64,000 nt of DNA, taken from the NCBI GenBank assembly GCA_965153355.1, contig OZ231126.1, positions 38,316,001 to 38,380,000 of the forward strand. Reading direction: 5' to 3'. Positions 1 to 64,000 of this stretch are shown in pieces. Numbering within the stretch: the first letter of the stretch is position 1; the number at the start of each line of letters is the position of its first letter. The translations under genes were made by a program, and so were the position numbers. Origin of the DNA: Flaccisagitta enflata (lineage: Eukaryota). The notes below the pieces were generated by a model. The model ran no database searches and was not told the origin of the DNA. It worked only from the letters and a program-made list of their open reading frames with translations.

Positions 1-233
1 GAAAGAAATAGAATGCCACTGTTTTTAGTCGCGTGCACGCGACTCTACAACCCACTCTGTCCGTCTGTCCGTCTGTCCGTCTGTCGGTAATACTTAGCTT
101 CACTTAGCTTTTTCGCCGCTCCTGCCCACCCGCACGCGACTTCGGCTCGTGTATACGGCCTTGTTCAATCTATGTGTTGGTACAAAAAATGTTTTAACAA
201 TACATGTATGTAAAAAACGCGATCCATTTATGA

Positions 234-450
234 AACAAGTGACGCGGGGTCACAATATCGTTGTGGACGGGTGGGTAGGGGCATCCAACCCCCATCTACA
301 CCCCAACCCATCCCCAACACTCAAACATACACAAAAAGTATCAAAAATGCTCGTTTTCCCACTTTTCAACTTGATGACCACGGACCAATGGACGGACGGA
401 TGGACGGAAGGACAAAGCCTCTTATAGAGTTGCGTGTCCGCAACTAAAAA
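234..450 (+). mobile_element. Short dispersed repeat, DINE-1/Helentron-like non-autonomous element (representative copy)
   Basis: AACAAG start, (GGAC)n microsatellite and terminal hairpin agttgcgtgtccgcaact-aaaaa. Related copies at ~22-165, 755-1443, 8326-8410, 38165-38415, 44100-44285, 57604-57795, 58433-58625 and 60050-60206. Confidence 0.6.
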
Positions 451-831
451 GAATCATCGTTGTTGTCTATGATCATATTCGGGTGAGTCAATATGCATAA
501 GGTCTTCTGCTCAGCACATCAATAATAAAGAACAAAAACAAATTCTAAAATCTTCACTAATCATTTTTAAAAAAATTTAAGTATCCTCCTTTTTTTCAAC
601 CCTATTTAGCTCTTACTTGATATAAACAATTATTTTTTCATGATTTATCCTTTAATATTCTCTATAAGTTGATTGTAAGAACTTTTACTTATTGACACAC
701 CCGAATGCTGCTTTTACACACAAACTTAAGCATAACTGAATGGGCGACTCCTTAAACAAGTGACGCGGGGTCACAACATCGTTGCGGACGGGTGGACAGG
801 GGCATCAAACCCTCATCCAAACTCCCACCTT

Positions 832-1343
832 TGGGTGTGTCAATATGCAAAAGGTTTTCTGATCAGATGGTCATCAACAGGGATTGTTGGAACATTAATT
901 CTAAGATACTTACCATTTTTCTTTTTCCAAATTTCATTCATCTTCTGTTTTTTGCTTGATCCCCATTTATCCCCTAATTTGTATATTGTAGTGCCATTGG
1001 TTTTGCACCTGGAGTATTGATGACAAGGAAAAGAATCAAAACACATAAGTTCTTTTATTCTTTATACTATAAAAGATTAGTCAAAATCTTCTACTTATAT
1101 ACAAAATGATTTAGTAATATAAAAATCAAAATTTTTAAAATGATTTATTGATCTCATTTTCAACAAAACTCGGTGCAGTCGCTAAAAGTATATATATTTT
1201 TGACAATCTTTACATGCGCTAAAAAAATGGAAAATGATTGAAATTGAAAAAAATAAAAACGGTAAGTGTTTTGTAATTAGTGTCTTCATACTCCCTGATG
1301 ATGATGAGCTGATCAAAAGACCTTTTGCATATTGACACACTCG
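832..1343. mobile_element. MITE with ~10-bp TSD (MULE-like)
   Basis: TIRs gggtgtgtcaatatgcaaaaggt / accttttgcatattgacacactc. actcccacct is duplicated at 821-830 and 1344-1353. Related copies at ~481-703 and ~1942-2443. Confidence 0.75.
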
Positions 1344-3542
1344 ACTCCCACCTCCACACACATATACACCAATGCATCTTAAACGCCTGTTTTCTCAGAT
1401 TTCGACTTTTGTACAGGGACCGACGGGTGTCCGCAACTAAAAACTATGGCATCACCTTTACGACTCAGTACTCTGAGTACATGAAATGTCAGGATAAAGT
1501 AAAGCTATCATTTGATAGTTTGTGTGTGTCAATGTAAGTGGCGCCATTAGGTCATTTTTGGTCAAACACTGAATAAAAAGAGACTTCCTGTCTTTACCCA
1601 GTTTACGTCAATCCTTGAGTTGAAAAGTGTACACGTAAATGCGCGCGTTTGTTTGTGTGTGTGCCATAAGTGGATATAGGAATACATCTTTATAAGAGGG
1701 TCTGTCCATCGGTCCGTCCGTCTGTATGTCCATTACGCTTCCTTAAAAGTCACCGTTTTTTGCACTTTTCAGCCGCGGCGATGTTGCTCATCAGATGCTT
1801 TAAGGTTGTTTGATTTATCTGTCCGTCCATTGACCTGTCCCTCCGTATACCTGACATGTTTAGCGCCAATGTCAATATAGGTAGGGACAGTCAGGACACA
1901 TCGTTGCTAGGTCGGGCTTGTTACACAACAATGCCGTATTCAGCTGTGTCAATACGTAAAATGTCTTTTAATCTAACCATCAACATTAAAGAACAAAAAT
2001 AAGTAATTTCTAAGATCTTTAACATTTTTATTTTTTCAAATTTCATCCATCTTCTGTTTTTTTCAAAACCCCTGTTCAGCCCCTGATTTGGATATTGCTG
2101 TGGTGTTGATTACACGCAAGAATGATTGGTTATAGGATAATGAAGTTGAAATGCTTTGCAATTTTGATTTCCATTCCAACTGCAAACAGAATGAAAAAAA
2201 TATTTTCTTTATAGAAATTTTTTTAAAAAAGATATTTTTTCAAAGAGTTCATCGTCTTTATTTTCACGAAAACTGAGCAGTGACTCAAAGTATATACATT
2301 TTGCTAATCTTCAATCCCGCTAAAAAAACGGAAGATTCATGAATTTCTAAAAAATAAAAACGGTAAAGGTCTTAGAATTCATTTATCTACATTCCCTAAA
2401 GTCGCTGATCAGAGCAAACGAACTTTTGCATTTTGACACACCTGAATGCCGTATACACGGCAGCATTAGTCGCGGACGGGTGGGCAGGAGCGGAAAACCT
2501 TGAAAAACAGACCGACGGACCAACAGGCGGACCGACAGACTGAAAAGGGGCTTCTAGAGTCACTTGTCCGCGACTATAAATAATGATCAGATTTTTACTC
2601 CTTGAAGTTTTAAGTTTGGCTCTATCTAGAAATGAATGTAATCCTCTGATGGTGCCATTTGTATCATCATGAGTTTTTAAACACTATCTCATATGCCCTG
2701 TCTAGCTGCTGCGAGGGAGGTGGAACAGTTGTTTGGGGGGCCTCTTGATAGTCGCGGATACGCTACTACCACTTGCCGTGTCGGTCGGTAGGTTGGTCCA
2801 ATGGTCCATCCGTCTGTCTGTCAGTTTTAAATTCTCAGCGCTTTTTCACAACAGATCTCCGTCCGCGCCTGGATTGCCGTTTATCCGGCCTTGTGTAATT
2901 ACTCTCAAATCAGTAATTAGATCATTGAAGTATACCACGTCCAAGGCCATTTTTTGCACATAAAAAGAATAAAGTCATAAAAGCAGCATATTTTGCAAGA
3001 TTGTTGCCGCTGTTACTGTCGCCGCTCACAATTGCTGCCACTGCCAATTCTTAAATTGCTGGGGTTTCTTTTTGTTGATGTTGCTGCCATTTTCTGCTAC
3101 TGATGTTGCCGCGGATGTCAACCGTTGCTGAAGTTAACTTCCGACTAAGCCGCTACAGTTTTTACTGTCGGTACTGTTTGTTTTTGTTGCTTCCAATGCC
3201 GTTAGTTGACACTTCCATCACTACTGATTTTTTCAGTGGCGGTTGCGACATTTGTTATTCTGTCGTTGCTGTTATTACTATTGCTGTTGAACAAGGCCGG
3301 ATACACGACTATATCAAAGTCGCGCGCAAGTGGGTAGGAGCAGAGATAAAGCAGGCTAACAAAGTTGCGGAGGTTCCATGATAAACGCCGAATAAGTAGT
3401 GCCAAAGACAAATTGGGAGTTTTACTAATTAACTCCATCAGATACCCATGCCGCGTGCGACAGGGGCAGTAACATTTGGGAAAACATTTGGGCAGGGGAG
3501 TTAAAAAAAAAGCTGCCTGTAAATACCAAAAAAAATGAAATG

Positions 3543-3883
3543 TTACGGACAAATAGACTGACTATGCATAGTAGCGGGTTGCATGCAAATTATGAATAAT
3601 CTTATCTCATCAGCGAAAGTAACTTCTATCGCTGCTCCTACCCGAGCAGGGTACATTGACCCAGCCGTTCGTAATGTCAGCTTCCCGCCATTGCAATTCA
3701 AGACCAACTGTATTCTCGAGACTTTTACTTCGTCCATGGCCATTGTGGCGTCCCCTACATCCATAGCCGCTGATGCATTCTTAAAATTCAGATATGGATC
3801 CACGCATCCATCAACAATGTCTTTTTCAAGACAACATTTTGAAAAGTGGAACAAATATTTTTCCGATGTCGACATATCGACAT
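3543..3883 (-). CDS. Probable late or terminal exon of host gene
   Basis: tttttatatcaacccag|AT (phase 1) enters the frame of ORF 3543-3875. The 3' end runs into a repeat, so the end is uncertain. Confidence 0.4.
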
Positions 3884-4387
3884 CTGGGTTGATATAAAAA
3901 TTTCTTTATCTCCAAATACGACAACATCAGAAAGTATAGCCTTATCTTACAACATGACTCAACTCGATCATCTGCTAAAATATCATTATGCGCCCATTTG
4001 TGAAATGACACGTGACTGCGATAGCTCTGACCCTAACCCTAACCCTAAAACCAACCCCCATCCCCAACCTTAACCCTAACCCTACCCCTAACCCTGAATA
4101 AAAACCCGCTTAGAAAGTCAGTAAAACAAAAGACATCACCGAATTCGAAAGCAGTACCCAAACTTTTTCATTTCCTTTCTTGATTTTTTTTTTTGTTTCG
4201 TTCTTTCATTATTGTTTCTCTCTACATTTATTCCTTTGCTTTTCCAGCTTCTTTTCTTGTTTTCTCATTCATCTATTCATTCATTAATTCATTCATTCTA
4301 ACATTTATTCATTTATTCATTCTAACATTCATTCATTCATTCATTTATACATTCCTCTGATCATACGTCTCCTCATTTTTTCATTCA

Positions 4388-4571
<184 letters not shown>

Positions 4572-4600
4572 AATATTTCCCTCTCCCTCTTAATTCTCAC

Positions 4601-4817
4601 CGCTGTTTCTTGTTCCAAACTTGACAATGGAGTCTGAGAACGATGCTGGCGAGTGGACGTCGACCAAGATGCTGGCGCTTCGCTTCCTCGAATCTGAGTC
4701 CCGCATTCTGCTGCGCGCTTTTAGAGTCTCGTCGGTCAGAAATTGAGTACGTTTCATCATCGGAGATGAGCTTCCATCACGATCAACAACGATTGGATTC
4801 TCCAACTTGTCTACGCT
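4601..4817 (-). CDS. Exon of host gene
   Basis: ccag|AGC (phase 0) to AGCG|gtgaga, within ORF 4590-5327. Confidence 0.55.
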
Positions 4818-4932
4818 CTGGATCCAGATCAGATCGTAGTCGAATAACAACGTTGAATTTGCTATAATACGACCAACAACGACAGCGACAACATCAACAA
4901 CAACAAACAACAACAACATTACCACCACCACC

Positions 4933-4985
<53 letters not shown>

Positions 4986-4989
4986 CTTT

Positions 4990-5105
<116 letters not shown>

Positions 5106-5114
5106 CGACAACAC

Positions 5115-5313
5115 CTTATTCAACACTTCCGCCACGATATCCTTGGCCAAATTCTTTATTTCCAGTTCGAGCTGTTCCTTAAGGAATGACTCCTTCAGAT
5201 GACTCGGTTTCCAGTCGCTTTCGAAATATCCTCCAAAGTTTGCATCCGGTCGAGTCAGTCGACGCCATTCTTCAAGCGTCTCTTCCCGCATCTTCACGAT
5301 GTTTCGGCGCCAC
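5115..5313 (-). CDS. Exon of SPAG17/PF6-like gene
   Basis: WRRNIVKMREETLEEWRRL...GGYFESDW resembles the late SPAG17 PxYFxS motif. Donor AAG|gtgttg, weak acceptor. Confidence 0.55.
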
Positions 5314-5458
5314 CTTCGACCGGTCATAAGAGATCATTCTTTTCAGTGCAATTTTCACATGACCACATGACAAATCGTTATTCTTTTTTTATGTCATAAA
5401 ATGCTTGGTCACATACGTGAGGTCATTTCGTCCATCAAGCTCACCTTTTAAGCTTCAC

Positions 5459-5815
5459 CCTCGCCCATTTTCTTGGCTGCTGTTTCCGATCACTTCCCCT
5501 ATACATCCACATGCGCCTTCGCCCTTCAAAGCCCATGCATCCGGTCTTAAGTTCATCATAAATTTCTCCCGTCCTACAAACCTGTCTTCATCAATCTCAA
5601 TTTGGTAAGGAGTTTTGTAAATATCCCACAGCGCCTCAGACTCAAGATTGAGAAATGCTTTGGTCTCGCGGACGAGCCTCTTCAAGTCCTGATCCCAGTA
5701 GTTTATTCTCAATTGAGCTGGATCCGGACAACACATCCAACAATGAGACGCTGAAGATGAAACGCCGTCTTCGCTTTGAGTGTAACAAGTACATCGTGCT
5801 TTGGGTTGACCGAAA
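5459..5815 (-). CDS. Exon of SPAG17/PF6-like gene, downstream of the LTR element
   Basis: Acceptor ttttcgttctccag|, open frame ...DLKRLVRETKAFLNLESEALWDIYKTPYQIEIDEDR..., donor GG|gtgaag. Confidence 0.55.
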
Positions 5816-5920
5816 CTGGAGAACGAAAACAAAACAATTGATAACATTTACAGCACCAGTCGTCTACGCTATTGTTTTGAACAGTTTATTTCACGTTTTT
5901 TATTCAAAATAACCAACCGT

Positions 5921-7319
5921 CACTGCTGTCTCACGTAAGGTTTGAGACAAGAATGATATTACTATGCGGTTTTCTGCATTTTTGCAGAGTGCATGAGTAT
6001 ACAGACCAAGAACTATCAAGCGAAAAATCTTTCCCAAGGCGCTTTTTGAAAAAAATGAAAAATTCTAGATTTTTAGCTTCATTTTGCATAGATTTTTTTT
6101 CAGGTTGGTTTGATTTATTTATCGACAGCATGATATTAATCCTGATGATATTCCCTTTCATTTGATAGGTCGCACTATTTAATTTGCACAAAAAATAAAA
6201 TATTCATTTTTAAAGCCACCGTTACAAAATTAAAACGGTGGCCTAAAATATGAATTTTTGATTTTTTATGGAAACCATTCAGTGTGACCTATCAAATGAA
6301 TTGGAATTTCATCAGGATTAACATTATGCTGTCAAAAAATAGGTCAAACCAACCTAGAAAATTTCTTTTGCAAAATAATGCAAAAAAACTTGAGGCAATT
6401 TCTCCTATAAAGTGGGCCGGCTGAAAAACATGATTTGGCAAACAAAAAAACACAGTTTTTTCCCACCAATCATTTTGTTGATAATGATAGCTGTTCTGAC
6501 ACATCCCCTGGGACCAAGTGTCTAACAAACATGCTTCATAATCAAGATTTTGATAGATTAGGTGGCCAAAAGTAGAGCCAAATAAGCCTATTTTCCCTGT
6601 CACACTTATGTCACACTTCATATCTACTATGATAAAGACACCAAGAAATTGTCAAGCCTATCCAACCATGGGTCCTTTATGTACCATTACTATCCCTAAA
6701 GAAACACCAAAAATTTCATGGTGATCGGTGGTCATTTACTATGGAAAAAGTTTGCTCATAGTTGATTTGTCAAATATGAAAAAATATTCAATCTTGATAT
6801 AGAAATATGCTGTACACGAAAAAGCATACTTTTAAGTGTGATGGAAAATTTCTTTTTTTCCCCTGTTTAGTAAACACATAACCCAGGTTACATGCCAATT
6901 TTCAGACCTTCAAGTCTGTTCTAGGCGGAGATATTGATTTTTTATAAAAGTGTCCTATCGAGTTAACACCTTGTCACACTATGTCACACCGTTTTTCATA
7001 AAAAGTCATATGATTAAACACAGTTTAAGACTTTAAGTGACTTTTTCAGTGTGACTTGAAAAAGCATCGAATTTTGAGCCTACAACCCAAATTTCAAGCT
7101 GAAAGATGCAACTATCATTGAATTATATTATTTTTTTTAATGTTAACTCAATCAGGCACTCAATTTTTGCCGGCCCGGTTTATAGGAGAAACTGCCTTGA
7201 ATTTTTCATTTTTTTCAAAAAACGCCTCAGGAAAGATTTTCTACTCTGAACTCTGCAAAAATGCAAAAAACCGCTTAGTAATATCATTCTTGTCTCAAAC
7301 CTTATGTGAGACAGTAGTG
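5921..7319. mobile_element. Non-autonomous CACTA (CMC/EnSpm) DNA transposon
   Basis: Ends CACTG...TAGTG with long TIRs (ctgtctcac.taaggtttgagacaagaatgatattact). 3-bp TSD CGT at 5918-5920 and 7320-7322. Confidence 0.85.
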
Positions 7320-8974
7320 CGTCAATAATTGTTACGCTACAAGATCAAAAAAAAAAAAAAAAAAAAACGAGAGAAAAAAATTCCCTTCATTTCAGCAAAT
7401 CTGTGAATCTTTTTAAATTTTGAAGTGAACTATTGCTTACAATAAGCTTTTTTTTTCATGCTCTTGCATAGTTTTTTGTCGAGATTTATACTCATAGCTC
7501 TTTTAAACAAGGTCAACAAACCTTAGTCGCGTGGTAATAAGGGTAATAAAGGTAATAAAGGTAAATAAGGTAATTAAGGTAATTAAGGTAATAAAGATAA
7601 TGAAGATAACTAAGTACCTATATCTTCCTATAATTACCCACGTTTACCTAAAACTACCTGTAAATACCTATAATTACCTACAATTACATAAAATTACTAT
7701 GAATTATCTATAATCACCTATAATTACCCATTATTTCCTATATTTCCTACAATATCCTCAATTTATAGTGCGAGACAACTTTTCTGACTTATATGATACA
7801 GATTACTAAAATACCTATATTTACCTAAAATTACCTGAAATTACCTATAATTACCAAAAATTGCCTATAATTACCTTTAATAACCTTCAATAACCTTTAA
7901 AACGACTATAAAGCCTATATTTCAAAAAAGTTACCGACCGACAGACCGACCGACAGACCGACCGACATAGCGGCTTCTAGAGTCGCGTTCACGCGACTAA
8001 AAACACATAGAACAGCAGTATTTTATGCACAACACAACCAAGACAGAAAAATCACGGGACAAAACAAATATAGAAAAAAAAAAGATTTTTAACATGAAAT
8101 ATTATCCTTTGCTGTGGATGTAATATTGTCTTTTTCTATACTGAAAATAGTTCTCCGAGCTTTATTTGATGAGTATAAAACACAACACAAACAAATTTGG
8201 ACCTAATTCAAAATGATAGATCAACTTGGCGCTTGCTACATGAATTGTGTGTGTTCACCTTGGACGCGTGTTTCCTTCGGCATCCATGGGACTCAGGGGA
8301 AAAGACGAATCTACGAGATCGAGAGAACAAGTGACGCGGGGTCACAATATCGTTGCGGACGGGTGGGCAAGGGCATTCAAACCCCATCCACCCCCCCAAC
8401 ACACACCCAAACTAGTCATCCAAGGATCGCACATGGTCAGCGGTACCCGATGCCCTGCTGGGAGTGATCCAGTGAAGAAGTGGAGGGAGAACAGGGCAGC
8501 GGCCCCAAAAGGCCGATGTCCTGTAGAACACATAGGGGAATTTCCAGACGTCCTGAGGGGGCATATTTAAAGCCTTAGATGACTGATTTAGGCCAAAGAG
8601 GGTATATTTGATGGCTGGAGGGCAGATTTAAGGCTTGGCGAGCAAATTTGATGCTTGAAGGGCTAATTGAAGGTCTGGAGAGCAGATTTGAGGTGTGGAG
8701 GTCAGATTTGAGGCTGGGGAGGTTGATTTGGAGGCTGGGGGGGCTGATTTGAAGCCTGGAAGGCTGTTTTGAGGCCAAGAAGGCTGATTTGAGGCCTGGA
8801 GGGCAAATTTGGGGCCTTGATGGCCAACGAGGGGATGGAAGGACGGACGGACGGACAGAAGGATGGACGTATGGAAATTCCCCCTTGTGTTCTACAAGAC
8901 ATCAACCCTTTGGAGCCACTGCCCAAAAAACATCTAAAACGCTTTTTGAGCAGTGGCCTTAAAGGGATCGATGA

Positions 8975-9975
8975 TGTCACGAAGCATGGTCTTGCACCAA
9001 TTTTGTCTATTCTTACGGATTATTTGGTTTGTATTTAGGCCTTAGATTTTGATTTATTGATTGATATTTTGGTTATATTAAGATATTTTACTTAGATTTG
9101 ACCATTTTATTTAGACTGGCTTTTATCGTTTGCATTTATTACAGGTTTGAATTATTCTGGTTTCATTTATTGACATTGCTTAGATTTATTGATTGATTTA
9201 TTGCCTCGTTTATTCGTTTATTTCAGGCATTTATTGATTTGTCTGTCTGATTTGTCCTCATTTCGGTCCAAATTGTTCATGTTTGTCCGTATGATCTTTT
9301 CTTGCTTTGCATTTTGTTTCTGTCATGAATCTCCTGCGCCTTTTGTTATTTGGGCTATTTTAGACCAAATTCGTAGCGCCCTCATTTGACCATTATTTGC
9401 ATTTTTTACTGGCTGACGCAATTCGGCTTCGAAGATTCCATGATATTTTATCGCGTTCTAGAACTTTTTGTTGCTTATATACCGCCATTTTGCCGGCAAT
9501 ATTCTCACGGACTCTAGAGAGACGCTTCGAATTACTAAAAACTACGTTTCCGTATATTAAATAGACGATTTTTACCATTATTTGCATCGATACGAGCATT
9601 ATTGGGACGCTTTTCGACTTCCCTTAGCGCCAAACAAAGGTGAGAGCTTGGTTTGGGTCCGTATTTTTTATTATTTTTCCTGTACTTAGCCTTATTTTTC
9701 CTGTTTCCGGCTTATTTTCCCCGTATTTAGCCTCATATTTTGTCATTATTCTGTCATTATTTGGTCAGTATTTTGTCACTTTTAGTAGTATTCATTATCT
9801 CCTTTATTTTCACTGTCTTGCAGCTTTAACTAACTTCGACTACCGTTCAAATAAAAGAAGATTTCGTTACGATCGCTCTGTATTTGTTTGGGGATCGAGG
9901 TTTAGTCACGAGCGGCGCAGCCGCATACAGGAGAGCTAGAGGCATTGGGCATTTAGTTTAGTACACCAGAATACA
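8975..9975 (+). repeat. 5' LTR (1001 bp)
   Basis: TG...CA ends, AATAAA at 9850-9855. Matches 34644-35644 at a constant offset of 25669, and three ORF-track translations are identical between the copies. Confidence 0.95.
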
Positions 9976-9990
9976 GTTAAAGCTTTAAAT
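9976..9990 (+). promoter_or_regulatory. Non-canonical primer-binding site region
   Basis: gttaaagctttaaat directly follows the LTR-terminal CA, with no TGG. Conserved in the inverted copies ending at 29686 and 33238, and complementary to LTR 9822-9831. Confidence 0.5.
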
Positions 9991-10797
9991 AGCGCATGCC
10001 CTGGCTCTTTTGTGTGTGTCTATCGTTGATCAGAACCCACAAAGACAAAGAACCGTCCTCAATCTTCGCTCGATCGAATCAACGCCCAAAGTAATAAAGA
10101 AACCGACGCGACGATCAAGAATCAACTCGGAATCGATGCCCCACTTGGACACGTATCTCATGAGAGAAAAAAAAATCCAAACAGAAGAAGGAAACCTCGT
10201 AAACGCCGATCGAGTCTTCTCCGAGGTAGCGCGTGAACAGATCAACTTGCGTGAATAATTAGTAAATCAAACTGACAGTCCCCGCTCACCCGGTGACCAT
10301 CGGAAACACCGCATTTTGCACACGTGAATTTGCACATCCCTAGAAAGCTAGAAACATCATTTTCAAGGGTCTTCGTTCACGAAGAAACTTGATTGTCAGT
10401 CAGTGTCATTTTCAAGCAGTTACACGTCTTCTGCTGAGGTCCCTCGTTCGCGAGTGACCTCGGCTCGCTAGAAATCCTTGCTACTAGAATCTAGAATTTC
10501 GAAGAGCCCCTCACCGGGTGATTCGGTCCTCTGTTAGATTTTTAGAAACGCTTAATTTTCGAAGAACCCCTTTCCGGGTAATTCGGTCCCGTCAGTCAGA
10601 ACATCAGGCTAATAAGGATAACAGCTGATTAGGCCTCGGTAACCGAGGACTTTCAAGCTGAGATCTTACAGGTCATTAGGGACATTTTTTCAGAGCTCGT
10701 TTGCAGCTTTGATAACAAACAAATCTCGAGAGTTGGGCCTATTTTGGCACCTAAGTTCGAGTCTCTCTGTTCATCAGAGGGTTCTAAACAGTCCCGT

Positions 10798-10881
10798 ATG
10801 TCCCGCAGGCCCAAGGGCCGCGGGATGTACTTTCACGGGGACACTACGCCCGACGATCGCGGGATGTCAGTAGGAATCTAG
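10798..10881 (+). pseudogene. Truncated third variant of the ORF1 start (MSRRPKGRGMYF...) inside the leader
   Basis: Upstream DNA gggcctattttggcacctaagttcgagtctct resembles gggcctaaattggcacgtaaattcgagtctct before the ORF1a ATG. The peptide resembles MPRSPQGSGMY. Inverted copies at ~28503-28586 and ~32190-32270. Confidence 0.55.
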
Positions 10882-11641
10882 AGAGGAAAAGAATCAGTGA
10901 AAACAGAACCCTTAAAGCATGTAGTAGCTTGCGCGGCAAAACCTTAAATTCCAACGTAAAAAAAAGAAAAGAACTCGGAAAGGAAAGAAAAGAAAGAAGA
11001 AAGAAAGAAAAGAAAGAAAAAAAAGAAAGAAAAAAAAAGAAAGAAAAAAAAGAAAGAAAGAAAGAAAAGAAAGAAAAAGAAAGAAAGAAAAGAAAGAAAG
11101 AAAGAAAAGAAAAAAAAGAAAAAAAAAAAAAAGTAAAAAAAAAAAATAGAAAACACGAAGTCTCTCTGCCAACCCGAGGACGGAGAGCGGCCGTGCCCGC
11201 ACATCTGTAGCTCGGGCCAGTTCCGCAATCCTCTTCCTACTCAGAACTTAGAAAGACGAAGAAATGAAAGAAACTATGAATCAGAATTAAATTCGCAGAA
11301 CTTGGGAGGAAATAAAGAACTTGGAAAGAAAGAACTCGAAAGTTAGAAAGAACTCGAAAGTTAGAAAAAACTCGAAAGTTAGAATCCATTTGACCTGGGA
11401 AATAGAAGTATTTGTTATCAATGAAACTCAATTCAGTTGAGTTGATTCAGTTCTGCATCCTACATCAATTCAGTCAATTATGCCTCGGCATCCGAGGAAT
11501 TTTGGCTTGAGAGCAAGTAACTGTTAGAAAACTTTCTTAGAAGCTCGTCTATAGCTCTAAAACTTCAAAAAATGTCGAGGTGGGCCTAAATTGGCACGTA
11601 AATTCGAGTCTCTTTGCTAACCCAGAGAATAGCCCATCAAT

Positions 11642-14600
11642 ATGCCTCGCTCACCACAAGGTAGCGGGATGTATCATGAGGTTAGCCCCCAGCATAGCCG
11701 CTATTATGCTAGGATCCTTGTCGATGACGCCACCAAGACTTTGAGGGAATTCCTGATAGCTCACGGCTTGGCCAGAGACTATCCGGAGCCAAAGTTTAAG
11801 CAGAGGGCAAATGATCTATTCTCTCAGGTCCAAAAAATGAAATTCGAACTGATAGAATTACCCCCATCCTTTCCACCAGATGAACAACAAAGAATAGACT
11901 CACTGATAGGAAGGATTCAGAATGAATTAGAAGGACACCCAGCCTTTTACATTCCATCAAGCGGAAATACTGCAAGTAATCCTTCGCTTCCTGCCTTCCC
12001 AATTCAAAGGGCTCCACCCGTGGTTCCTCGCGTTCACCATTCCTCCCAATCCATCTCACAGAGTCCCCCTTCCCTCATCGCATTCAGCGATAATTCCCGA
12101 GTCTCCCATCAGTTACAAAACGAGCCTATGGCCAGTTCTGACCAAGTTGAATCAGTCATTTCCGATCGGTTCTTTGACCCGCTCAGTATTCCCTCACAAG
12201 TTGCCAGTTCCTTCGATGGCCTCTCCACCATTGCAACGGTATCACGTCAAACAAACCAAGCATCACGCACGTTACGGCCATCCAAAGAACCAACGATCCC
12301 ACTTGTGCTAGAAAACAACGCCCCTCACAGAAACCATGACCAGATTATTAGAGGTCAGAAATTAAATGAACGCAATCATCAAAAACACTTGCGCTATGAT
12401 GACGCGGTCAAACAGACTAAAATCAATTCTTTGAACGCAATTGCAGCCAACCTCAGTGCTGCGGTCGATTTAATGAGGGAACTGATAATCAATAATCCTC
12501 TCGACGAAACTCCTTCGAATCAGCAAAGACAGGGCCACACAGAAAGATTGGGTGAAAGCGATCCACACACTCCTGCATCAGATTCAGATTCAGATTCTGA
12601 TACAGATTCAGATTCTGATACAGATTCAGATTCTGATACAGATTCAGATTCAGATTCTTCGGCCGAATGTGGCCCTCCTCAGCCTCAGACTTTCTGTTCC
12701 CAGATCCAGTTTCGTACTCAACCGACTCAAACTGATCACTTACTGATACAGAATCAGAACTATGTTCCTCAGTCTCAATTTCATGACAATTCCGAACAGA
12801 CTATGTCTAATCAGAACCAATCCGAGCGCACTCAAGTTAGATCTGGACCACTTCTGGACTTGGCTTGTTATCAGCCTGCTCAGTCTCATTCTCGGCCTGC
12901 TCAGTCTCATTCGCGGCCTGCTCAGTCTCATTCGCGGCCTGCTCAGTCTCATTCGCGGCCTGCTCAGTCTCATTCGCGGCCTGCTCAGACTCTCATTCAC
13001 GGCCTGCTCAGTCTCATTCGGCCTGCTCAGTCTCATTCTCGGCCGGCTCAGACTGATTGCCAATTTGCTCTAATAGACTTGGGTACCTCTTCCCCCACTT
13101 GCAGCACCGCCAGATACAGACCACAGTCCCAATCACAACAGACTCAGCATTCAGCGCAAATAATCGAAAACCAAAATACATGGCGAGCGGCAGGGCCCAG
13201 CTCGTTTGAAGCTTGGGCGAGTTCCGCAAGCCAACCACAACCACACACCACCCAACCACAACCACAACCACAGAGTAGGGAAGTGGAAAACCTTGCAAGG
13301 CTTTTCTGTGGCAATCACGATTCTACTTCTGCTCAAAACTCAGTCCGGCCTAAAACTCATGCATCTTTGCCAACGCCACCCAAGTATTATGACCCCATAC
13401 TCAGATTACCCACTCCCTCTTGGGATTCACCACAACATCAAAATGTCAATCAACATTCAAGACAGATTGACTCAGACTCACCAACCCTTTTGCGCGCGTC
13501 TGGAGTGAGTTACGCACCATCATACGCCCAACCCGCTTTGTTTCATCCTACTCCAGTTAAGGTGCAGATAAGCCATGAATTATTTGCCTCATCAAAATTT
13601 GGGATGGTTGTGTTGGCTCAGTCAAACAATCAAAGTCAGTCTGAAGACTCTTTTACCGTCATTGGCCCTGAAAACGACATCGAAGGGGCAATAGAAATTT
13701 CCTCAGAAGAAGCCGTTGAGGCCAACTCAGAAGAAGCCGTTGAGGCCAACTCAGAAGAAGCCGTTGAGGCCAACTCAGAAGAAGCCGTTGAGGCCAACTC
13801 AGAAGAAGCCGTTGAGGCCAACTCAGAAGAAGCCGTTGAGGCCAATTCAGAAGAAGCTGTTGAGGCCAACTCAGAAGAAGCCGTTGAGGCCAACTCAGAA
13901 GAAGCCGTTGAGGCCAACTCAGAAGAAGCCGTTGAGGCCAACTCAGAAGAAGCCGTTGAGGCCAACTCAGAAGAAGCCGTTGAGGCCAACTCAGAAGAAG
14001 CCGTTGAGGCCAACTCTGACGCCGAGGCTCAAGATGACGCCGAGGCTCAAGATGACGCCGAGGCTCAAGATGACGCCGAGGCTCAAGATGACGCCGAGGC
14101 TCAAGATGACGCCGAGGCTCAAGATGACGCCGAGGCTCAAGATGACGCCGAGGCTCAAGATGACGCCGAGGCTCAAGATGACGCCGAGGCTCAAGATGAC
14201 GCCGAGGCTCAAGATGACGCCGAGGCTCAAGATGACGCCGAGGCTCAAGATGACGCCGAGGCTCGAGATGACGCCGAGGCTCGAGATGACGCCGAGGCTC
14301 AAGATGACGCCGAGGCTCAAGATGACGCCGAGGCTCAAGATGACGCCGAGGCTCAAGATGACGCCGAGGCTCAAGATGACGCCGAGGCTCAAGATGACGC
14401 CGAGGCTCAAGATGACGCCGAGGCTCAAGATGACGCCATAGCTCAAGATGACGCCATAGCTCAAGATGACGCCATAGCTCAAGATGACGCCATAGCTCAA
14501 GATGACGCCACAGCTCAAGATGACGCCATAGCTCAAGATGACGCCAGCTCAAGATGACGCCATAGCTCAAGATGACGCCTAGCTCAAGATGACGCCATAG

Positions 14601-14887
14601 CTCAAGATGACGCCTAAGCTCAAGATGACGCCATAGCTCAAGGTGACGCCATAGCTCAAGGTGACGCCATAGCTCAAGATGACGCCATAGCTCAAGATGA
14701 CGCCATAGCTCAAGATGACGCCATAGCTCAAGATGACGCCATAGCTCAAGATGACGCCATAGCTCAAGATGACGCCATAGCTCAAGATGACGCCATAGCT
14801 CAAGATGACGCCATAGCTCAAGATGACGCCATAGCTCAAGATGACGCCGAGGCTCAGGACAACTATGGCATCTCAGAACTCATTTAG
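11642..14887 (+). CDS. ORF1a: putative Gag-N-terminal-like helical domain, low-complexity linker and acidic repeat tail (EEAVEANS)n(DAEAQD)n
   Basis: 971-aa ORF 11642-14557 in gag position after the LTR and leader. Small indels in the repeat at ~14546-14580 break the frame; otherwise it would end ...QDNYGISELI* at 14885-14887. No capsid or zinc-knuckle motif recognised, so Gag identity is positional inference. Confidence 0.6.
13703..14860 (+). repeat. 24-bp then 18-bp tandem arrays (tcagaagaagccgttgaggccaac; gacgccgaggctcaagat / gacgccatagctcaagat)
   Basis: Directly visible head-to-tail repeats without spacers. Confidence 0.97.
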
Positions 14888-16305
14888 TCCATTTCTACGC
14901 AAACTTCAGTCTTAGTATCAGACTCACTTGTGCATTCACATTTAGAAATGAGGACAATTTGTAAATATTGTGCATTATTTTCATTTCTCTCTTAAATTAA
15001 TGCTCTCATTTTTTGAATGATATTTGCCTGACTCTACAAGCGCGTCACATTCCCTAACAAACATGATATTTGTGTGACTCTAAAGTGGGTCACCCTTCCT
15101 TACAACAAACTAAGTCTCTCAGATGACCATGTATTGTTGTGCAACCTTATGCAATCCCAATACTAATTTCATTTTAAAGGCTTACAATGCCCGCAAGAAA
15201 AATGAAATGAATGAAGGGACTTCATCATTTAGAAATTAATCCATGGATCATTTTAGAAACGAGTCATGCTTCACCATACAACTTGGTTAACCGGAAAACC
15301 AAGCATATGGTTTTGCACGCTAATGTGAACAATTCAATTCTACTTGCATAATTCTAGATGTGGGTTATGCTTGTAGAGCTTCAGAATTTTGAACCTTGGG
15401 ATCCCAAAAAAAAACTTAAGACCTCAGAACCTCAGAACCTCAGAACCTCTCCCACTCAGCTAAGTATGGCATGAAATCCTGAAGCCGCAGAGGCGAGTTG
15501 AAAACAACGTTGGATACTGTGCCTTAATGCTTAGAAGGGAAACCTCAGAACCTCAGAACCTCTCCCACATACCTTAGTATGGTATGCAATCCTGAAGCCG
15601 CAGAGGCGAGTCGGACGCGACGCTGGACACTGAGCCTTTGAGCTCAGAAGGGAACAACAGAAACAAAACAGAACCAAAACTTTGTAAGTGAAAATAAGTG
15701 GCAGTGCACTAGCTCGTCTGTAATTCGGGCGAGTTCCGCGAGTTTTCACTCTCGAGGTATCTCCATTGTAAATATCATCATTCATTTGTCTTCACCTTTA
15801 TTGATTATGAGAATTTAACCATTTGCCATCCCCGACATAGACGTTGGAATGATAAGATGAATTAATCCGGTAATCTTAGATTCAAATGACATGTCATAAC
15901 ATGTCTAAAAGAGACAAGAAAAAACAAACGAATCAGAACATACGAAAGAACAAGAAAATACAAACGAATCAGAAAGAAAATGAAACCAAAAGGAGAATCA
16001 AAATCAGAAGAAAAGTGGTATTACTTTCAGAACAAATTGAAAAGAACAACAGATAGAAGAAGAACAGAATGATACAGAACAGATAGAAAAAGAACAGAAT
16101 GAAAAAGAACAATCAAACGCGCCAGAACAGATAGAACCCGAAGAGTCCGTTCGCCGAATGAATGGAAATAACAATTGATTCGTTCAAATTGTTCGTTCGT
16201 CAAAGAGAAGCGGATTGAATAAACGATTCCGCTGAGAAGTTAATCGTTCTTGTCGTCGATGGATCATTGTCGTATTTTTCCCGCCATCGTCTTTGTTGTT
16301 GTTGC

Positions 16306-16341
<36 letters not shown>

Positions 16342-19052
16342 GTTGTTAATGTTGTTTTTGTTGTTAGTGTTGTTTTGTCGCTGATGTTGTTTTGTTGTTG
16401 ATGTTGTTTTGTTGTTAATGTTGTTTTTGTTGTTAGTGTTGTTTTGTCGTTGATGTTGTTTTGTTGTTGATGTTGTTTTGGTTGTTGATGTTGTTTTGTT
16501 GATGTTGTTTCGTTGTTGATGTTGTTTTCGTTGTTAGTGTTGTTTCGTTGTTGTTTTGTAGCCGTCTGGTTCGCGGAGCTGCTGCAATCTACATGGCGAG
16601 CGAGACTGCCGCTCACCATCTGGTGTGATTCTCGGTGATGAAGTCGCTGACAAAAGTTATTAAATGTTCAAATTTGTTGATGCTTGAAGACTTGAAGCCA
16701 ATATTGCATAAGAGATGAGTTTCAGGCTCGCGACTTCCGTCCACACATGTCATCAGCTTTACTAGCGCCTCCTCGCCACTGTCACCAATTTCTGTCTCGC
16801 GAAAACATCAATCAGTCCAATGATTCAGAGGTGGTTGAGCAATCAACTGTCATTTATGTAGCTGTCCCAAAATACCGCTTCGTGTCGGTCAGTCCGGGTT
16901 TGGCGATAGAGTTTGAGTTCTTCTAAATCTAATGTTTCATATTCTTTTTCTCCTATTTTGATTTCTAGCAAGTCTGGTTCTTTATTGTTTTCCTCTGTTT
17001 TGTCTCATTCTGTTTCTTTCTGTTCTGACTCACTAAATTGTTTTTTTTTCGATCTGCTCTGGTTCTATCTGTTCTGGCGCGCTTGATTGTTCTTTTTCAT
17101 TCTGTTCTTTTTCTATCTGTTCTGTATCATTCTGTTCTTCTTCTATCTGTTGTTCTTTTTCTATTTGTTCTGAAAGTAATACCACTTTTCTTCTGATTTT
17201 GATTCTCCTTTTGGTTCATTTTCCCCCTGATTCGTTTGTATTATCTTGTTCTTTCGTATGTTCTGATTCGTTTGTTTTTTCTTGTCTCTTTTAGACATGT
17301 TGTGACATGTCATTTGAATCTAAGATTACCGGATTAATTCATCTTATCATTCCAACGTCTATGTCGGGGATGGTAAATGATTAAATTCTCATAATCAATA
17401 AAGGTGAAGATAAATGAATGATGATATTTACAATGGAGATACTTTGAGAGTGAAACTTGCGGAACTTGCCCAAATTACAGACGAGCTAGTGCACTGCCTC
17501 TTATTTTCACTTACAAAGTTTTGGTTCTGTTTTGTTTCTGTTGTTCCCTTCTGAGCTCAAAGGCTCAGTGTCCAGCGTCGCGTCCGACTCGCCTCTGCGG
17601 CTTCAGGATTTCATACCATCTTAAGGTATGTGGGAGAGGTTCTGAGGTTTCCCTTCTAAGCATTAAGGCACAGTATCAAACGTTGTTTTCAACTCGCCTC
17701 TGCGGCTTCAGGATTTCATGCCATACTTAGCTGAGTGGGAGAGGTTCTGAGGTTCTAAGGTTCTGAGGTTCTGAGGTTCTGAGGTCTTAAGTTTTTTGGG
17801 ATCCCAAGGTTCAAAATTCTGAAGCTCTACAAGCATAACCCACATCTAGAATTATGCAAGTAGAATTGAATTGTTCACATTAGTATGCAAAACCATATGC
17901 TTGGTTTTCCGGTTAACCAAGTTGTATGGTGAAGCATGACTCGTTTCTAAAATGATCCATGGATTAATTTCTAAATGTTGAAGTCCCTTCATTCATTTCC
18001 TTTTTCTTGTGGGCATTGTGGGCCTTTAAATGAAATTAGTAATGGGATTGCATAAGGTTGCACAACAATACATGGTCATCTGAGAGACTTAAGTTTGTTG
18101 TAAGGAAGCGTGACCCACTTGTAGAGTCACGCGAATATCATGTTGTTTGTTAGGGAATGTGACCCGCTTGTAGAGTCACGCACATATCATGTTTCAGAGA
18201 GCATTAATTTAAGAGAGAAATGAAAATAATGCACAATATTTACAAATTGTCCTCATTTCTAAATGTGGATGCACAAGTGAGTCTGACACTAAGACTGAAG
18301 TTCGCGTAGAAATGGACTAAATGAGTTCTGAGATGCCATTGTTGTCCTGAGCCTCGGCTTCATCTTGAGCTATGGCGTCATCTTGAGCTATGGCGTCATC
18401 TTGAGCTGTGGCGTCACCTTGAGCTATGGCGTCACCTTGAGCTATGGCGTCATCTTGAGCTATGGCGTCATCTTGAGCCTCGGCGTCATCTTGAGCCTCG
18501 GCGTCATCTTGAGCCTCGGCGTCATCTTGAGCCTCGGCGTCATCTTGAGCCTCGGCGTCTTCTTGAGCCTCGGCGTCTTCTTGAGCCTCGGCGTCTTCTT
18601 GAGCCTCGGCGTCTTCTTGAGCCTCGGCGTCTTCTTGAGCCTCGGCGTCTTCTTGAGCCTCGGCGTCATCTTGAGCCTCGGCGTCATCTTGAGCTCGGCG
18701 TCATCTTGAGCCTCACTTGAGCCTCGGCGCATCTTGAGCCTCGGCGTCATCTTGAGCCTCGGCGTCATCTTGAGCCTCGGCCATCTTGAGCCTGGCGTCA
18801 TCTTGAGCTCGGCGTCATCTTGAGCCTCGGCGTCATTTTGAGCCTGGCGTCATCTTGAGCCTCGGCGTCATCTTGAGCCTCGGCGTCATCTTGAGCTCGG
18901 CGTCATCTTGAGCCTCGCGTCATCTTGAGCTCGGCGTCATCTTGAGCCTCGCGTCATCTTGAGCCTCGGCGTCATCTTGAGCCTCGGCGTCATCTTGAGC
19001 CTCGGCGTCATCTTGAGCCTCGGCGTCATCTTGAGCCTCGGCTTCTGAGTTG
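14005..19052. repeat. Large inverted repeat (arms ~14005-16138 and ~17061-19052, ~920-bp loop)
   Basis: 14852 gctcaggacaactatggcatctcagaactc pairs with 18323-18352. 16110-16138 aatcaaacgcgccagaacagatagaacc pairs with 17061-17088. Confidence 0.9.
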
Positions 19053-19789
19053 GCTCTGTTTGCACCTGTTTGGGACCTGCACCCTACTGTACTCGCTGCG
19101 GCTGTGGAGCTACTCGAGTCAGATGAATGATGATCAGGTTGACTGGATCGAGTTGGGTTGTGACGGGGTGGGGGTTCAATCTGACTTTGGTCAAAAATGG
19201 GGTTAGTTCGCTTGGGGTCATTGTTAAATTGAGGATTATCATGTGGCGGTGGCGGCGCCGGTAGAAGCGGCGGCGGCGCCGGTAGAGACGGCGGCGGCGC
19301 CGGTAGAGACGGCGGCGGCGCCGGTAGAGGTGGCGGCGGCGCCAGCGGAGGCGGCGCCAATGGTGGTGATGGCGGCGCTGATGGTGGCGGCGGCGCTGAT
19401 GGTGGCGGCGGTTTTGTAGCCGCAGTTCCGTCGAGGAAAGACTGAGTGAGAGTCGGATCAATAGCAACTAACGCTGGAATGTTATAGGCTGGATGACGTT
19501 CTAATGCGCACTGAATCAATCCTATCATGGTGTATATCGTTTCTTGTTCGTCTGAGGGGAAAGTTGGGGGTAATTTTGTAAGCTCACATTTCACCTCTTC
19601 GACCAGAGAGCGTAAATCATTCGCCCCTTTCTTAAATCGTGGTTTTGAATCGTCTCTGCCCATGTTGTGAACTCTCAGGAATTCCTGCATTAAGTCGGCA
19701 GCGTCACTGACAAGATCCTCGGCGTGACGGCTGACGTGTTTGGAGTCAACGTCATGATACGTCCCTTTACCCTGTGGTAAGCCAGACAT
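18317..19789 (-). CDS. ORF1b: divergent paralog of the ORF1 N-terminal domain with polyproline linker and the same DAEAQD tail
   Basis: The first ~105 aa align without gaps to ORF1a at about half identity by manual count (PQGxGxYH, EFL, RD, FK, ANDL, LPPxFPxDEQ, HPA). ORF track 18920-19789. The tail has several 1-nt indels and ends in the same GISELI*. Confidence 0.6.
18347..19052 (-). repeat. 18-bp tandem array, inverted copy
   Basis: ggcgtcatcttgagcctc units, with many 1-nt indels at ~18690-18960. Confidence 0.95.
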
Positions 19790-20413
19790 ATTGACGGGTT
19801 ACTTTCTGGGGTGAGCAGAGATTTGGACGATAAAATCGCCCTTCCGGAAGTCCTCAGTTTCCGAGGCGTAATCGGCGAAAATCTAGCTGATGCAGGACTC
19901 ATCGGGAGTTAATGATCTCGCTATTTTAGGTCAAGGTTTTACCAGCCGAAGTTAGGGAACGGGTCCCTGTGGCAGAGATGGAACTGGCGACGTGATTCTA
20001 TTCACTGTCTTTTTCACTTTATTTTCTATCTTTTATGCTCCTCGTTTACTCTTTTTCTTTTTATCTTTTGGGATTCTTTTTAACTTTCGAGTTCTTTCTT
20101 TCCAAGTTCTCTATTTCCTTACAAATTCTGCGAATATTATCTCTGACTCATAGTTTCTTTCATTTCTTCAACTTTCTAAGTTCTGAGTAGAAACAAATCG
20201 CGGAACTGGCCCGAGCTACAGACGAGCGGGCACGGCCGCTCTCCGTCCTCGGTTTGGCAGGGTGACTTCGTGTTTTCTATTTTTCTTTTAATTTTTTTTT
20301 TCTTTTTCTAATTCTTTCTTTCCGAGTATTTCTTCTTTTCTTTTTCTTTTCTTTTTCTTTTCTTTTTCTTCCTTTTCTTTTTCTTTTTCTTTTATTCGTC
20401 CTCTCCTTGGCCT

Positions 20414-21982
20414 TTGGCCGCCACTGGTAAGATAGCCGAGTGGAGGTGGAAAGTGAGACGCATTGCTATCATTAGGCGAGTCTTGTTAAAATTGAGGGAA
20501 GTGGTTAAGAATAAAAAAGAAAACCTGGTGAGTTCCAGATTGCGATCAGGAAATAATAAATCCAAAGAAAAATTACGCATTCATCTAAGTGAGGAAGAAA
20601 AGGAGGCTGCTGAGTATCTTTTGATCAGATCAATCCAAAGTGAGGAATTTGAGAAAGAAACAACCAAATTAATCAAATTAGGCATTTTCTCACCTAACAC
20701 TATCCACGATATGAACATCAAAGATACCAAATTAGCAAAATTATGCCCCTTCCTAGACTCACATAATGTCATGCGAGCAGGTGGTAGAATAGCCAAAGCT
20801 GAGTATCTGCCATACAACCACAGATACCCCATCATACTTCCAAACAGCACTTCAGAACCCATTAGGGCACTTATAAGGCACTACCACCAGGCCCATTACA
20901 AAAGATTCCACTGCACAGTGCAACAAACTTACTACCTTCTGAGAACCAAATATTTCATACTTGGTGGCAAAAATTCAGTCAGAAGTGTTTTGAGTAAATG
21001 CATAGTCTGTCAGAAACTTTCAAAACGCAAGGCAGCACAAAAGGAAGGTGATCTACCACTCGAAAGGATGGCAATGGTACCCCCATTTTACCATTGTGGT
21101 TTAGATTGCCTAGGACCCTTCCATTTGAGACATACAGGCAGAAACACCCGCAAGCAATTCGTGCTCATTGCATGCTGCATGTCCACTCGTGCCATTACTT
21201 TAGTGCCACTTCGCGATATGACCACCTCTAGCATCATAAATTCACTGATCAAAATCCACTCACAGTTTCCCGCCCTTAAAAATTTGTACTCTGACAATGG
21301 GTCAAATTTTAAGGGCGCAGACAGAGAAATTAGGGAAGCAGTGGCAGCTTGGAAAAAAGAGGATTTAGATGAGAGGTTAAGCGATCTGGAACTCACTTGG
21401 ACCTTTGGGCCGGCCTATTGTGGTAGCGCCGGAGGGAGTTGGGAGCGTTTAATAGGATTGTCAAAGAAACTATTAAGAAGTGTAATTGGTGACAAAAACA
21501 TCGATATTGAGGATTTTGAAACCTTGTTGGCAGGAGCCAGTTCTATCATGAATCGTCGTCCACTGATGCCGGCATCGGCAGATGTAGACGATGATCAGAT
21601 TTTAACTCCAAGTCATTTCCTCTATCCTTACCTATTCACTTCTGACGCTACTCATATTCTCCCTCCTCAGGCCGAACACAATCACGTCCTGAAACACGGG
21701 TGGAAGTGCTCCCAATTTCTCCTCGATCAATTTTGGCGAAGGTTCAGCACGGAATACATTCAAGAACTGATAAAAAGAAACAAACAAAACACGACGCCTA
21801 TCAAAGTAAACACGCTGGTCCTCATCGAAGACGTGGAAGCTTCGAGAGAATCATGGAAAGTCGGTCGAATAGTAGACATTCTCAACGGTGACAAAACCCA
21901 CGGAAGAAGGTTTAAAATCCGATTAGCCTCTGGGAAAACTATCGATCGTCATATATCATCGTGTGTAATTCTTGAGACCTAA
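20414..21982 (+). CDS. Isolated BEL/Pao integrase (RNase H-IN linker, HHCC, DDE core, DUF5641-like C-terminus)
   Basis: Pao-type motifs: LCPFLD...RAGGRI...YPIILP, H..YH...CIVC, GLDCLGPF (D), SDNGSNFKGA (D), GGSWERLIG (E), NRRPL, LTPSHFL, FWRRFSTEYI, WKVGRI. It is 5'-truncated, opening on TTG with no RT or RNase H upstream. Confidence 0.92.
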   Translation: MAATGKIAEWRWKVRRIAIIRRVLLKLREVVKNKKENLVSSRLRSGNNKSKEKLRIHLSEEEKEAAEYLLIRSIQSEEFEKETTKLIKLGIFSPNTIHDMNIKDTKLAKLCPFLDSHNVMRAGGRIAKAEYLPYNHRYPIILPNSTSEPIRALIRHYHQAHYKRFHCTVQQTYYLLRTKYFILGGKNSVRSVLSKCIVCQKLSKRKAAQKEGDLPLERMAMVPPFYHCGLDCLGPFHLRHTGRNTRKQFVLIACCMSTRAITLVPLRDMTTSSIINSLIKIHSQFPALKNLYSDNGSNFKGADREIREAVAAWKKEDLDERLSDLELTWTFGPAYCGSAGGSWERLIGLSKKLLRSVIGDKNIDIEDFETLLAGASSIMNRRPLMPASADVDDDQILTPSHFLYPYLFTSDATHILPPQAEHNHVLKHGWKCSQFLLDQFWRRFSTEYIQELIKRNKQNTTPIKVNTLVLIEDVEASRESWKVGRIVDILNGDKTHGRRFKIRLASGKTIDRHISSCVILET

Positions 21983-22602
21983 AGAACACAGTGGGATCGT
22001 CGACCCACGGGAGGACGCGTGTAATAGAATCATTTCATTTAGACTATGTTTTACAGTCAGTCGTGAGTTTCACATTTCAGTAATTAGTATTGAGTTCTGA
22101 GGTTTCCCTTCTAAGCATTAAGGCACAGTATCCAACGTTGTTTTCAACTCGCCTCTGCGGCTTCAGGATTTCATGCCATACTTAGCTGAGTGGGAGAGGT
22201 TCTGAGGTTCTAAGGTTCTGAGGTTCTGAGGTCTTAAGTTTTTTGGGATCCCAAGGTTCAAAATTCTGAAGCTCTACAAGCATAACCCACATCTAGAATT
22301 ATGCAAGTAGAATTGAATTGTTCACATTAGTATGCAAAACCATATGCTTGGTTTTCCGGTTAACCAAGTTGTATGGTGAAGCAAAACTCGTTTCTAAAAT
22401 GATCCATGGATTAATTTTTAAATAATGAAGTCACTTCATTCACTTCATTTTTCTTGCGGGCATTGTGGGCCTTTAAAATGAAATTAGCGATTTTATCTGA
22501 ATTTCTATCAAATGATGCGCAATATTTACAAATTGTCCCTATTTCTAAATGTCCATGCACAAGTGAGTCTGATACTAAGACTGAAGTTTGCGTAGAAATG
22601 GA

Positions 22603-25600
22603 CTAAATGAGTTCTGAGATGCCATTGTTGTCCTGAGCTATGGCGTCATCTTGAGCTATGGCGTCATCTTGAGCTATGGCGTCATCTTGAGCTATGGCGT
22701 CATCTTGAGCTATGGCGTCATCTTGAGCTATGGCGTCATCTTGAGCTATGGCGTCATCTTGAGCTATGGCGTCATCTTGAGCTATGGCGTCATCTTGAGC
22801 TATGGCGTCATCTTGAGCTATGGCGTCATCTTGAGCTATGGCGTCATCTTGAGCTATGGCGTCATCTTGAGCTATGGCGTCATCTTGAGCTATGGCGTCA
22901 TCTTGAGCTATGGCGTCATCTTGAGCTATGGCGTCATCTTGAGCTATGGCGTCATCTTGAGCTATGGCGTCATCTTGAGCTATGGCGTCATCTTGAGCTA
23001 TGGCGTCATCTTGAGCTATGGCGTCATCTTGAGCTATGGCGTCATCTTGAGCTATGGCGTCATCTTGAGCTATGGCGTCATCTTGAGCCTCGGCGTCATC
23101 TTGAGCCTCGGCGTCATCTTGAGCCTCGGCGTCATCTTGAGCCTCGGCGTCATCTTGAGCCTCGGCGTCATCTTGAGCCTCGGCGTCATCTTGAGCCTCG
23201 GCGTCATCTTGAGCCTCGGCGTCATCTTGAGCCTCGGCGTCATCTTGAGCCTCGGCGTCATCTTGAGCCTCGGCGTCATCTTGAGCCTCGGCGTCATCTT
23301 GAGCCTCGGCGTCATCTTGAGCCTCGGCGTCATCTTGAGCCTCGGCGTCATCTTGAGCCTCGGCGTCATCTTGAGCCTCGGCGTCATCTTGAGCCTCGGC
23401 GTCATCTTGAGCCTCGGCGTCATCTTGAGCCTCGGCGTCATCTTGAGCCTCGGCGTCATCTTGAGCCTCGGCGTCATCTTGAGCCTCGGCGTCATCTTGA
23501 GCCTCGGCGTCATCTTGAGCCTCGGCGTCATCTTGAGCCTCGGCGTCATCTTGAGCCTCGGCGTCATCTTGAGCCTCGGCGTCATCTTGAGCCTCGGCGT
23601 CATCTTGAGCCTCGGCGTCATCTTGAGCCTCGGCGTCATCTTGAGCCTCGGCGTCATCTTGAGCCTCGGCGTCATCTTGAGCCTCGGCGTCATCTTGAGC
23701 CTCGGCGTCATCTTGAGCCTCGGCGTCATCTTGAGCCTCGGCGTCATCTTGAGCCTCGGCGTCATCTTGAGCCTCGGCGTCATCTTGAGCCTCGGCGTCA
23801 TCTTGAGCCTCGGCGTCATCTTGAGCCTCGGCGTCATCTTGAGCCTCGGCGTCATCTTGAGCCTCGGCGTCATCTTGAGCCTCGGCGTCATCTTGAGCCT
23901 CGGCGCCATCTTGAGCCTCGGCGTCATCTTGAGCCTCGGCGTCATCTTGAGCCTCGGCGTCATCTTGAGCCTCGGCGTCATCTTGAGCCTCGGCGTCATC
24001 TTGAGCCTCGGCGTCATCTTGAGCCTCGGCGTCATCTTGAGCCTCGGCGTCATCTTGAGCCTCGGCGTCATCTTGAGCCTCGGCGTCATCTTGAGCCTCG
24101 GCGTCATCTTGAGCCTCGGCGTCATCTTGAGCCTCGGCGTCATCTTGAGCCTCGGCGTCATCTTGAGCCTCGGCGTTATCTTGAGCCTCGGCGTTATCTT
24201 GAGCCTCGGCGTCATCTTGAGCCTCGGCGTCATCTTGAGCCTCGGCGTCATCTTGAGCCTCGGCGTCATCTTGAGCCTCGGCGTTATCTTGAGCCTGGGC
24301 GTCATCTTGAGCCTGGGCGTCATCTTGAGCCTGGGCGTCATCTTGAGCCTGGGCGTCATCTTGAGCCTGGGCGTCATCTTGAGCCTCGGCGTCATCTTGA
24401 GCCTCGGCGTCATCTTGAGCCTCGGCGTCGGAATGAGCCTCGGCGTCGGAATGAGCCTCGATGTCGGAATGAGCCTCGATGTCGGAATGAGCCTCGATGT
24501 CGGAATGAGCCTCGACATTGGAATGAGCCTCGACGTCGGAATGAGCCTCGACGTCGGAATGAGCCTCGACGTCGGAATGAGCCTCGACGTCGGAATGAGC
24601 CTCGACGTCGGAATGAGCCTCGACGTCGGAATGAGCCTCGACGTCGGAATGAGCCTCGACGTCGGAATGAGCCTCGACGTCGGAATGAGCCTCGACGTCG
24701 GAATGAGCCTCGACGTCGGAATGAGCCTCGACGTCGGAATGAGCCTCGACGTCGGAATGAGCCTCGACGTCGGAATGAGCCTCGACGTCGGAATGAGCCT
24801 CGACGTCGGAATGAGCCTCGACGTCGGAATGAGCCTCGACGTCGGAATGAGCCTCGACGTCGGAATGGGCCTCGACGTCGGAATGGGCCTCGACGTCGGA
24901 ATGGGCCTCGGCTTCGGAGTGGGCCTCGGCTTCGGAGTGGGCCTCGGCTTCGGAGTGGGCCTCGGCTTCTGAGTGGGCCTCGGCTTCTGAGTGGGCCTCG
25001 GCTTCTGAGTGGGCCTCGGCTTCTGAGTGGGCCTCGGCTTCTGAGTGGGCCTCGGCTTCTGAGTGGGCCTCGGCTTCTGAGTGGGCCTCGGCTTCTGAGT
25101 GGGCCTCGGCTTCTGAGTGGGCCTCGGCTTCTGAGGGCCTCGGCTTCTGAGTGGGCCTCGGCTTCTGAGTGGGCCTCGGCTCTGAGTGGGCCTCGGCTCT
25201 GAGTGGGCCTCGGCTTCTGAGTGGGCCTCGGCTTCTGAGTGGGCCTCGGCTTCTGAGTGGGCCTCGGCTTCTGAGTGGGCCTCGGCTTCTGAGTGGGCCT
25301 CGGCTTCTGAGTGGGCCTCGGCTTCTGAGTGGGCCTCGGCTTCTGAGTGGGCCTCGGCTTCTGAGTGGGCCTCGGCTTCTGGGTGGGCCTCGGCTTCTGG
25401 GTGGGCCTCGGCTTCTGAGTGGGCCTCGGCTTCTGAGTGGGCCTCGGCTTCTGAGTTGGCCTCGGCTTCTGAGTTGGCCTCGGCTTCTGAGTTGGCCTCG
25501 GCTTCTGAGTTGGCCTCGGCTTCTGAGTTGGCCTCGGCTTCTGAGTTGGCCTCGGCTTCTGAGTTGGCCTCGGCATCTGAGTTGGCCTCGGCATCTGAGT

Positions 25601-27761
25601 TGGCCTCGGCATCTGAGTTGGCCTCGGCATCTGAGTTGGCCTCGGCATCTGAGTTGGCCTCGGCATCTGAGTTGGCCTCGGCATCTGAGTTGGCCTCGGC
25701 ATCTGAGTTGGCCTCGGCATCTTTTGTGGAAATATCTATTGCCCCTTTGATGTGGTTTTCATGGCCAAGGACGGTAGAAGAGTCTTCAGACTGACTTTGA
25801 TTGTTTGACTGAGCCCATACAGCCGTCCCAAATTTTGATGACGCAAATAATTCATGGCTTATCTGCACCTTAACCGGAGTAGGATGAAACAAAGCGGGCT
25901 GGGCGTATGATGGTGCGTAACTCACTCCAGATGCGCGCAAAAGGGTTGGTGAGTCCGAGTCAATCTGTCTGGAATGTTGATTGACATTTTGACGTTGTGG
26001 TGAATCCCAAGAGGGAGTGGGTAATCTGAGTATGGGGTCATAATACGTGGGAGGCTCTGGCCAAGATGCATGAGTTTTAGGCCGGACTGAGTTTTGAGCA
26101 GAAGTAGAATCGCGATTGCCACAGAAAAGCCTTGCAAGGTTTTCCACTTCCCTACTCTGTGGTTGTGGTTGGGTGGTGTGTGGTTGTGGTTGGCTTGCGG
26201 AACTCGCCCAAGCTTCAAGCGAGCTGGGCCCTGCCGCTCGCCATGAATTTTGGTTTTCGATTATTTGCGCTGAATGCTGAGTCTGTTGTGATTGGGACTG
26301 TGGTCTGTATCCGTCTGTGTCTAGCTGTGGTCTGTATCTGGCGGTGCTGCAAGTGGGGGAAGAGGTACCCAAGTCTATTAGAGCAAATTGGCAATCAGTC
26401 TGAGCCGGCCGAGAATGAGACTGAGCTGGCCGAGAATGAGACTGAGTAGGCCGAGAATGAGACTGAGCAGACTGAGAATGAGGCTGAGCAGGCTGATAAC
26501 AAGCCAAGTCCAGAAGTGGTCCAGATCGATCTTGGGTGCGCTCAGATTGGTTCTGATTAGACATAGTCTGTTCAGAATTGTCATGAAATTGAGACTGAGG
26601 AACATAGTTCTGATTCTGTATCAGTAAGTGATCAGTTTGAGTCTGTTGAGTACGAAACTGGATCTGGGAACAGAAAGTCTGAGGCTGAGGAGGGCTACAT
26701 TCGGCCGAAGAACCTGAATCTGAATCTGTATCAGAATCTGAATCTGTATCAGAATCTGAATCTGTATCAGAATCTGAATCTGTATCAGAATCTGAATCTG
26801 TATCAGAATCTGAATCTGAATCTGAAGCAGGAGTGTGTGGATGACTTTCACCCAATCTTTCTGTGTGGCCCTGTCTTTGCTGATTCAAAGGAGTTTCGTC
26901 GAGAGGATTATTGATTATCAGTTCCCTCATTAAATCGACCGCAGCACTGAGGTTGGCTGCAATTGCGTTCAAAGAATTGATTTTAGTCTGTTTGACCGCG
27001 TCATCATAGCGCAAGTGTTTTTGATGATTGCGTTCATTTAATTTCTGACCTCTAATAATCTGGTCATGGTTTCTGTGAGGGGCGTTGTTTTCTAGCACAA
27101 GTGGGATCGTTGGTTCTTTGGACGGCCGTAACGTGCGTGATGCTTGGTTTGTTTGACGTGATACCGTTGCAATGGTGGAGAGGCCATCGAAGGAACTGGC
27201 AACTTGTGAGGGAATACCGAGCGGGTCAAAGAACCAATTGGAAATGACTGATTCAACTTGGTCAGAACTGGCCATAGGCTCGTTTTGTAACTGATGGGAG
27301 ACTCGGGAATTATCGCTGAATGCGATGAGGGAAGGGGGACTCTGTGAGATGGATCGTGAGGAATGGTGAACGCGAGAAATCACGGGTGGAGCCCTTTCAA
27401 TTGGGAAGGCGGGAAGCGAGGGATTATTTGCAGTATTTCCGCTTGATGGAATGTAAAGGGCTGGGTGTCCTTCTAATTCATTCTGAATCCTTCCTATCAG
27501 TGAGTCTATTCTTTGTTGTTCATCTGGTGGAAAGGATGGGGGTAATTCTATCAGTTCGAATTTCATTTTTTGGACCTGAGAAAATAGATCATTTGCCCTC
27601 TGCTTAAACTTTGGCTCCGGATAGTCTCTGGCCAAGCCGTGAGCTATCAGGAATTCCCTCAAAGTCTTGGTGGCGTCATCGACAAGGATCCTAGCATAAT
27701 CGCGGCTATGCTGGGGGCTAACCTCATGATACATCCCGCTACCTTGTGGTGAGCGAGGCAT
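22603..27761 (-). CDS. ORF1a': inverted second copy of ORF1a with a ~3.1-kb acidic 18-bp repeat tail
   Basis: N-terminal ~680 aa nearly identical to 11642+. Three small deletions at ~25135-25200 (1+1+2 nt) shift the frame. Restored, it ends DAIAQDNNGISELI* at 22603. Confidence 0.6.
22633..25720 (-). repeat. ~3.1-kb 18-bp tandem array arranged in blocks of variant units
   Basis: Successive blocks encode DAEANS, EAEANS, EAEAHS, DVEAHS, DAEAQD and DAIAQD in the restored frame. Confidence 0.97.
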
Positions 27762-29686
27762 ATTGATGGGCTATTCTCTGGGTTAGCAAAGAGACTCGAA
27801 CTTGCTTGCCAATTTAGGCCCACCTCGTCATTTTTTGAAGTTTTAGAGCTATAGACGAGCTCTTAAGAAAGTTTTCTAACAGTTACTTGCTCCCAAGCCA
27901 AAATTCCTCGGATGCCGAGGCATAATTGACTGAATTGATGTAGGATGCAGAACTGAATCAACTCAACTGAATTGAGTTTCATTGATAACAAATACTTCTA
28001 TTTCCCAGGTCAAATGGATTCTAACTTTCGAGTTTTTTCTAAATTTCGAGTTCTTTCTAACTTTCGAGTTCTTTCTTTCCAAGTTCTTTATTTCCTTCCA
28101 AGTTCTGCGAATTTAATTCTGATTCATAGTTTCTTTCATTTCTTCGTCGTTCTGAGTAGGAACAGGATTGCGGAACTGGCCCGAGCTACAGACGTGCGGG
28201 CACGGCCGCTCTCCGTCCTCGGGTTGGCAAAGAGACTTCGTGTTTTCTATTTTTTTTCACTTTTTCTTTTTTTTTCTTTTCTAATTTTTTTTCCGAATAT
28301 TCTTTCTTTTCTTTTTCGTTCTTTTCTTTTTCGTTCTTTTCTTTTTCTTCTTCTTTATCTTTCGCGTCTTTTTTTCCTACTGTTCTCTTTCTTTCTTTCT
28401 ACCTTTCCGAGTTCTTTTCTTTTTTTACGTTGGAATTTAAGGTTTTGCCGCGCAAGCTACTACATGCTTTAAGGGTTCTGTTTTCACTGATTCTTTTCCT
28501 CTCTAGATTCCAACTGACATCCCGCGATCGTCGGGCGTAGTGTCCCCGTGAAAGTACATCCCGCGGCCCTTGGGCCTGCGGGACATACGGGACTGTTTAG
28601 AACCCTCTGATGAACAGAGAGACTCGAACTTAGGTGCCAAAATAGGCCCAACTCTCGAGATTTGTTTGTTATCAAAGCTGCAAACGAGCTCTGAAAAAAT
28701 GTCCCTAATAATTACTAACGATCTCAAGTTGATGATCCTCGGTGACCGAGGCGTAATCAACAAGAATGAACTGAGTGCAGAACCGAGTCAGTTCGATTAA
28801 ATCGAGTTCCTCGGTAAACTGCGCCTTTAAGGTTCCTGATGATTTCTGACAGATGCTCGATGTTCTCAGTCCGAAGGTCCTCGATTATTCCATTGTTCCT
28901 TTCATTAAATTCGCTGACTGACTAATGGTCCAAATTACCCGGTGAGGGGTTCTTCGTGAAGTTGACGATTCTAAAATCTAGTAATCCTGACTAACTGACA
29001 AGGCCGAATTACCCGGTGAAGGGTTCTTCGAAAAAATAGACGTTTCTAAAAATCTAGGTGATCTGACTGACTGACAGGGGGACGAATTACCCGGTGTGGG
29101 GTTCTTCGAGTTTCTAGTTTCTAGTAGAATGGATTTCTAGCTAGCCGAGGTCACTCGCGAACGAGGGACCTCAGCAGAAGACTGCTAAATGCTTGTAATT
29201 GACTAACTGACAATTCAAGTTCCTTCGGTGACCGAAGATCCTTGAATATTAATGGTACTAGCTTGCTAGATTGTGCAAATCGACGTGTGCAAATGCGGGT
29301 GCTTTCCGATGGTCACCGGGTGAGCGGGGACTGTCGGTCTGATTTTCTAATTACTCGCGTAAGTTTTTCTGTTCACGCGTTGCCTCGGAGAAGAAAGACT
29401 CGGTCGAGTATTTCTCCGTCTTCTGTTCAGATTTCTTTTTTTGTGAGATACGTGTCTTTGTTCTTGATCGCGTGAGTTTCTTGGTTACGTTGGGCATCGA
29501 TTCTGAGCTGATTCTCGATCGGTTTCTTCTTGATCAATTTGGGCGTTAATTCTGAGTGGGTTCTTGATCGTCGTCGAATACTCACCAATCGAGCGAACAT
29601 TGAGGACGGTTCTTTGTCTTCTTGGGTTCTGATCAACGATAGACACACACAAAAGAGCCAGGGCATGCGCTATTAAAAGCTTTAAC
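27762..29686 (-). repeat. Inverted 5' leader of the internal unit
   Basis: Reverse complement of 9976-11641 with an extra ~200-bp segment. Confidence 0.88.
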
Positions 29687-30741
29687 TGTATTGTCGTGTA
29701 CTAAACTAATGCCCAATGCCTCTAGCTCTCCTGTATGCGGCTGCGCCGCTCGTGACTGAACCTCAATCCCACGAATAATACAGAGCGATCTCAATGCGAT
29801 CTTCTTTTATTTGAACGTAGGCGAAGCAGTTAAAGCTGCAAGACAGTGAAAAATGAAAGGAGCTAATGAAAATGCAGCTAAATATACAGATATCTAGCCA
29901 GAAATACTCAATAATACTGAAAGTGACCAAATACTGAACGAATAATGACGGAATAATGACGGAATAATGACAAAAATACGGGAAAAATAAGCCGTAAACG
30001 GGAAAAATATGGCTAAGTACGGGAAAAATAATACGAAATATGAACCCAAATCAAGCTCTCACCTTTGTTTGGCGCTCAGGGAAGTCAAATAGGCGTCCTA
30101 ATAAGGCTCGTATCAGTGCAAAATATGGTGAAAAGCGTCTATTTAATAGGCGAAAGAGTAGTTTTTAGCAATATGAGCGTCTTTTCTAGATTCTGTAAGG
30201 AAATATCGTCGGCAAAATGGCGGTAACTAAGCAACGAAAGGTTCTAGAAAATCATAGAATTCTATGGAAATCTTCAATTTCCCTTCGAGGTTCGATTGCG
30301 TCAGCCAGTAAAAATGCCAATATCGGTCAATTGAGGGCGCTACGAAATCGGTCTAAAATAGCCCAAATGACAAAAGGCGCAATGAATTCATAACAGGAAC
30401 GAAATGCAAGGCAAGAAAATATCATACGGACAAACATGAGCAATTTGGACAGAAATAAGGACAAATCAGACGGACAAATCAATAGATGCATGAAATAAAC
30501 GAATAAATGAGTCAATAAATCAATCAATAAATCTAAACGATGTCAATAAATGCGATCAGAATAAATCAAACCTGTAATAAATGCAAACGATAAAAACCAA
30601 TCTAAATAAAACGGTCAAATCTAAGTAAAATATCTAAATATAATCAAAAATATCAATCAATAAATCCAAATCTAAGGCCTAAATACCAACCAGATAATCC
30701 GTAAGAAATGATAGAATTGGTGCAAGACCATGCTTCACGAC
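29687..30741 (-). repeat. Internal inverted, diverged LTR of the same family
   Basis: Reverse complement of the terminal LTR with many substitutions and indels. It ends in ...ATACA followed by the same gttaaagct site. The first T of the TG terminus is missing at the junction with the La cassette. Confidence 0.9.
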
Positions 30742-30758
30742 TCGTTCAAATTGTTCGT

Positions 30759-31862
30759 TCATCGAAGAGAAGCGGATTCGACCTTCATCGGTTCGGACTT
30801 CGGCTCGGCCTTGGCATCGTTACGCTTATGGAAACCGCCTCCGCCGCCTCCGCCGCCTCCACGGCCGCCGCGACCGCCTCTTCCGCCGCCGCGACCTCCT
30901 CTGCCGCCTCGGCCGGCATCGCGTCTGCTCTGATGGTCGCGTCGGAATTCCTCCCAGTATTCCGTCTCTTCCTCTCCTTCCAACAATTTGAGCTCTAGCT
31001 CTTTCTCCTCGATGGTGATTTTGCCTTCTAATTGTTTGATAACGTCGGCCGCGGAATTCTCTCCGTTGAATCGCACTTTTATGGTCGACTCCTCTTTGTT
31101 CACCGTCACCCAAGCAACTTTTTTCTCCGCGGTCTCTGAAAAGGCCGATTTGACGGCGTTGACGTCGAGGCCTTGGATGTCGGCGTTGACAATTTTAAGA
31201 ACGGCGGCTTTCTCTTTCACGCCAATTTCCTCTTTTTTCGGCGCCGATTCTTTGGATTTTCCACCGTGTCTCTTTTCTTTTAACTCGGCGTTCTTCGCCG
31301 TCAAGTAGTCTTTTTGGAATTGGATAATGAGATCTTCTGCGTCGTCTTCTTTGAATTTCTTACAGTCTGAAGACAAGATTTTGTTGCAATCGTCCACGGA
31401 CTTGTACGTGACGAAAATCGAACCCTTGAACTGAGACTTTTCCTTGATTCGTCTCATGAAAACATTCTCGGACATGCAGACTTTGTCGACGAAAGGAATG
31501 ATGTCGTCCAAAGAGGCCGTCACCGGAAAGCCCTTCATGTAAAGAGTTCTGCTCTGAACTTCGTCCTTCCAATTGCTGTCCACGACGGGAATCTTTCTTT
31601 CTGGATTGCGTCTGATTTTGCTCTTGTCTTCGTTAACCTCGAGCAAGCCGCTGGAAGATTTTGTGAGAGCGTCCGCGATCACCGCTTCCTCCTTTGATAA
31701 CTGAGCCAAACGGTTGAATTTCAGCATGACTTCCAAGGATATCCATCCCTCGTCCTTCTTGATCTCTTCCTGTAAGAACTTATCGCGACCGAGGTTGTGA
31801 TCGCCGAAATAATATTCAACTTGTCTGATAATTTTCGACTCGAGTTCTGAAATGACCGCCAT
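30759..31862 (-). CDS. La: Intronless La (SSB, lupus autoantigen) homolog captured inside the LTR element
   Basis: La motif (KIIRQVEYYFGDHNL.RDKFL...GWISLEVMLKFNRL), RRM1 (RTLYMKGFP, FKGSIFVTY), an RRM2-like region and an RGG-rich basic tail. 367 aa, uninterrupted. The last codons and stop lie in element-derived sequence. Confidence 0.93.
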   Translation of the reverse strand: MAVISELESKIIRQVEYYFGDHNLGRDKFLQEEIKKDEGWISLEVMLKFNRLAQLSKEEAVIADALTKSSSGLLEVNEDKSKIRRNPERKIPVVDSNWKDEVQSRTLYMKGFPVTASLDDIIPFVDKVCMSENVFMRRIKEKSQFKGSIFVTYKSVDDCNKILSSDCKKFKEDDAEDLIIQFQKDYLTAKNAELKEKRHGGKSKESAPKKEEIGVKEKAAVLKIVNADIQGLDVNAVKSAFSETAEKKVAWVTVNKEESTIKVRFNGENSAADVIKQLEGKITIEEKELELKLLEGEEETEYWEEFRRDHQSRRDAGRGGRGGRGGGRGGRGGRGGGGGGGGGFHKRNDAKAEPKSEPMKVESASLR

Positions 31863-31964
31863 GATTATTGGATAATGACCGGATGGACGGCGTTGTTCAA
31901 AATAAGAAAACTGATAATGGTCTCCTTTATTTTAAACAAGTGAAGTAGTAGAAATTAGCTCAGT

Positions 31965-33240
31965 TTAATTTTTTTTTTCTTTTTCTAATTCTTTCTTTCC
32001 GAGTATTTCTTTTCTTTTCTTTTTTCTTTCTTTTTCTTTTCTTTTCTTTTCTTTTCTTTCTTTCTTTCTTTCTTTCTTTTCTTTTTCTTTTTTCTTTTTC
32101 TTTCTTTCTTTTCGTTGGAATTAAAGGTTTTGCCGCGCGAGCTACTACATGCTTAAAGGGTTCTGTTTTCACTGATTTTTTTCCTCTCTAGATTCAAACT
32201 GACATCGTGCGATCGTCGGGCGTAGTGTCCCCGTGAAAGTACATCCCGCGGCCCTTGAGCCTGCGGGACATACGGGACTGTTTAGAACCCTCTGATGAAC
32301 AGAGAGACTCGAACTTAGGTGCCAAAATAGGCCCAACTCTCGAGATTTGTTCTGAGATTAAAGCTACAAACGAGCTTTAAAATGCCTTAAATGACGTGTG
32401 ATCTCAGCTTGAAAGTCCTCGGTTACCAAGGCCTAATCAGCTGTTGTCCTTGACTTGATGTCCTGACTGACTGACAGGGCCGAATTACCCGGTGAAGGGT
32501 TCTTCGAAAAAATAGACGTTTCTAAAAATCTAGGTGATCTGACTGACTGACAGGGCCGAATTACCCGGTGAAGGGTTCTTCGAAAAAATAGACGTTTTTA
32601 AAAATCTAGGTGATCTGACTGACTGACAGGGGGATGAATTACCCGGTGTGGGGTTCTTCGAGTTTCTAGTTTCTAGTAGAATGGATTTCTAGCTAGCCGA
32701 GGTCACTCGCGAACGAGGGACCTCAGCAGAAGACTGCTAAATGCTTGTAATTGACTAACTGACAATTCAAGTTCCTTCGGTGACCGAAGATCCTTGAATA
32801 TTAATGGTACTAGCTTGCTAGATTGTGCAAATAGACGTGTGCAAATGCGGGTGCTTTCCGATGGTCACCGGGTGAGCGGGGACTGTCGGTCTGATTTTCT
32901 AATTACTCGCGTAAGTTTTTCTGTTCACGCGTTGCCTCGGAGAAGAAAGACTCGGTCGAGTATTTCTCCGTCTTCTGTTCAGATTTCTTTTTTTGTGAGA
33001 TACGTGTCTTTGTTCTTGATCGCGTGAGTTTCTTGGTTACGTTGGGCATCGATTCTGAGCTGATTCTCGATCGGTTTCTTCTTGATCAATTTGGGCGTTA
33101 ATTCTGAGTGGGTTCTTGATCGTCGTTGAATACTCACCAATCGAGCGAACATTGAGGACGGTTCTTTGTCTTCTTGGGTTCTGATCAACGATAGACACAC
33201 ACAAAAGAGCCAGGGCATGCGCTATTAAAAGCTTTAACTG
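31965..33240 (-). repeat. Inverted copy of the element 5' leader placed upstream of La
   Basis: Near-identical to 28430-29688 (offset 3552 over its distal part). Starts with the LTR-terminal CA and gttaaagct. Confidence 0.88.
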
Positions 33241-33259
33241 ACGCTTTCTTGTTCTTTTT

Positions 33260-34629
33260 CTGAACAAATCGAAAAAGAACAGATAGAAGAACAGAATGAT
33301 ACAGAACAAATAGAAGAACAGAATGATACAGAACAAATAGAAAAAGAACAGAATTAAAAAGAACAATCAAACGCGCCAGAACAGATAGACACAGAACAGA
33401 TCAAAAAAGAACAATTTAGCGAGTCAGAACAGAAAGTAACAGAACAAGACAAAACAGAAGAAAACAATGAAGAACCAGACTTGCTAGAAATCAAAATAGG
33501 AGAAGAAGAATATGAAACATTACATTTAGAAGAAGAGTTAGGGATTGACAGGGACCTTCCTCTCAACCCGTACAGAACAAATCGTCACAGTACCCGAGGA
33601 AGGAGAACATTATGGCATGTGGAACGACGAAGTCTACCACACACTCTGTCGGCAAACCTGGATTGACTGACACGAAGCGGCATTTTGGGACAGCTACATA
33701 AATGACAGTTGATTGCTCAACCACCTCTGAATCATTGCACTGATTAATGTTTTCGCGAGACAGAAATTGGTGACAGTGGCGAGGAGGGTGATTTGGCGCT
33801 AGTAAAGCTGATGACATGGGTGGACGGAAGTCGCGAGCCTGAAACTCATCTCTTATGCAATATTGGCTTCAAGTCTTCAAGCATCAACAAATTTGAACAT
33901 TTAGTAACTTTTGTCAGTGACATCACCAAGAATTATGCCAATGGTGAGCGGCAGTCTCATCTCGCTTTGAAGTTGGAGGAGTCCTGCGAACCAGATGGTA
34001 ACAACACTAACTACGAGACAACATTAACAACAAAGGACAACAACAATCTAACAACAACCATGGCGGGAAATCTACAACAATAATTCATCGACGACAAAGA
34101 ACAATTTACTTCTCAGCGGAATCGACTTATCAATCCGCTTTCCTTTGACGAACGAACAATTACAGCGAATCAATTCATATTTCCATTCATTCGGCGAACG
34201 GACTCTCCAGCGGATTAAATCAATCCGCGTTTCATCGATCGAAGCGCTTACTGCTAACTAACTCTGTCAAGACTACTTTTAACTAATGATCTAGCGCTTT
34301 TGGTCATCTCTCATCGACGATTTGAAGCTTTTGGTTCCGGCAAGATTCGAAAGATACAGATTCTCCCACCCCCCCACCCGCGCATACCAGTAACTAACTT
34401 AACACCTGAAACAACTAATAAACTCTATGTAGCTTGCGCACATTTGAATTGAATTATTAATGCGACGCAGAGCACAAGCGCTTTAAGAAGACGACGAAAG
34501 AATTTATTCTCAAGATTTCACTACACTGTGATATACTCCAATTGTTACTCAGGAAATTGGACAAGACCAGGCTTCTAGACTAGTTTAGTTTTTTCCCCAA
34601 ATTGGTATATTTCATATATGATTTGACTC
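33260..34629 (+). repeat. Non-coding 3' internal region of the element
   Basis: 33260-34207 is the reverse complement of ~16142-17172. 33260-33388 repeats 16027-16136 directly. Confidence 0.85.
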
Positions 34630-34643
34630 AAAAACGGGGGGAG
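34630..34643 (+). promoter_or_regulatory. Polypurine tract (plus-strand primer)
   Basis: Purine-rich run (A5-C-G6-AG) immediately 5' of the TG of the 3' LTR. Confidence 0.85.
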
Positions 34644-35644
34644 TGTCACGAAGCATGGTCTTGCACCAATTTTGTCTATTCTTACGGATTATTTGGTTTG
34701 TATTTAGGCCTTAGATTTTGATTTATTGATTGATATTTTGGTTATATTAAGATATTTTACTTAGATTTGACCATTTTATTTAGACTGGCTTTTATCGTTT
34801 GCATTTATTACAGGTTTGAATTATTCTGGTTTCATTTATTGACATTGCTTAGATTTATTGATTGATTTATTGCCTCGTTTATTCGTTTATTTCAGGCATT
34901 TATTGATTTGTCTGTCTGATTTGTCCTCATTTCGGTCCAAATTGTTCATGTTTGTCCGTATGATCTTTTCTTGCTTTGCATTTTGTTTCTGTCATGAATC
35001 TCCTGCGCCTTTTGTTATTTGGGCTATTTTAGACCAAATTCGTAGCGCCCTCATTTGACCATTATTTGCATTTTTTACTGGCTGACGCAATTCGGCTTCG
35101 AAGATTCCATGATATTTTATCGCGTTCTAGAACTTTTTGTTGCTTATATACCGCCATTTTGCCGGCAATATTCTCACGGACTCTAGAGAGACGCTTCGAA
35201 TTACTAAAAACTACGTTTCCGTATATTAAATAGACGATTTTTACCATTATTTGCATCGATACGAGCATTATTGGGACGCTTTTCGACTTCCCTTAGCGCC
35301 AAACAAAGGTGAGAGCTTGGTTTGGGTCCGTATTTTTTATTATTTTTCCTGTACTTAGCCTTATTTTTCCTGTTTCCGGCTTATTTTCCCCGTATTTAGC
35401 CTCATATTTTGTCATTATTCTGTCATTATTTGGTCAGTATTTTGTCACTTTTAGTAGTATTCATTATCTCCTTTATTTTCACTGTCTTGCAGCTTTAACT
35501 AACTTCGACTACCGTTCAAATAAAAGAAGATTTCGTTACGATCGCTCTGTATTTGTTTGGGGATCGAGGTTTAGTCACGAGCGGCGCAGCCGCATACAGG
35601 AGAGCTAGAGGCATTGGGCATTTAGTTTAGTACACCAGAATACA
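34644..35644 (+). repeat. 3' LTR (1001 bp)
   Basis: Copy of 8975-9975, preceded by the PPT and followed by TSD GATGA. Confidence 0.95.
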
Positions 35645-35676
35645 GATGACCTATACTTTCACACATATGGGGTATT

Positions 35677-35708
<32 letters not shown>

Positions 35709-35715
35709 CTCCTCC

Positions 35716-35747
<32 letters not shown>

Positions 35748-36149
35748 CTTCTTCTTCTTCTTCTTCTTCTCAAACCCCCCTCTCCCCCCAGCCTCGAGGC
35801 CCATATCTCAGCCTCAACGCCCATATCTCAGCCTGGAGGCCCAAATTTCAGTCTTGAGGCCTAAATCCAAATCTCAAGACCCAAATCCCAACCCCAGGGC
35901 TAAAATTCCAGCATAGGTCATTGACCCCTTCGGTTTCGCTGCCCTACTCCCCCCTCAACTTCAACCACAACCTACTTAAGCAGGGCTCGGATACCGCTGA
36001 CCATCTGACGCCTTCGCGACTATTTCCACTTTTCGACTCGTGCATTATGGACGGACGGATTGACAGACCAACGGACGGGCGGACGGACAAAGCCTCTTAC
36101 AGAGTTGCGTGTCTGCAATTGAACATAATATTGGGTGCTGGAAGACCGG

Positions 36150-36394
36150 AAGCGAATGATTCTGTGGGACATTCGACCATGTAACATTCGCTAAGTACCC
36201 TTTTAACATGAACTCTTGAAGTGCATGCACCATGCATTCATAAGTCACAAATGTTATTTCATAGTACGGACAAATAAAATTCTCACCATTATCAATGTAA
36301 AATTCGATTTTGTACGTTTCCGGGGCGATGTTACGTTGAATGTAGTCGTAGGCTGCATCTCGGTACATTCGTTTTAGATCGCCGCTTAATAAAT
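36150..36394 (-). CDS. Possible further exon of the host gene
   Basis: Acceptor cttaccag|AT, phase 1, opens into ORF 36045-36368. No recognisable motif and the donor was not located. Confidence 0.3.
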
Positions 36395-36610
36395 CTGGTA
36401 AGAGTGCGATGCGACAAAACCAGGGCCCATGGCATTGATTCGAAATTATGTACCTTCAAGGAAACTTTAAGTACCTTTAAGACTAGCGGCCACAGATTTA
36501 TTGTGGAGTGCGAATAGAACTGGAGTAATGAGGGAAGTCATAGTTCAAATAATACTTATCTCAAAATTATCTCATGGCTTCGAAACTTACTTGAAGGCAT
36601 CCATTTTCTA

Positions 36611-37189
36611 CAGTAGATGTCGTCTAGACTTGGAAATTCGGGGGAATTCATTACGGGAAGACAAATATACTTAAAAGACTGATATCTAGAATATAAACTA
36701 ATAAAAGGATGCTTTATTGTCCATGGGTGTTAGTTGCCATGGAAACACATTTCCATGTATTCATGCTAAAGTATCAATATTTGAGAAATTTTTTGAGGGA
36801 ACATTGTTTAAAATAAGATTTGCTATAACTTTCCCACAATATGTTTTGTAAGAATATCGCTTGTTTAGCCGTTGCTAGGGTGCGTAACTATGTGTGACAG
36901 CCCTGTGATGCTCCTTAGCAACCGCCAAACAAGCAATATTTTTACAAAACATATTGTGGGAAAGTTGTGACAAATTTTATTTCAAACAACGTTCCCTCAT
37001 AAAATTTTTGAAATATTGATACTTTAGCGGGAAAACATGGAAATGTGTTTCCATGGCAACCAACACCCGTCACTTGTGGGCAATAAAGCATCTTTTTATC
37101 AGTTTAAATTTCAAATAACAGTCTTTTAAGTGTATTTGTCTTCCTGTTATGAATTTCCCCCTATTTCCAAGTCTAGATGACATCTACTG
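36611..37189. mobile_element. Palindromic MITE, TA-flanked
   Basis: TA|cagtagatgtcgtctagacttggaaat ... atttccaagtctagatgacatctactg|TA, self-complementary along its whole length. Confidence 0.85.
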
Positions 37190-37226
37190 TATTTAGCATC
37201 AGAAAACTCAATTCCATGTTTGGCAC

Positions 37227-37355
37227 CTTTACGATTTTGCAGACGGTATCCAAACTCTTTATCCAAGTCAATCCGTTCGTGCCACGAAAACGGATCCCAA
37301 TCCATAGCAGAAACGACATCCCCATTATAATGGTACGGATCCATCGTCAATAAAC
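37227..37355 (-). CDS. Exon of SPAG17/PF6-like gene (3' boundary uncertain)
   Basis: (tc)n-cag|GT acceptor, phase 1, continuing in the frame of ORF 37147-37350. Confidence 0.55.
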
Positions 37356-37367
37356 CTGAGAGGGAGG

Positions 37368-37481
<114 letters not shown>

Positions 37482-37501
37482 ATTTGCAACACAACAGACG
37501 G

Positions 37502-37580
<79 letters not shown>

Positions 37581-37581
37581 C

Positions 37582-37884
37582 CTTCCACGTCGGTTCCTTC
37601 AGTCTTCACTTCCCGCGTGGATATTTTGGGATTCCTGGCTTCTTGGATGCTCAATTCGTCGACGACTCGCTCGAATTCCGCCTTGAAGACGGCTTCGAAC
37701 GCGTCTTCATCCTTGACGAAGAACAGCTTCGGGTCGTGGCCGTAGAGAAGCATCTTCCCGAGTGGATCGTCGACTCCGTCGCACGGCTGCGAACGCCAAG
37801 AACCGGAAGTCAAAGACTCGGTCCACCCCAAAGTCGATTCGCGTTCTTCTTGACTCGGTTGCTGCTTTAACGACATCTTCGAGT
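37582..37884 (-). CDS. Exon of SPAG17/PF6-like gene
   Basis: HDPKLFFVKDEDAFE resembles the SPAG17 HxPRFFV motif. Donor GAAG|gttgtt, phase 1. Confidence 0.65.
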
Positions 37885-38666
37885 CTTGTAGTAAACAACG
37901 CCACGGCAGACAATGTCTGTGATTGTGTAAAGAAATTCAAAATCTAGTCCTAAAGCGAATCGGTCGCGTTCTCGACATATCGTGGAGGGGATGAAGGACG
38001 ATTTTGTCATCTCACTTGTGCAGGTCGTGCTCGAGCAGCTCGCGCATTTTTTCCGCCTGGACTCTATTGAGATTTCCGTCCAAAACGCACATGACGCAGC
38101 CTGAAAATTTGTTGGTACAGATGACAACTTCACACAGCAGCTTAAACAGGACAACTAGTGACGGTAGTGACGCGGGGTCACAATATCGTTTCGGACGGGT
38201 GGACAGGGTTGTTCAACCCCCATCAACACCCCAACCCCTCACACACACTCAATTATACACAAAAAGTTTTCAAAAACGCTCGTTCTCCCACTTTTCGACT
38301 CATGCTGACAGATCAACGGACAGATGGACATTGGACAAAGGACGGACATATGGATGGACCAACGGATGGACGGACGGAAAGCCTCTTTTATAGAGTTGCG
38401 TGTCCGCAACAAAAAACAACAACGACAACAACAACAACACCACAATAACAACAACAACAAAATGATATCCACCACCACCACCACCACCACCACCACCACC
38501 ACCACCACCACCACCACCACCACCACCACCACCACCATAAAACAACAACAACAATTACAACGACAACAACAACAACGACAGCAACAACAACAACAACGAC
38601 AACAAAAACAACCAATGTCATTGGCAATGAGTGAATGACATAGGAATAATCAGAAATTATCTAAAC

Positions 38667-38817
38667 TTTTGATCATGGTGGGTTTTCCCTTTGCCAGTTT
38701 GACATTTCCATCTGGGAAAACTGTGAAGGAGTTTCCTTGTGAGTCGACGTGTTGAAACAACTTCGGGCTGGAACCGTCGAAAAAGAATCGCCGATCCAAG
38801 GCCGGGTCAACACCAAT
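38667..38817 (-). CDS. Exon of SPAG17/PF6-like gene (3' boundary uncertain)
   Basis: catag|ATT encoding ...LFQHVDSQGNSFTVFPDGNV, resembling the SPAG17 DxxGNxFxVxxDG motif as recalled. Confidence 0.65.
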
Positions 38818-38826
38818 CTATGGATA

Positions 38827-38890
<64 letters not shown>

Positions 38891-39189
38891 TTGTTGTAAA
38901 TTTTGTCGTTATTAGTATTTGTTGTTGTTGTCAGCGGCGTATCTGAGCCAAGATTTTAGCAGCTGCCGCCTCCAATCTATGTCCGACAAAGCTCCTGTCC
39001 GACCTATATTACTAAAATTATTAGTATATATAACTATGTATTTTTATTCAAAACTATACATAAATATTTATTACTATATAAATATAACTGAACATGACCA
39101 TATATAAATTGTTACAGCAGTGTGTATTGTGTAACTACTTAGTACAACATTTGTCTAAATAACTCTCTCTCTCTCTTCTCTCTTCTGCT

Positions 39190-39236
<47 letters not shown>

Positions 39237-39330
39237 TTTCCTTTGTCTGTCTGTCCGACATCGATCCTGTCCGACATGGTACAGCTGCCGCGGCAGCTGC
39301 GGAAGCCCCTTCAAATACGCCGCTGGTTGC

Positions 39331-39390
<60 letters not shown>

Positions 39391-39410
39391 AGTTGTCGTT
39401 GTTGCTGTTT

Positions 39411-39487
<77 letters not shown>

Positions 39488-39567
39488 CTCGTTGTTGTTA
39501 TCAATTTTTCACTGATCTTATTGCATTTGACAATTCCTCCATTGTTTTGTATTGCAACTTGCTATAC

Positions 39568-39803
39568 CTGGGCCACTGGAACAAAGAATCCCGTGGCGCC
39601 AACGAAACTAAACGTGGCGCCACTAGCGTGATTCACGTCGACGATTGGATCCGTGCCTTGATTTCCGAGAATGACTTGATTCTTGGTCACAAAGGGCGTC
39701 TTGCCGTCGACGAGACGTTCCACCGTAATTTGTTGGTCGACGCGACGCCAATCAAAGGGCTTCTGAAGGATCCGGACATCGGCGTAACCCGGACATTGAA
39801 TCA
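39568..39803 (-). CDS. Exon of SPAG17/PF6-like gene
   Basis: tttccatcag|TG (phase 1) encoding VIQCPGYADVRI..., donor CAG|gtatag. Confidence 0.7.
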
Positions 39804-40088
39804 CTGATGGAAACATGAAAATCCGATTTGCACTGTAAGTCACAGTTTGTACCAACTCGATATCTCAGTCTGTCCACGTCAATATACAACTACAACCCGT
39901 TGCAGGGAATTCAAGAATGACGAATAGCCACAGATACTATACCATTCAAGATATGGTCCTCAAAGGTTCTTTCTGTTTTTCTTCTTCCTCTATTTGAAAT
40001 CACATAAATTCACCTGTAATTTCAACTTTATTGCATTCCATAAGATTTTAGACATGTTCCGAATTTTCCAAGCGTTAAAATTACTCAC

Positions 40089-40158
40089 CAACTTCCACTG
40101 AACCTTCTTCCATATTTTCCGTCTTCGTTATGGTGGTGTCAAAGAAATGAGAAATGAT
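40089..40158 (-). CDS. Small exon of SPAG17/PF6-like gene
   Basis: ccag|ATC...GTTG|gtgag, encoding IISHFFDTTITKTENMEEGSVEV. Phases match both neighbours. Confidence 0.65.
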
Positions 40159-40291
40159 CTGGCAGATTAAAAAAAAATCCAAATTTAGCTTTCTCATCTT
40201 TTGGCTCACTACACAACATGAAAATTGGATCATTCAGAGCCAAGAATTCAAAAGCAATCCAAGAGCTTGACTCTTAACATATAACACTCAC

Positions 40292-40876
40292 CGTTTGCTT
40301 TTCCTTCCTCAAAATTCGCAATCCGTCGATTCTTTCTTCCAGACAAACGGTCGTAAATTCGTCGGGATGTAATTCCCTCTGAAAGCTCAGCAAATCCGTC
40401 AAATCAGCTTTGACACCGCGGAAACTGGCTTCGCGTCGACCGTCAGCGTGCACTCGAACCCAACACCACGTCAACGCCGAAGCTAACGCCGCGGCGGCGG
40501 CTTTGGCGGCAGACTCGGCCGCTTGCGCAGCGGCGGCGGCGGCGGCGGCCGCGACGGCACCGTCGTTGGTGGCGGTTGAGTTTGTCATCTTGCTGGCCGT
40601 TCTGCCGATTTTGGTCGAGCCCACGCTGGTTCTATTGTTTTTTCTTGAATGATTGCTGACGCTTTTTTTGGCGTTTTTATTAGTTTGTGACGCGGCTCTA
40701 AATGTCAACATACTCGGTAATAGTTCTCCGTCGGCGTCAAGGAGGAAATTTGGAGCGGAAAATCGGTTCGGGTCGACGAGGTACGGGTCGGGAGTTTCCG
40801 CGGGATCGTCCCTTTCACGACCGGATATGGAGATAAGGTCGGGAATCGATTTGTCCAGTTCCTCTCTGTGCTTAAC
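40292..40876 (-). CDS. Exon of SPAG17/PF6-like gene
   Basis: Acceptor ttcaaag|GTT, donor ACG|gtgag, both phase 0. Encodes WVRVHADGRRE...EERIDGLRIL. Confidence 0.7.
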
Positions 40877-41651
40877 CTTTGAAAATATGTAACACAATCA
40901 ATCTTTCGTCATTGATATTTGACTTTTACATTGCCGCCGTGTTGAATTTTTAAGTTAAGGCAATTAGAACCGACTTTCTTGGGTTTTTATGGACATAACG
41001 AAGTCCAGAACCAAACACTCTTTTATCATCCAATGTAAGACTTTACAAAACCTATTCATCATTCAGGGAACTTTTTAGCTAGCATTCAAGGTAGACATTC
41101 ATACTATTTTTCGATGAGTACTTGCATCTCTATAAGAGGTCGTGTCCGTTGGTCTGTCGGTCTGTCGGTTGGTGACGCAAACCATTAGCTCGCAAAATCC
41201 AAGGCCCTTTCACCCAAAAAGCAACAAATACATATTCCTTTACTCATTCTTTCACTTAATCATTCATTCATTCATTCATTTATTCATTCATTCATTCATT
41301 CGTTCATAAACAACATTCATTACCAAAAAACGCTCATTGATAGAGGACGCATCGTTAGCCTTCTTGGCCTTGTTGCGTCCTCGCACATCTATAAGCGTTC
41401 ATGTCCGTCGGTTGGTTGGTCTGTCTTTCACGCAAACCCTTAAACCACGCAAATCGGCTTGTCCTTTCCAAACCCATCCATTCGTTAATTCATTCATTCT
41501 TTCATTCGTTCGTCATTTATTCACTCATTCATTCATTCACATGTTTCTTTTTTTGTTCGGGCTTGCTTTTTTTCTTTACTTACTTTCTTTTTTTTTCTAA
41601 CAAGTAGAGATGTAGAAACGATTGACCGCTTCCAATTTAGATAATGGGATA

Positions 41652-42269
41652 CAGCACCTTCCGAGTAAACCCGGCTAGAACTGGAGGATTAACTTTTGTT
41701 ACTTTAATTTCATTTTCCATACTTCATTTTTTGTATTTAACTTAATCAAAAGATGCTTAATTCCTTGAACATATTTTGCTGTCAAAAAAAAATAATCTGT
41801 GAAATCAAAGTGCATGAAGACATCAATATGGAGTGATCTAACCCAGACCATTAGATTCAGCAGAAAATTTTACCTATCCTAGACTACAAAAACAGCTAAA
41901 TCAGATAATTATTTTAGGTTCTATAGCCATTTAAAGTTTTTAAGGACAATTGTCCTAAATTATTTTGAGACAATTGTCCTTAAAAACCTAAAATAGCTGT
42001 AAAACCTGAAATAATTGTCTGATTGAGCTGTTCTTGTGCTCTAGGATAGGTAAAATTTTCTGCTGAATTCAATGGTCTAGGTTAGAACACTCCATATTGA
42101 TGTCTTCATGCACTTTGATTTCAAGAGTTATTTTTTTGACAGCCAATTATGTTCAAGGAATTAAATATTTTTTAATTGAGTTAGATACAAAAAATGAAGT
42201 TTGGGAAATGAAAATAAAGTAACAAAAATCAATCCTCCAGTTTTTGTCGGGTTTGCTCGGAAGGTACTG
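41652..42269. mobile_element. Palindromic Tc1/mariner-type MITE
   Basis: TA|cagcaccttccgagtaaacccg ... cgggtttgctcggaaggtactg|TA, with arms pairing to the centre near 41960. Confidence 0.85.
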
Positions 42270-42364
42270 TAGCTACCAGTATTTGAACTGTAAAATGGAA
42301 GCGGAAGCTGTGGAAGCGGTATTAAAATTGACGGCTTCCACATCCCTGCTAGCAAGTCACAAAC

Positions 42365-43134
42365 CTGAACCCAACACCAAGCGCTTCCATCCGGTTCCAA
42401 GATAACGATAGCTTCATTATGAAAGGCGATAACGGTGGTGCCGTCGGCGTAAATCGTCCTGTTTCTTTCTCCAACTTCCGAGGATGAAGGAGAATCGAGT
42501 GAACCGGTACCGGTAGAAGCCGTATTGCCGCCCGTGACGATTCGTCTTTGTTCCACGGTCCAAACGGGCTTTTCACCGTTAAAACTATCCAAAATACTCG
42601 AAGTCGATTTATCGAGACTTCCATCCATCGATCCTTCCTTCTTCCTGTCGCGGAACGACGAAGATCCGGAAGACGATGTCGACGCGGAAAACCCATAATT
42701 TTCCGACGAATCGTTGGAAAACAACGAATCTTCGCCGTGATCTTCGCCTCCCGCGCCATTTTCCATCTCCTTCGAAGCCAAACGACGTCGTTTCTTCTCT
42801 TCCTCTTCCTCCTTGATCCTCTGTTTTTCCGCCGCTCTGATTTGGCGTCTCAATTCCTGCTGCGCCACGTCCAACTCGTCGCTGACGCTGACGCACGCGC
42901 GCGCGTCGGAAACGTCGACGTGACGCGCGCGAGTCGATACTTGAAGATCGTCGCCGAAGGAAAACCAGACCGCGTTGCAGAGTTTGTCGTCTTTGGCTGT
43001 GCACGCAAGACGAAAACTTTTGGTAGCTATAACCGCTGTTGCAACATGTTGGTTGGCGTTTACTGGGGTGTTATGCAATTCTGTCCCGACACAAATGCGC
43101 ATTGCTTGCCTTTTCGGTACAATTGTACGATCAT
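42365..43134 (-). CDS. Exon of SPAG17/PF6-like gene
   Basis: Acceptor cacag|AT, donor CAG|gtttgt. RTIYADGTTVIAFHNEAIVILEPDGS resembles the SPAG17 beta-hairpin DG repeats. Confidence 0.7.
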
Positions 43135-43149
43135 CTGTGATCTTTTGTT

Positions 43150-43370
43150 TTTAAGATTTTTTAAGCGGTTTCTTAAATCAGGGTTAGGGGTGGGTTTAGG
43201 GTTAGGGTTAGGGTTGGAGATAGTTTTAGAATTAGGGTTAGGGACAGGGTTAGCTTTAGGGCTAAGGGTTGGCTGGGTTTTATGTACGGCCCGACGCTAT
43301 TTAAATTAAATTCGCTCTGGCGGAGGATTCGGAAAGTAAAACAAAATCGTGCAGAGAATCATTCATTTTT
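43150..43370 (+). repeat. Dispersed repeat with degenerate (TTAGGG)n
   Basis: Homologous to ~46090-46272 (shared ggcggaggatt...aaaacaaaat.gtgcaga flank). An inverted tract lies at ~4030-4097. Confidence 0.7.
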
Positions 43371-43428
43371 TCCGCTTTTTCCCCTTGTATTCTTTTTAAG
43401 TTTTCTCTTTCTAAGATATTTGATTTAC

Positions 43429-43649
43429 CTTGAAGCTCAGTCAGGTCCCTTGACGTCACAACGAATGCGTCTGGAAAGGTCATTGTCAAACTCGCATTGA
43501 TCAATTGAACGGTGCAACCCACAGACTCGTCATCCGATGCTTCTTCTTTGTTAGTCGATCCCAACGATCCGTCGCTACGGTTCAAGTTTCCTTTGGCGTA
43601 ACGCAAAACGGAAATAGTGGTTACTGATGAATGTTTCAAGTTGTACAGG
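43429..43649 (-). CDS. Exon of SPAG17/PF6-like gene (5' boundary uncertain)
   Basis: Open frame ...TVQLINASLTMTFPDAFVVTSRDLTELQ. Donor CAAG|gtaaat, phase 1, joins in frame to the 43134 acceptor. Confidence 0.55.
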
Positions 43650-44320
43650 CTTATAGATAGATACAGGTTGGGTCAGAAGAAGTAAAATCACACGGTGGAC
43701 GGTCTGAAACTTTTCAGGGGTGTATATAGTCGCTTTTGACTCCTCCCCCCCCCCTGCCTTTGATTTTCTTCCACGCGATGCGATGCATTGTGTTTTAAAA
43801 TTTATGATTTTCTTCCCCATAAAGCTATAAAACATTTAAGATTTAGATAGTGTTAAATTGTGTTTTGCTAACTAATTTTTATGATTTGGTACCGTCAAAA
43901 GTTATTTTTTCCCCAAATTTTTTTTCTCTCTTTTTTCCCTCTTTGATTTCCTTCCCCATCTCCAGACCCTTTGATTCCCCCCCCCCCTCAATCATATACA
44001 GGCCTGAAACTTTTAATAATGTCGCATTATCATTTTTACAGAAACCTCTCCAACAGCACAAACCGTTGTCATTCATCATAATAATGCGACCAACAAACGA
44101 CAAGGCCGGACACACGGCTACCCCAGTCGCGTGCGGGTGGGCAGCGGCTGTATTTGAGGGCACTTGGTCATTTGGATAGGAGCAGTGAGGCCGAAGATCG
44201 CAAAAAAAAAAAACGAAAAAAAGTAAAGTGTGACGGACGGACCGACAGATGGACCGACAGAGCGGGTTGTAGCACGCGACTAAAAATCTTAAAAATATTA
44301 TGGGTCCGCAACTGGAGTCT

Positions 44321-44600
44321 AACGGCGTTGTCAAACGGCGTTGTCAAACCGTGCTGTCAAACAGCGTTGTCAAACGGCGCTGTCAAACGGCGTTGTCAAA
44401 CGGAGTTGTCCAACGGCGTTGTCCAACGGCGTTGTCCAACGGCATTGTCCAAAGGCGTTGTCAAACGGCGTTGTCAAACGGCGTTGTCAAACGGCGTTGT
44501 CAAACGGCGTTGTCAAACGGCGTTGTTAAATAGTGTTGTCAATCAGCGTAGTCAAACAGCGTAGTCAAACGGCATTGTCAAACGGCGTCAAACAGCATTA
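44321..44600 (+). repeat. 13-bp tandem array (aacggcgttgtca)n
   Basis: About 20 directly visible units. Confidence 0.9.
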
Positions 44601-45541
44601 GTCAGAGCAGAGTAGTCAAGAACTTAAAAAAATTAATGTGCTCAAAACTAGTCGTAGAGACTTCTGGTTGGCGCCATTTGAAAAGAAAAATAAGCTCTTT
44701 TCTTAGCCATTGAATATCAAATGTATCATCCCCAAGCAGAGGAAATGGCTCAACTTCCTAAAGTTCCTCAAATCGAAAAATGGAAAAGCCCGATTTCTCC
44801 CTATGTTTAAAAAAGTCCCAGTGCGTAATTCTGACTTTACTTAACTATTGTCCATCAAAAGCAGTGGAATAACAGCGTGATTATAAGTAAATAATGGTTT
44901 ACAAATTGCCTCCCAGTGATGAAATTGGATAATTCAGTTCAGAAAAAGGTTATCTGACATACAAATACTATTATGGTCAGCGGTACCGATGCCCTGCTTG
45001 AGAGTGATTAGCTGAAGAAGTGAGTGAGAGCAGGGCAGCGGCACTAAAGACCATGTCCTGGAATAACCAGTGAAGTTCATCGTCTGAGATGGCATAATGG
45101 GAGTGATACCTGTATTATTCATTGGTAATTTTTTTCAATTTTCTGTCGGTTACCGTATTATTCAATGAGCATTTGAAGTCTGAGAGAGAAGTGGATTTAG
45201 GGCCCAGAGGCTGGTTTGAGCCCAAGGAGGCTGGTTTGTTTAAGGGCTGGTTGTGAGCTGAGGCTGGTTTGAGGCCTGAGAAGCTGGATTTGAGGCTGTT
45301 GACTTGATTTAAAACCTGAGAAGGAGCCAATTTAAAACCTGAGGAAGGAGGCCAGATTAGAAAGGCCTGAGAGAGTGGTGCGAGGCCTGAGGCTTGAGAA
45401 GCTTCGGAGGGGGGGATAAATGCGATGCGTCGTGTGTCAGATGGACGTAGCGGTTCACCCCTGTATCTACAGGACATCGGCCCTTTGGGGCCGCTGCCCA
45501 AAAAGGTTATATTGTGGTACGGGGACCTCTGCCTCGGGCTA

Positions 45542-47401
45542 CACGCCGTATTTTTTATAAGAACACAGTTTTTTGAAGTGAGGCTCGGCGTTCTTATTTC
45601 TAAGTTAATTTCAGGCTGAAATGTTCTTAACCCGTTCTTATCATTTAACTTTGAAGATTCTGTATCTTTACTAATAGCTCATTCATTGGAATAATTGTAT
45701 TTTATTCTGGATTCATTTAGATATTATCATTTGTAAGTTGTAAATGTATGAATGATACACTTTTTTTTTTATAAGCACCTCGTTTATAAGTACACCCAGC
45801 CTCAGATATTGGAAAAATTTAAGCACATTGCTAAGCACGCTCCAGGCTGAGATTTCCGATTTGAAAAAAAATTTCGGTGAAAATAAAAAATATAAGAATA
45901 TTTTGACATTTTTAGTTCAAATTTCACAAGAACCAAACAAAAACTTTGATAGAATTTGATTTATAACTCTAATATCAATCAGTCAGTATATTCAGGATTT
46001 TAATACTGATAGAAATAATTGCATTTCATGTAATATTTAAGAATGATATTGCATAAATATTAATGTTGGTATTAATGAATAATTGTCTGCGGCCTTTTGT
46101 TTTCAAGAGTTTTTAATTTAGGGTTAGGGGTGGATTTAGGGTTAGGGTTAGGGTTAGCATTAAGGCTAATTTTTGGCCAGGTTTTATGTATTATGGCCTG
46201 ATGCTTCTCGAATTAAAGCTTGGCTTTGGCGGAGGATTTGGGGAAAAAACAAAATTGTGCAGAAAACCATTTGATATGTCCCTATGTTACTAAAAATTTA
46301 TTACTGTGACATAATATTAAGGACTACCAAAACAGAATAATAGAATTATCATGATATTAAATAACATGAAAAATCTGAAAAAAAGAGTTTATATTAAATC
46401 AAGATACTAATCTCATGCCATAATTTATATAAAAGTAGGACAACATCAGTTAAAGATACTGTATATTTTTTATTCAAATTAGAATTATTACTTTATTATT
46501 TTATTCTATTCTTCATTCTATACTAAACGATACTTTATGCTATACTATTTTCTATACCCTACTGTGTACTTTGTTCTATACTCAATAAGATACTTATTTA
46601 TCGATAAATGATAAGCACGTATTTAAGCACATTTTAGCCTCAAAAATAAGATTTTGCTAAGCACGCTCAGCCTCAGCCGAAAAAGATGCGTGCTTATACA
46701 TTAGATCTCGTCTAGACTTGAGATAACAGGGGCAAGTATTGTAGGAAAACAAATAAAGCCAGGGATAAAGTGATATGCATAGTTTGACATGGAAACATAT
46801 TCATATTTCAGATCAATATTTTGAGATAAGCTTAAAGATGTTAGCAACTTTCACAGTATTCTGTACAATAACTGCTTAGCGGTTGCTAGGTTGTCACACA
46901 TGATACGCTCCTAGCAACAGCCAAACCAGCGACATTCTTACAGAACATACTGTGGGAAAGTTGTAGCAAATTTTATTTTAAGCAATGTTCCCTAAAAAAA
47001 TCTCTCAAAATATTGATACTTTAGCGAGAATACATGGAAATGTGTTTCCATGGCAACCAGCTATCATGGGGAATTAATCATCCTTTGATTAGTCTATAAT
47101 CCAAATATCGCTCCCCTGCCTTCATTTGTTTTTCTACAATGCTTGCCCCCGTTATCTCAAGTCTAGACGAGATCTACTTATAAAAAAAAAAGTGTATGGG
47201 TAACAAGTCAAAACATTTGGGTTGAAGGGTTCTGTGCATTGCTTTTTGGATTGATTTCCTTTAGAACCACCTCCAAATTTAGTTGAGAATATCTTTATAC
47301 CGAAATCTGAGCCTGGGCATGTTCTTAAGGTGTTCTTATTATTTTGCCAAATCCGAGGCTGATGTTCTTATAAACAGTGTTCTTAGACAAAATACAGCGT
47401 G
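45542..47401. mobile_element. Three nested MITEs (45542-47401 > 45758-47194 > 46702-47176)
   Basis: Outer: TA|cacgccgtattttttataagaacac...gtgttcttagacaaaatacagcgtg|TA. Middle: TA|cac(t)nataagcac...cttata(a)ngtg|TA. Inner: tagatctcgtctagacttgag...ctcaagtctagacgagatcta with cttata duplicated. Confidence 0.8.
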
Positions 47402-50400
47402 TAGCTCACTGCTACGGGTCCTTCTGCTCTCTTGCTCTGGCTATCACTACCTTGCCTCCTCAGCTTCTCCTTCCTCCTGATTGGCTGTTGCTCTCTCTCT
47501 CCTCTGCTACCTGCTTCATCTTCCCCGTTTGCTCTGCTCTTCCTTCCTGACTTTTGCATCCCTGGTCTAGCAGTTGGCAGAGGCTTCCCCACTCATTTCC
47601 TAGGACACACCTCTCACTTCTCCTGCTCTTTCATAAGGACCAGTGGTCGGAATGACCACGTCCCTTGAGCATTTAGGGCATCCCTTGAGTCTTCCCCCCC
47701 CTTAAGCAGTCATGACAGCGAGCTGCCTTTGCTCTGCTTAAGTCAGCTCATTTCATGGGGATTCTGGGTCTTGATATATTTCCCTTTTGCCTAGACTGAG
47801 GTTTAGCAGGACACTTATACCCGCGGGCCCTTCTCAGGTCTTCCTTCTTTAGGCAGGGCAGGGTCATCTTGGCAGGCGACTTTCTCTTTTGGTTCCCTTT
47901 TGGGCATTCTCCCATTTTGACCCCCTCTTTTCCCGTTATTATATTGGTGCATCGGCCGGGAAGCAATCAGCTTCCCCCCTTTGTTGCCCTAAGCTTTTAC
48001 TCCATCCGCCTGCCAAACCTCACTAGGAAAATGCTACATTTACTGTTTAGGTCCGATCTAGCATTGAGGAGACATTTTATCACCGGATCCTCTTTCTTTC
48101 TTTATTTCTTTCTCTCTAGGCTCAATGCTAGCCCGGCACCTGTTTTGAGGAAAACACCCACCCTTGGCGGCTGATCCGTTATGTCGGAAGCAGAAAGGTA
48201 ATCCCACCCATGCACTAGGGTAAGGACCGAGTAAGCATAGGCCTGTAGACGTAAGCCGGAAACTGGAGCCTAGAGCAGCCGGCCATGCACTAGGCCAGGC
48301 GCTAGGCCGACCCGATAATAGATTCCCCTTGGACTGTGAGTAGGACTTACAGCTGTCTGAGCTCCTACCTCATACCCCCCTCCATGAGCTTTGCATAGGC
48401 TCGGGCCCAATGGAGGAAGCGGTGCTCCTTTGAACTTGCCTTGTCGGGCTCAGTTACAAGCCCATCTCATTGCTCAATCCTGACTGAAGCTGAAAAGTTA
48501 AGATCTACGACTTCGACTCCTCATCAATCTGTCCTGACTCGTCCGGTATTTTTAACTAATCCTTAGTGGCGTAAGTCAAAGGATGTTTTATTTTTTTGTT
48601 TATCCCCACTCTTGGTAGCCTCTCCTTTCTTAACGAGGCTATCTCTATCCATGTTTATTTTGATCTTTTTCTTGGTCTAGCGTCTGTTTCCTTGTTTTTG
48701 ACTTTTGGCGTGTTGCGTTGGGCGGTTCACTTGTGCTCTGCGTTTTCTTTCCCTCCTTTATGTTTTGGGTTTTTTTGTTTTTGTTTCATAATGTTTTTTA
48801 TTTATTTTGTTTTATAGTTTTTTTTTTGTAGTTTTTTTTATTGTTTTTGTTTTCTTTTACAGGTTATGGCTTGTTATGTTTTTTTTATGTGGGTTGTTTA
48901 TTTTTTAGACTTGTGCTTGTGGTTTTTTTGTTTTTGTTCTTTATTTGTGGGAATTTTGTTTTTGGTTTGCCTGGTTTGTTGGGGTATTTTTCTGGTTTTT
49001 TTGATATCTTTGTTTTTCTTTTATTTTTTTTTGCGATTTTTGATGTTTTTGGTTTATTTTGGTATTTTTGGCACTTTTGACGTTTTTTTAATACTGGGTG
49101 ATTTTGATATGTTTGGGCTGGTTTTTTTTAGATGTTTTTTTTTTTTGAAATTCTTAATATTTCATATTTTTTATGTTGGTAAACACATTACGCTGCACCT
49201 GCGGTTCACAGGCTTGGCGGCGGCCACTTGTTCTATTCTACCGCTGGACGGGTTCTTTCATTCATGCATTACCCCTTCATTATCAAGTAAACGGCGGCGT
49301 CAGCTTGTTGCATGGCTTAAAAGCTATTTCAACAAAATCGTTAGTCTGGATTGTTTGGGTCCTGCATTTAAAAAAAAAAGAAAAAAAGGGGAAGGGTTCG
49401 TCATTAAGAAATAAAGGGAAGATCATGTTCTTCAACGACTAGGAGGGAGAAATGAAAGGACGGCGTTAGTTCACGTGTGGCAATTTGAAAAGCTTGACTG
49501 TCTTTTTATCTGTCTGTCACATTGTCTAACGCGTCCTATGTCTGTCTGTCCGTCTCTTTTTCTCTCGTCATCCCTTGCCGTGTTGGTCCGTCCGTCCCTC
49601 CGACCGTCACATTTCTAAATTCCGGGCGGTTTTTGCATTACTGCTCCTGCCCAACCGTCCGCGACTGGATTGCCGTGTATCCGGCCTTGTTTTTCTCACC
49701 AGAACGCTCGATTTTTATTGCTCATCGCTTTACCTAGCGGAAGTAGAAGAAATTTCCAGCCGCCTTCCAGTTGCGTATATACTACTCTACAACCTGAGGC
49801 TTCGGGCAGAATCATATTTTGAGGAAAGGGAAAAAAAAAAGATTCATTATTCCTTCGTTATATGCTTAATGCTACAAGAAAAACAAGGGCAAATTATCGA
49901 TTCACGTTTTGACAATACGTCCGTTTTATCTCATTTCGCGCTATTTCGGACCTGTTGGGCTGCCGAGAAAAGATTACCGGAGATTTCCTTCTTCTTTGCG
50001 TCTGTTTCACTTATTTATTCTTTGTTTTCTGTTTCTGTCTGTCCTGTAGTCTGTCTGGTTTGTGTTGCCTTGTTTTTTTTTTTTTCTGTCCGCTCTATCG
50101 TGCTCTTTTCTACCCCCCCCCCCCCCGCCCGTCTCTTCTGTCCGTTTCTTATTTGTCCTTGGTTGGCCCGTCTGTCCTCTTTTGCTGTCACGTGTCCGTC
50201 CATTCTTTTTCTCTTTTGGTTCTTTGTCTGTGTCGGCATGTCTGTTTGTCTCTTGGTCCGTTTTTTTCTGCCGTTGCACTATGGTCTGAAACGGTGTCAT
50301 CTTCAGCCAAAACCTCTGAATTATAGATTTCTTATAGAAATGCATTTTAATGATATTTGGTACAATATATATCATTTTTTTTTAATTTTGCTAAAATTTT

Positions 50401-51415
50401 TTAGTTATGATATTATACTTTGTTTATTCATTAGTGTTTAATATGTTTATGAGGTAGATATTTTTCAGATTTTCTTTTATCACTAAGAATTCTTTTTTTA
50501 AATACCAGTAATGGCGGTTATTGCTGTGAAGAAAAAAGTTGTAAGCATTGGCCACTTTCTACCAAGCTTTTGTCTTCAATCATTGTATTTTTTTTTTAAC
50601 TGCTAGATTCAATCAAGAGTAATTATATATAATGATTGCACTGAAAACCAGAGAAAAATATGATTACGCAAAATAGATCAGATGGGCTAAAATACTCAAA
50701 ATCACTCACACAGATGACTAGCTATGCTCATAGACACGCTTTCTTGTATTTGCATGCTCAAACAAGCATAGATACACTCCTTCATTGATCTAATATAGGA
50801 TCATAAAAAAAATTGAGAAAAAAAAATAGATTTGAATTTTTTCTAAATAATCTTAAAACAATCATAACTTGAAAAAAATTGGTCGTAGAGAATTCTGCTT
50901 GGTACAAAATGAAAGAGAATTATAAAATTCACTTAACCTATTCATCTCATTGGAGGCCACAATCAGCTGGATGAGATACCCATTTTACTGTAAAAAATAT
51001 ATGTTTGAATTGATAACAAAAGGAACAATATAGAAAACAAACGAAAACTGTTATTCATTATTTGAATTTACTAATCCATACAAATAGATAAAATGAAAAA
51101 ATAGATATTTGAAAAGATAAAAATTATTGAATAAATATATTTTTTTCCTTTTGTCCCATATGTTAGTTGGTTCAACCCAATGTGCAGAGAATTCGAAAAA
51201 TAAAGAGTACTTCCCTCACAGCTTGAATCTAGTTAATCCTGCATAGATTTTTACATAGGAAATTACCAAGACCTTGACATCCCCCCTGTAAGGACAAATG
51301 AAGGAACAGATGATTAAATGAATGAATGAATGAATGATTTGGTAAGTGAACATATGAAAACTGGACAAAAGTGTGAATGCGTGTTTATTGAATGATGATA
51401 ATGTTAATGGGGTTA

Positions 51416-51865
51416 CACTTTTTTTTTTTTATAAGAGACTTTTTTACAAGAGACACGAGGCTGAGATTTGCCAAAATTTTAAGAACAAATTAAGAGAATG
51501 CCCAGGCTGAGATTCAGTTTTGGAAAGTTTTTAGAAATCAACTTCAAGAGTCGTACTAAAGTAATTGACAATTATTCTAATTTTTAAGTGAAATTTGTAG
51601 TTTTTTCTAAAAAAGACTACTTTTTTTTTTTTATGTTTTTGCCTGTCAAATTAGGCAAGTTATTCAATGTTCTGTAGTAATGTACAAGTTTTTTACTAAA
51701 GATACATAGAATATCATTAAATAGTGTATCTATACACTTTTTCCTTTTTTTACGCATTGAAAAAATTAAGAACAATTTAAAAGACATTGAGCCTCAAAAC
51801 GGCAAAAAATTTAAGAGAACCCAGGCTGAGTTCAAAAAAGGTTGTCTCTTATAAAAAAAAAAGTG
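51416..51865. mobile_element. TA-flanked MITE, same group as 45758-47194
   Basis: TA|cac(t)nataagagac ... gtctcttata(a)ngtg|TA. Confidence 0.8.
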
Positions 51866-53266
51866 TACGGCATGGTCACAAATCGTGTTAATCCTTCCTT
51901 CCCTGCCTCCCCCCTTTTCCCACTTATATGTGACTTTTCACACTTGAGCATAATTGACTGAGTCAGTCCGACTGACCAATAGGCAGACAAACAAACGGAC
52001 TGACTGAGCCAAAAAGTCGGAATTGAAACAATGAAATATTCTTGACCCAAGAATATGAACATCTGATGAATACATGTGCCTCTGCGTCGACTTCTCCCTC
52101 CCTCTGATTTAATTTCTCCCTGTCCTTACTTTCTTTTTCCCTTTTCTCCGTCTCATTTCTCCTTGTCTTCCTATCTTCCTTCCTTCTCCTTTCTTTCTCG
52201 TCCTTCATCCTTCTTCTTCTTCTTCTTCTTCTTCTTCTTCTTCTTCATTAGAGATCTACCTTTGACATAGAATTAGCAAATGGGTAAAATGAATGAATGA
52301 ATGAATGAATGAATGAATGAATTAATGCGGAAACACCTGGAGGGCAAAAGGATAGTGTAAACACTTAGAAATTGACCGTTGGACATGGATTCTGTTAATG
52401 GACCAAACTCATTTTGGCTTAATTTACATATTCCAAGAACTGAAAATCCCATGAAAATCGCCCTTGGGCGGGACCGGGCGGTGATCAAACTCTTTCCCAT
52501 TTGTTCCAAACTCAATCAGCGATATAAAAGAAGCGGTCTTATGCTGTGCATTACTGTACGAAAAAAGAAAAGTATGTTTTACCGGCTCTTCATTTGCATT
52601 TTCAGGCTTATTATTTGATCACTCACTGGGGACAAAAAAATTTAGAAAAAAAGTGCGGTTTTTGGGCTGTCAGTGGAAAGCCATGTAGTAATGGGTCCTA
52701 GAGTAAAAATGTGCAAAATATCTGATTTGCACCCAAAATGAACGATTTCTGTCAACGCTCGATTTTCACAGAATCTGGAAGGCCACTGACCTCTCTGTTA
52801 ATCAGGCCTAGTAAAGACATCCCATTTGATGAAAAAACCGATACAAATGTGGATTTGGATACGTAAACATACATACTTCAATATGACAACAGAAAAAAAC
52901 GCATTTGCAAATGTCATGTTTTCACGGTTCTAGCTGAAGATTTGCCCGTAGAAACGAAAGTGCGTTGGTGCTAAGTTTCGGCCTTGGTCGTCTTTATCTT
53001 TCTATCTTCCACTTTCCATCTTTTCTTTCTTTTCTCTCTTCTTCCTTTTTTTTCCCCTCTTTCTCGCTTCTCGCTTCTCCTTCCCTCTTTTCTCTTCTTT
53101 TTTTACTCTTTCCTCCCTATTTTTCCCTCTTCTGTTCTCTCCCCCGGCCTTGTTTTTGTTACACCTTGGCGGCTCTGCCGGGGGTGGCGCTCTGGTTTGT
53201 CTGTATCTGTCGGTCTGTCGTGCCTTGTCGATCGATTTCCTCCCGCATTTGGCCCGTTTTGTCTTG

Positions 53267-54014
53267 CAGCTGAGTTTCCTACGATTCTAAGAAACGTAGG
53301 AATTCGGGTTAGAAAGCTTAGGATTCTAAGTTTCCTAGCCAACTTTACAATGGGAAATTGAGTTTTTCTCATTTTAATCCAGAAAGCGCCCCTTCAATTT
53401 TTCCAATTTTTTGGGTGGTTACTAACAACGGGAAGACATCCTGATGCCATAGAATAATAGCATCGCCACTCTACTCTAAGTTGGTGGAAAAAGTGAAAGA
53501 AAAATTTTAACCTAGGTTTCTTACGTTTCTAGGTTTTCTAAGAAGATTTTACATAGGTTTCTTAGAATTCTAGGTTTTCCAAGATTAACAATGTCAGCGA
53601 AAATGAAAATCTTTTCTAACAAAAAAGTGAATCAACCAATGAAAGGAGCAACAGATGTACAAGGAAGAAAAGATTTTTATTGTTGCTGATATTGTAAATC
53701 CTTGGAAATCTAGAATTCTAAGAAACATAAGCAGCATTTTCCTAGAAAACATAGAAACCTAAGAAATGTAGGAAGGATTTTTTCATTCACATTTTTATCT
53801 ATTTACAGCGGAGTGGCGATGCTATTCTTTTATGGCATCTGGATGTTGTGCCATCATGGACAATCACCCAAGAAAGGAGAAAAATCAAAGCCGCGCTTTT
53901 TGGGTTATAATGAAAAGACTCACTTTCCCTTTGTAAAATCAGCTAGGAAACCTAGAAACGTAAGCTTTCTAACCCAGAATCCTAGGTTTCTTAGAATCGT
54001 AGGATACCCAGCTG
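53267..54014. mobile_element. Palindromic MITE with 5-bp TSD
   Basis: cagctgagtttcctacgattctaagaaac ... gtttcttagaatcgtaggatacccagctg, with TCTTG on both flanks. Confidence 0.8.
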
Positions 54015-56054
54015 TCTTGGGTCTTGAACCTTGGCGTGGCTTATTCCGGCGGTGGCCAATGTACGGGCACTTCTGCGCCTTTCCTGTTCATTGTTAACGA
54101 TGCGGCGGTGGCAGGGGGATTGGTGTGTGTGCTCGGTGTTGGTCCTTGTTACTTATTCGGGGTAGGCTCGAACCCCAAATAGCACACCGAACGCGGGGCG
54201 AAGGTTCACAGTTTGGGGTGTTACGTAAGGGGAAATCCTGTGCGCTGGGACATCCGAGCGAAGGTTCGGAATTCCAGCTCGGGAAATTGGCGCCTGCTCG
54301 TGTTGGCGATGTATTTCGATGGCACCCTGGCCCCTGCCATCCGGGACCCAAGACGCGCGGATTTTGCTTGCTGTTAATGGGGGCCAATTGAACAGGAGGG
54401 CCCGAAGGATGGAGAGGTGCGGTGTTGGTGTTGGTGAATTTTAAAGGCCACGACGCGTTTGCTTATAGCTGGCGCACATTGCGGGTGCGGGTCTGTTTGG
54501 CTGTCAGTTTCTCCTTGTTCTGTTTTCTCTCCTCTTTTTGTCCGCGACGGAATATCATTCCGACGCGGACTATAATTCAAGGCGGGTGGGTGTCGTCGTC
54601 GTCGTTGTTGTCGTCGTTGGGGATTTTGGGGGATGGATAACTTTTTTATGCTTTGACCGATTTGGCGAACTGACAGGGTTAGCGATCTTTTGGTCATAGC
54701 GATCTTATGGAATTGGTGATCTTAAACCCCCCTCCGTCGCGGACCCATACTCTTTCAGGATTTTTCCTTCCTCTTTCCCCTTTGCGCTCTTCCCGATCTT
54801 TATCCATCGGCGGCCGTCTGTTCCGTCTATCATTCGGCCGGTTTGTCTTCTCTTTTATCTGTCTGTCTGTGATCGTTTCCGCGGTTCAGTTCTTCCGGCT
54901 TTTTCTGTCTGTACATATTCCCTCCCTCCCCCCCCCCGTACATCTAAAAAATGACCAGCGCGTGGTATATCCACTGTGGACTGATCCCATGCATTCGTCG
55001 TTGTCAGTCTTGTCGGTTTTGTCTGTTTTTTTTTTGTTGTTATTTATCCTGTTTGTTTTGTTTTTGTTTTTTCTTGCACTCCCGACGTGCTCTTCTCGAT
55101 TCAGCGGCTTCGGTCGGAATCGGACACCATCGAAAAAGGGAATCAAACGCATACATTTCTTCGCCCCTTATGGATGATAAAATATTCGGCTCATATTTTA
55201 AAGATACACCCCAATTTTTGCGCATCTCTCCAGCTTCTTCGGCCCGTTGGTTAACCGAAGGATATAGAGAAAATAGTGAAGTCTACACTATTTCGCGTTC
55301 ATGGTTCGCGTCTGCTTTAATTTGTCTGTCCCCTCTTGGGTTGTTATCTGTTCCCTTATCCGTGATAGTCTTTCTTTTTGCCCGTTTCATTTTGGTGGTT
55401 TGTCTCTCTCTTTTCTTCGTCTTCTGTCTGGTTTTTCTTTTCTCCTGAATTTGGTCGGTCCGTCCGTCTGTTTGGGGATGCTCATTAAATCCTAGCGACT
55501 GGATGATTTGGTTGAGAATACACCCAGTCAATCGATAATGAACAGTGTGCGCGCCCCTCTTTTCTATTATGTTTAGTTGTCTGTCTGTCTCCTTCGTTTG
55601 TTTGTCTTGATCTTCTCACTCTTTTATTTTTTAGCTTCCGGCGTCCCTAACGGGCAAACGCCGGATATGTTTTGAGTGCGTGTACGGCTGTTTTATGCGT
55701 TCGTTTCTTTCTATATTGGTGGTGGCTGTTTGTCATGTGGGTTTGTCTGCAAATGGTTTCTGATCGTTGACCGCGTGTTTTTTTATTGTTGTGTTTGTAT
55801 AGTTATTATTATTATTTTTGATAATGTTGTTATTTTTATTTTATTATTATTGTTTTTATTTTCATTATTGATATTTTCATTATTATTATTTTGCGTTGTT
55901 TCCATTATTGTTATTGTTTTTATTGTTGTTATTGTGATTGTTGTTGCTCTTATTGTTGTTTTTGTTATTGTTGTTTTTGTCGTTATTATATTGTTATTTG
56001 TATGTTGTTGTTTAGTGTATTGGTTCTGTTCTCATTGGGGTGGTGTCTAATACA

Positions 56055-58314
56055 GAAAACGATGAAATAGTCATAGGCGATTCCAGAATACATATGTAAA
56101 GTTTTTCATACCGTAGAATCGATCTGTGAGGTCAAAAATAGCAATTTCTGAGCAGATCATGGGCAGCAAGCTGCCCGGATCGAGCATATGGGCCCCATAA
56201 CAAGCATTTTTGCTATTTTTTTGCCTTAACAGCTCTCTAAAGGGTAATTCTGTCATTTTCTTCATGTAAACCGACTAATTTCAGGCTGAAGAATTCAATG
56301 ATAACAGTCTTAGGGGACTATGACTACTAATCTGAGATGCAACCGGCCCTGATTGAGCATATGGGCCCAAGAATGAGCATTTTGACAATTTTTAGGGTTT
56401 TTCTTTTCTTTAGAGTGAAAACTCGTTCTTTCCTTCTGTAAAGTGACTAATATGAAGCTGAAAAAAAACAAAAAACAATGATGATAGCCTGAGGGGTCTG
56501 TGACTACTACTGGGTGAAACTGGTATATGGTCAGCCCTGTACCATTGTTTTTGACCCCAAATGCACATTTTAAATCCGAATGCGCATTTTTTACTTAATT
56601 TTGACATCTTTTTAATTATCTACCTTTTATAAACGATATTAAGATCCAGTCAAATTGCTTTAATCTTTAAGTATAAACTTTAATGTTTTTTTTTTTTTAG
56701 TTTTGGACAGGCAACTTGCTCCGTCCGATTGTCTGTCTGTCCATCAGTTTGCACTGAAAATGGGCAATCGGGATACTGTGGTTGTGATTACAATTGTGAA
56801 TGTGTAATTGTGGATAGGGGGGACTTTTAATCCTTTGCCCACCCATCTGCTGTAGTGTCTATCTGTTTATCTTTAATTGTCTCTCGTAATCTGTCCATGT
56901 GTCTCTTTACAATCTTACTTGACTTTTTTGGTCCAACCATCAAAAAATTGAGAACCCATTTTATCATTCATGTCACTCACTATTTCCTTTATTATCATAT
57001 TCATCTAGATTAAGTCTCAGAATTTGAGATAGGTCTGACAGAGCTTTGTGTAGGTCAAAATATTCATGTTTCTTGTCATTTGATTATCATAATCATTTGC
57101 GGTTAGGTGAATAGTGCTTGGGAGAGGTCTGATAGAGCTTGCAATGAGCCAATATGTCTGGTACAGCAGAGTCAAAGATATTTTCATATTCTCTTTTCAT
57201 TCATTATCTCATTCATAGATGATTGAGTTGAAAGAGCTTGGGAATTGGGATAGGTCTGATAGAGCTAGGGATAGGTCTGAAAATTACTAACACCCGCGCA
57301 CCCTCTTGACTGACCCTGCCCAACCATCTGCAACTTTTGCCCTGTCTTAGGCATGTTTCAAAATGAACTGAACCAACAATACCTCAAGACATGTGTGAAT
57401 ACAGTTAAAAGGTAACAAACCTAATGGACTTAAGTGACTTTATGTAAATTAAAATGACATAAAATGACCTAGAAAGACTTAGAATGACTGAGAATGACTA
57501 TAACTGACCTTAGTGACAAAATTGAACTAATTGGCCAAACTGACTTAACATAGTTGATTATGATATAACATAGAATGACTTAGAATTGACATTATGTTAA
57601 AAAAACAAGGCCAGATACACGGCTACCCCAGTCGCGTGCGGGTGGGCAGGGGCCGTAATTGAGATCACCAGATCACTTGAGCAGGAGCAGTGAGGCCAAA
57701 AACCACAAAAACCCCAAAAAAGTAAAGTGTGACGGACTGACGGACTGACGGAATGACAAAGCGGGGTGTAGAGTCGAGTAGCACGCGACTAAAAAGTCAA
57801 GTGTGACCAATGGACGGATGAACAAAGTGGAGTGTAAAGTTGCACGCATGCGACTAACCATGGGCAAAAAAAGCTGACATTGCCTATTAGTCGCGTGCTA
57901 CGCAACTTTACACCCCGCTTTGTCGGTCCGTCCGTTGTTCCGTCCATCCGTCAATCTGTCAGTCCATTGGTCCGTCACACTTGACTTTTTTTGGGTTTTT
58001 GCGGTCTTGAACGGACTAAATGGCTTTATCATTTCTAAGTGGATTGACTCATAAAGGTCTGCTTGGGGCCCGTTTGTAGATGATAAGTTATTATTCTTGT
58101 TGAAAACAAGGAATACCATTCTCATTTGTCACTATATTTATCCCCCCCCCCATCCGACCTCTCAGGCTTCAAATCAGGCCTTCAAGGTTGGATATTGCGG
58201 AATACATTTTACCTTTGAGCAACTGTTTTTTTTTTCTTTCCATCTTTCCTTCTTTCCTTGCTTCCTTCTTTTCTGTTTTTCTCTTTCCTTCTTTTAATCT
58301 TTTTTTTCTTTTTT

Positions 58315-58352
<38 letters not shown>

Positions 58353-59385
58353 ACAGTAATTTTGTAGGGCCTGCTGTTTTTCTGACGGGCCCGCTAAATT
58401 TGATGGGAGCAGGCCCAACTGGCCCGCTAAAAAACAAGGCCGCATACACGGCTACCCTAGTCGGGTGTGGGTGGGCAGGGCCAGTGATGAAATTGACCTA
58501 CAAAGCAGTTGGGCAGTAGTTACCCCAACACTGCGTGTAAACACCCAAAAAAGCTAAGTGTGACCGACCGATGGGCAGACTGACAGACAGAGCGGGTTTT
58601 AGAGTTGCGTGCTCGCTACAAAAAATTGCTTAAGTCAGGGCTGCTTACATATTCATTCAAATGGATAGATGGACATAGCAGGATATAAAGTTGTGTGCAT
58701 GTGACTGAGAAGGCAAAAAATTGTAGGACATTTTTTCTATCTGTTAATATTGTCAAGTCAAATTACTGCAAGACAAACTTTAAAAACTATTTGAATATCA
58801 TATTTGCATCAACTTTACCAGTAGTAACAAACAGCACCTGTAAGCGGCAAAAAGACATAAATCTGCCGATATTACAAATGTTTTGGACCCCCAAAACTCA
58901 AAAAATTGTAGCAAACATTAATATAATTTGTTGTTGATATCAAATTTAAAAAAATTCAAGTCTAAAATCTATAAACAATCTTATTTTCACAAACCTAATA
59001 AGTAGAAACGGGCAAGTATTGACAAACCGTAAAATACGCAAAATCACAGATTCTGACCAATAATATGCTCATTTTAGGGCCCCTAAAACAGCATTTTTTG
59101 TGGTAAATATCTAAACATACTTCTTCTGTTGTGTATTTCAATGTATAAATACTCTAAAATCCATGGAAATTCATATTCTTTTGATGCTTACTCATAGATA
59201 CAAGCATGTGTAACTGAAGCCCAAAACATGCTCATTCAGGGCCAAATATGCTCGTTCAGGGCCACTTGCTGTCCATGATCCCGCCATATTTTGCTATTTT
59301 TGACCTCAGAATCGGATTCTACGGGTCAAAAACCCTTACTTATACATTCTGGTATCCACTGTGAAAATTATTTCGATTTCAGCAG
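56055..59385. mobile_element. Old TIR DNA transposon remnant with younger insertions
   Basis: Degenerate inverted ends ccgtagaatcgatctgtgaggtcaaaaatagcaa (~56111) and ttgctatttttgacctcagaatcggattctacgg (~59291). Confidence 0.55.
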
Positions 59386-61464
59386 CTTTTTTGCCACCGA
59401 CTAAGTCATCGCCGGTCCGTCTTTTAGCCTCTGTCCCTTCTGTATTTATTTTGTCCGTCTGTTTTGTTTACCTATCTCCGGTGGCGTAAGTCAGGAGATA
59501 TTTGTCAGTCCGTCGGTAATGTGGTTGCCGATGCTGCCATGTCAAGTTGGTCTGTCTGTCTTTTATTTTTGTGTTGTGTGTTATGTCTGTCATACACTGA
59601 TTTTAATCTTGTTGGCGAAGTTTACACTCTACACAGATGTTCCCATCCTTTTACGTCGACTGCGCGATTTACGAAGCAGGCCTCGACAGAGACGCGCGCC
59701 TCTAATTTGGGACTCAATTTCAAACTCGACTACGACGCCGCCGCCGCTTGCGTTTGTATCCTTTGTATCCTTTGTTTCTCTTTATTTATTTCTTATTTTC
59801 TGCCTCTATTTCTTCCCCTCTCTTCCCTTCTCTCTCTCTATTCTTCTTTCCTTTTCTTTCTTTTCTTCTATTTCCTTTCTCTCCCTCTCTTTCCTCTTTT
59901 GTTTTGTTTTTTTTTTTCTCTTTTCTTCCCTCTTGTTTCTTTCGCTTGCTATCCTTTGCTCTTTCTTCTCTTCTTTTCTTTTTCTTTTCTCTTTTCTTTT
60001 CTCTTTTTGTTCTTCTCTCTTTTTGTTCTTGTTTTTTCTTTGTGTTCTTTTTAGTTGCGGACACGCAACTCTATAAGAGGCTTTGTCCGTCCGTTGGTCC
60101 GTCGGTCCGTCGGTCCGTCGGTGAGCACGAGTCAAAAAGTGCGAAAACGCGCATATCCGCCCCAGCCCACCCGTCCGCAACTGGTGGCCGTGTATCCGGC
60201 CTTGTTCTTTCCTTTCTTTCCTTTCTTTTCCTTTCTTTGCTTCTTTTCTCTTTTCTTCCCTTGTCTTTGCTTTGCTTTGTTTTGCTCTTTTTTTCTCTCT
60301 CTTCCCATTGTTTTGTTTTGTTTTGTTTTTTGTCTTGTATTGTTGGTCGCGTTTTTTTTTTTGCTTGGTTTAGTTTTGTTTTTTATTTGTTTTTTATTTG
60401 TTTTTTGTTTGTTTTGTGTTCTGTTTTGTGTTCTGTTGCTTTCCTCTTTGTTTTACCGGTTTTGGTTACATACGAGTATGTACGTGATAATTTTTTTTAA
60501 ATTGTAGTCCAGCGTTGGGGCTTGGCTCTGTCAATGCCCTTGCATAGATTGATTCTCTGCTCATCTATGTTTTTCTTTCTTTTAACGTGGCATCATCTTT
60601 CATTTGCCCAGGGCTTGCTATCGTGAACACGCGTTCAACATCACAAATGGGCATGCTAACATGGACGCGCATTACGTGGCCTCTTCCTTGAGCATAGTCA
60701 TGAACCGCTCGGTTCTGACCTTTGATATTATTATTATTATCAAATTCTCTCTGCCTCTCGCTTTTTGCATTGCTCAACTGCGATCCAATTTTCTCTTCAG
60801 TCTGGAATAAAGCCTCTTTCTTTTAGCTCAATTTCTTTCTCTTTCTCTCTCAATTAATGATAATTAAGAAGCTCAGAAATTGATCAAGGACAGATCTTTA
60901 GCCAGGACGGATGATCATCATCCGGATGATCATTCGTTACTTGGCGACAACAGTGGCATTCTTTTGTCACGCGCCTTTAATTTTACATGAAAATCTCATC
61001 AAAAATTAAAACTTTTTGGACTCTTTTTTTCTCTCGTCTCACAACTTGAAAATGAAAATAAGACCGCCCGATTCCCTAGGGATGACAGGCAGTAGTGTCT
61101 TGCGATTGAAATTGTAAACGACAACAAACATTACATAAACAATCACATTATCATTTTCACACATAAAATGGATTAGTTTTGCGCTACCTCGAATTAATTC
61201 ATTAACACTCACGCATAAAATGGATTAGTTTTGCGTCATCTAAAAATAATTCATTAAACCTTCCAAACGGATTACTCTCCTATCTTTAACACCATCTGGA
61301 TATCCATCTGTAACTCCATCTGTCTACGTCATCATTCCCACCTCTACTCCTTCATACTTCCTTCCAGATCTATCATCTTTTCTTTTCGGTCATCTGGGAA
61401 ATTCGTCAACACGATTCATCTCTAACTCATCTCATCTCGACTCATCTCATCTCCAACAAAAACA

Positions 61465-62652
61465 ATGGCGGAGAGTGGTGGTGATGGAGATGGTGGGGGG
61501 GAGATAATGATGACACCAAAAGAAATGATTGAAACTTTAATCAGGGAAATTGATGATTTAGCGGGTGAAGCATACAGCCTGACCGGAAACAATTCCATGT
61601 CGACCACCTACCGTTGTTCAACTTGTACAAAACTGTCACATGAGCACCCCAACGGAAATGTCAAAGGTTGTAATAGGAAAGCCTTAACAACTGATGAGTA
61701 CATTAAGGATCTTAAGCGTCAAAGGGACGGACTGACCGACCATGTCTTACTTTTGAGAGACGGTGCACAGGCATCAGTTGACAAAAAAGAATACAAGCGT
61801 TTGTTACACGTCCAGACGACTGAGATCAATGGGTTGCAAAATCAAGTTTTGGTACTTGAAACAAGGGTAAGGGATGATCAAAATAGTTTCAACGTCAGGG
61901 TGGTGGAATTGCAAGATTCGTTGAGTAGGGTGATTTGTGAGGCTAACACAGAGAGAGCACACAAAGATACCATTAAAGCGAAACTAGAACAAATGAGAGT
62001 TAATTATGCGATGTACGAGCATACTTCAGATCCTGATGATTGGGAAAAAGTCCATAAAGGGTTGGAGGCGGCGTTGAAGGAAGCTGGTGTCATGGGTGTG
62101 ACGGAGGATTTGGGAGCGTTAAGAGGCGTGGTGTTGCGTCATCTAGCCGCCGACGCATCCGGCAGAGGCGTGGTTAACGGCGACGATCTCTCATGGGACT
62201 ACGCCGGCGTGCCTGATCCGACAGCAACGACTTCCGGCGCCCCTGATCCGGCAGCGACGGCTACCGGCGCTTCTCGACCGGCAGCAACGACTTCCGGCGC
62301 TTCTCCTCCGACAGCTTTGGCGCTCGGCGTTCCACTTCCGCCCCCGCCGACGTCTCGCGTCCCACTTCCGGCTGCGGCGTCGACGGACGTTCATCCTCCA
62401 TCCGCGGCTGCAGACGACGCTCTTCCTCCTGATCCGGCGTCGTCGGCGGCACGTGCATCGGCATCTCCATCGTCCAACGGATCTGTGGAAATGGACTCGT
62501 TTAGCGATACATCTACTCTCTGTCCTACACCAGAACCAAGTGCGGCAGTCTCTACTTTCGATATTCCGGATTCACCCCATCCAACGCCATCTCAGTGTCG
62601 TACCCCCACCCCACTTCGTCCCCCATCGCGCCCACTGATTTCCTTGAATTAA
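61465..62652 (+). CDS. Gag-like ORF N-terminal part (Cys/His cluster, coiled coil, Pro/Ala/Ser-rich linker)
   Basis: 395-aa ORF with CSTC..HEH......C, heptad-like region and position downstream of the PBS. Confidence 0.55.
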   Translation: MAESGGDGDGGGEIMMTPKEMIETLIREIDDLAGEAYSLTGNNSMSTTYRCSTCTKLSHEHPNGNVKGCNRKALTTDEYIKDLKRQRDGLTDHVLLLRDGAQASVDKKEYKRLLHVQTTEINGLQNQVLVLETRVRDDQNSFNVRVVELQDSLSRVICEANTERAHKDTIKAKLEQMRVNYAMYEHTSDPDDWEKVHKGLEAALKEAGVMGVTEDLGALRGVVLRHLAADASGRGVVNGDDLSWDYAGVPDPTATTSGAPDPAATATGASRPAATTSGASPPTALALGVPLPPPPTSRVPLPAAASTDVHPPSAAADDALPPDPASSAARASASPSSNGSVEMDSFSDTSTLCPTPEPSAAVSTFDIPDSPHPTPSQCRTPTPLRPPSRPLISLN

Positions 62653-63177
62653 CTCAAACTGCTGCGCGATGTAAATCATAAAAACATCTGATGATTGGCG
62701 GCGAAAAATCGCTTGTGTGACCATCCCAGCAACCATCCATGAAGGTTTCACCTTACCTTATGGCGCCTGTTACTCGCGTCGACTTTGCCACGCATACGAC
62801 TACGCCGGTAAGGGCACGTTCTCCGTCACCCTGCCGAAGAACTTCCTCCTCCGTGTCTCCCGTCTCCACGTCCTTCCCCGCATCCTCACTCATCCTCCTA
62901 CTTCGCATCTTTCCAGCATCCTACTCTCCTACTGCTCCTCATCATGCTCCTCACTCTTCGCCTACTGCTCCTCATCATGCTCCTCTTCCTGCTCCAGCGG
63001 CGCCGATTTTGCCGCCGGTTGCTTCAGCGGCGCCGATTTGCCGCCGGTTGATCCAGCAGCGCCGACCACGACGCACGTCTATTGGCCCCATTCGCTCTCC
63101 ATGGCGCCACCGCCGCACATGCAACTCACGACGATTCTCCACCACCGGAACCGCGTAAGCCACGCCCTCCAGGCCTA

Positions 63178-64000
63178 ATGGAAGTAGAGGGTGTTGAGCT
63201 TATCCATTCGGACGACGGACATGTTTGCGGCGGTCATCCTGAAACTCATTTGATAGCAAAATTACTGAAATTTGTCAAACCCGAGTTTAAGTCCCAGGAA
63301 AAGATTGATGTCTATTTGAAAAAAAGAAGGAATTAATGAATTGCTTCAAGGCTACTTTTCCATCTGAAACCCTTTACACTTTGGTCAACATCTTCACATT
63401 GCAATGTGATTCTGAGCTTTGTTCTTACATTGAAGAATTAACCGCAAAGAAAAGTTATTTCACTTCTTTTGAAATGTTCCTACGTGAGTTTGAGGAGCAA
63501 GTCTACCCAAATTCACGTCAAGCCGCCTACACGCGCTTTATCAACAGATCAACCCCATCTGATGCCAAAATCGCAGTGGCATGGAAGCAATTCAAAGAAG
63601 ATGCCAGGTTGGTTAATTTGGACCCACTTGAGCACAACATGCTTTTCATTAGGGTATTCGCCATCGTGAGAAGAAAAAGGCGCTTGCAAAAATGGTTATC
63701 CACTAAAGACATGGATGAAGTTTTAGAAGAAGCAGTCTCCTTGGAATCTACTAGTGATATGATGAAATTGTGGGACCAAGAAGAAAAGGAAGGGAAAAGT
63801 AAACAAAAATCAAATGCCAGCAACAATGCTAACATCAATGCCATTACTGCATCGGGGAATGGTAAAGCGGGTAAACAGCAACAACAGCAAGGTCAACAGC
63901 AGCAGCAGCAACAACATCAGCAGCAAAATCAGCAAAATCAGCAGCAGCAGGACCAGTTGACTAAATCTCAAAGAAATAATCAAAAGAGGAAGGAGCAACT
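63178..64000 (+). CDS. Capsid-like gag continuation, frameshifted at an A7 run (63319-63325), open to the window end
   Basis: Manual translation from ATG 63336: ...SFEMFLREFEEQVYP...DMDEVLEEAVSLE...Q-rich, with no stop before 64000. Confidence 0.5.

Follow-up and report, generated by a model that had tools for sequence, protein, structure and literature searches.

Priming of reverse transcription by the element's own RNA has been shown for Tf1 and is predicted for Ty3/gypsy chromoviruses and for one lineage of Ty1/copia, according to the passages of the sources cited here (PMC7175516, PMC4600332, PMC6317226). In Tf1, the RNA's initial 11 bases anneal to the primer site, and the RNase H cut falls between bases 11 and 12 (PMC7175516), while for Tj1 from Schizosaccharomyces japonicus self-priming was predicted from this kind of complement (PMC4600332). 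Plant elements are described as predicted self-primers in 12% of cases, found in the lineages Tcn1 (Ty3/gypsy) and TAR (Ty1/copia), with half-tRNA sites in 2% and no site in 6% (PMC6317226). Hairpin priming has even been discussed as possibly ancestral (PMC3601003). For animal elements, a tRNA primer site is reported in 1151 of 1512 (PMC13524379). The ICTV profile of BEL/Pao gives a size of 4.2-10 kb, LTRs of 0.2-1.2 kb and an 18-nt site for tRNA-Arg or tRNA-Gly (PMC8742986), and the Achilles element is described with a tRNA-Tyr primer (PMC4580426). In our full-text literature search, no paper connected self-priming to Pao, BEL, Belpaoviridae or semotivirus elements, and the co-mentions that it returned concerned plants, fungi or generalities.

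The element described here resembles Tf1 and Tf2 of Schizosaccharomyces pombe (Tf1/sushi group, self-primed Ty3/gypsy chromoviruses) in that it has no tRNA-type site and that a stretch at the U5 border, of 11 nt in Tf1 and 10-11 nt here, is exactly complementary to the LTR (PMC7175516). It differs in three respects. According to that source, experiments established where the RNA of Tf1 starts and where RNase H cuts it, as well as its supporting structure, whereas the element reported here is known from its sequence; Tf1 belongs to Ty3/gypsy, whereas the sole pol remnant at this locus is of BEL/Pao type; and the dominant local structure here is a 23-bp stem between U5 and leader that competes with the 5'-end duplex in nested folding. 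As for Tj1, Tcn1 and TAR, the proposal of self-priming starts from an upstream piece of the LTR that is complementary to the primer site (PMC4600332, PMC6317226), but an active cloned element or a large set of family members is described as underlying those predictions, whereas two LTR-bearing copies in one window of a metazoan host are available here. BEL/Pao elements (Belpaoviridae) share with this one the LTR length (1001 bp here), the TG..CA ends, the 5-bp duplication and the polypurine tract; unlike them, the present unit spans 26.7 kb, lacks a CCA-type site and, in place of an intact gag-pol, bears an orphan ORF. We consider Tf1-like self-priming to be the best single explanation of this locus, with a probability of roughly 0.45.

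Anatomy of the element

Repeats and copies were mapped by self-BLAST of the window, that is, the whole 64-kb stretch of Flaccisagitta enflata DNA that was analysed. The 5' LTR (8975-9975, plus strand) is 1001 bp long, reads TGT...ACA and is the same as the 3' LTR (34644-35644, plus strand) base for base (1001/1001, 100% identity). Both LTRs are flanked by the target-site duplication GATGA (8970-8974, second copy at 35645-35649), and the polypurine tract AAAAACGGGGGGAG (34630-34643, plus strand) abuts the 3' LTR. Direct LTRs, TG..CA ends, a 5-bp duplication and a polypurine tract are the general marks of an LTR retrotransposon, and the locus bears the signature of a single recent integration in plus orientation, a very young insertion. 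The opposite, minus orientation was considered and rejected, because a good plus-strand polypurine tract lines the inner side of the right LTR, whereas the left LTR has no purine-rich inner flank on the minus strand. The fully identical LTRs, together with the 5-bp target duplication and the polypurine tract, imply a primer site that worked recently. The sole AATAAA of the LTR (9850-9855, plus strand) is followed by a GT-rich stretch at about 9886-9900, some 30 nt past the signal, and polyadenylation near 9875 is plausible.

The candidate primer site and its complement in the LTR

A preliminary description of this DNA, made from the letters alone, had claimed that the LTR-terminal CA is not followed by TGG and that the bases found there are instead complementary to a site within the LTR. 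Direct reading bears out both points. The bases after the terminal CA are GTTAAAGC, and the candidate primer-binding site AGTTAAAGCT (9975-9984, plus strand) is the exact reverse complement of AGCTTTAACT (9822-9831, plus strand), a candidate for the 10 nt with which the element RNA begins, and so for the start of R, with C at -1 and A at +1. The first paired base, A9975, is the final base of the LTR. The 3' LTR has its own copy of the LTR site at 35491-35500. The further claim that a diverged internal LTR keeps the pairing over 11 bp was also confirmed: in this copy, called copy B and lying on the minus strand, the primer site CAGTTAAAGCT (29678-29688), which starts from the C of the terminal CA, pairs exactly with the LTR site AGCTTTAACTG (29827-29837). 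The complement is thus exact over 10 nt in the complete element (copy A) and over 11 nt in copy B, and it is mismatched on either flank. The distance from the LTR site to the downstream AATAAA, first put at about 20 nt, is 18 nt, and the suggestion that R could begin at the LTR site agrees with its position, which offers a C followed by an A, AATAAA 18 nt further on and a GT-rich stretch after the signal. The AT-rich duplex is weak and takes in the LTR-terminal A (CA in copy B). A 12-nt perfect palindrome read directly from the sequence, TTAAAGCTTTAA (9977-9988, plus strand), overlaps the primer site, so that part of the complement is also a direct repeat; an A-to-T difference at 9988 shortens it in copies B and C (the latter described below), which keep the 8-nt core AAAGCTTT.

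Of 5000 dinucleotide-shuffled LTRs, 53 (1.06%) gave an exact complement of at least 10 nt, in a test that let the complement start from -2 to +6 relative to the LTR end and lie anywhere in the LTR, the downstream bases being held fixed. A sliding control gave an equal complement at 48 of 1698 arbitrary positions (2.8%) of this repeat-rich window, and the observed duplex energy of -12.6 kcal/mol was equalled in 9 of 200 shuffles. The match exceeds usual chance, yet only at the level of about 1-5%. The exact 9-mer AGCTTTAAC occurs 6 times on the two strands of the 64-kb window, each time (6/6) at an LTR or post-LTR site of this family; when one mismatch is allowed, the 9-mer is not enriched in the window (21 found against 18.1 expected).

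The only TGG within 9960-10025 starts at 10002, 27 nt beyond the LTR boundary. The 3' end of a mature tRNA is excluded since no TGG occurs from 9960 to 10001, in agreement with the preliminary description, which saw no tRNA primer-binding site. Nor is there an 18-nt tRNA 3'-end site of BEL/Pao type, as the LTR end lacks a CCA complement. We also rejected the TGG at 10002 as a displaced tRNA site, which would shift the LTR boundary by 27 nt and would presumably imply an AU-rich acceptor stem. ARAGORN found no tRNA gene in the 64-kb window, a result that says little on the rest of the host genome. Rfam gave no match at the gathering score over the whole window, and a search of 9700-10200 with E up to 10 returned a single match of no significance (tp2), which scored 16.5 bits where the gathering score is 50.

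Conservation among the copies of the family

Two further copies lie on the minus strand. The LTR of copy B (29687-30742) is about 90% identical to that of copy A in aligned columns, its first bases being decayed. Copy C (31969-33240) consists of a primer site and leader with no LTR; its similarity to A and B starts exactly at the LTR-end CA, and its leader is 97% identical to that of B. The block formed by the U5 end, the primer site and the first leader bases (9974-10074, plus strand) is the best conserved of the family and is 96% identical to copy C. Over 9925-10074, 143 of 150 positions agree between copies A and B; upstream LTR windows (8975-9924) reach 36-47 of 50 and most downstream leader windows 36-41 of 50, the exceptions being 10275-10324 (49/50) and 10425-10474 (48/50). 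The U5 end, the primer site and the first leader bases are therefore the most constrained stretch, two short leader windows aside. A 26-nt pattern of the conserved site matched no locus in prokaryotic genome contigs, which was a long shot for a metazoan element.

Copies A and B share without change a 25-nt block (9807-9831 in A) that includes the LTR site, and B has a 43-nt insertion just upstream of the block. Covariation of the two complementary sites, which had been put forward as a check on the pairing, could be followed in the two LTR-bearing copies with a divided outcome: the pairing is kept, but the cores are identical and there is no compensatory change. Just after AACT, copy A has A where copy B has G, a one-sided change through which the C of B's terminal CA gains a partner. 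Both sites sit within blocks that are conserved anyway, and the retention of two 10-mers in B, which would be expected in about 12% of cases at 90% identity, would be weak evidence alone.

Position 9988 is the only difference between A and B in the 20 nt past the LTR, and its A/T difference splits A from B and C. A canonical 18-nt site would include it and the 10-11-nt duplex does not, which argues weakly for a short primer.

Copy C breaks off at the LTR-end CA just as an aborted cDNA would if the 5' edge of the primer site were the end of its template. This breakpoint supports (CA)GTTAAAGC... as the primer site and is silent on the identity of the primer. No partner of AGCTTTAAC was found upstream of copy C. 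The idea that this copy represents a second LTR type with the same site was discarded, because its upstream flank is an inverted piece of the internal region of the family and holds no partner motif.

RNA folding around the primer site

The 5' arm of a stem joining U5 and leader (9922-9945, plus strand) pairs with 9996-10018 and is identical in copy B; the 3' arm (9996-10018, plus strand) is 100% conserved in copies A, B and C. The stem comprises 23 bp, with 9922-9939 paired to 10001-10018 (18 bp), a 1-nt bulge, and 9941-9945 paired to 9996-10000 (5 bp). Its duplex energy is -37.6 kcal/mol, compared with a mean of -16.4 and a best value of -26.7 in 200 shuffles. The stem is far stronger than the 10-bp duplex and encloses the candidate site in a 50-nt loop (9946-9995), which folds weakly alone (-3.9 kcal/mol). 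The energy of the 5'-end duplex is -11.7 kcal/mol in A and -14.6 in B. When the RNA is limited to 9822-10000, this duplex closes the minimum-energy fold, its pairs having probabilities of 0.55-0.73 in copy A and 0.38-0.51 in copy B. With at least 30 nt more of leader, its probability goes to 0 in both copies under nested folding, a model that leaves pseudoknots outside, and forcing it costs 15.5 kcal/mol in the same model. Since the stem and the 5'-end duplex cross, a pseudoknot could accommodate both, and as modelled here folding speaks neither for nor against self-priming.

In retroviruses, U5 bases pair with the leader just past the primer site, leaving the site in an enclosed loop. By analogy, the predicted stem displays the site of this element as retroviral primer sites are displayed; the retroviral loop binds a tRNA, whereas the loop here has no CCA complement.

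Alternative explanations of the complement

This mode of display is typical of tRNA-primed elements and lends some weight to the main rival explanation, which we regard as less probable than self-priming: the primer would be a host RNA (an internal tRNA fragment or half, a mitochondrial tRNA or another abundant small RNA) annealing to 9976-9995, and the LTR complement would be incidental. The 20 nt from the LTR end to the stem arm correspond to about a canonical 18-nt site plus 2 nt, and a 10-nt complement did arise by chance in 1-5% of the controls. Known primers also point that way, with tRNA-Arg or tRNA-Gly described for BEL/Pao (PMC8742986), tRNA-Tyr for Achilles (PMC4580426) and, in the plant elements covered by the cited passage, half-tRNA sites in 2% and no identifiable site in 6% (PMC6317226). 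Copia-type half-tRNA priming shares with this element a site that does not start with TGG, but the site here seems unusually AT-rich for a tRNA complement: TTAAAGCTTTAAAT has only 2 G/C in 14 nt, apparently unlike the stems of cytosolic tRNAs. Furthermore, the mature tRNA 3' end is out for want of a TGG; the window contains no tRNA gene and no Rfam match, which has little bearing on the rest of the genome; and copies B and C differ from A at 9988, within such an 18-nt site.

A function other than priming appears improbable. The complementary stretches might bring R and the primer site into long-range contact, or the looped palindrome might act as a dimer-initiation (kissing-loop) site controlling packaging or access to the primer site. 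Retroviral dimer-initiation hairpins do carry a palindrome in the loop of a stem, and here a 12-nt palindrome (9977-9988), with an 8-nt core in B and C, occupies the loop of a long stem within the most conserved part of the family (143/150 over 9925-10074). However, a 50-nt loop far exceeds known kissing loops, B and C keep no more than 8 nt of the palindrome, and the primer would be left unaccounted for.

The proposed self-priming model and the transcript start

Self-priming, by comparison, is favoured by the lack of a CCA site in a recently active element and by the exact, sharp-ended complement and its position. In the model that we infer, transcription would start at A9822 and the RNA's 5'-terminal 10 nt (11 nt for the copy B subfamily) would fold back on (C)AGTTAAAGCT at the U5 border, the paired stretch being presented in the 50-nt loop closed by the 23-bp stem of U5 and leader. 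RNase H would then cut past the paired stretch, and the freed 3' end would prime minus-strand DNA through U5 and R. The predicted primer is AGCUUUAACU(G), and the remaining R, roughly from 9832 to 9875, may serve the first strand transfer.

Transcription usually starts at a pyrimidine-purine step, and the C that precedes A9822 is consistent with such a start. For core motifs, words of the TATAWAW and TCATTT types were taken from general consensus. LTR A contains no TATAWAW word. In copy B, the A of a TCATTT word (29856-29851) follows TATATTTA (29886-29879) at a distance of 32 nt, a pair of motifs which by that consensus would place the start 17 nt upstream of the LTR site.

Several of these observations add to the case for self-priming. 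An LTR site whose A follows a C, 18 nt before the sole AATAAA, would give an R of about 50 nt; the stem keeps the site in a weakly folded loop; all 6 exact 9-mers are at family sites; copy C starts at the LTR-end CA; and position 9988 lies outside the duplex. Others count against it, namely the 1-5% chance level, the restriction to two related copies with identical cores, the displacement of the duplex in nested folding, the lack of TATAWAW in LTR A together with the copy B motifs that point 17 nt upstream, the weak AT-rich duplex overlapping the LTR end, and the palindrome within the site.

A broader proposal is more tentative than self-priming of this element taken by itself. It would see here a metazoan BEL/Pao-associated family without tRNA priming, in which the first 10-11 nt of the RNA pair, as a pseudoknot, with a site displayed by a stem-loop; self-priming would have arisen independently in a third superfamily of LTR retrotransposons and would be common to the non-autonomous element and its autonomous partner. 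If confirmed, this would mean that independence from host tRNAs evolved repeatedly, and it would provide a simple sequence rule for annotating such elements. It would also account for part of the animal LTR elements for which tRNA-only pipelines, as described in the cited passage, give no primer site (PMC13524379).

The interior of the unit and its assignment

The interior of the 26.7-kb unit between the LTR ends is a rearranged mosaic of 24.7 kb. The leader of copy A is followed by ORF1 (11642-14557, plus strand), which encodes an orphan protein with a three-helix N-terminal domain and then disordered repeats of 6 and 8 residues, encoded by 18- and 24-bp arrays. Further on are an inverted duplicate of the 3' part of A (A', 17058-19045), a small inverted fragment (D, 19475-20397) and a truncated BEL/Pao pol remnant (20393-21979, plus strand) comprising the integrase and DUF5641 part. 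This remnant corresponds to the last 529 of the 1430 residues of the polyprotein P0004, to which it is 98% identical; relatives carry the PF05380 Pao peptidase, and the BEL/Pao polyproteins that the remnant matches bear PF05380 and PF18701. Copy B runs on the minus strand from its LTR (30742-29687) through the leader to its ORF1 (27770-23070).

Pfam was searched with all 149 window frames of at least 90 residues. No protease, reverse transcriptase or gag was found, and the only retroelement domains in these frames are those of the pol remnant. The latter sits between the LTRs in the same orientation, is interrupted at either end and adjoins neither the LTR nor the primer site nor the leader. 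Hence the label 'BEL-related', given to the family in the preliminary description, is not supported for this LTR, its sole link being the truncated remnant in the mosaic interior. No pol of Ty3/gypsy chromovirus type was found either, the only pol in the window matching BEL/Pao, and the element falls outside the Tf1/sushi clade. A profile of 18 pol proteins run against prokaryotic contigs gave 39 pattern matches, of which 0 were confirmed. With LTRs and cis signals and no gag-pol of its own, the family is LARD-like and constitutes a non-autonomous unit within this window; lacking its own gag-pol, the element is probably mobilised in trans.

An explanation just as improbable as a function other than priming is that the match is due to chance in a locus without a normal replication cycle, its LTRs made identical by recombination, gene conversion or assembly collapse and its post-LTR bases not necessarily a working primer site: the mosaic of inverted partial copies (A, A', B, C and D) with an antisense-joined pol remnant and a La retrocopy, a 26.7-kb size far above the 4.2-10 kb given for BEL/Pao (PMC8742986) and the long inverted repeats, which may mislead assemblers, would suit it, but the GATGA flanks, the polypurine tract at the 3' LTR and the TG..CA ends fit one integration, and the post-LTR sequence is the most conserved part of three copies.

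ORF1 was rejected as a gag, since no Pfam domain was found in it or in 12 of 16 relatives. No homologue of 181-578 residues turned up, and an Atlas search was also empty; its N-terminal three-helix bundle (about residues 21-100, pLDDT >90) had no PDB match at E <= 0.001. The La-protein ORF (31862-30762, minus strand) is intronless and cut at its C-terminus, as befits a retrocopy, and its best named relatives are about 41% identical.

Sequence elements around the primer site and the copy C breakpoint

In copy A, the recent insertion, a 23-bp stem between U5 and the leader (9922-9945 with 9996-10018, -37.6 kcal/mol) closes a 50-nt loop that contains both the end of the LTR and the primer site. 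This U5-leader stem does not vary between the copies, and its strength far exceeds that of the 10-bp pairing of 9975-9984 with 9822-9831, the candidate Tf1-like self-priming site. In copy C, a minus-strand fragment carrying the primer site and leader without an LTR, the similarity to copies A and B starts precisely with the CA that would end the absent LTR (33241/33240, minus strand), and at this junction copy C is fused to an inverted internal fragment. Such a breakpoint is of the type that would be expected from a dead-end reverse-transcription product or from snap-back synthesis. Further upstream in the LTR of copy A, U3 holds a 13-nt direct repeat, CCATTATTTGCAT (9390-9402 and 9575-9587), which is present in the 3' LTR too. 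The repeat includes the octamer-like word ATTTGCAT and may be an enhancer element.

ORF1 and the element interior

The orphan protein encoded by ORF1 comprises 974 residues in copy A versus 1566 in copy B, the diverged minus-strand copy. Arrays of 18- and 24-bp units within ORF1 (13702-14856, 18348-19042, and 22642-25722), with up to about 100 copies of the units, encode acidic repeats of 6 and 8 residues, and the reading frame is uninterrupted across them. The N-terminal part (11642-11940), with helices at residues 17-98, is confidently predicted by modeling to fold as a three-helix bundle; its relatives in the representative library number 16, no Pfam family covers it, and nothing in the PDB matched it at E <= 0.001. 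The 3' part of copy A (14144-16141) recurs inverted at 17058-19045 with 92% identity, and these arms form a large near-palindrome (14144-19045) whose 0.9-kb center has a second, inverted occurrence at 33288-34206.

Neighboring features

A C-terminal remnant of a BEL/Pao pol (20393-21979) shares 98% identity with P0004, a full-length polyprotein of 1430 residues in the protein collection, which suggests that the same host has an active autonomous BEL/Pao element. Wedged amid the element fragments, an intronless minus-strand ORF with a La domain and an RRM_3 (30762-31862) resembles a retrocopy or a fragment captured from a host mRNA. At 98% identity it matches the La protein P0140 over residues 1-362 of 423, its start directly adjoins the end of the copy C leader, and it is truncated about 17 nt short of the copy B LTR. 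Two simple-sequence arrays were also found, namely a (CAA)n array (4874-5113) with roughly 80 units and a CTC/CTT microsatellite (35680-35760) starting about 35 nt past the right target duplication.

Follow-up and report, generated by a model that had tools for sequence, protein, structure and literature searches.

The segment at 8975-35644 of the window (the whole 64-kb stretch of Flaccisagitta enflata DNA that was analyzed) is a genuine insertion bounded by LTRs, with a target-site duplication (TSD), without a reverse transcriptase (RT), and with an interior that is both diverged and inverted. The most economical reading, and the likeliest, is that this composite of 26.7 kb, 24.7 kb of it interior, was inserted as one cDNA. 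Copies A to E below are pieces of one ORF1-bearing LTR family; the parts are as follows.

8970..8974, unstranded: left TSD, GATGA; same 5 bp at 35645-35649
8975..9975, plus strand: outer 5' LTR, 1,001 bp, TGT...ACA; TATATA at 9476, AATAAA at 9850
9976..11641, plus strand: leader of copy A, from self-BLAST; A-rich tract at 10979-11153 from tandem-repeat search
11642..14557, plus strand: ORF1a, 971 codons from ATG; helical N-terminal domain, long low-complexity middle, acidic repeat tail
14860..16141, plus strand: 3' region of copy A, truncated at 16141; 96.1% identical to copy B at 18344-17058
16142..20404, minus strand: copy B, inverted, from self-BLAST and junction alignments
20405..21982, plus strand: 3' third of a BEL/Pao-type pol gene, with Pfam matches to Integrase_H2C2 and DUF5641
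22094..29686, minus strand: copy C, inverted, from ORF, tandem-repeat, and self-BLAST analyses
29687..30741, minus strand: inverted inner LTR belonging to copy C; identity to the outer LTRs 85.8%
30742..30778, minus strand: 37-nt piece of family 3' region, matching copy B 16216-16180 at 35 of 37 positions and D 34132-34161 at 26 of 30
30759..31965, minus strand: partial La copy, uninterrupted, with Pfam La motif, RRM, and RRM_3
31966..33240, minus strand: leader-only fragment E, inverted, 96.5% identical to the copy C leader
33241..34643, plus strand: 3' region D, containing the polypurine tract at 34630-34643; 89.1% identical to copy B
34644..35644, plus strand: outer 3' LTR, from self-BLAST and direct comparison with the 5' LTR
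35645..35649, unstranded: right TSD, GATGA; same 5 bp at 8970-8974

The two outer LTRs, which looked identical to an earlier note made from the sequence alone, indeed have no mismatches over 1,001 positions in direct pairwise comparison, and self-BLAST aligns 8975-9976 with 34644-35645 at 100% over 1,002 bp. They share the start TGTCACGAAG and the end CCAGAATACA, and the absence of differences places their divergence below about 0.3% (rule-of-three bound). The TSD and polypurine tract reported in the same note are also present, the TSD on both flanks, where a random 5-bp match is expected about once in 1,000, and the tract as AAAAACGGGGGGAG, directly adjoining the right LTR. Of the empty site that was said to be reconstructable, the TSD stands, but no uninterrupted paralogue of the joined flanks was found within the 64-kb window. 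The insertion therefore has structural features of LTR retrotransposons, namely direct repeats with TG...CA ends, a TSD in the 4- to 6-bp range, and a polypurine tract, and it is of the non-autonomous type, keeping LTRs, leader, and polypurine tract with no pol of its own.

ORF1a ends in acidic 24-bp and 18-bp repeats (arrays at 13702-14859), and AlphaFold2 predicts helices at residues 16-97 and 232-284 with a mean pLDDT of 51. ORF1 matches no Pfam family, BEL/Pao gag families included, and has a single relative (P0124, 47%) among 5.8 billion database proteins. Only the neighboring pol fragment and the 5-bp TSD tie the LTR/ORF1 family to BEL/Pao. The first 35 nt of the copy A leader, presumed to be the primer-binding region, match the C and E leaders at 34 of 35 positions. 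We note that the leader starts without the usual TGG, the complement of a tRNA 3' end, which speaks against a single-cDNA reading; the window contains no tRNA gene for comparison.

The inner copies are diverged and variously truncated. Copy B consists of a 3' region (18344 to 16142), an array (19042-18345), ORF1b (19789 to 18920), and a leader that extends back only to the A-rich tract (~20395-20404); the N terminus of ORF1b is 69.8% identical to ORF1a at the nucleotide level, and 16142-17171 is the reverse of D 33288-34206 at 89%. Copy C has a truncated 3' region (22630 to 22094), a 3.1-kb array (22631-25722), ORF1a' (27761 to 23070), a leader (29686 to 27762), and an inner LTR whose first base is absent or altered at the junction. 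ORF1a and ORF1a' are 97.1% identical in nucleotides, with a dS of 0.053, a dN of 0.024, and a ratio of 0.45 over 656 codons. Fragment E runs from the final 2 nt of an LTR (33239-33240) and the primer-binding region into the A-rich tract, where it is joined to La. The contrast drawn in the earlier note between diverged inner copies and undiverged outer LTRs is thus borne out, with 85.8% identity for the inner LTR, 96 to 97.5% for ORF1 and the 3' region, and 70% for the ORF1b N terminus. With 0 of 1,001 differences between the outer LTRs, against 2.5 to 4% among paralogues of ORF1 and the 3' region, 14% for the LTR, and a dS of 0.053, the LTR pair is younger than the duplications in the interior by a factor of at least 10, which is what one would expect had both LTRs last been copied from a single template.

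A diverged interior would also be explained, with no giant RNA, if this were an old nested cluster with long-accumulated rearrangements whose outer LTRs were recently homogenized by intra-element gene conversion. LTR-LTR gene conversion is known in other genomes. We consider this very improbable here, as conversion would have to span all 1,001 bp to the very ends, and the perfect TSD and termini and intact long interior frames argue against old age. The large frames (ORF1a, ORF1a', ORF1b, a 519-amino-acid integrase, and a 367-amino-acid La) are all open, and the pieces therefore come from sources that were active recently, as opposed to a decayed nest of old elements. Moreover, no unrelated elements nested inside the composite were seen by Pfam and self-BLAST.

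Self-BLAST with the arrays masked reproduces the segment order given in the earlier note, to which we add a fragment of family 3' region (22094-22630) between the integrase and the third array, and the 37-nt family piece between La and the inner LTR. Junctions map to 16141/16142, ~20395-20404, 22093/22094, 30741/30742, ~31965, and 33240/33241, within 3 bp of the positions proposed before (16138/16139, ~20400, ~22093, 30741/30742, ~31965, and 33240/33241). There are seven internal junctions, each an abrupt join of non-homologous family coordinates, and four orientation switches; microhomology is 0 to 3 nt, with a single case of 8 nt. The inverted repeats measure 2.0 kb (92%) and 2.4 kb (94%) by self-BLAST, which found no further family copies in the 64-kb window outside the element.

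These properties bear on whether the contig is correctly assembled. The region consists of repeats from a single family, including arrays of 18-bp units that extend over kilobases, and is thus difficult to assemble, and consensus polishing can yield perfect identity over 1,001 bp; an assembly artefact, in which the contig threads dispersed family copies and the LTR identity stems from repeat collapse or polishing, is nevertheless improbable. Repeat misjoins sit in shared homology and are collinear, whereas the joins here are abrupt and non-homologous, four with a strand switch. The inverted arms are only 92 to 94% identical, so they are neither perfect palindromes nor artefacts of palindromic reads. 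In addition, the TSD matches across 26.7 kb and the window sequence contains no N.

Also informative is how A ends (16020-16141) and D starts (33258-33383), as these two stretches overlap in family coordinates with 90 of 110 aligned columns identical; by eye and uncounted, A is nearly B-like and D more divergent. This overlap of ~110 bp is non-identical, and A and D are therefore not simply one element that was later split by insertion. It also counts against patching after integration, in which a recent, ordinary family element of ~9 to 10 kb suffered a break in its 3' region that was repaired by DNA-level copying from ectopic copies, whether through microhomology-mediated break-induced replication, ectopic conversion, or end-joining capture of extrachromosomal cDNA fragments, so that its middle was replaced by a 17-kb inverted patchwork. 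The overlap is not an identical duplication, and patching would need at least five different donors and seven illegitimate joins before any change arose in 2 × 1,001 bp of LTR. Known cases also mostly copy nearby sequence, and self-BLAST shows no family copies in the window beyond the element. Patching would account for the short microhomologies and the four orientation switches, which are typical of replicative template switching or end joining, and it needs no 25-kb hairpin-forming RNA; we regard it as unlikely, though less so than misassembly.

The composite contains no recognizable RT, as the earlier note had claimed. No protease, RT, or RNase H was found among the 71 of 117 ORFs (≥100 amino acids) that were scanned against Pfam, and all seven full-length BEL/Pao Pols compared match the window at 20405-21976 only, with their last ~520 residues. 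What had been described as a lone integrase does include one, with an HHCC zinc finger, a DDE core, and DUF5641, the DDE and HHCC columns being kept, but it is really the final third of a BEL/Pao Pol in intact form, an open frame with no ATG at its start. The fragment aligns to residues ~880-940 through the C terminus (up to 1463) of Pols of 1,417 to 1,468 amino acids, two of which (P0128 and P0129) were scanned against Pfam and have both Peptidase_A17 and RVT_1. Of the full BEL/Pao Pol architecture (Peptidase_A17, RT, RNase H, and integrase with DUF5641), the integrase third alone is present in the window. The closest database protein is P0279 (64% over 63% of the query), and the best near-full-length matches are at 55 to 58%; judged by this similarity, the fragment itself is of BEL/Pao origin. 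It is joined to family sequence through illegitimate junctions on both sides, and 111 bp of unique sequence (21983-22093) come after it.

The La segment, described earlier as a host La gene, is instead a 3'-truncated, uninterrupted partial copy with family sequence fused at both ends. It comprises ~100 nt of 5' untranslated region and codons 1-362 of 423, followed by SLR and a stop codon contributed by the family piece. It is identical at 358 of 365 residues to the 423-amino-acid, transcript-derived La protein P0004, the last 61 residues of which are found nowhere in the window. There is no poly(A), and the copy is antisense to the outer LTR promoter with no LTR of its own upstream; a family leader lies on one side and the family 3' piece on the other. 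The last 8 nt of the 37-nt piece (AATCCGCT in the sense direction) are readable as either La or family sequence, fitting La codons E-S-A; this microhomology is deduced from the protein, a point that weakens the single-cDNA reading. The 5' junction lies within the A-rich tract, with at most 3 shared nucleotides. The partial mRNA, 3' truncation, absence of poly(A), flanking family sequence, and ambiguous 8 nt fit LTR-mediated retroposition, and the copy carries, so far as its sequence tells, the known signature of that process.

We thus return to a single integration of a chimeric, non-autonomous cDNA at 8975-35644, with an interior assembled earlier by template switching, a scenario in its full form to which we assign an even chance. 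An RNA of ~25 kb, extending from R of an A-type 5' LTR to R of a D-type 3' LTR, would have been copied into cDNA and integrated by enzymes acting in trans, a step that would generate the identical LTRs and the 5-bp duplication. The interior would be older, pieced together from at least five diverged family members (A, B, C, E, and D), the terminal third of a BEL/Pao pol, and a partial copy of a La mRNA, its pieces joined by illegitimate events, most of them plausibly RT template switches or jumps at template ends. La may have been captured by the known double template-switch route, in which RT would leave the family 3' region at the 8-nt match inside La codon ~362, copy the La mRNA as far as its 5' end, and then return to a family leader at the A-rich tract.

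Two of the seven internal junctions fall no more than 2 nt from positions where reverse-transcription intermediates naturally end: the start of E is the U5/primer-binding boundary, the 3' end of a finished minus strand, and the start of the inner LTR is the first U3 base, the 5' end of plus-strand DNA. Patching with end-joined unintegrated cDNA fragments would equally yield joins at such ends. The A-rich leader tract is used by two independent junctions, B to pol and E to La. We note several points against a single cDNA. Mobilization as a unit rests on this one locus, and four orientation switches are beyond ordinary RNA-to-RNA switching, requiring DNA-strand switches or DNA-level events. The would-be full-length transcript contains 16 AATAAA motifs, plus one antisense LTR and complementary arrays, and a transcript with long inverted repeats should form double-stranded RNA (dsRNA), inviting silencing and deletion at the RT stage.

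The closest precedents are the complex LTR insertions (Angela, Squiq, and Opie) attributed to abnormal template switching in the cited passages of Sabot & Schulman 2007 (PMC1950507), where complexes that have a single TSD, an LTR inside, and outer LTRs nearly identical to each other are read as single reverse-transcription/integration events. The composite likewise has more than one internal domain (three ORF1-bearing cores), an internal LTR (29687-30741), identical outer LTRs, and a single 5-bp TSD. As described in those passages, however, the plant complexes are collinear head-to-tail dimers of 11.6 to 17.4 kb from autonomous Copia/Gypsy elements, whereas the present composite has its inner LTR, cores B and C, and with them most of its interior in inverted orientation, with four strand switches; its pieces are cut at non-homologous points, RT is absent, and its inner LTR differs from the outer pair by 14%.

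LTR-mediated retroposition of host mRNAs, with BEL/Pao examples, is described by Tan et al. 2016 (PMC5131818), whose cited portions name BATUMI and BEL18_AG as BEL/Pao carriers of host mRNA, mention Bs1 of maize as a further example, and report that such chimeras can be retroposed again as pseudo-elements. Like those retrocopies, as presented there, the La copy is a partial, 3'-truncated host mRNA without poly(A) that replaces internal retrotransposon sequence and is probably joined at short shared sequences, with the microhomology deduced as above. In contrast to them, the La chimera is one inverted fragment within a larger composite, its 5' LTR is lost exactly at the primer-binding boundary, and its 3' family piece is just 37 nt and abuts the LTR of the next element.

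Among non-autonomous LTR elements, LARDs similarly have LTRs, a leader, and a polypurine tract but no pol, with enzymes presumably supplied in trans, and have non-canonical interiors, here an ORF1 with acidic repeats that is conserved at a dN/dS of 0.45 between two copies. LARD cargo is rarely >10 kb according to the consulted part of PMC6431247, unlike the 24.7-kb interior here with its coding integrase fragment and inverted self-copies. The usual BEL/Pao size is given as 4.2 to 10 kb in the consulted part of PMC3118150, and against the single-cDNA reading we note that the interior is 2.5 times this size and at the limit for any LTR element in these sources. Burro of planarians (interior up to 25 kb) and Ogre of legumes (16 to 25 kb), as given in the same portion of PMC6431247, are comparable in total size, and LTR machinery can therefore handle RNAs this long. 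On that account they are collinear, autonomous, Gypsy-like elements with many copies, whereas the composite is non-autonomous, scrambled, and known from one locus.

Every ingredient of the composite has precedent, with its size and four orientation switches being unusual, and it is most likely a product of known processes, if one that is unusually large and disordered. There is only a slim prospect that it is instead a non-autonomous retro-element of 26.7 kb that propagates, moving as one unit and keeping its interior fixed. If the junctions occurred at this locus only, which the earlier note took to argue against mobilization as a unit, they would still fit a chimeric cDNA integrated once and would be contrary only to a propagating family. 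La is a host factor for Ty3 transposition in yeast. If the composite does propagate, it would be the largest known BEL/Pao-associated element and would retain an intact integrase gene, and its transcription from the LTR would necessarily give kilobase-scale dsRNA against its own family (ORF1, arrays, leader, and LTR) as well as antisense RNA to the host La mRNA. As a mobile hairpin locus, it could then silence related elements or modulate La.

The 26.7-kb composite (8975-35644) is a real, well-formed non-autonomous LTR element of unusual size and disorder. It carries a remnant of pol together with a partial La copy, probably acquired by LTR-mediated retroposition, and we regard it as a variation on known kinds rather than a new category. 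Self-BLAST of the window recovers a direct repeat (8975-9976 and 34644-35645) that is 100% identical over 1,002 bp. The LTR proper is 1,001 bp, and direct comparison finds no mismatches between the two outer copies, corresponding to a divergence below ~0.3% (rule of three; 0/1,001 differences). Both outer LTRs start with TGTCACGAAG and end with CCAGAATACA, they are directly flanked by GATGA (8970-8974 and 35645-35649), and a purine tract, AAAAACGGGGGGAG, lies at 34630-34643 directly 5' of the right LTR. The earlier note was right about these ends in every detail. The LTR also carries TATATA at 9476 and AATAAA at 9850, and no paralogous empty site is present in the window. Immediately downstream of the LTR, a 35-nt stretch (9976-10010, 29652-29686, and 33204-33238) is conserved at 34 of 35 positions across three copies, although the LTRs there are only 86% alike. 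This conserved leader start does not open with TGG, the usual complement of a tRNA 3' end at this position, and scanning the window for tRNA genes and Rfam families gave no hits.

An initial repeat search was swamped by 18-bp arrays, and self-BLAST, both plain and array-masked, was used instead; the map of the interior is based on self-BLAST with the tandem arrays masked together with direct alignments. Copies A to E are relatives of one ORF1-bearing LTR family.

Segments of the composite (window coordinates, strand, content)
8975-16141, plus: copy A, with LTR, leader, ORF1a (11642-14557), arrays (13702-14859), and 3' region up to 16141
16142-20404, minus: copy B, with 3' region, array (18345-19042), ORF1b (19789->18920), and a leader reaching back only to its A-rich tract
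20405-21982, plus: pol fragment, then 111 bp of unique sequence
22094-30741, minus: copy C, with truncated 3' region, 3.1-kb array (22631-25722), ORF1a' (27761->23070), leader, and inner LTR (29687-30741)
30742-30778, minus: 37-nt family piece, from the 3' region
30759-31965, minus: partial La copy
31966-33240, minus: fragment E, leader only
33241-34643, plus: fragment D, 3' region with purine tract, followed by the right LTR

This reproduces the segment order proposed from the sequence alone, with junction positions matching within 3 bp, and adds the 3' fragment of copy C (22094-22630) and the 37-nt family piece. The 18-bp acidic-repeat units number ~170 in C (22631-25722), ~47 in A (14017-14856), and ~40 in B (18348-19042), and the C array consists of three sub-arrays differing in unit variants; array lengths in the assembly may be unreliable.

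Identity among family copies
Outer versus inner LTR: 85.8%
5' leader, A versus C or E: 83.1%
5' leader, C versus E: 96.5%
ORF1 without arrays, A versus C: 97.1%
ORF1 N terminus, A versus B: 69.8%
3' region, A versus B: 96.1%
3' region, B versus C: 97.5%
3' region, B versus D: 89.1%

The pieces of the element are mosaics drawn from several lineages of one family, and the outer LTR pair is far younger than every internal duplication. ORF1a and ORF1a' differ with a dS of 0.053 and a dN of 0.024 (ratio 0.45; 656 codons). That this is an old element whose LTRs were later converted seems very improbable. The window contains no N, and we consider misassembly distinctly unlikely. A palindromic sequencing artefact is ruled out, as the inverted arms are just 92 to 94% identical.

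Seven junctions lie inside the element, and none is a clean integrase joint carrying a separate target site duplication. Fragment E (33240/33241) opens with the last two bases of an LTR and then the conserved leader start from its first base onwards, which coincides with the end point of a finished minus-strand cDNA, and the inner LTR (30741/30742) starts at the first base of U3 or one base inside it, coinciding with the beginning of plus-strand DNA. Two of the seven junctions, B to pol (~20400) and E to La (~31965), both fall within the same A-rich leader tract, and the transitions from A to B (16141/16142) and from pol to C (22093/22094) are abrupt, sharing no more than 3 nt. We note that this AAAG/AAAAG tract, with copies at 10979-11153, 20273-20404, 31966-32060, and 28240-28400, is a recurrent breakpoint, and that the E tract is closer to that of B than to that of C, despite the 96.5% identity of the E and C 5' leaders. 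The last part of A (16020-16141) and the first part of D (33258-33383) correspond to one stretch of the family and are not identical, agreeing in 90 of 110 aligned columns; judged by eye, A is nearly B-like and D more different. Because these ends overlap and differ, they exclude the simplest alternative, in which a single insertion later split a normal element.

The La frame contains La motif, RRM, and RRM_3 domains (Pfam) and is identical at 358 of 365 residues to P0004, a La of 423 residues predicted from a contig of transcript size (1.8 kb); named relatives, from molluscs, nematodes, and others, reach no more than ~41% identity. Homology to P0004 ends at residue 362, and the remaining 61 residues are found nowhere in the window, so a genuine La locus interrupted by insertions was dropped from consideration. 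The copy is one uninterrupted block including ~100 nt of 5' untranslated region. Its 5' end abuts the point where the A-rich tract of leader E ends, and its 3' end runs into the 37-nt family piece (35/37 to B 16216-16180) through 8 nt, AATCCGCT, compatible with both La codons and family sequence. Relative to the outer LTR promoter the copy is antisense, with no LTR upstream in the La sense. It fits the signature of LTR-mediated retroposition set out in PMC5131818, in which part of an mRNA, cut short at its 3' end and lacking poly(A), is enclosed by retrotransposon sequence, with short shared sequences at the joins that are putative here; BEL/Pao carriers are among the cases described there. 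La is therefore a passenger copy, probably retroposed; the 'host La gene' of the earlier note does not stand, and the frame should be annotated as a truncated passenger copy.

The integrase likewise needs reannotation. Pfam identifies Integrase_H2C2 and DUF5641 domains, and the zinc-binding and DDE columns are retained in alignment. The frame that had been called a lone integrase is a remnant of pol, to be annotated as such; it aligns with the last third of Pols of 1,417 to 1,468 residues, and the two of these scanned against Pfam (P0128 and P0129) have Peptidase_A17 and RVT_1. It is open for 519 residues with no start codon at its beginning. Each of seven full-length Pols aligns to the window at 20405-21976 and nowhere else, and no protease, reverse transcriptase, or RNase H was found in the 71 ORFs scanned, out of 117 of at least 100 aa in the window, bearing out the reported absence of reverse transcriptase. 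The closest database integrases are 55 to 64% identical and named relatives, from insects, a spider, and a bivalve, 28 to 34%. Nothing apart from this neighbouring pol fragment ties the LTR/ORF1 family to BEL/Pao.

ORF1 matches no Pfam family and has one relative among 5.8 billion proteins, P0124 (47% identity), a protein of 965 aa likewise with an acidic tail at its end; an ESM Atlas search gave no usable match. An N-terminal domain of ~105 residues is common to P0124, ORF1a (domain at 11642-11960), ORF1a' (domain at 27761-27440), and ORF1b (domain at 19789-19475), and is predicted, with modest confidence, to be a three-helix bundle. The AlphaFold2 model of residues 1 to 353 (mean pLDDT, 51) has only this bundle and one long helix, and the remainder of ORF1 is low-complexity, ending in acidic repeats. 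We did not retain ORF1 as a recognisable Gag, given the Pfam and Atlas results and a model too weak for fold comparison.

Short interspersed repeats (~70 to 250 bp, 75 to 89% identical) lie on both sides of the element (233-453, 754-829, 8326-8413, 36023-36118, 38166-38439, and 60024-60154), and it therefore landed in repeat-rich DNA. Four self-reverse-complement stretches, at 36609-37191 (84%), 41630-42293 (86%), 53267-54014 (75%), and 6064-6393 (78%), look like foldback or hairpin-type repeats of the flanking DNA, and a CTC/CTT trinucleotide run (35690-35770) starts ~40 bp past the right target site duplication. Flanking ORFs contain no informative Pfam families; two long open frames with only weak, sub-threshold Pfam matches, 61426-62652 (408 aa) and 63309-63998 (230 aa, continuing past the end of the window), may be host-gene exons.

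Identical LTRs, a target site duplication, a purine tract, a diverged and non-collinear interior, reading frames that are all intact, and junctions coinciding with replication-intermediate ends are together best explained by a single integration of a chimeric cDNA, a reading to which we give about an even chance. Template switching and end jumping during earlier rounds of replication would have assembled the interior, and the chimeric cDNA would then have integrated once. Plant complexes discussed in portions of PMC1950507 resemble this element in having an internal LTR, one target site duplication, and near-identical outer LTRs, and are interpreted likewise there. Against this reading, however, the RNA needed is ~25 kb; BEL/Pao elements are usually 4.2 to 10 kb, according to the size range in PMC3118150, and cargo that is carried passively is seldom larger than 10 kb, with only Burro and Ogre reaching ~25 kb among the elements covered in the pertinent section of PMC6431247. 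Moreover, the inverted repeats in such an RNA (2.0 kb at 92% and 2.4 kb at 94%) should fold into long double strands, and the four strand switches require either that synthesis jumped to a DNA template or that the events took place at the DNA level. Patching at the DNA level after integration is unlikely. The stronger claim of the earlier note, that of a propagating vehicle with a fixed set of cargo, is neither favoured nor contradicted by these data.

If the single integration of a chimeric cDNA is true, animal LTR-retrotransposon machinery can accomplish the reverse transcription and integration of a scrambled, hairpin-rich RNA of ~25 kb that does not code for its own machinery, well above the usual size of BEL/Pao elements and of passive cargo. 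The rare set of junctions preserved at replication-intermediate ends would then be a natural record of the template jumps by which chimeric elements arise and host genes are captured.

Follow-up and report, generated by a model that had tools for sequence, protein, structure and literature searches.

A 26.7-kb LTR-bounded composite insertion in Flaccisagitta enflata with inverted copies of one retrotransposon family and predicted long hairpins

Mu killer of maize is a rearranged derivative of a DNA transposon in which one copy is duplicated in inverted orientation. Read-through from a flanking gene is proposed to produce a transcript with a ~4 kb hairpin, which gives rise to siRNAs and to silencing of the family in trans (PMC3440606); the first-pass annotation of the present locus invoked this precedent, and the account in that source agrees with it. 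The hairpin-RNA endo-siRNA loci of Drosophila carry long inverted repeats in one RNA that is diced to 21-nt siRNAs; as described in the sources drawn on here, they are conserved host loci and mostly target genes or drive loci (PMC5392987, PMC10317233). A third kind of relative, the one-cycle complex LTR insertion, is diagnosed by a flanking target-site duplication (TSD) and near-identical outer LTRs (PMC1950507). The Angela, Squiq and Opie complexes of grasses, as presented there, are products of template switching and consist of two complete cores that point the same way and share a middle LTR (Sabot and Schulman 2007, PMC1950507).

The locus analyzed here lies in a 64,000-nucleotide stretch of the Flaccisagitta enflata genome (contig OZ231126.1, positions 38,316,001 to 38,380,000), referred to as the window, which contains no N. 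It shares with Mu killer the rearranged structure of a transposon derivative in which element sequence is duplicated in inverted orientation. In contrast to Mu killer, its arms are LTR-retroelement subfamily copies, 73-98% identical, that offer several competing stems, and transcription would probably start in its own LTR, no flanking gene having been found; silencing was shown for Mu killer and is a prediction here. It shares long inverted repeats with the Drosophila loci, the folding here being predicted in silico only, but it is made of transposon sequence lying within a transposon, and it looks very young. With the grass complexes described in PMC1950507 it has in common a 5-bp TSD, outermost LTRs that are nearly identical, one additional LTR inside, an interior derived from more than one parent, and the interpretation as one event of reverse transcription and integration. 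It differs from those described there in having four truncated copies, three of them inverted, fragments of a pol gene and of a host mRNA, and seven junctions; the TSD, the similar outer LTRs and the internal LTR are found, and the two complete same-orientation cores are not.

Anatomy of the insertion

The insertion occupies 26.7 kb (8975-35645) and is bounded by two identical LTRs, with partial retrotransposon copies of the same family in opposite orientations inside. Self-BLAST aligned the 5' LTR (LTR-A1, 8975-9976, + strand) with the 3' LTR (LTR-A2, 34644-35645, + strand) at 1002/1002 positions (100%), a direct repeat that the first-pass annotation had missed. Such identity is also obtainable from gene conversion or assembly polishing. 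The termini are of the TG...CA type (TGTCAC...AATACA), and TATATA (9476-9481) is followed by AATAAA (9850-9855) in the expected order, both motifs being consensus readings only. A polypurine tract, AAAAACGGGGGGAG, at 34630-34643 abuts the 3' LTR. The pentamer GATGA precedes the insertion at 8970-8974 and, with the LTR taken as TGT...ACA, occurs again at 35645-35649; five matching flank bases are expected by chance in ~1 of 1024 cases, so the duplication is suggestive only. Direct terminal repeats, TG...CA ends, a short target duplication and a polypurine tract are the structural marks of an LTR retrotransposon, and all are present. An empty paralogous target site was not found in the 64-kb window. 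A primer-binding site was not recognized after the 5' LTR, where GTTAAAGCTTTAAATAGCG... lacks the initial TGG; a tRNA scan of the window returned 0 genes, leaving none for comparison, and Rfam gave 0 matches over the whole window.

The interior consists of four partial copies of one pol-less LTR family, recognized by an orphan gag-like ORF1 and 18-nt arrays; three are antisense to the first, copy A, and none of the four (A, E2, E3 and E4) carries pol. Copy A, on the + strand, starts with a leader (9977-11641; 75-87% identical to inverted leaders at 28760-29685 and 31970-33240) and an ORF1 of 971 aa (11642-14557) with an orphan N-terminal domain and a low-complexity middle; the ORF extends into tandem arrays (13702-14856; a 24-nt unit x13, then an 18-nt unit x47). 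Its 3' region (14857-16135), 96% identical at ungapped columns to 18344-17058, completes the head of copy A, and the homology of head to tail ends at 16135. The filler ACCCGA (16136-16141) is followed by copy E3 on the - strand (16142-20393), made up of a tail (16142-17172), 3' region (17173-18347), array (18348-19042), diverged ORF1 (18920-19789, 289 aa) and a leader piece to 20393. A pol fragment of an autonomous element (20394-22090, +) separates E3 from copy E2 (22091-30741, -), which comprises a truncated 3' region (22091-22641), arrays (22642-25722), ORF1 (23070-27761), leader (27762-29685) and the inverted LTR-B (29686-30741); LTR-B is 86% identical to LTR-A and only ~1-2 nt of its outer end is missing. 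Beyond it lie an element-derived linker of 37-40 nt (30742-30778, -; homologous to 16177-16216, 92.5% over 40 nt), an intronless fragment of a La gene (30759-31969, -), and copy E4 (31970-33240, -), a leader only, which is a direct copy of 28267-29688 (86-97%) and includes just 2-3 nt of LTR sequence before it breaks off at the LTR/leader boundary. After a T-rich filler (33241-33261), the tail of copy A (33262-34643, +) begins with ~110 nt that repeat 16029-16135 and ends in the polypurine tract; no second copy of 34208-34643 was found in the window. The segments 16142-17172 and 33260-34207 were considered as a third kind of LTR, a candidate rejected on the grounds that E3 runs contiguously through and the ends are not TG...CA.

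Pfam assigned no family to ORF1 of copies A, E2 or E3. Among 1.84 billion proteins, ORF1 of copy A had 16 matches, all to residues 1-161; one near homologue was identified (P0121, 47%). Pfam found nothing above cut-off in eight ORF1 relatives, a permissive rescan was likewise empty, and the ESM Atlas had no usable match to the N-terminal domain. As to a Gag capsid or zinc-knuckle region, one of the 16 proteins, P0137, has CX2CX4HX4C motifs at its end by eye, with no Pfam match. The dN/dS of copy A versus E2, 0.45, points to mild purifying selection on the long open ORF1. Its frames are open in A (971 aa) and E2 (1563 aa), as are those of pol (556 codons) and La, and all pieces of the composite look young. 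The substitution spectra of the arms gave no clear editing signature: in the ORF1 region A and E2 show 56 A/G versus 19 C/T differences on a strand that is 53.6% purine, and the LTR differences run the opposite way (28 A/G versus 55 C/T), both counts being made without an outgroup. LARD-type non-autonomous LTR elements, presumably moved by an autonomous partner, likewise have LTRs, a polypurine tract, a target duplication and no pol of their own, but the present family keeps a long open ORF1 and kilobase arrays of the 18-nt unit.

The open frame of the pol fragment (20312-21982) encodes an integrase zinc-binding domain (Integrase_H2C2, 1.4e-7) and DUF5641 (3e-16), which we take to mark BEL/Pao integrases; judged by these domains, the fragment is a BEL/Pao-type integrase piece. 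The window contains it only once, and a full BEL/Pao gag-pol (protease, RT, RNase H, integrase) is absent, this detached integrase fragment being the sole pol. The La fragment includes ~100 nt upstream and codons 1 to ~362; its ORF (31862-30759, 367 aa), in which the linker provides the final codons and the stop, matches Pfam La and RRM_3. It is colinear with P0001, a 423-aa protein from a transcript-sized contig, and identical to it at 358/365 residues (98%); named La relatives reach only ~41% identity.

Inverted homologies and predicted pairing

The first-pass annotation had described three inverted homologies; self-BLAST recovered all three at the same positions, far above chance, and the arms are, as it proposed, corresponding and homologous parts of the element (LTR, leader, ORF1, array, 3' region) that face opposite ways. 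Outer pair 1 is composed of 8981-9801 x 30736-29901 (85%), 9791-10074 x 29870-29588 (91%), 10148-10529 x 29456-29080 (83%), 10626-12974 x 28759-26393 (94%, including 1410 nt at 98%), 12958-14050 x 26493-25456 (85%) and 15163-15555 x 22487-22091 (95%); the 18-nt arrays, 14017-14856 x 22642-25722, match in many registers. Inner pair 2 joins 14147-16141 to 19042-17058 at 92% over 2017 columns, and the arrays prolong it to 14009 and 19054. Pair 3, 16142-17171 x 34206-33276, consists of three blocks of 84-90%; in a MAFFT alignment 353 columns contain gaps and the ungapped ones are 88.9% identical. Four further inverted pairs had been missed: 9977-11112 x 33237-31969 (75-87%), 29686-30736 x 35645-34650 (85-89%), 11035-11370 x 20393-20054 (85%) and 11611-11956 x 19821-19475 (73%).

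Perfect inverted matches of at least 21 nt, with the partner within the interval, cover 12,531 of the 26,671 positions of 8975-35645 (47%). By the same measure, the size-matched interval 35646-62316 has 888/26,671 (3%), and 146/8,974 positions are covered in 1-8974. Uninterrupted complementarity reaches at most 235 nt in pair 1, 111 nt in pair 2 and 84 nt in pair 3. The arms belong to diverged subfamilies (73-98% identity), so that a duplex would carry the sequence of several subfamilies, in line with the earlier claim of coverage. The proposed nesting of the hairpins survives only in part: pairs 1 and 2 compete for 14005-15550, and pair 3 does not nest. Of its arms, the left one falls inside the loop that pair 1 would close and the right one beyond it, which makes the two pairings cross as a pseudoknot.

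A single RNA with both arms folds in silico into kilobase stems, as had been proposed. The minimum free energy of 14005-19052 was -3825.7 kcal/mol, with 1899 of 2218 pairs joining the two arms; when the right arm was flipped as an orientation control, it was -1432.4 kcal/mol, with 3 of 1560 pairs joining the arms. A duplex of 11246-12655 with 26748-28157 was predicted to pair 1389 of its 1410 bases, at -2699.5 kcal/mol. In the modeled transcript a long stem is thermodynamically dominant, a statement that applies to the inner stem only.

Formation of the composite

Seven non-homologous junctions separate the interior pieces. Two of these are no more than 3 nt away from a natural cDNA end: the E4 break is 2-3 nt from the LTR/leader boundary, and E2 starts 1-2 nt from the outer end of its LTR. 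Filler sequence occupies 16136-16141 and 33241-33261, and the joins among La, linker and LTR-B show microhomologies of 8 nt (AATCCGCT) and 2-3 nt. A ~110-nt segment flanks both edges of the 17-kb block as a direct repeat (16029-16135 and 33288-33389, 88.9% over 108 nt). Copy E3 is contiguous where copy A is interrupted and has the segment once (17058-17172); it matches the head copy at 96.5% and the tail copy at 89.4%. With the edge copies at 88.9% and the LTRs at 100%, the interior is, judged by divergence, older than the LTR pair or foreign to it.

Reverse-transcription intermediates are the most likely source of the patchwork, which would have been assembled through template jumps or joining of cDNA ends and then integrated as one unit. 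Assembly before integration would explain why an interior that is already rearranged is enclosed by identical outer LTRs and a target duplication. We give about an even chance to the reading that 8975-35645 is a single LTR-bounded composite of this kind, its hairpin a by-product. The reverse-transcription route to inverted segments is something that we infer; the complexes presented in PMC1950507 are in the same orientation only.

Two other histories would account for the structure differently. The locus might be an ordinary nest, in which copy A was inserted first and later nested insertions, deletions, an inversion or replication-based template-switch repair brought in pieces of other copies, a pol fragment and a La retrocopy, the hairpin potential being accidental; if so, it is ordinary. 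Transposon nests are common, E2 starts almost at its LTR end as in a normal nested integration, and both end joining and replication-based repair typically leave fillers and microhomologies too. Such a history would need about seven events of breakage and joining, however, while the 2 x 1002 nt of LTR accumulated 0 substitutions; the repeat flanking the block is 88.9% and not 100% identical, and the inner copies all lack both a second LTR and their own target duplication. We regard this history as unlikely. An assembly artefact, with chimeric or mis-joined repeats and LTR identity that stems from consensus polishing, is less probable by a wide step. A repeat-rich region with kilobase 18-nt arrays is hard to assemble, and polishing can yield 100% identity over 1 kb; yet the window is free of N, the 5-bp flanks match, the polypurine tract is correctly placed, and what is seen at the junctions is filler and microhomology, not a clean repeat-mediated switch. 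Furthermore, the classic palindromic read artefact gives near-identical arms, whereas the inverted arms here are 73-98% identical and the arrays measure 0.8, 0.7 and 3.1 kb in the different copies; a missed-adapter palindrome was rejected on these differences, 2-27% between arms and in array length.

Transcription and possible silencing

A transcript from the 5' LTR to the 3' LTR, as in the normal genomic RNA of LTR elements, would necessarily hold both orientations. With both in one unit, it could form long double-stranded RNA. The first fold would bring 14.1-16.1 kb onto 17.1-19.0 kb in a ~2-kb stem, and the next ~9-14 kb onto ~25.5-30.7 kb. An RNAi-competent animal would be expected to dice this RNA into small RNAs that match several subfamilies. 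By analogy with Mu killer and the hairpin-RNA loci, the locus is a plausible siRNA source; any action of the Mu killer type would be a by-product and not an evolved device. Read-through from a host pre-mRNA or intron, suggested earlier as a second route, is unsupported, as the sequence flanking the element yielded neither a gene nor an intron. Twelve flanking ORFs matched no Pfam family at the curated cut-off, two weak Pfam matches (E ~1e-3, at 61426-62649 and 63309-63998) being far below it, and the longest flanking ORF (329 aa, 42164-43150, - strand) had no homologue among longer proteins, itself weak evidence.

The + strand has AATAAA at 16218 and 17397 and nine more at 30494-30664, with none between 20561 and 30493. 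The hexamers at 16218 and 17397 could stop transcripts before the inner hairpin is complete.

Whether the composite acts through a hairpin is weighed against two readings. The locus may be silent or terminate early, with no hairpin RNA and no effect on the family, a possibility that we hold at appreciably below even. The two hexamers within the inner hairpin speak for it, and young repeats are commonly heterochromatic; set against this, a hexamer by itself is no predictor of a 3' end, the intact 5' LTR has promoter-like and poly(A)-like motifs, and ORF1 of copy A is open. The alternative that the locus feeds a piRNA-type pathway, as a small cluster-like trap whose long single-stranded transcript supplies antisense sequence rather than a Dicer hairpin, seems rather improbable. 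piRNA clusters do consist of mixed-orientation transposon fragments, and three copies here are antisense to the only copy behind a complete promoter-bearing 5' LTR. Nevertheless, the unit measures only 26.7 kb and holds one family, cluster-type transcription is without any sign, and kilobase stems of 85-98% identity favor processing as double-stranded RNA.

A bolder version of the composite reading, on which we place only a small probability, is that the hairpin-forming unit was built in one aberrant cycle of reverse transcription and is itself transposable, able to be copied again. Its ingredients would have been RNAs or cDNAs of several subfamilies, the RNA of an autonomous element and a host La mRNA, and integrase would then have inserted the product with normal LTR ends. 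If this were true, a family-wide silencer with an antisense La segment would spread as a mobile element.

The anatomy is a clear example of a complex retroelement that was seemingly formed from reverse-transcription intermediates, with a captured host La fragment, and inserted whole, and it bears on the origin of hairpin loci and of gene-carrying retroelements. Were the locus transcribed, a retrotransposon family in an animal lineage with little sampling would have given rise to its own natural silencer, an animal LTR-element counterpart of Mu killer.

Composition and identity of the LTR-bounded unit

The most informative repeat of the locus is a direct LTR repeat, not the inverted ones. It was absent from the first-pass annotation; in self-comparison, 8975-9976 matches 34644-35645 without a mismatch over all 1002 positions. 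Read as TGT...ACA, the LTR pair is flanked by the pentamer GATGA (8970-8974 and 35645-35649), and a polypurine tract, AAAAACGGGGGGAG, adjoins the right one. Thus all inverted homologies lie inside one 26.7-kb LTR-bounded unit, and the empty site expected without the insertion would read ...GGGATCGATGACCTATAC.... In the LTR, TATATA (9476-9481) and AATAAA (9850-9855) occur in the order expected for U3-R-U5, both as consensus readings only. A short dispersed repeat (238-371 and 38166-38300, 85% identity) is found in the flanks, and related frames at 98-424, 8244-8567 and 38146-38445 encode a common motif, VTRGHNIV.DGW. The repeat may be a SINE-like element, and the composite has one copy of it immediately to its left.

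The anatomy of the composite is solid. The head of copy A (+ strand) supplies the LTR, leader, ORF1 (11642-14557), arrays (13702-14856; a 24-nt unit repeated 13 times and an 18-nt unit 47 times) and the 3' region to 16135. Six filler bases (16136-16141) separate it from the antisense copy E3 (16142-20393), which consists of tail, 3' region, array and a diverged 289-aa ORF1 (73% nucleotide identity). Next comes a pol fragment on the + strand (20394-22090), whose open 556-codon frame (20312-21982) contains an integrase zinc-binding domain and DUF5641; lying between two antisense copies, this frame accounts for all pol sequence of the composite, and no second copy of it was found within the window. 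In copy E2 (22091-30741, antisense) the 3' region is truncated and the arrays span 3.1 kb; an open 1563-codon ORF1, a leader and an inverted internal LTR, LTR-B, 86% identical to the outer LTRs, complete the copy. An element-derived linker of 37-40 nt joins LTR-B to a La fragment (30759-31969, - strand), followed by the antisense copy E4 (31970-33240; leader only), a filler of ~20 nt, and the tail of copy A (33262-34643, + strand), which ends in the polypurine tract before the 3' LTR. E3 is continuous across the point where copy A is interrupted; thus the uninterrupted family layout is LTR, leader, ORF1, arrays, 3' region, tail and LTR, ~9.4 kb without pol.

The 18-nt arrays at 13702-14856, 18348-19042 and 22642-25722 vary widely in copy number from one element copy to another (~47, ~40 and >170 units). 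Several of their frames are open, and at the ORF1 end they code for acidic repeats of the DAEAQD or SEAEAH type. CAA/TTG-type microsatellites at 4874-5113, 16293-16559, 38407-38612 and 39326-39499 match one another, one being inside the element tail.

The family is an LTR element that is non-autonomous and whose ORF1 is gag-like. No Pfam family was found for ORF1, and its single near homologue is P0121 (47% identity). A search of 1.84 billion proteins gave 16 matches at E <= 0.001, all to query residues 1-161. The conserved N-terminal domain of ~115 aa is encoded at 11642-12000 (+), 27761-27400 (-) and 19789-19450 (-). In P0137, a long ORF1 relative, zinc-knuckle-like CX2CX4HX4C motifs read by eye at the C terminus hint at descent from Gag; this found no support from Pfam models among the ORF1 relatives. 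The dN/dS between the ORF1s of A and E2 is 0.45 over 656 codons, so the frame was under mild purifying selection in the past. DUF5641 is presumably a mark of BEL/Pao integrases, but the family is not assignable to BEL/Pao because the sole pol sequence is a detached fragment.

Inverted homologies and predicted RNA folding

Self-comparison reproduced all inverted homologies listed by the first-pass annotation, with coordinates agreeing to a few tens of bases. The outer pair (pair 1) matches 8981-15555 to 30736-22091 in blocks: identity between the arms is 85% in the LTR, 91% from the LTR end into the leader start, 83% in the leader, 94% in the ORF1 region (98% over 1410 nt of it), 85% in distal ORF1 and 95% in the 3' region, and pairing of the 18-nt arrays is possible in many registers. 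Pair 2, the inner one, matches 14147-16141 to 19042-17058 (92%), and pair 3 matches 16142-17171 to 34206-33276 (84-90%, gap-rich). Uninterrupted perfect complementarity reaches 235, 111 and 84 nt in pairs 1, 2 and 3. Perfect inverted matches of at least 21 nt cover 12,531 of the 26,671 positions of 8975-35645, against 888 of 26,671 in a neighbouring interval and 146 of 8,974 in 1-8974, a density far above chance. In a comparison without an outgroup, so that changes are unpolarised, the ORF1 regions (10626-12974 vs 28759-26393) show a purine-transition bias on the sense strand (56 A/G vs 19 C/T); LTR differences, likewise compared without an outgroup, are biased the opposite way (28 A/G vs 55 C/T).

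Folding was predicted in silico for segments of the 26-kb RNA, namely the inner interval and the best outer segment. For the interval 14005-19052 the predicted energy is -3825.7 kcal/mol, and 1899 of the 2218 pairs join the two arms; when the right arm was flipped, keeping the same bases, the energy was -1432.4 kcal/mol and 3 of 1560 pairs joined the arms. The best outer segment gives a duplex in which 1389 of 1410 bases are paired, at -2699.5 kcal/mol. It had been proposed that the transcript forms nested multi-kilobase hairpins. Separate kilobase stems do fold in silico, but they are not simply nested: pairs 1 and 2 compete for 14005-15550, and pair 3 crosses pair 1, since its left arm lies in the inner-hairpin loop and its right arm falls outside the outer stem. 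The full 1-kb helix of pair 3 is therefore impossible alongside the outer stem in one molecule. During transcription, 14005-15550 should go to pair 2 rather than to pair 1, as E3 (96% identical) is the nearer partner. Further competing partners are the A leader with the E4 leader, and LTR-B with the 3' LTR.

Formation of the patchwork

Seven non-homologous junctions link the pieces (16135/16142, ~20393/20394, 22090/22091, 30741/30742, ~30778/30779, ~31969/31970 and 33240/33262), two of them with fillers. The La/linker join has an 8-nt microhomology, AATCCGCT, and the linker/LTR-B join has 2-3 nt in common. The E4 breakpoint is at the LTR/leader boundary, with 2-3 nt of the LTR included, and that of E2 lies within 1-2 nt of the outer LTR-B end; both breakpoints fall at natural ends of reverse-transcription products. 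All frames within the pieces are still open. Both edges of the 17-kb block carry a ~110-nt segment of copy A (16029-16135 and 33288-33389). E3 has this segment once, and it matches the head copy at 96.5% and the tail copy at 89.4% identity. The two edge copies are only 88.9% identical, so the head and tail of A come from different source copies, despite LTRs without one difference.

Formation in one reverse-transcription cycle is moderately supported by these features. According to PMC1950507, a heterogeneous interior enclosed by identical outer LTRs and a target duplication is diagnostic of a one-cycle complex LTR insertion. The template-switch complexes described there are structurally closest to the composite, but they are same-orientation dimers only, whereas the composite has inverted and truncated copies as well as a host fragment that it captured. 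For the inverted segments we infer a route in which the growing cDNA would jump to another cDNA. A stepwise origin, by nesting and repair once the element had integrated, is less likely, as it requires about seven events, yet the LTRs have zero substitutions. The composite is also unlikely to be an assembly artefact: its arms differ by 2-27% and its array lengths are unequal, which would not be the look of a palindromic read artefact, and the window, whose DNA is eukaryotic and animal-like, contains no N.

Possible transcription and the captured La fragment

The genomic RNA of LTR elements normally runs from the 5' LTR to the 3' LTR, and such an RNA would cross all junctions of the composite. 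As motif positions only, the inner hairpin includes two AATAAA hexamers on the + strand (16218 and 17397), and nine more lie at 30494-30664, antisense to the U3 of LTR-B; none occurs on that strand across 20561-30493 (10 kb). A host pre-mRNA, put forward as a second hairpin source, is unsupported, since the 12 flanking ORFs match no Pfam family at the curated cut-off; no homologue of one of them was found, which is weak evidence. Long open frames at 61426-62649 (+) and 63309-63998 (+, running off the window), one with a glutamine-rich end, have no Pfam family above cut-off and may be part of another mobile element. Self-complementary palindromes of 0.6-0.75 kb with arms 76-87% identical occur at 36609-37191, 41650-42271 and 53267-54014, and are possibly foldback or MITE-like elements.

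A hairpin or small-RNA function of the composite is plausible. The composite would work like Mu killer (PMC3440606) and like the fly inverted-repeat endo-siRNA loci (PMC5392987 and PMC10317233). The trait in common that the sequence shows is the inverted repeat; such loci are further defined by a spanning transcript, small RNAs and silencing.

The ORF of the La fragment (31862-30759, - strand) encodes La and RRM_3 domains (Pfam) and is identical at 358 of 365 residues (98%) to P0001, a 423-aa protein from a transcript-sized contig. The fragment, from the 5' part of a La gene, is colinear with P0001, has no intron, and is cut at about residue 362, at its contact with element sequence. The best named La relatives (molluscs, nematodes) are only ~41% identical; thus the host lineage is poorly sampled. 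Since the fragment is antisense to the composite's likely transcript, read-through of the composite would yield antisense La RNA.

Follow-up and report, generated by a model that had tools for sequence, protein, structure and literature searches.

Plant TR-GAG and LARD elements carry LTRs and priming sites around a gag-derived or non-coding interior and are moved in trans. As far as the available portions of the published accounts go, LTR-mediated retrocopies of host genes include mosquito BEL18_AG and maize Bs1 (Tan et al., 2016; PMC5131818), tandem Tf1 elements with one common LTR arise from cDNA (PMC11042837), and self-priming of reverse transcription is reported in the Ty3/gypsy Tf1/sushi and Tcn1 lineages and the Ty1/copia TAR lineage (PMC7175516, PMC6317226). 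Here I describe a locus of the chaetognath Flaccisagitta enflata that touches on all of these systems, found in a 64,000-nucleotide stretch of DNA (the window; positions are counted from its first letter). The evidence supports a young, non-autonomous, BEL/Pao-derived insertion of 26.7 kb, with the TG...CA LTRs, 5-bp TSD and PPT by which BEL/Pao elements are recognized (Table 1).

Table 1. Features of the composite element and its edges, in window coordinates.
Feature	Position	Strand	Remarks
5' TSD GATGA	8970..8974	+	inside high-copy host repeat
5' LTR, TG...CA	8975..9975	+	same letters as 3' LTR
Candidate self-primer, 10-nt complement of 9975-9984	9822..9831	+	at inferred start of R
Primer-binding position	9975..9984	+	flanked by long U5-leader stem
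Leader A	9976..11641	+	A-rich tract ~10978-11153
ORF1a	11642..14557	+	Gag N-terminal three-helix domain, low-complexity region, acidic arrays
Left arm, proximal 3' region	14860..16139	+	
Copy b, inverted 3' region	16140..18344	-	stops ~430 bp short of PPT position
ORF1b	18345..19789	-	Gag N-terminal domain, Pro-rich stretch, 18-bp array
Copy b, partial leader	19790..20393	-	start within A-rich tract
3' part of BEL/Pao pol	20394..21982	+	residues 902-1430 of P0121, 98%
Donor element's own 3' tail	21983..22093	+	short purine run 22009-22015, TGT at 22020
Copy a', partial inverted 3' region	22094..22630	-	
ORF1a'	22631..27761	-	N-terminal domain 98% to ORF1a, 3.1-kb 18-bp acidic array
Copy a', primer-binding position and leader	27762..29686	-	
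Inner LTR, other subfamily	29687..30741	-	88.8% ungapped to outer LTR
37-bp piece of family's 3' region	30742..30778	-	links La to inner LTR
Host La/SSB retrocopy	30772..31930	-	5' UTR and codons 1-361 of 423, one open frame
Chaetognath spliced leader SL3.2, last 30 nt	31931..31960	-	
Leader of La-bearing segment	31964..33240	-	from LTR/PBS boundary, only CA of LTR kept
Inversion junction	33241..33281	.	short repeat-like piece and perfect 11-bp hairpin
Right arm, distal 3' region	33262..34629	+	
Polypurine tract (PPT)	34630..34643	+	
3' LTR	34644..35644	+	
3' TSD GATGA	35645..35649	+	

The outer frame agrees in every part with an initial annotation of this DNA, which had called identical-looking 1001-bp LTRs, a GATGA TSD, a PPT and a reconstructable empty site: the LTR pair aligns with 0 differences in 1001 bp (95% upper bound on divergence, 0.3%), TSD and purine tract are in place, and related copies of the flanking repeat run on uninterrupted. 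Two such copies in the same window, at 8515 and 45471, have GATG(A/T)CCT just once at the corresponding position, and leftward from 35645 seven contigs of run X1 and six of run X2 enter sequence like the 5' flank and not the LTR; this empty-site evidence comes from copies of a repeat family, not from an orthologous empty allele. The PPT-LTR junction is spanned by a DNA contig (X2 record 15). Other copies of the outer LTR in the contigs of runs X1-X3 differ by 2-11 letters per 179-228 bp while the outer two are identical, so the pair was made together.

Masked self-BLAST confirmed the block order and orientation that had been proposed. Compared among themselves and with the outer arms, the inner copies show 88-98% identity, so they are different subfamily members and not decayed duplicates; several match contigs of other runs with 0-3 differences in 299-358 bp, and because they come from different subfamilies their divergence gives no date for the composite. 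The leader of copy a' matches leader A at 88% in its 5' part and 94-98% in its 3' part, and the inner LTR lacks only its first base, with no PPT preceding it. The left arm is 96.8-97.5% identical to copy b and the right arm 89.2-94.8%, and where the left arm ends and the right begins, the two overlap by ~110 bp at 95.6%, plus a 24-nt indel; with the right arm the more distant and the overlap imperfect, the arms do not look like two halves of one copy, but like different subfamily copies.

Two inner junctions lie at the ends of reverse-transcription intermediates: 33240 is the PBS edge, and 30741 lies one base inside U3, with the PPT gone and the LTR of X3 contigs ending at the same base. By a rough, after-the-fact estimate, chance would place two of 8-10 junction ends in this way with a probability of 1-2 in 10,000. 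The La and pol joins both fall within the same A-rich leader tract, those at 16139 and 22093 are near-blunt, inner-junction overlaps amount to only 0-7 bp, and the hairpin at the inversion has arms at 33250-33260 and 33271-33281 with a 10-nt loop. Simple nested insertion was rejected, the inner block having no terminal LTRs or TSD of its own.

The host La gene is C-terminally truncated (residues 1-361 of 423), with its ATG at 31862 and a stop at 30759 that comes from element sequence. The host's own La gene is represented by short contigs, of which those of X1 and X3 cease matching at 31930, and the SL3.2 beyond that point indicates that La was copied from mature mRNA. Three other bases (31961-31963), without overlap, lie between the spliced leader and the A-rich tract of the element's leader, and the 3' join overlaps host La by 7 bp (30772-30778). 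La is thus an mRNA-derived partial host gene between element sequences, as expected of an LTR-mediated retrocopy, but it is not flanked by both capturing LTRs in one orientation: only the downstream LTR in La's orientation remains, and upstream the La unit begins at the PBS. At the La sites considered (five in X1, one in X2) all contig depth carries the other, host-type letter, and the X1 contig leaves the window sequence at 30772, so the La retrocopy is not seen there; X1 depth is 15.5 at 33060-33389 versus 338-387 over La. Letters and depth at these sites are weak evidence because the contigs drop rare variants. RNA run X12, maybe from another species, yielded 11 partial reads; none of them reached 99% or spanned the La body, so they carry no information on expression.

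Judged by homology, ORF1a, ORF1a' and ORF1b are N-terminal remnants of BEL/Pao Gag. They match Gag relatives over residues 1-121 only and have neither the capsid-like region nor the Cys-His motifs (zinc knuckles) of BEL/Pao Gag, while the relative P0257 has a C-terminal half that matches BEL polyproteins (best E 1.7e-17 in a set of 120 proteins) and the Gag of locus L001 (1e-19). Relatives of the ORF1 domain came from full HMM search and no other search type (22 hits), word-indexed search of longer proteins, viral contigs or the ESM Atlas giving no match; modelling folds it into a three-helix bundle (pLDDT 81), for which no structure in the PDB reached E<=0.001. ORF1b is 47% identical to ORF1a in this domain. 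The acidic arrays of ORF1a (24- and 18-bp units, 13702-14856) break frame late, the frame of ORF1a' breaks inside its array, and the 18-bp array of ORF1b has many 1-bp indels, with 9 of 36 unit spacings off period by 1-2 bases. Pfam matches of the arrays to Gp5_trimer_C and Sigma54_AID (22 of 116 frames scanned) were rejected as repeat artefacts. The idea that the vehicle is a Ty3/gypsy Tf1/sushi element whose BEL integrase came from elsewhere was also rejected, since the ORF1 relatives are BEL Gags.

The pol segment is an open frame (first Met at 20711) encoding the integrase H2C2 and core and DUF5641, and no other BEL/Pao Pol domain is present in the window. Absence of RT, as annotated, held up in tblastn over the window: of the 1430-aa P0121 only residues 906-1430 match, at 20405-21979, and 43 further Pol proteins gave nothing outside 20000-22100 at E<=1e-4. 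The element therefore has no RT, RNase H, protease or full Gag and is not autonomous, while the donor relatives P0121 and P0123 carry the BEL/Pao set (PR-RT-RH-IN, Peptidase_A17, C-terminal DUF5641). The 111 bp after the integrase match nothing else in the window; the TGT within them may be the start of a different LTR, and the donor belongs to a different family of the same clade. A quick tree of 44 integrase regions, containing no named reference elements (BEL, Pao, Tas, Suzu, Sinbad, Dan, Flow), places the window and 21 relatives on one side of a branch with SH-aLRT 99. In L001, of this clade, a single in-frame TGA precedes Pol, which occupies a frame segment of its own. The integrase had no match in viral contigs.

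How this clade primes reverse transcription is a related question, since no TGG occurs within the first 25 nt after the LTR. The PBS position has a complement of 10 nt (reached in 1/1000 shuffles) and of 11 nt (0/1000) in two copies, 154 and 151 nt from the LTR end; being related (94%), the copies are not independent, and covariation between these two related sequences gave no compensatory change. AATAAA lies at 9850, just 3' of the candidate primer, the U5-leader stem has a z of -4.7, and the paired 5'-PBS form is 13-17 kcal/mol above the pseudoknot-free minimum. From these features I lean slightly towards the view that the chaetognath BEL/Pao clade primes on its own RNA, Tf1-like and tRNA-free, with a half-tRNA primer possible instead; a literature search found no report of self-priming for BEL/Pao. 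Of 22 loci eight were checked, and none offered a pair of LTRs that could serve as a control for priming; the repeat at L002 is coding. The PBS-leader motif had 0 matches in metagenome contigs, the LTR start motif 0 in viral contigs and Rfam 0 over 8500-36500, and there is no tRNA in the window.

The initial annotation had offered two routes to this structure, movement as one unit or patching of the inner block; both are conceivable, but the junction positions agree best with a third that it did not consider, in which the pieces were put together while reverse transcription was under way. Building on block order, family identity, the mRNA origin of La and junction positions, all shown here, I hold at about even confidence that the locus is a one-off composite cDNA, made by template switching and integrated in trans. 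The building block would be a Gag-remnant family (LTR, leader, truncated Gag with acidic array, 3' region, PPT, LTR) dependent on RT and integrase supplied in trans. RT would have left the family's 3' region for La mRNA at the 7-bp overlap, copied La until only 3 nt of its trans-spliced 5' end were missing, and then gone back to the leader's A-rich tract; the SL-bearing La and the 7-bp overlap agree with the template-switch model as set out in the available text of PMC5131818. The growing strand may then have turned round (hairpin 33250-33281) to use other subfamily members as templates, in the form of minus-strand cDNAs or antisense RNA, one of them entered at its natural end, the PBS, and an LTR-PBS passage, as in second-strand transfer, would give the inverted leader>La>LTR>leader>ORF1a' run. 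More switches could have brought in 3'-terminal RNA sequence from an autonomous relative, along with copy b, then the left arm, these steps perhaps being spread over more than one cycle, before one completed round of reverse transcription and integrase insertion of the whole 26.7 kb, which would account for identical LTRs and a 5-bp TSD. The composite is probably a dead end. Such a history needs at least five templates, many for one particle, and the turn-round is an extra assumption because switches between sense RNAs cannot invert sequence; part of the mismatch between the arms, moreover, falls in repeats that change quickly.

Capture of cDNA ends into an already integrated element would give these junction positions too, and it is conceivable, if unlikely, that a young simple element came first, was broken in its repetitive 3' region and grew by 17 kb during a repair that copied or captured cDNA and ectopic copies of the family, with several switches of template and a foldback. 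In its hairpin and its near-blunt joins (16139, 22093) the locus recalls the foldback and the templated insertion seen at breaks, as described in the available part of PMC11724301, Tf1 cDNA ends at PBS and PPT are reported to recombine into existing elements (PMC11042837, likewise in part), and repair accounts for the inversion without one long cDNA; yet the right arm, to at least 34206, is farther from copy b than the left arm, and the patch must predate the first LTR difference (95% upper bound 0.3%). Misjoining of separate family copies in assembly, or a retained foldback chimera from amplification, I consider quite improbable. No contig of the three DNA runs X1-X3 bridges any of the four inner joins covered, among the 24 of 2394 pieces displayed, no spanning read was seen there, long tandem arrays are hard to assemble, and they have 1-bp indels typical of long-read consensus error (in copy b, the 9/36 spacings); against this, the junctions share 0-7 bp and not the long repeats where assemblers misjoin, inverted blocks are 88-98% like their neighbours and not 100% as in one-molecule foldback chimeras, and LTR pair, TSD and flanks are consistent across 26.7 kb.

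The giant vehicle with fixed cargo that had been suggested, built earlier, transcribed as one 26.7-kb RNA and copied in trans, is improbable even with all cis signals present on the outer frame and integrase and La frames open. It gains from the inner LTR, the PBS positions and their poly(A) signal being antisense and so inert on the plus strand, and from the statement in the portion of PMC5131818 available that chimeric LTR retrocopies can move again. However, the inverted inner LTR packs 9 of the 18 sense-strand AATAAA into 170 bp (30494-30659), against 9 in the other 25.6 kb, so a 26.7-kb transcript would end early; none of the composite junctions turned up a second time (four inner joins, 24/2394 pieces displayed), the La retrocopy was not seen in X1/X2 contigs at the listed sites (weak evidence, as above), and the BEL/Pao surveys, in the part available, set 2-15 kb as full-length bounds (PMC3118150). 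The vehicle is thus unsupported. More doubtful still is the joint statement that the clade self-primes, makes Pol by stop-codon readthrough and carries ~27-kb Gag-remnant units with antisense copies, an integrase frame and SL-tagged mRNAs that move again; with repeated movement included it is much less likely than self-priming alone.

If long reads confirm the composite, one molecule records several reverse-transcription steps (mRNA capture to the trans-spliced end, strand turn-round, PBS entry and a common LTR), and a BEL/Pao integrase would be shown capable of inserting cDNA roughly double the usual upper size. The spliced leader offers a simple tag for counting LTR-made retrocopies across chaetognath genomes, and self-priming in this clade, if true, would be a further independent origin of tRNA-free priming. 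Should it be a single dead copy, the composite would probably have little biological effect.

Set against the portions of the published accounts available here, the element shares TG...CA LTRs, a 5-bp TSD and a PPT with BEL/Pao (PMC3118150), and its relatives have a Gag with a capsid-like region and triple Cys-His and a Pol with Peptidase_A17, H2C2 integrase and DUF5641; unlike BEL/Pao as described there, it has no RT, protease, RNase H or complete Gag, measures 26.7 kb against 2-15 kb with a 17-kb inverted interior, and belongs to a clade with Pol beyond one in-frame TGA (L001) and no TGG-type PBS. Like the Tf1/sushi self-primers (PMC7175516, PMC6317226, in part) it has a 10-11-nt PBS complement near the inferred transcript start, a long U5-leader stem and no tRNA-type TGG, whereas it differs from reported self-primers in being BEL/Pao and in having a transcript start that is only inferred. 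With the LTR-mediated retrocopies, as far as PMC5131818 was available, it has in common a truncated host mRNA amid discontinuous element pieces, a short overlap at the 3' join and no poly(A) tail, but La keeps its trans-spliced leader, its unit is without PPT and 5' LTR, and it sits inverted inside a second, younger LTR frame. One LTR common to two units and joins at PBS and PPT/U3 ends recall the Tf1/Tf2 tandems of integrase-independent cDNA insertion (PMC11042837, in part), which are head-to-tail and homology-driven, while here the units are inverted within an outer element and end homology is short or absent. As in the dinoflagellate SL-tagged retrogenes, following the available portions of PMC5585692, PMC12014239 and PMC6050394, a genomic spliced leader marks an mRNA-derived copy, in this case one caught, in an animal, inside the LTR element that made it.

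The plant TR-GAG and LARD elements resemble the locus in LTRs, priming sites, gag-derived interior and trans mobilization; what sets it apart from them is a Gag consisting of an N-terminal remnant and an acidic array, an animal host and a multi-unit inverted interior.

The element is a young, unusual composite that looks real, and it is most likely a single reverse-transcription accident rather than a system. Its outer LTRs are identical, with a GATGA duplication and a polypurine tract as the initial annotation had them, and its blocks come out of a masked self-BLAST in the order first listed. LTR divergence is at most 0.3% (95% upper bound). Two copies taken at random would differ, since outer-LTR copies in contigs from three DNA sequencing runs (X1-X3) depart from the outer LTR at 2-11 letters per 179-228 bp. 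The claim of a reconstructable empty site holds in part: two further copies of the flanking host repeat within the window carry a single GATG(A/T)CCT at the equivalent position, and leftward from 35645 contigs run into 5'-flank-like sequence (7 in X1, 6 in X2), which together favour a true target-site duplication, but the copies are repeat-family members and not an orthologous empty allele. The target repeat is very abundant, its summed contig depth exceeding 90,000 in X1 and X2 (last bin). The U3 carries antisense AATAAA 11 times in the outer and 9 times in the inner LTR, and once in sense, as if ending antisense transcription.

Features of the composite and its surroundings
Feature	Position	Observation
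LTR pair	8975-9975; 34644-35644	starts TG, ends CA; 0/1001 differences
TSD		GATGA on both flanks
Purine tract	34630-34643	
Target repeat	8500-8974; 35645-35861	inverted ends, 20-bp subrepeats; other copies at 8515, 45471
Inner LTR	29687-30741	inverted
Hairpin at start of inverted block	33250-33281	perfect, 11 bp
La retrocopy	30772-31930	inverted
SL3.2 end	31931-31960	last 30 nt, upstream of La 5' UTR
Stretch upstream of integrase frame	20273-20711 (+)	120-nt pyrimidine run; AG at ~20430; Met at 20711
Acidic arrays	13702-14856; 18345-19045; 22631-25722	in one frame after each, a shared short end peptide
108-bp deletion, copy b 3' region	16915-16918	versus 33534-33643
Pyrimidine run ending CAG	9808-9823 (+)	conserved in the inner LTR at the equivalent site
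Open frames outside element	42161-43309; 49530-50441; 61426-62652	268-408 aa; no Pfam match above cut-off
Short degenerate TTAGGG-type repeats	4030-4095; 43180-43270; 46118-46157	within dispersed repeats

The inverted block begins at 33240 with the CA of an LTR end and the primer-binding position (PBS), adjoining the hairpin. The inner LTR is complete but for its first base, and no polypurine tract precedes it; the joins of La and of pol lie within the A-rich tract of the leader, and those at 16139 and 22093 are near-blunt. Two of the 8-10 family-side junction ends fall ≤2 nt from where a reverse-transcription intermediate naturally ends, for which the chance is 1-2 in 10,000 (a rough estimate, made after the fact). 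The outer arms overlap imperfectly by ~110 bp (108 matches, 5 mismatches, a 24-nt indel) and are unequally alike to inverted copy b (left 96.8-97.5%, right 89.2-94.8%), and so do not look like two halves of one copy.

Because junction positions, arm mismatch and LTR identity all fit, I give an even chance to a composite cDNA, in which template switching would have joined several templates (the inverted parts presumably copied off antisense RNA or minus-strand cDNA), a single reverse-transcription round would have completed the molecule, and integrase supplied in trans would have inserted it whole. Against this, five or more templates are required, and no read spanning a join was observed. Patching of an element that had already inserted would explain the same joins, and the available text of two papers describes cDNA ends at PBS and PPT recombining into resident Tf elements (PMC11042837) and breaks yielding foldback inversions (PMC11724301), but the mismatch between the outer arms counts against it and I consider it unlikely.

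The contig comparison covered 25800-35678, with joins 16139, 20394 and 22093 outside; the building blocks of this stretch are present in 30/30 bins in X1 and X2 and 28/30 in X3, and summed contig depth of the inner LTR, which is not a copy number, is 12-28x that of La in X1 and X2. No bridge of any composite join there appeared among the 24 of 2394 pieces listed, from contigs that drop rare variants, which lends no support to the giant retro-vehicle with fixed cargo that the initial annotation proposed. Such a recurrent vehicle would need a 26.7-kb RNA, yet 9 of 18 sense-strand AATAAA fall in a 170-bp stretch of the inner LTR, which is inverted (assuming that the host uses this poly(A) signal), and with no second copy seen I find it improbable, a single accident being likelier. 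Least probable is misassembly: many 1-bp indels in the copy b array speak for it, but the joins have only 0-7 bp in common and the inverted blocks are 88-98% alike to their neighbours, not 100%.

The La frame is identical to a 423-aa protein (P0001) at 358/365 positions, the match stopping after residue 361. Since the end of SL3.2, a Flaccisagitta enflata spliced leader (PMC2481426, Table 3, in the part available), stands directly upstream (0 in 100 shuffles of the window) and the X1 and X3 contigs of host La lose the match at exactly 31930, the copy is shown to derive from a mature trans-spliced mRNA, and the host is very probably a chaetognath. In another chaetognath, Paraspadella gotoi, about half of genes are trans-spliced, according to the accessible portion of PMC12460157. 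At the 3' join the host-like match runs to 30772 and the element-like match to 30778, so that the two overlap by 7 bp, in agreement with the template-switch model outlined in the accessible part of PMC5131818.

The integrase block corresponds to residues 902-1430 of a 1430-aa BEL/Pao Pol (P0121; 519/529 identities), and a quick tree clusters it with 21 relatives (SH-aLRT 99); the 44 integrase regions in this tree were sampled by taking every second one of its 43 closest relatives and a further 21 from beyond that group. Related Pols start at or inside the protease. At one related BEL/Pao locus, L001, Gag and Pol share a frame around a single TGA, which suggests that this codon may be read through in the clade; the TGA there is followed by CTG (1040-1050), which I take to be a readthrough context. 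Downstream of the integrase stop, 111 bp with no other match within the window probably contain the beginning of an LTR belonging to the donor, whose family would then differ from that of the outer frame. The pyrimidine run just upstream of the integrase frame is made by the inverted A-rich leader tract; acceptor-driven expression is possible, and the Met would give a 423-aa protein with the whole integrase.

The three Gag-like frames ORF1a, ORF1a' and ORF1b have in common an N-terminal domain of 110 residues (98% identity to ORF1a in a', 47% in b), modelled as three helices (pLDDT 81), with no PDB match at E<=0.001. A full HMM search gave 22 relatives, 15 of which were inspected; one (P0257, 1114 aa) extends beyond this domain, with a capsid-like region plus three Cys-His motifs, and its C-terminal half matches the L001 Gag (1e-19) and, in a set of 120 proteins, BEL polyproteins at E as low as 1.7e-17. 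Since similarity in the window is confined to residues 1-121 of such Gags, ORF1 is a Gag remnant with its rear replaced by the acidic array. Frame breaks in each of the three arrays are either real decay or consensus error. The copy b deletion recurs in contigs of X1 and X2, and slightly shifted in X3, and therefore marks a subfamily.

Neither LTR type is followed by TGG within the first 25 nt. The first bases after the outer LTR are complementary to a 10-nt segment 154 nt from the LTR end (1/1000 shuffles) and those after the inner LTR to an 11-nt segment 151 nt from its end (0/1000), the segment lying ~25 nt upstream of the single sense AATAAA, and U5 plus leader form a long stem around the PBS position (z -4.7 and -3.7). 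I lean slightly towards self-priming of the family by this candidate primer, with a presumed transcript start and with host tRNA halves as the alternative; against it stand the cost of forcing the pair (13 and 17 kcal/mol, pseudoknot-free fold), the two priming regions being 94% alike with no compensatory change, and a PBS region that is itself palindromic. The pyrimidine run and CAG directly before the candidate primer read like a splice acceptor, where element RNA might receive a spliced leader.

The self-priming lineages named in the available text of PMC6317226 and PMC7175516 are Tf1/sushi, Tcn1 and copia TAR only, and the accessible part of the BEL/Pao survey PMC3118150 does not mention primer binding. 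The open literature searched held no report of self-priming in BEL/Pao, of an SL-tagged mRNA captured by an LTR element in an animal, or of this inverted multi-unit layout. It is already known that LTR elements, BEL among them, capture mRNAs and that tandem units can have an LTR in common; set beside an autonomous BEL/Pao member, the element is BEL/Pao-derived but not autonomous.

Follow-up and report, generated by a model that had tools for sequence, protein, structure and literature searches.

The stretch of DNA analysed here, 64 kb in length and referred to below as the window, contains one copy of a La (SSB) coding sequence. This copy lies on the minus strand within a 26.7-kb nest of LTR-element sequence, where the La unit is inverted and antisense to the pair of LTRs that bounds the nest. 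The features of the locus, with their coordinates in the window, are as follows.

8975..9975, plus strand: outer 5' LTR with TGT..ACA termini and GATGA just upstream
16181..16667, minus strand: ORFx, a second copy of a small 3' element ORF, which ends ..FIQSASL* and carries the 37-nt tail discussed below
20394..21982, plus strand: BEL/Pao-type integrase fragment (Integrase_H2C2 and DUF5641), nested in the element nest
22094..29685, minus strand: element copy 2, with leader, ORF1 and part of the downstream region; it has the inner LTR in common with the La unit
29686..30741, minus strand: inner LTR, about 1 kb, roughly 85-91% identical to the outer LTRs
30742..30778, minus strand: spacer of about 37 nt, corresponding to the element's 3' internal end (the tail of the small ORFx, including its stop region)
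30759..31862, minus strand: La ORF, intact from ATG to TGA, 367 aa, with La motif, RRM1, xRRM/RRM_3 and RGG tail
30775..31939, minus strand: La-mRNA-homologous segment, 77 nt of 5'UTR and codons 1-363, colinear with RNA contigs
31940..31957, minus strand: 5'-joint stretch of about 18 nt that matches neither the element leader nor La mRNA contigs
31958..33240, minus strand: leader copy A', from the first internal base after an LTR (GTTAAAGC...) to an A-rich/(GAAA)n tract
34644..35644, plus strand: outer 3' LTR with the polypurine tract AAAAACGGGGGGAG before it and GATGA after it

The coding capacity of the La ORF is well defined. Pfam assigns a La domain (E 5.6e-21) and an RRM_3 domain (xRRM, PF08777; E 1.6e-14, residues 230-318), while RRM_1 scores 17.9 bits, under the 20.7-bit cut-off; the RRM1 region is matched by the human La structure 1s79_A (E 4.2e-16, residues 99-197). 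The La module, consisting of the La motif followed by RRM1, is matched by human La 2vod/1zh5 (E 1.3e-51, residues 5-191), and human La chain 9nf8_B aligns with residues 5-346 (E 1.6e-56), so that La motif, RRM1 and xRRM are arranged as in genuine La. An RGG/G-run tail is also present. The open 367-aa frame with La motif, two RRMs and RGG tail described in the initial annotation is confirmed. The putative functional residues Q, YY, D, F and F of the La motif are identical to those of human La in the alignment.

The window was compared with RNA contigs from two marine metatranscriptomes (X5 and X10), which carry no strand, with DNA contigs (X1) and with unassembled polyA RNA reads from the labelled organism (X23), of which about 6 in 100 of the run, or 12,162,974 records, were read. 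The X5 and X10 contigs are colinear with the window over 30775-31939, confirming that the copy has no introns relative to mRNA. Over residues 1-362 the La ORF is 98% identical to P0001, an expressed La of 423 aa, and unlike genuine La it lacks the 60 C-terminal residues of this expressed counterpart together with the 3'UTR and poly(A). Near full-length, as the copy was described, here stands for 363 of the 423 codons of the expressed form. The tail of P0001 contains two KRPSGAEA..KKVKT repeats (KR..KKVK, resembling a bipartite NLS) that, to judge from this bipartite pattern, probably act as an NLS; these repeats occur neither in the La ORF nor anywhere in the window, and the approximately 60 additional residues as a whole are found nowhere else in the 64 kb. 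Parental sequence diverges from the window beyond both ends of the La segment. For example, X5 and X10 contigs running past 30775 encode AASETNGVEA, which is P0001 sequence, and RNA contigs running past 31939 also differ from the window. A native La gene split by a transposon was considered and ruled out, as the missing 60 residues and the 30-nt parental run-on sequence are nowhere in the 64 kb and both La joints lie at internal element positions rather than at LTR ends. A peptide-pattern scan of metagenome contigs with the La protein (six patterns) gave 374 pattern matches and 0 La relatives.

At least 26 CDS differences are listed between the window La and the parent population, 20 of them synonymous and 6 non-synonymous, a split that mostly reflects polymorphism in that population. 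Four differences are private to the window (at 30813, 30975, 31197 and 31464), all of them synonymous. Since the window La falls inside the allelic spread of the parent population, these private synonymous sites are more simply explained as belonging to a captured allele.

The LTR family that surrounds La is real and abundant, as documented by its TGT..ACA termini, its polypurine tract, the GATGA that forms a 5-bp target-site duplication at the outer LTR pair, and a word depth in X1 of about 10,000 for the LTR versus about 200 for La. The two outer LTRs are 100% identical over 1002 nt. Between them, inverted blocks and palindromic arms (14902-16141 / 18302-17058) mark a nest that has undergone heavy rearrangement. 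The inner LTR is bordered on both sides by internal element sequence, with the spacer upstream and the leader of copy 2 downstream, and La takes the place of ORF1 and the rest of the element interior in sense order, having leader upstream and the ORFx tail and LTR downstream. Leader copy A' is 97% identical to a neighbouring leader copy over 779 nt and stops about 500 nt before the expected ORF1 start; three other leader copies run on to ORF1, whereas A' breaks off in the A-rich tract. The proposed order of leader, La and LTR stands with respect to the leader upstream and the LTR about 37 nt downstream. It needs correction at the other end, where the La unit is without a 5' LTR and no LTR is present upstream of 33240. 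The stop codon of La is followed by ACGAACAATTTGAACGAG and then by the LTR, with no poly(A) tail 3' of the stop, and the downstream LTR does supply an AATAAA (29811-29806), 947 nt past the La stop, both as previously annotated. There is no target-site duplication around the La copy.

The 3' joint can be read to the base. La homology and spacer overlap there by the four nucleotides AATC (30778-30775), and the joint is in frame (La ..VES|ASLR* versus ORFx ..FIQSASL*), with the result that the last 4 codons and stop of the La ORF (SLR* after ..VESA) are element sequence and not La. An identical 37 nt lies at 16217->16181 after ORFx; because the same tail follows this other ORFx copy, the spacer beside La is itself element sequence. 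Two X1 DNA contigs provide a further view of this tail, as they carry the LTR and the spacer up to 30778 and then continue into non-La sequence. At the end of ORFx (16239->16181) this non-La sequence again adjoins the spacer, differing at 2 of 23 nt, a level of agreement that was matched by 0 of 100 shuffles. The 37-nt spacer has no similarity to the region before the outer 3' LTR: its score there was 12, whereas 500 random window segments averaged 15.2. At the 5' joint no microhomology is readable because the roughly 18 bases there have no match; they may be filler or a 5'UTR allele that was not sampled.

From the anatomy, joints and truncation of this unit we infer an RNA route, and consider it reasonably probable (about 0.65) that the cDNA of a non-autonomous LTR retrotransposon took up a partial, intronless copy of La mRNA. 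In minus-strand synthesis, the reverse transcriptase would have begun with the 3' LTR and the ~37 internal bases next to it, switched at the 4-nt AATC match to a co-packaged La mRNA, copied this mRNA almost to its 5' end (from codon 363 to 77 nt of 5'UTR) and then switched back to the element leader within its A-rich tract, leaving La in place of ORF1 and the rest of the interior. Capture by template switching had been put forward in the initial annotation, and the internal, sense-order joints, the 4-nt microhomology and the partial mRNA without poly(A) all fit it. The product, a cDNA of leader, La, spacer and a single LTR, would then have entered by recombination with a resident element, which is how the lack of a 5' LTR and the LTR in common with the normal copy downstream look to us. 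The La ORF is still open, but it is short of the C-terminal 60 residues, has no promoter-bearing LTR and is without joint-spanning RNA in X5, X10 and X23; the copy is most likely a young passenger. Recombination of Ty1 cDNA produces tandem elements that have one LTR in common, and the La nest has the same order of interior, LTR and interior, its two internal regions being separated by one LTR. By this analogy, a Ty1-like recombination would most simply account for a unit whose first base lies precisely at an LTR/internal boundary. An insertion made by integrase would be expected to have both a 5' LTR and a target-site duplication, and their absence here counts against the template-switch reading.

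Comparison with described systems places the La copy, probably, as a passenger and a case of an already known process, LTR-mediated capture of host genes. In Tan et al. (2016, Genome Res 26:1663, PMC5131818), LTR-mediated retroposition is characterized by replaced internal ORFs, partial mRNAs, microsimilarity with a median of 6 bp and fillers of 2-26 bp, and a mosquito BEL18_AG retrocopy is described there with 3' truncation, no poly(A) and no TSD. Like the metazoan retrocopies described there, the La copy is a partial mRNA without poly(A) that replaces internal ORFs, has sense-order flanks and shows microsimilarity at one joint; unlike them, it has one LTR that is common with a downstream copy, it has unmatched bases at its 5' joint and no co-transcription was seen. 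Maize Bs1 and the retrocopies in rice LTR elements, named in the same paper (PMC5131818), are similar in that a non-autonomous element holds host fragments fused to element sequence. Bs1 differs in that it retains both LTRs, combines fragments of several host genes and is documented to be expressed, as opposed to the La unit with its single host gene and no joint-spanning RNA in the three runs. Among the listed titles and abstract openings of the literature on La and retroelements, none describes a La captured by an LTR element. LINE-mediated processed pseudogenes are likewise intronless copies of host mRNAs, but the La copy is truncated at its 3' and not its 5' end and lies inside LTR-element sequence, and a LINE-type origin is ruled against by the missing poly(A) and flanking TSD.

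The best surviving alternative, which we nevertheless regard as unlikely, is capture at the DNA level, where a fragment of an intron-poor La gene would have been pasted in by break repair or ectopic recombination with no RNA intermediate. Parent-type DNA runs without a break through 747 of the 1165 La bases (in four X1 contigs of the non-window haplotype, among those listed), meaning that the parent may itself lack introns there and that intron loss is no argument for the RNA route. The rearranged state of the surrounding 26.7 kb and the unmatched bases at the 5' joint, such as end-joining can leave, are also compatible with repair of breaks. However, La is bracketed in sense orientation precisely by the leader and the final ~37 bases ahead of the LTR, a layout that template switching predicts and that two random breaks would give only by luck. 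Furthermore, the copied piece begins within the 5'UTR, without promoter or downstream gene sequence.

It is improbable that the structure is an assembly artefact, a chimera absent from the animal that arose when reads of La and of the element were wrongly joined in a region full of repeats. In its favour, none of the three window joints (30775/8, 31940-57, 33240/1) is present in X1 DNA contigs, so the structure as described is that of one assembly; at each of the 4 private sites the window's letter is contradicted by X1, X5 and X10 alike; and the perfect identity of the outer LTRs could also come from collapsed or duplicated repeats. Yet the joints fall at meaningful positions in the element, one in the A-rich tract of the leader and the other in the tail of ORFx, 37 nt from the LTR, and the 3' joint is in frame and shows microhomology. 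Moreover, X1 holds 0.58 of sampled window words and clearly derives from another individual or population, for which contigs show presence and not absence.

Of slightly lower probability still is a working gene. Read-through or a promoter in the leader would then give transcripts encoding a La without its NLS-like C-terminal tail, of use to the element or the host; alternatively, antisense transcripts from the outer element would feed small RNAs against La. The intact ORF, the conserved La-motif residues and the exclusively synonymous character of the window-private differences speak for such a gene, and LTR retrocopies are often co-transcribed with their LTR element according to Tan et al. 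(PMC5131818). Against this, there is no sense LTR upstream, the 1378 nt of leader and UTR before La contain 7 upstream ATGs, and the private sites are, as noted, more simply those of a captured allele. RNA data point in the same direction. Depth over the leader (31957-33300) is 0 in all three RNA runs (X5, X10 and X23), and the 6 X23 reads all fall on the GGC repeat, with 0 La-specific. No RNA spanning a joint was found in these three runs, which may not contain the insertion. At the ends of La the RNA contigs (X5 and X10 at 30775; X5 at 31939) continue into parental and not element sequence. They lack the window letter at all 4 private sites. The initial suggestion that the element carries its own RNA chaperone is not borne out by a unit with no 5' LTR, no RNA over its leader and RNA contigs that run into parental sequence, and the count of La-bearing copies, made within the 64-kb window, is one. 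As for the antisense or small RNAs proposed against La, they are possible on the geometry of the locus, given the orientation of La relative to the outer LTRs. Slightly less probable again is a reading in which the unit moves, or moved until recently, as an LTR element that transduces La. Its La, deprived of the nuclear-targeting tail and joined to the last codons of an ORF of the element, would serve in the cytoplasm as an RNA chaperone in the protection, translation or packaging of element RNA, in parallel to oncogene transduction by retroviruses with an RNA-handling host factor as cargo.

Read as a passenger captured through an RNA intermediate, the locus would represent a clean and young capture of a host gene by an LTR element in a marine planktonic animal, with a 3' joint resolved to the base and an in-frame fusion, and would add to the case that LTR-mediated retroposition is widespread beyond model species. 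La is an RNA chaperone that is exploited by retroelements and RNA viruses. It is an unusual cargo, and the copy is missing the tail that probably directs La to the nucleus. Should additional copies or transcripts exist, they would constitute a natural experiment in which a mobile element gains a host RNA-handling factor. With the evidence so far pointing to a single silent copy within a rearranged nest, the locus is of value mainly as an annotated example and as a caution that an intact ORF in a copy so young is a poor guide to function.

Apart from the integrase fragment, no pol-like sequence was detected in the window; 6 of 41 homologues of this fragment also have a Pao peptidase (PF05380). 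No reverse transcriptase, protease or RNase H was detected in the 105 ORFs scanned out of the 149 of at least 90 aa in the window, nor was a BEL/Pao pol (Pao peptidase, RT, RNase H, integrase) found between the LTRs flanking La. With an integrase fragment only and none of the other activities in the scanned ORFs, the La-bearing family looks non-autonomous. A search for a primer-binding site yielded no tRNA gene in the window and no obvious TGG.. after the LTR, and Rfam gave 0 matches in the window. At cut-off, Pfam assigned no family to ORF1, to 7 of the 16 relatives of its start, to P0124 or to ORFx; ORF1 had no usable match in the Atlas, and its predicted fold had no PDB match at E <= 0.001. 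ORF1 of copy 2 (27761->23070) encodes a low-complexity protein with 18-nt tandem repeats, for which there is one near relative, 16 relatives for the first ~115 residues and a predicted structure consisting of a three-helix bundle (pLDDT 77).

The minus strand carries a copy of La set between parts of an LTR element, and the anatomy gives good support for capture of La by that element. The positions of the La unit and of the surrounding copies of the element family are as follows.

Features of the La unit and its surroundings (window coordinates)
30759..31862, minus strand: La ORF of 367 aa, ATG to TGA
33240->31958, minus strand: leader copy, from alignment to other element copies
30741->29686, minus strand: inner LTR, ~37 nt downstream of the La homology
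11642-14557 (plus), 23070-27761 (minus) and 18923-19798 (minus): ORF1 copies, long low-complexity protein
16200-16667 (minus) and 33811-34083 (plus): ORFx copies, small ORF just 5' of the 3' LTR
20394-21982, plus strand (reversed in the inverted block): BEL/Pao integrase fragment, Integrase_H2C2 and DUF5641
8975-9975 and 34644-35644: outer LTR pair with the La unit inverted between them, from self-comparison
16181-33240, inverted: 17-kb block holding the La unit, inner LTR, copy 2, the integrase fragment and a further partial copy

The open La frame with La motif, RRMs and RGG tail described in the initial annotation is borne out by both Pfam and solved human La chains. Pfam places a La domain at residues 11-67 (E 5.6e-21) and an RRM_3/xRRM at residues 230-318 (E 1.6e-14), with RRM_1 at residues 107-164 falling below threshold (17.9 bits vs a cut-off of 20.7). 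Human La chain 9nf8_B aligns with residues 5-346 (E 1.6e-56) and the isolated RRM1 chain 1s79_A with residues 99-197 (E 4.2e-16). In these alignments the La-motif residues Q, YY, D, F and F, which we take to be the UUU-3'OH contact residues, are the same as in human La, and a glycine/arginine (RGG) run lies just before the end of the ORF. The window as a whole is eukaryotic in character, gene-poor and rich in repeats.

A protein search with the window La scored 8000 candidates, of which 500 reached E <= 0.001. The best of these, P0001, is an expressed La of 423 aa on a 1837-nt contig with 98% identity, followed by ten proteins (P0002-P0011) at 59-69%; the closest named proteins, from a mollusc first and then nematodes and arthropods, are at ~41%. 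By tblastn, residues 1-362 of P0001 map to 31862..30768 at 98% identity. The two proteins are colinear through ..KVESA, after which the window ORF closes with SLR* while P0001 continues for ~60 residues that include two KRPSGAEA..KKVKT repeats. This C-terminal tail has no other occurrence in the 64 kb by tblastn. Contigs of two marine metatranscriptomes (X5 and X10) likewise run on past 30775, where their reverse complement encodes AASETNGVEA, exactly as in P0001. The RNA run-on and the missing tail thus define the window La as a 1165-nt piece, comprising 77 nt of 5'UTR and codons 1-363, of a full-length expressed gene that is located elsewhere. A scan of metagenome contigs with La found nothing. 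Judged from their pattern, the two KR..KKVK motifs absent from the putative translated window protein resemble bipartite nuclear localisation signals.

Self-comparison and alignments give the unit order of the family as LTR, leader, ORF1, downstream region, ORFx and LTR, with LTRs of ~1 kb (TGT..ACA) and leaders of 1.7-1.9 kb. The proposed leader-La-LTR layout holds, with a leader copy upstream of La, a spacer and an LTR with AATAAA downstream, and the interior of the element gone. The leader copy begins at the first post-LTR base (..ACA|GTTAAAGC..), is 97% identical to a neighbouring copy over 779 nt, and stops within an A-rich/(GAAA)n tract from which three other copies extend ~500 nt further to ORF1. 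The ~18 nt at this 5' joint (31957-31940) have no match in the leader or in the RNA contigs. On the 3' side, two contigs from X1, a DNA run with the same organism label as the best-matching run, carry the LTR and the 37-nt spacer followed by non-La sequence. ORFx ends with this run-on and the same 37 nt at 16239->16181: the run-on differs at 2 of 23 nt, a match reached by 0 of 100 shuffles, and the spacer is identical at ~35 of 38 bases. The spacer beside La is consequently the element's own 3' internal end. The joint itself is a shared AATC, with La homology reaching to 30775 and element homology starting from 30778. Comparison of the La ORF end (..VESASLR*) with the ORFx end (..FIQSASL*) shows an in-frame fusion to the last codons of ORFx. 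Within the inner LTR are ATTAAA at 30147 and AATAAA at 29811-29806, 947 nt past the stop. La was also described as lacking a poly(A) tail; indeed, neither a poly(A) run nor a duplication was found around it.

La is therefore joined in sense at both ends to internal element positions in the correct order. Transposon insertion into a native La gene is rejected since integrase would have left the first or last bases of an LTR at the joints. The pattern agrees with the account of LTR-mediated retroposition given by Tan et al. 2016 (PMC5131818), in which a partial mRNA copy replaces internal ORFs. In their data 25 of 29 junctions show microsimilarity (median 6 bp), three junctions carry de novo fillers of 2-26 bp, and a BEL case from a mosquito is truncated at the 3' end and has neither poly(A) nor TSD (PMC5131818). 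The process is already known from that account, and the present copy would be a further example of it. In our model the LTR and spacer would have been copied during minus-strand synthesis, followed by a switch at AATC onto a co-packaged La mRNA that was copied nearly to its 5' end, and then by a return switch into the A-rich leader tract. The La unit is without a 5' LTR, begins exactly at the LTR/internal boundary, and has an LTR that directly precedes the leader and ORF1 of another copy. This layout suggests that a one-LTR cDNA joined a resident element by homologous recombination, a step on which the model is weakest. Ty1 cDNA is known to recombine with resident elements in this way, and the entry of the La unit may have been similar.

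Sequence from 30300-33300 was found in 22 listed runs from 11 studies, mostly marine metagenomes and metatranscriptomes. Coverage of La by RNA contigs is confined to 30775-31939, and X5, X10 and X23 (raw polyA RNA with the organism label of X1) contain no RNA on 31957-33300. In X23, 12,162,974 records (~6% of the run) yielded six reads. Each of them lies on a GGC repeat and runs into unlike sequence, so none is La-specific; for a housekeeping gene this is surprising if the window truly comes from the labelled organism. In X1, DNA contigs with a haplotype other than the window's extend over 30772-31006, 31147-31302, 31424-31578 and 31730-31930 and part from the window at 30772 and 31930. As these parent-type contigs are unbroken over 747 of the 1165 La bases, the parent gene may be intron-poor. 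Neither La joint is present in any RNA or DNA contig compared (X1, X5, X10); X1 represents another individual or population (0.58 of sampled words present), and joints missing there do not disprove the structure seen in the present assembly. At 31872, 10 nt 5' of the ATG, the expressed La of X5 carries an insertion of 8 nt that X1 DNA lacks; past 31939, 15 bases of the X5 contig differ from the window, its 5'-most UTR (31940-31954) being unlike it. Together these suggest 5'UTR polymorphism in the parent population.

The evidence points to a La copy that is not in use, or whose use is without support. There is no sense LTR upstream of the La unit. Seven ATGs occur in the 1378 nt 5' of the La ATG, by itself a weak argument given that normal copies have 12-14 ahead of ORF1. 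Among 40 listed of 44 differences between the window and the runs, 26 are in the CDS, 20 synonymous and 6 non-synonymous; at only four of the differences listed do X1, X5 and X10 all differ from the window, and all four are synonymous. Because the divergence among the three runs is about as large as that of any one of them from the window, the La copy lies within the allelic spread of its parent. A young copy of a single parental allele should have just such an intact frame and synonymous bias. With no upstream sense LTR, no leader RNA and no joint-spanning contig, the earlier proposal of an element-borne chaperone is not supported. The proposed antisense silencing of host La is not supported either.

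The family that bears La looks non-autonomous: of 149 ORFs of 90 aa or more, the 105 examined gave no RT, protease or RNase H, and the other 44 are overlapping frames in ORF1, the tandem repeats or La. ORF1 varies in length (974 vs 1566 codons) via 18-nt tandem repeats, across which several frames are open. The first ~115 residues of ORF1 have 16 relatives at E <= 0.001, a small family with no Pfam domain; the model is a three-helix bundle (pLDDT 77), and no PDB entry matches it at E <= 0.001. In ORFx, which belongs to no Pfam family, a stretch at the N-terminus (MT.VDGSREPETHLLCNIGFKSSSINKFEHL) is conserved and Q/T/N-rich repeats come after it. The integrase fragment is an unbroken frame of ~520 aa with no protease, RT or RNase H upstream; its nearest relatives, on short contigs, are 50-58% identical, and 6 of 41 homologues also contain a Pao peptidase.

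The outer LTRs, with 100% identity across 1002 aligned bases, bound a 26.7-kb structure (8975-35644), with a polypurine tract preceding the 3' LTR and the same five bases, GATGA, flanking the pair as a 5-bp duplication. On the plus strand this nest reads copy 1 (LTR, leader, ORF1, downstream region), the inverted block, and a 3' internal region with the second ORFx. On the minus strand, the block starts at an element's first post-LTR base and stops at the last internal bases before an LTR, yet neither end has an LTR. Aberrant reverse transcription, post-insertion recombination or misassembly are possible origins of this arrangement. T-rich direct copies bracket the block (16029-16145 and 33288-33399, 86% identity), and inverted repeat arms of 1.25 kb (14902-16141 and 17058-18302, 93.7% identity) set two element copies tail to tail, with ORFx between them. 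Three palindromic stretches of 0.6-0.75 kb with arms 76-87% identical (36609-37191, 41650-42271 and 53267-54014) may be foldback-type elements. Finally, a sub-threshold match to riboflavin transporter SLC52 at 51966-52244 on the minus strand (E 6.3e-4, 19.3 bits vs a cut-off of 27.9) may be a host-gene exon.
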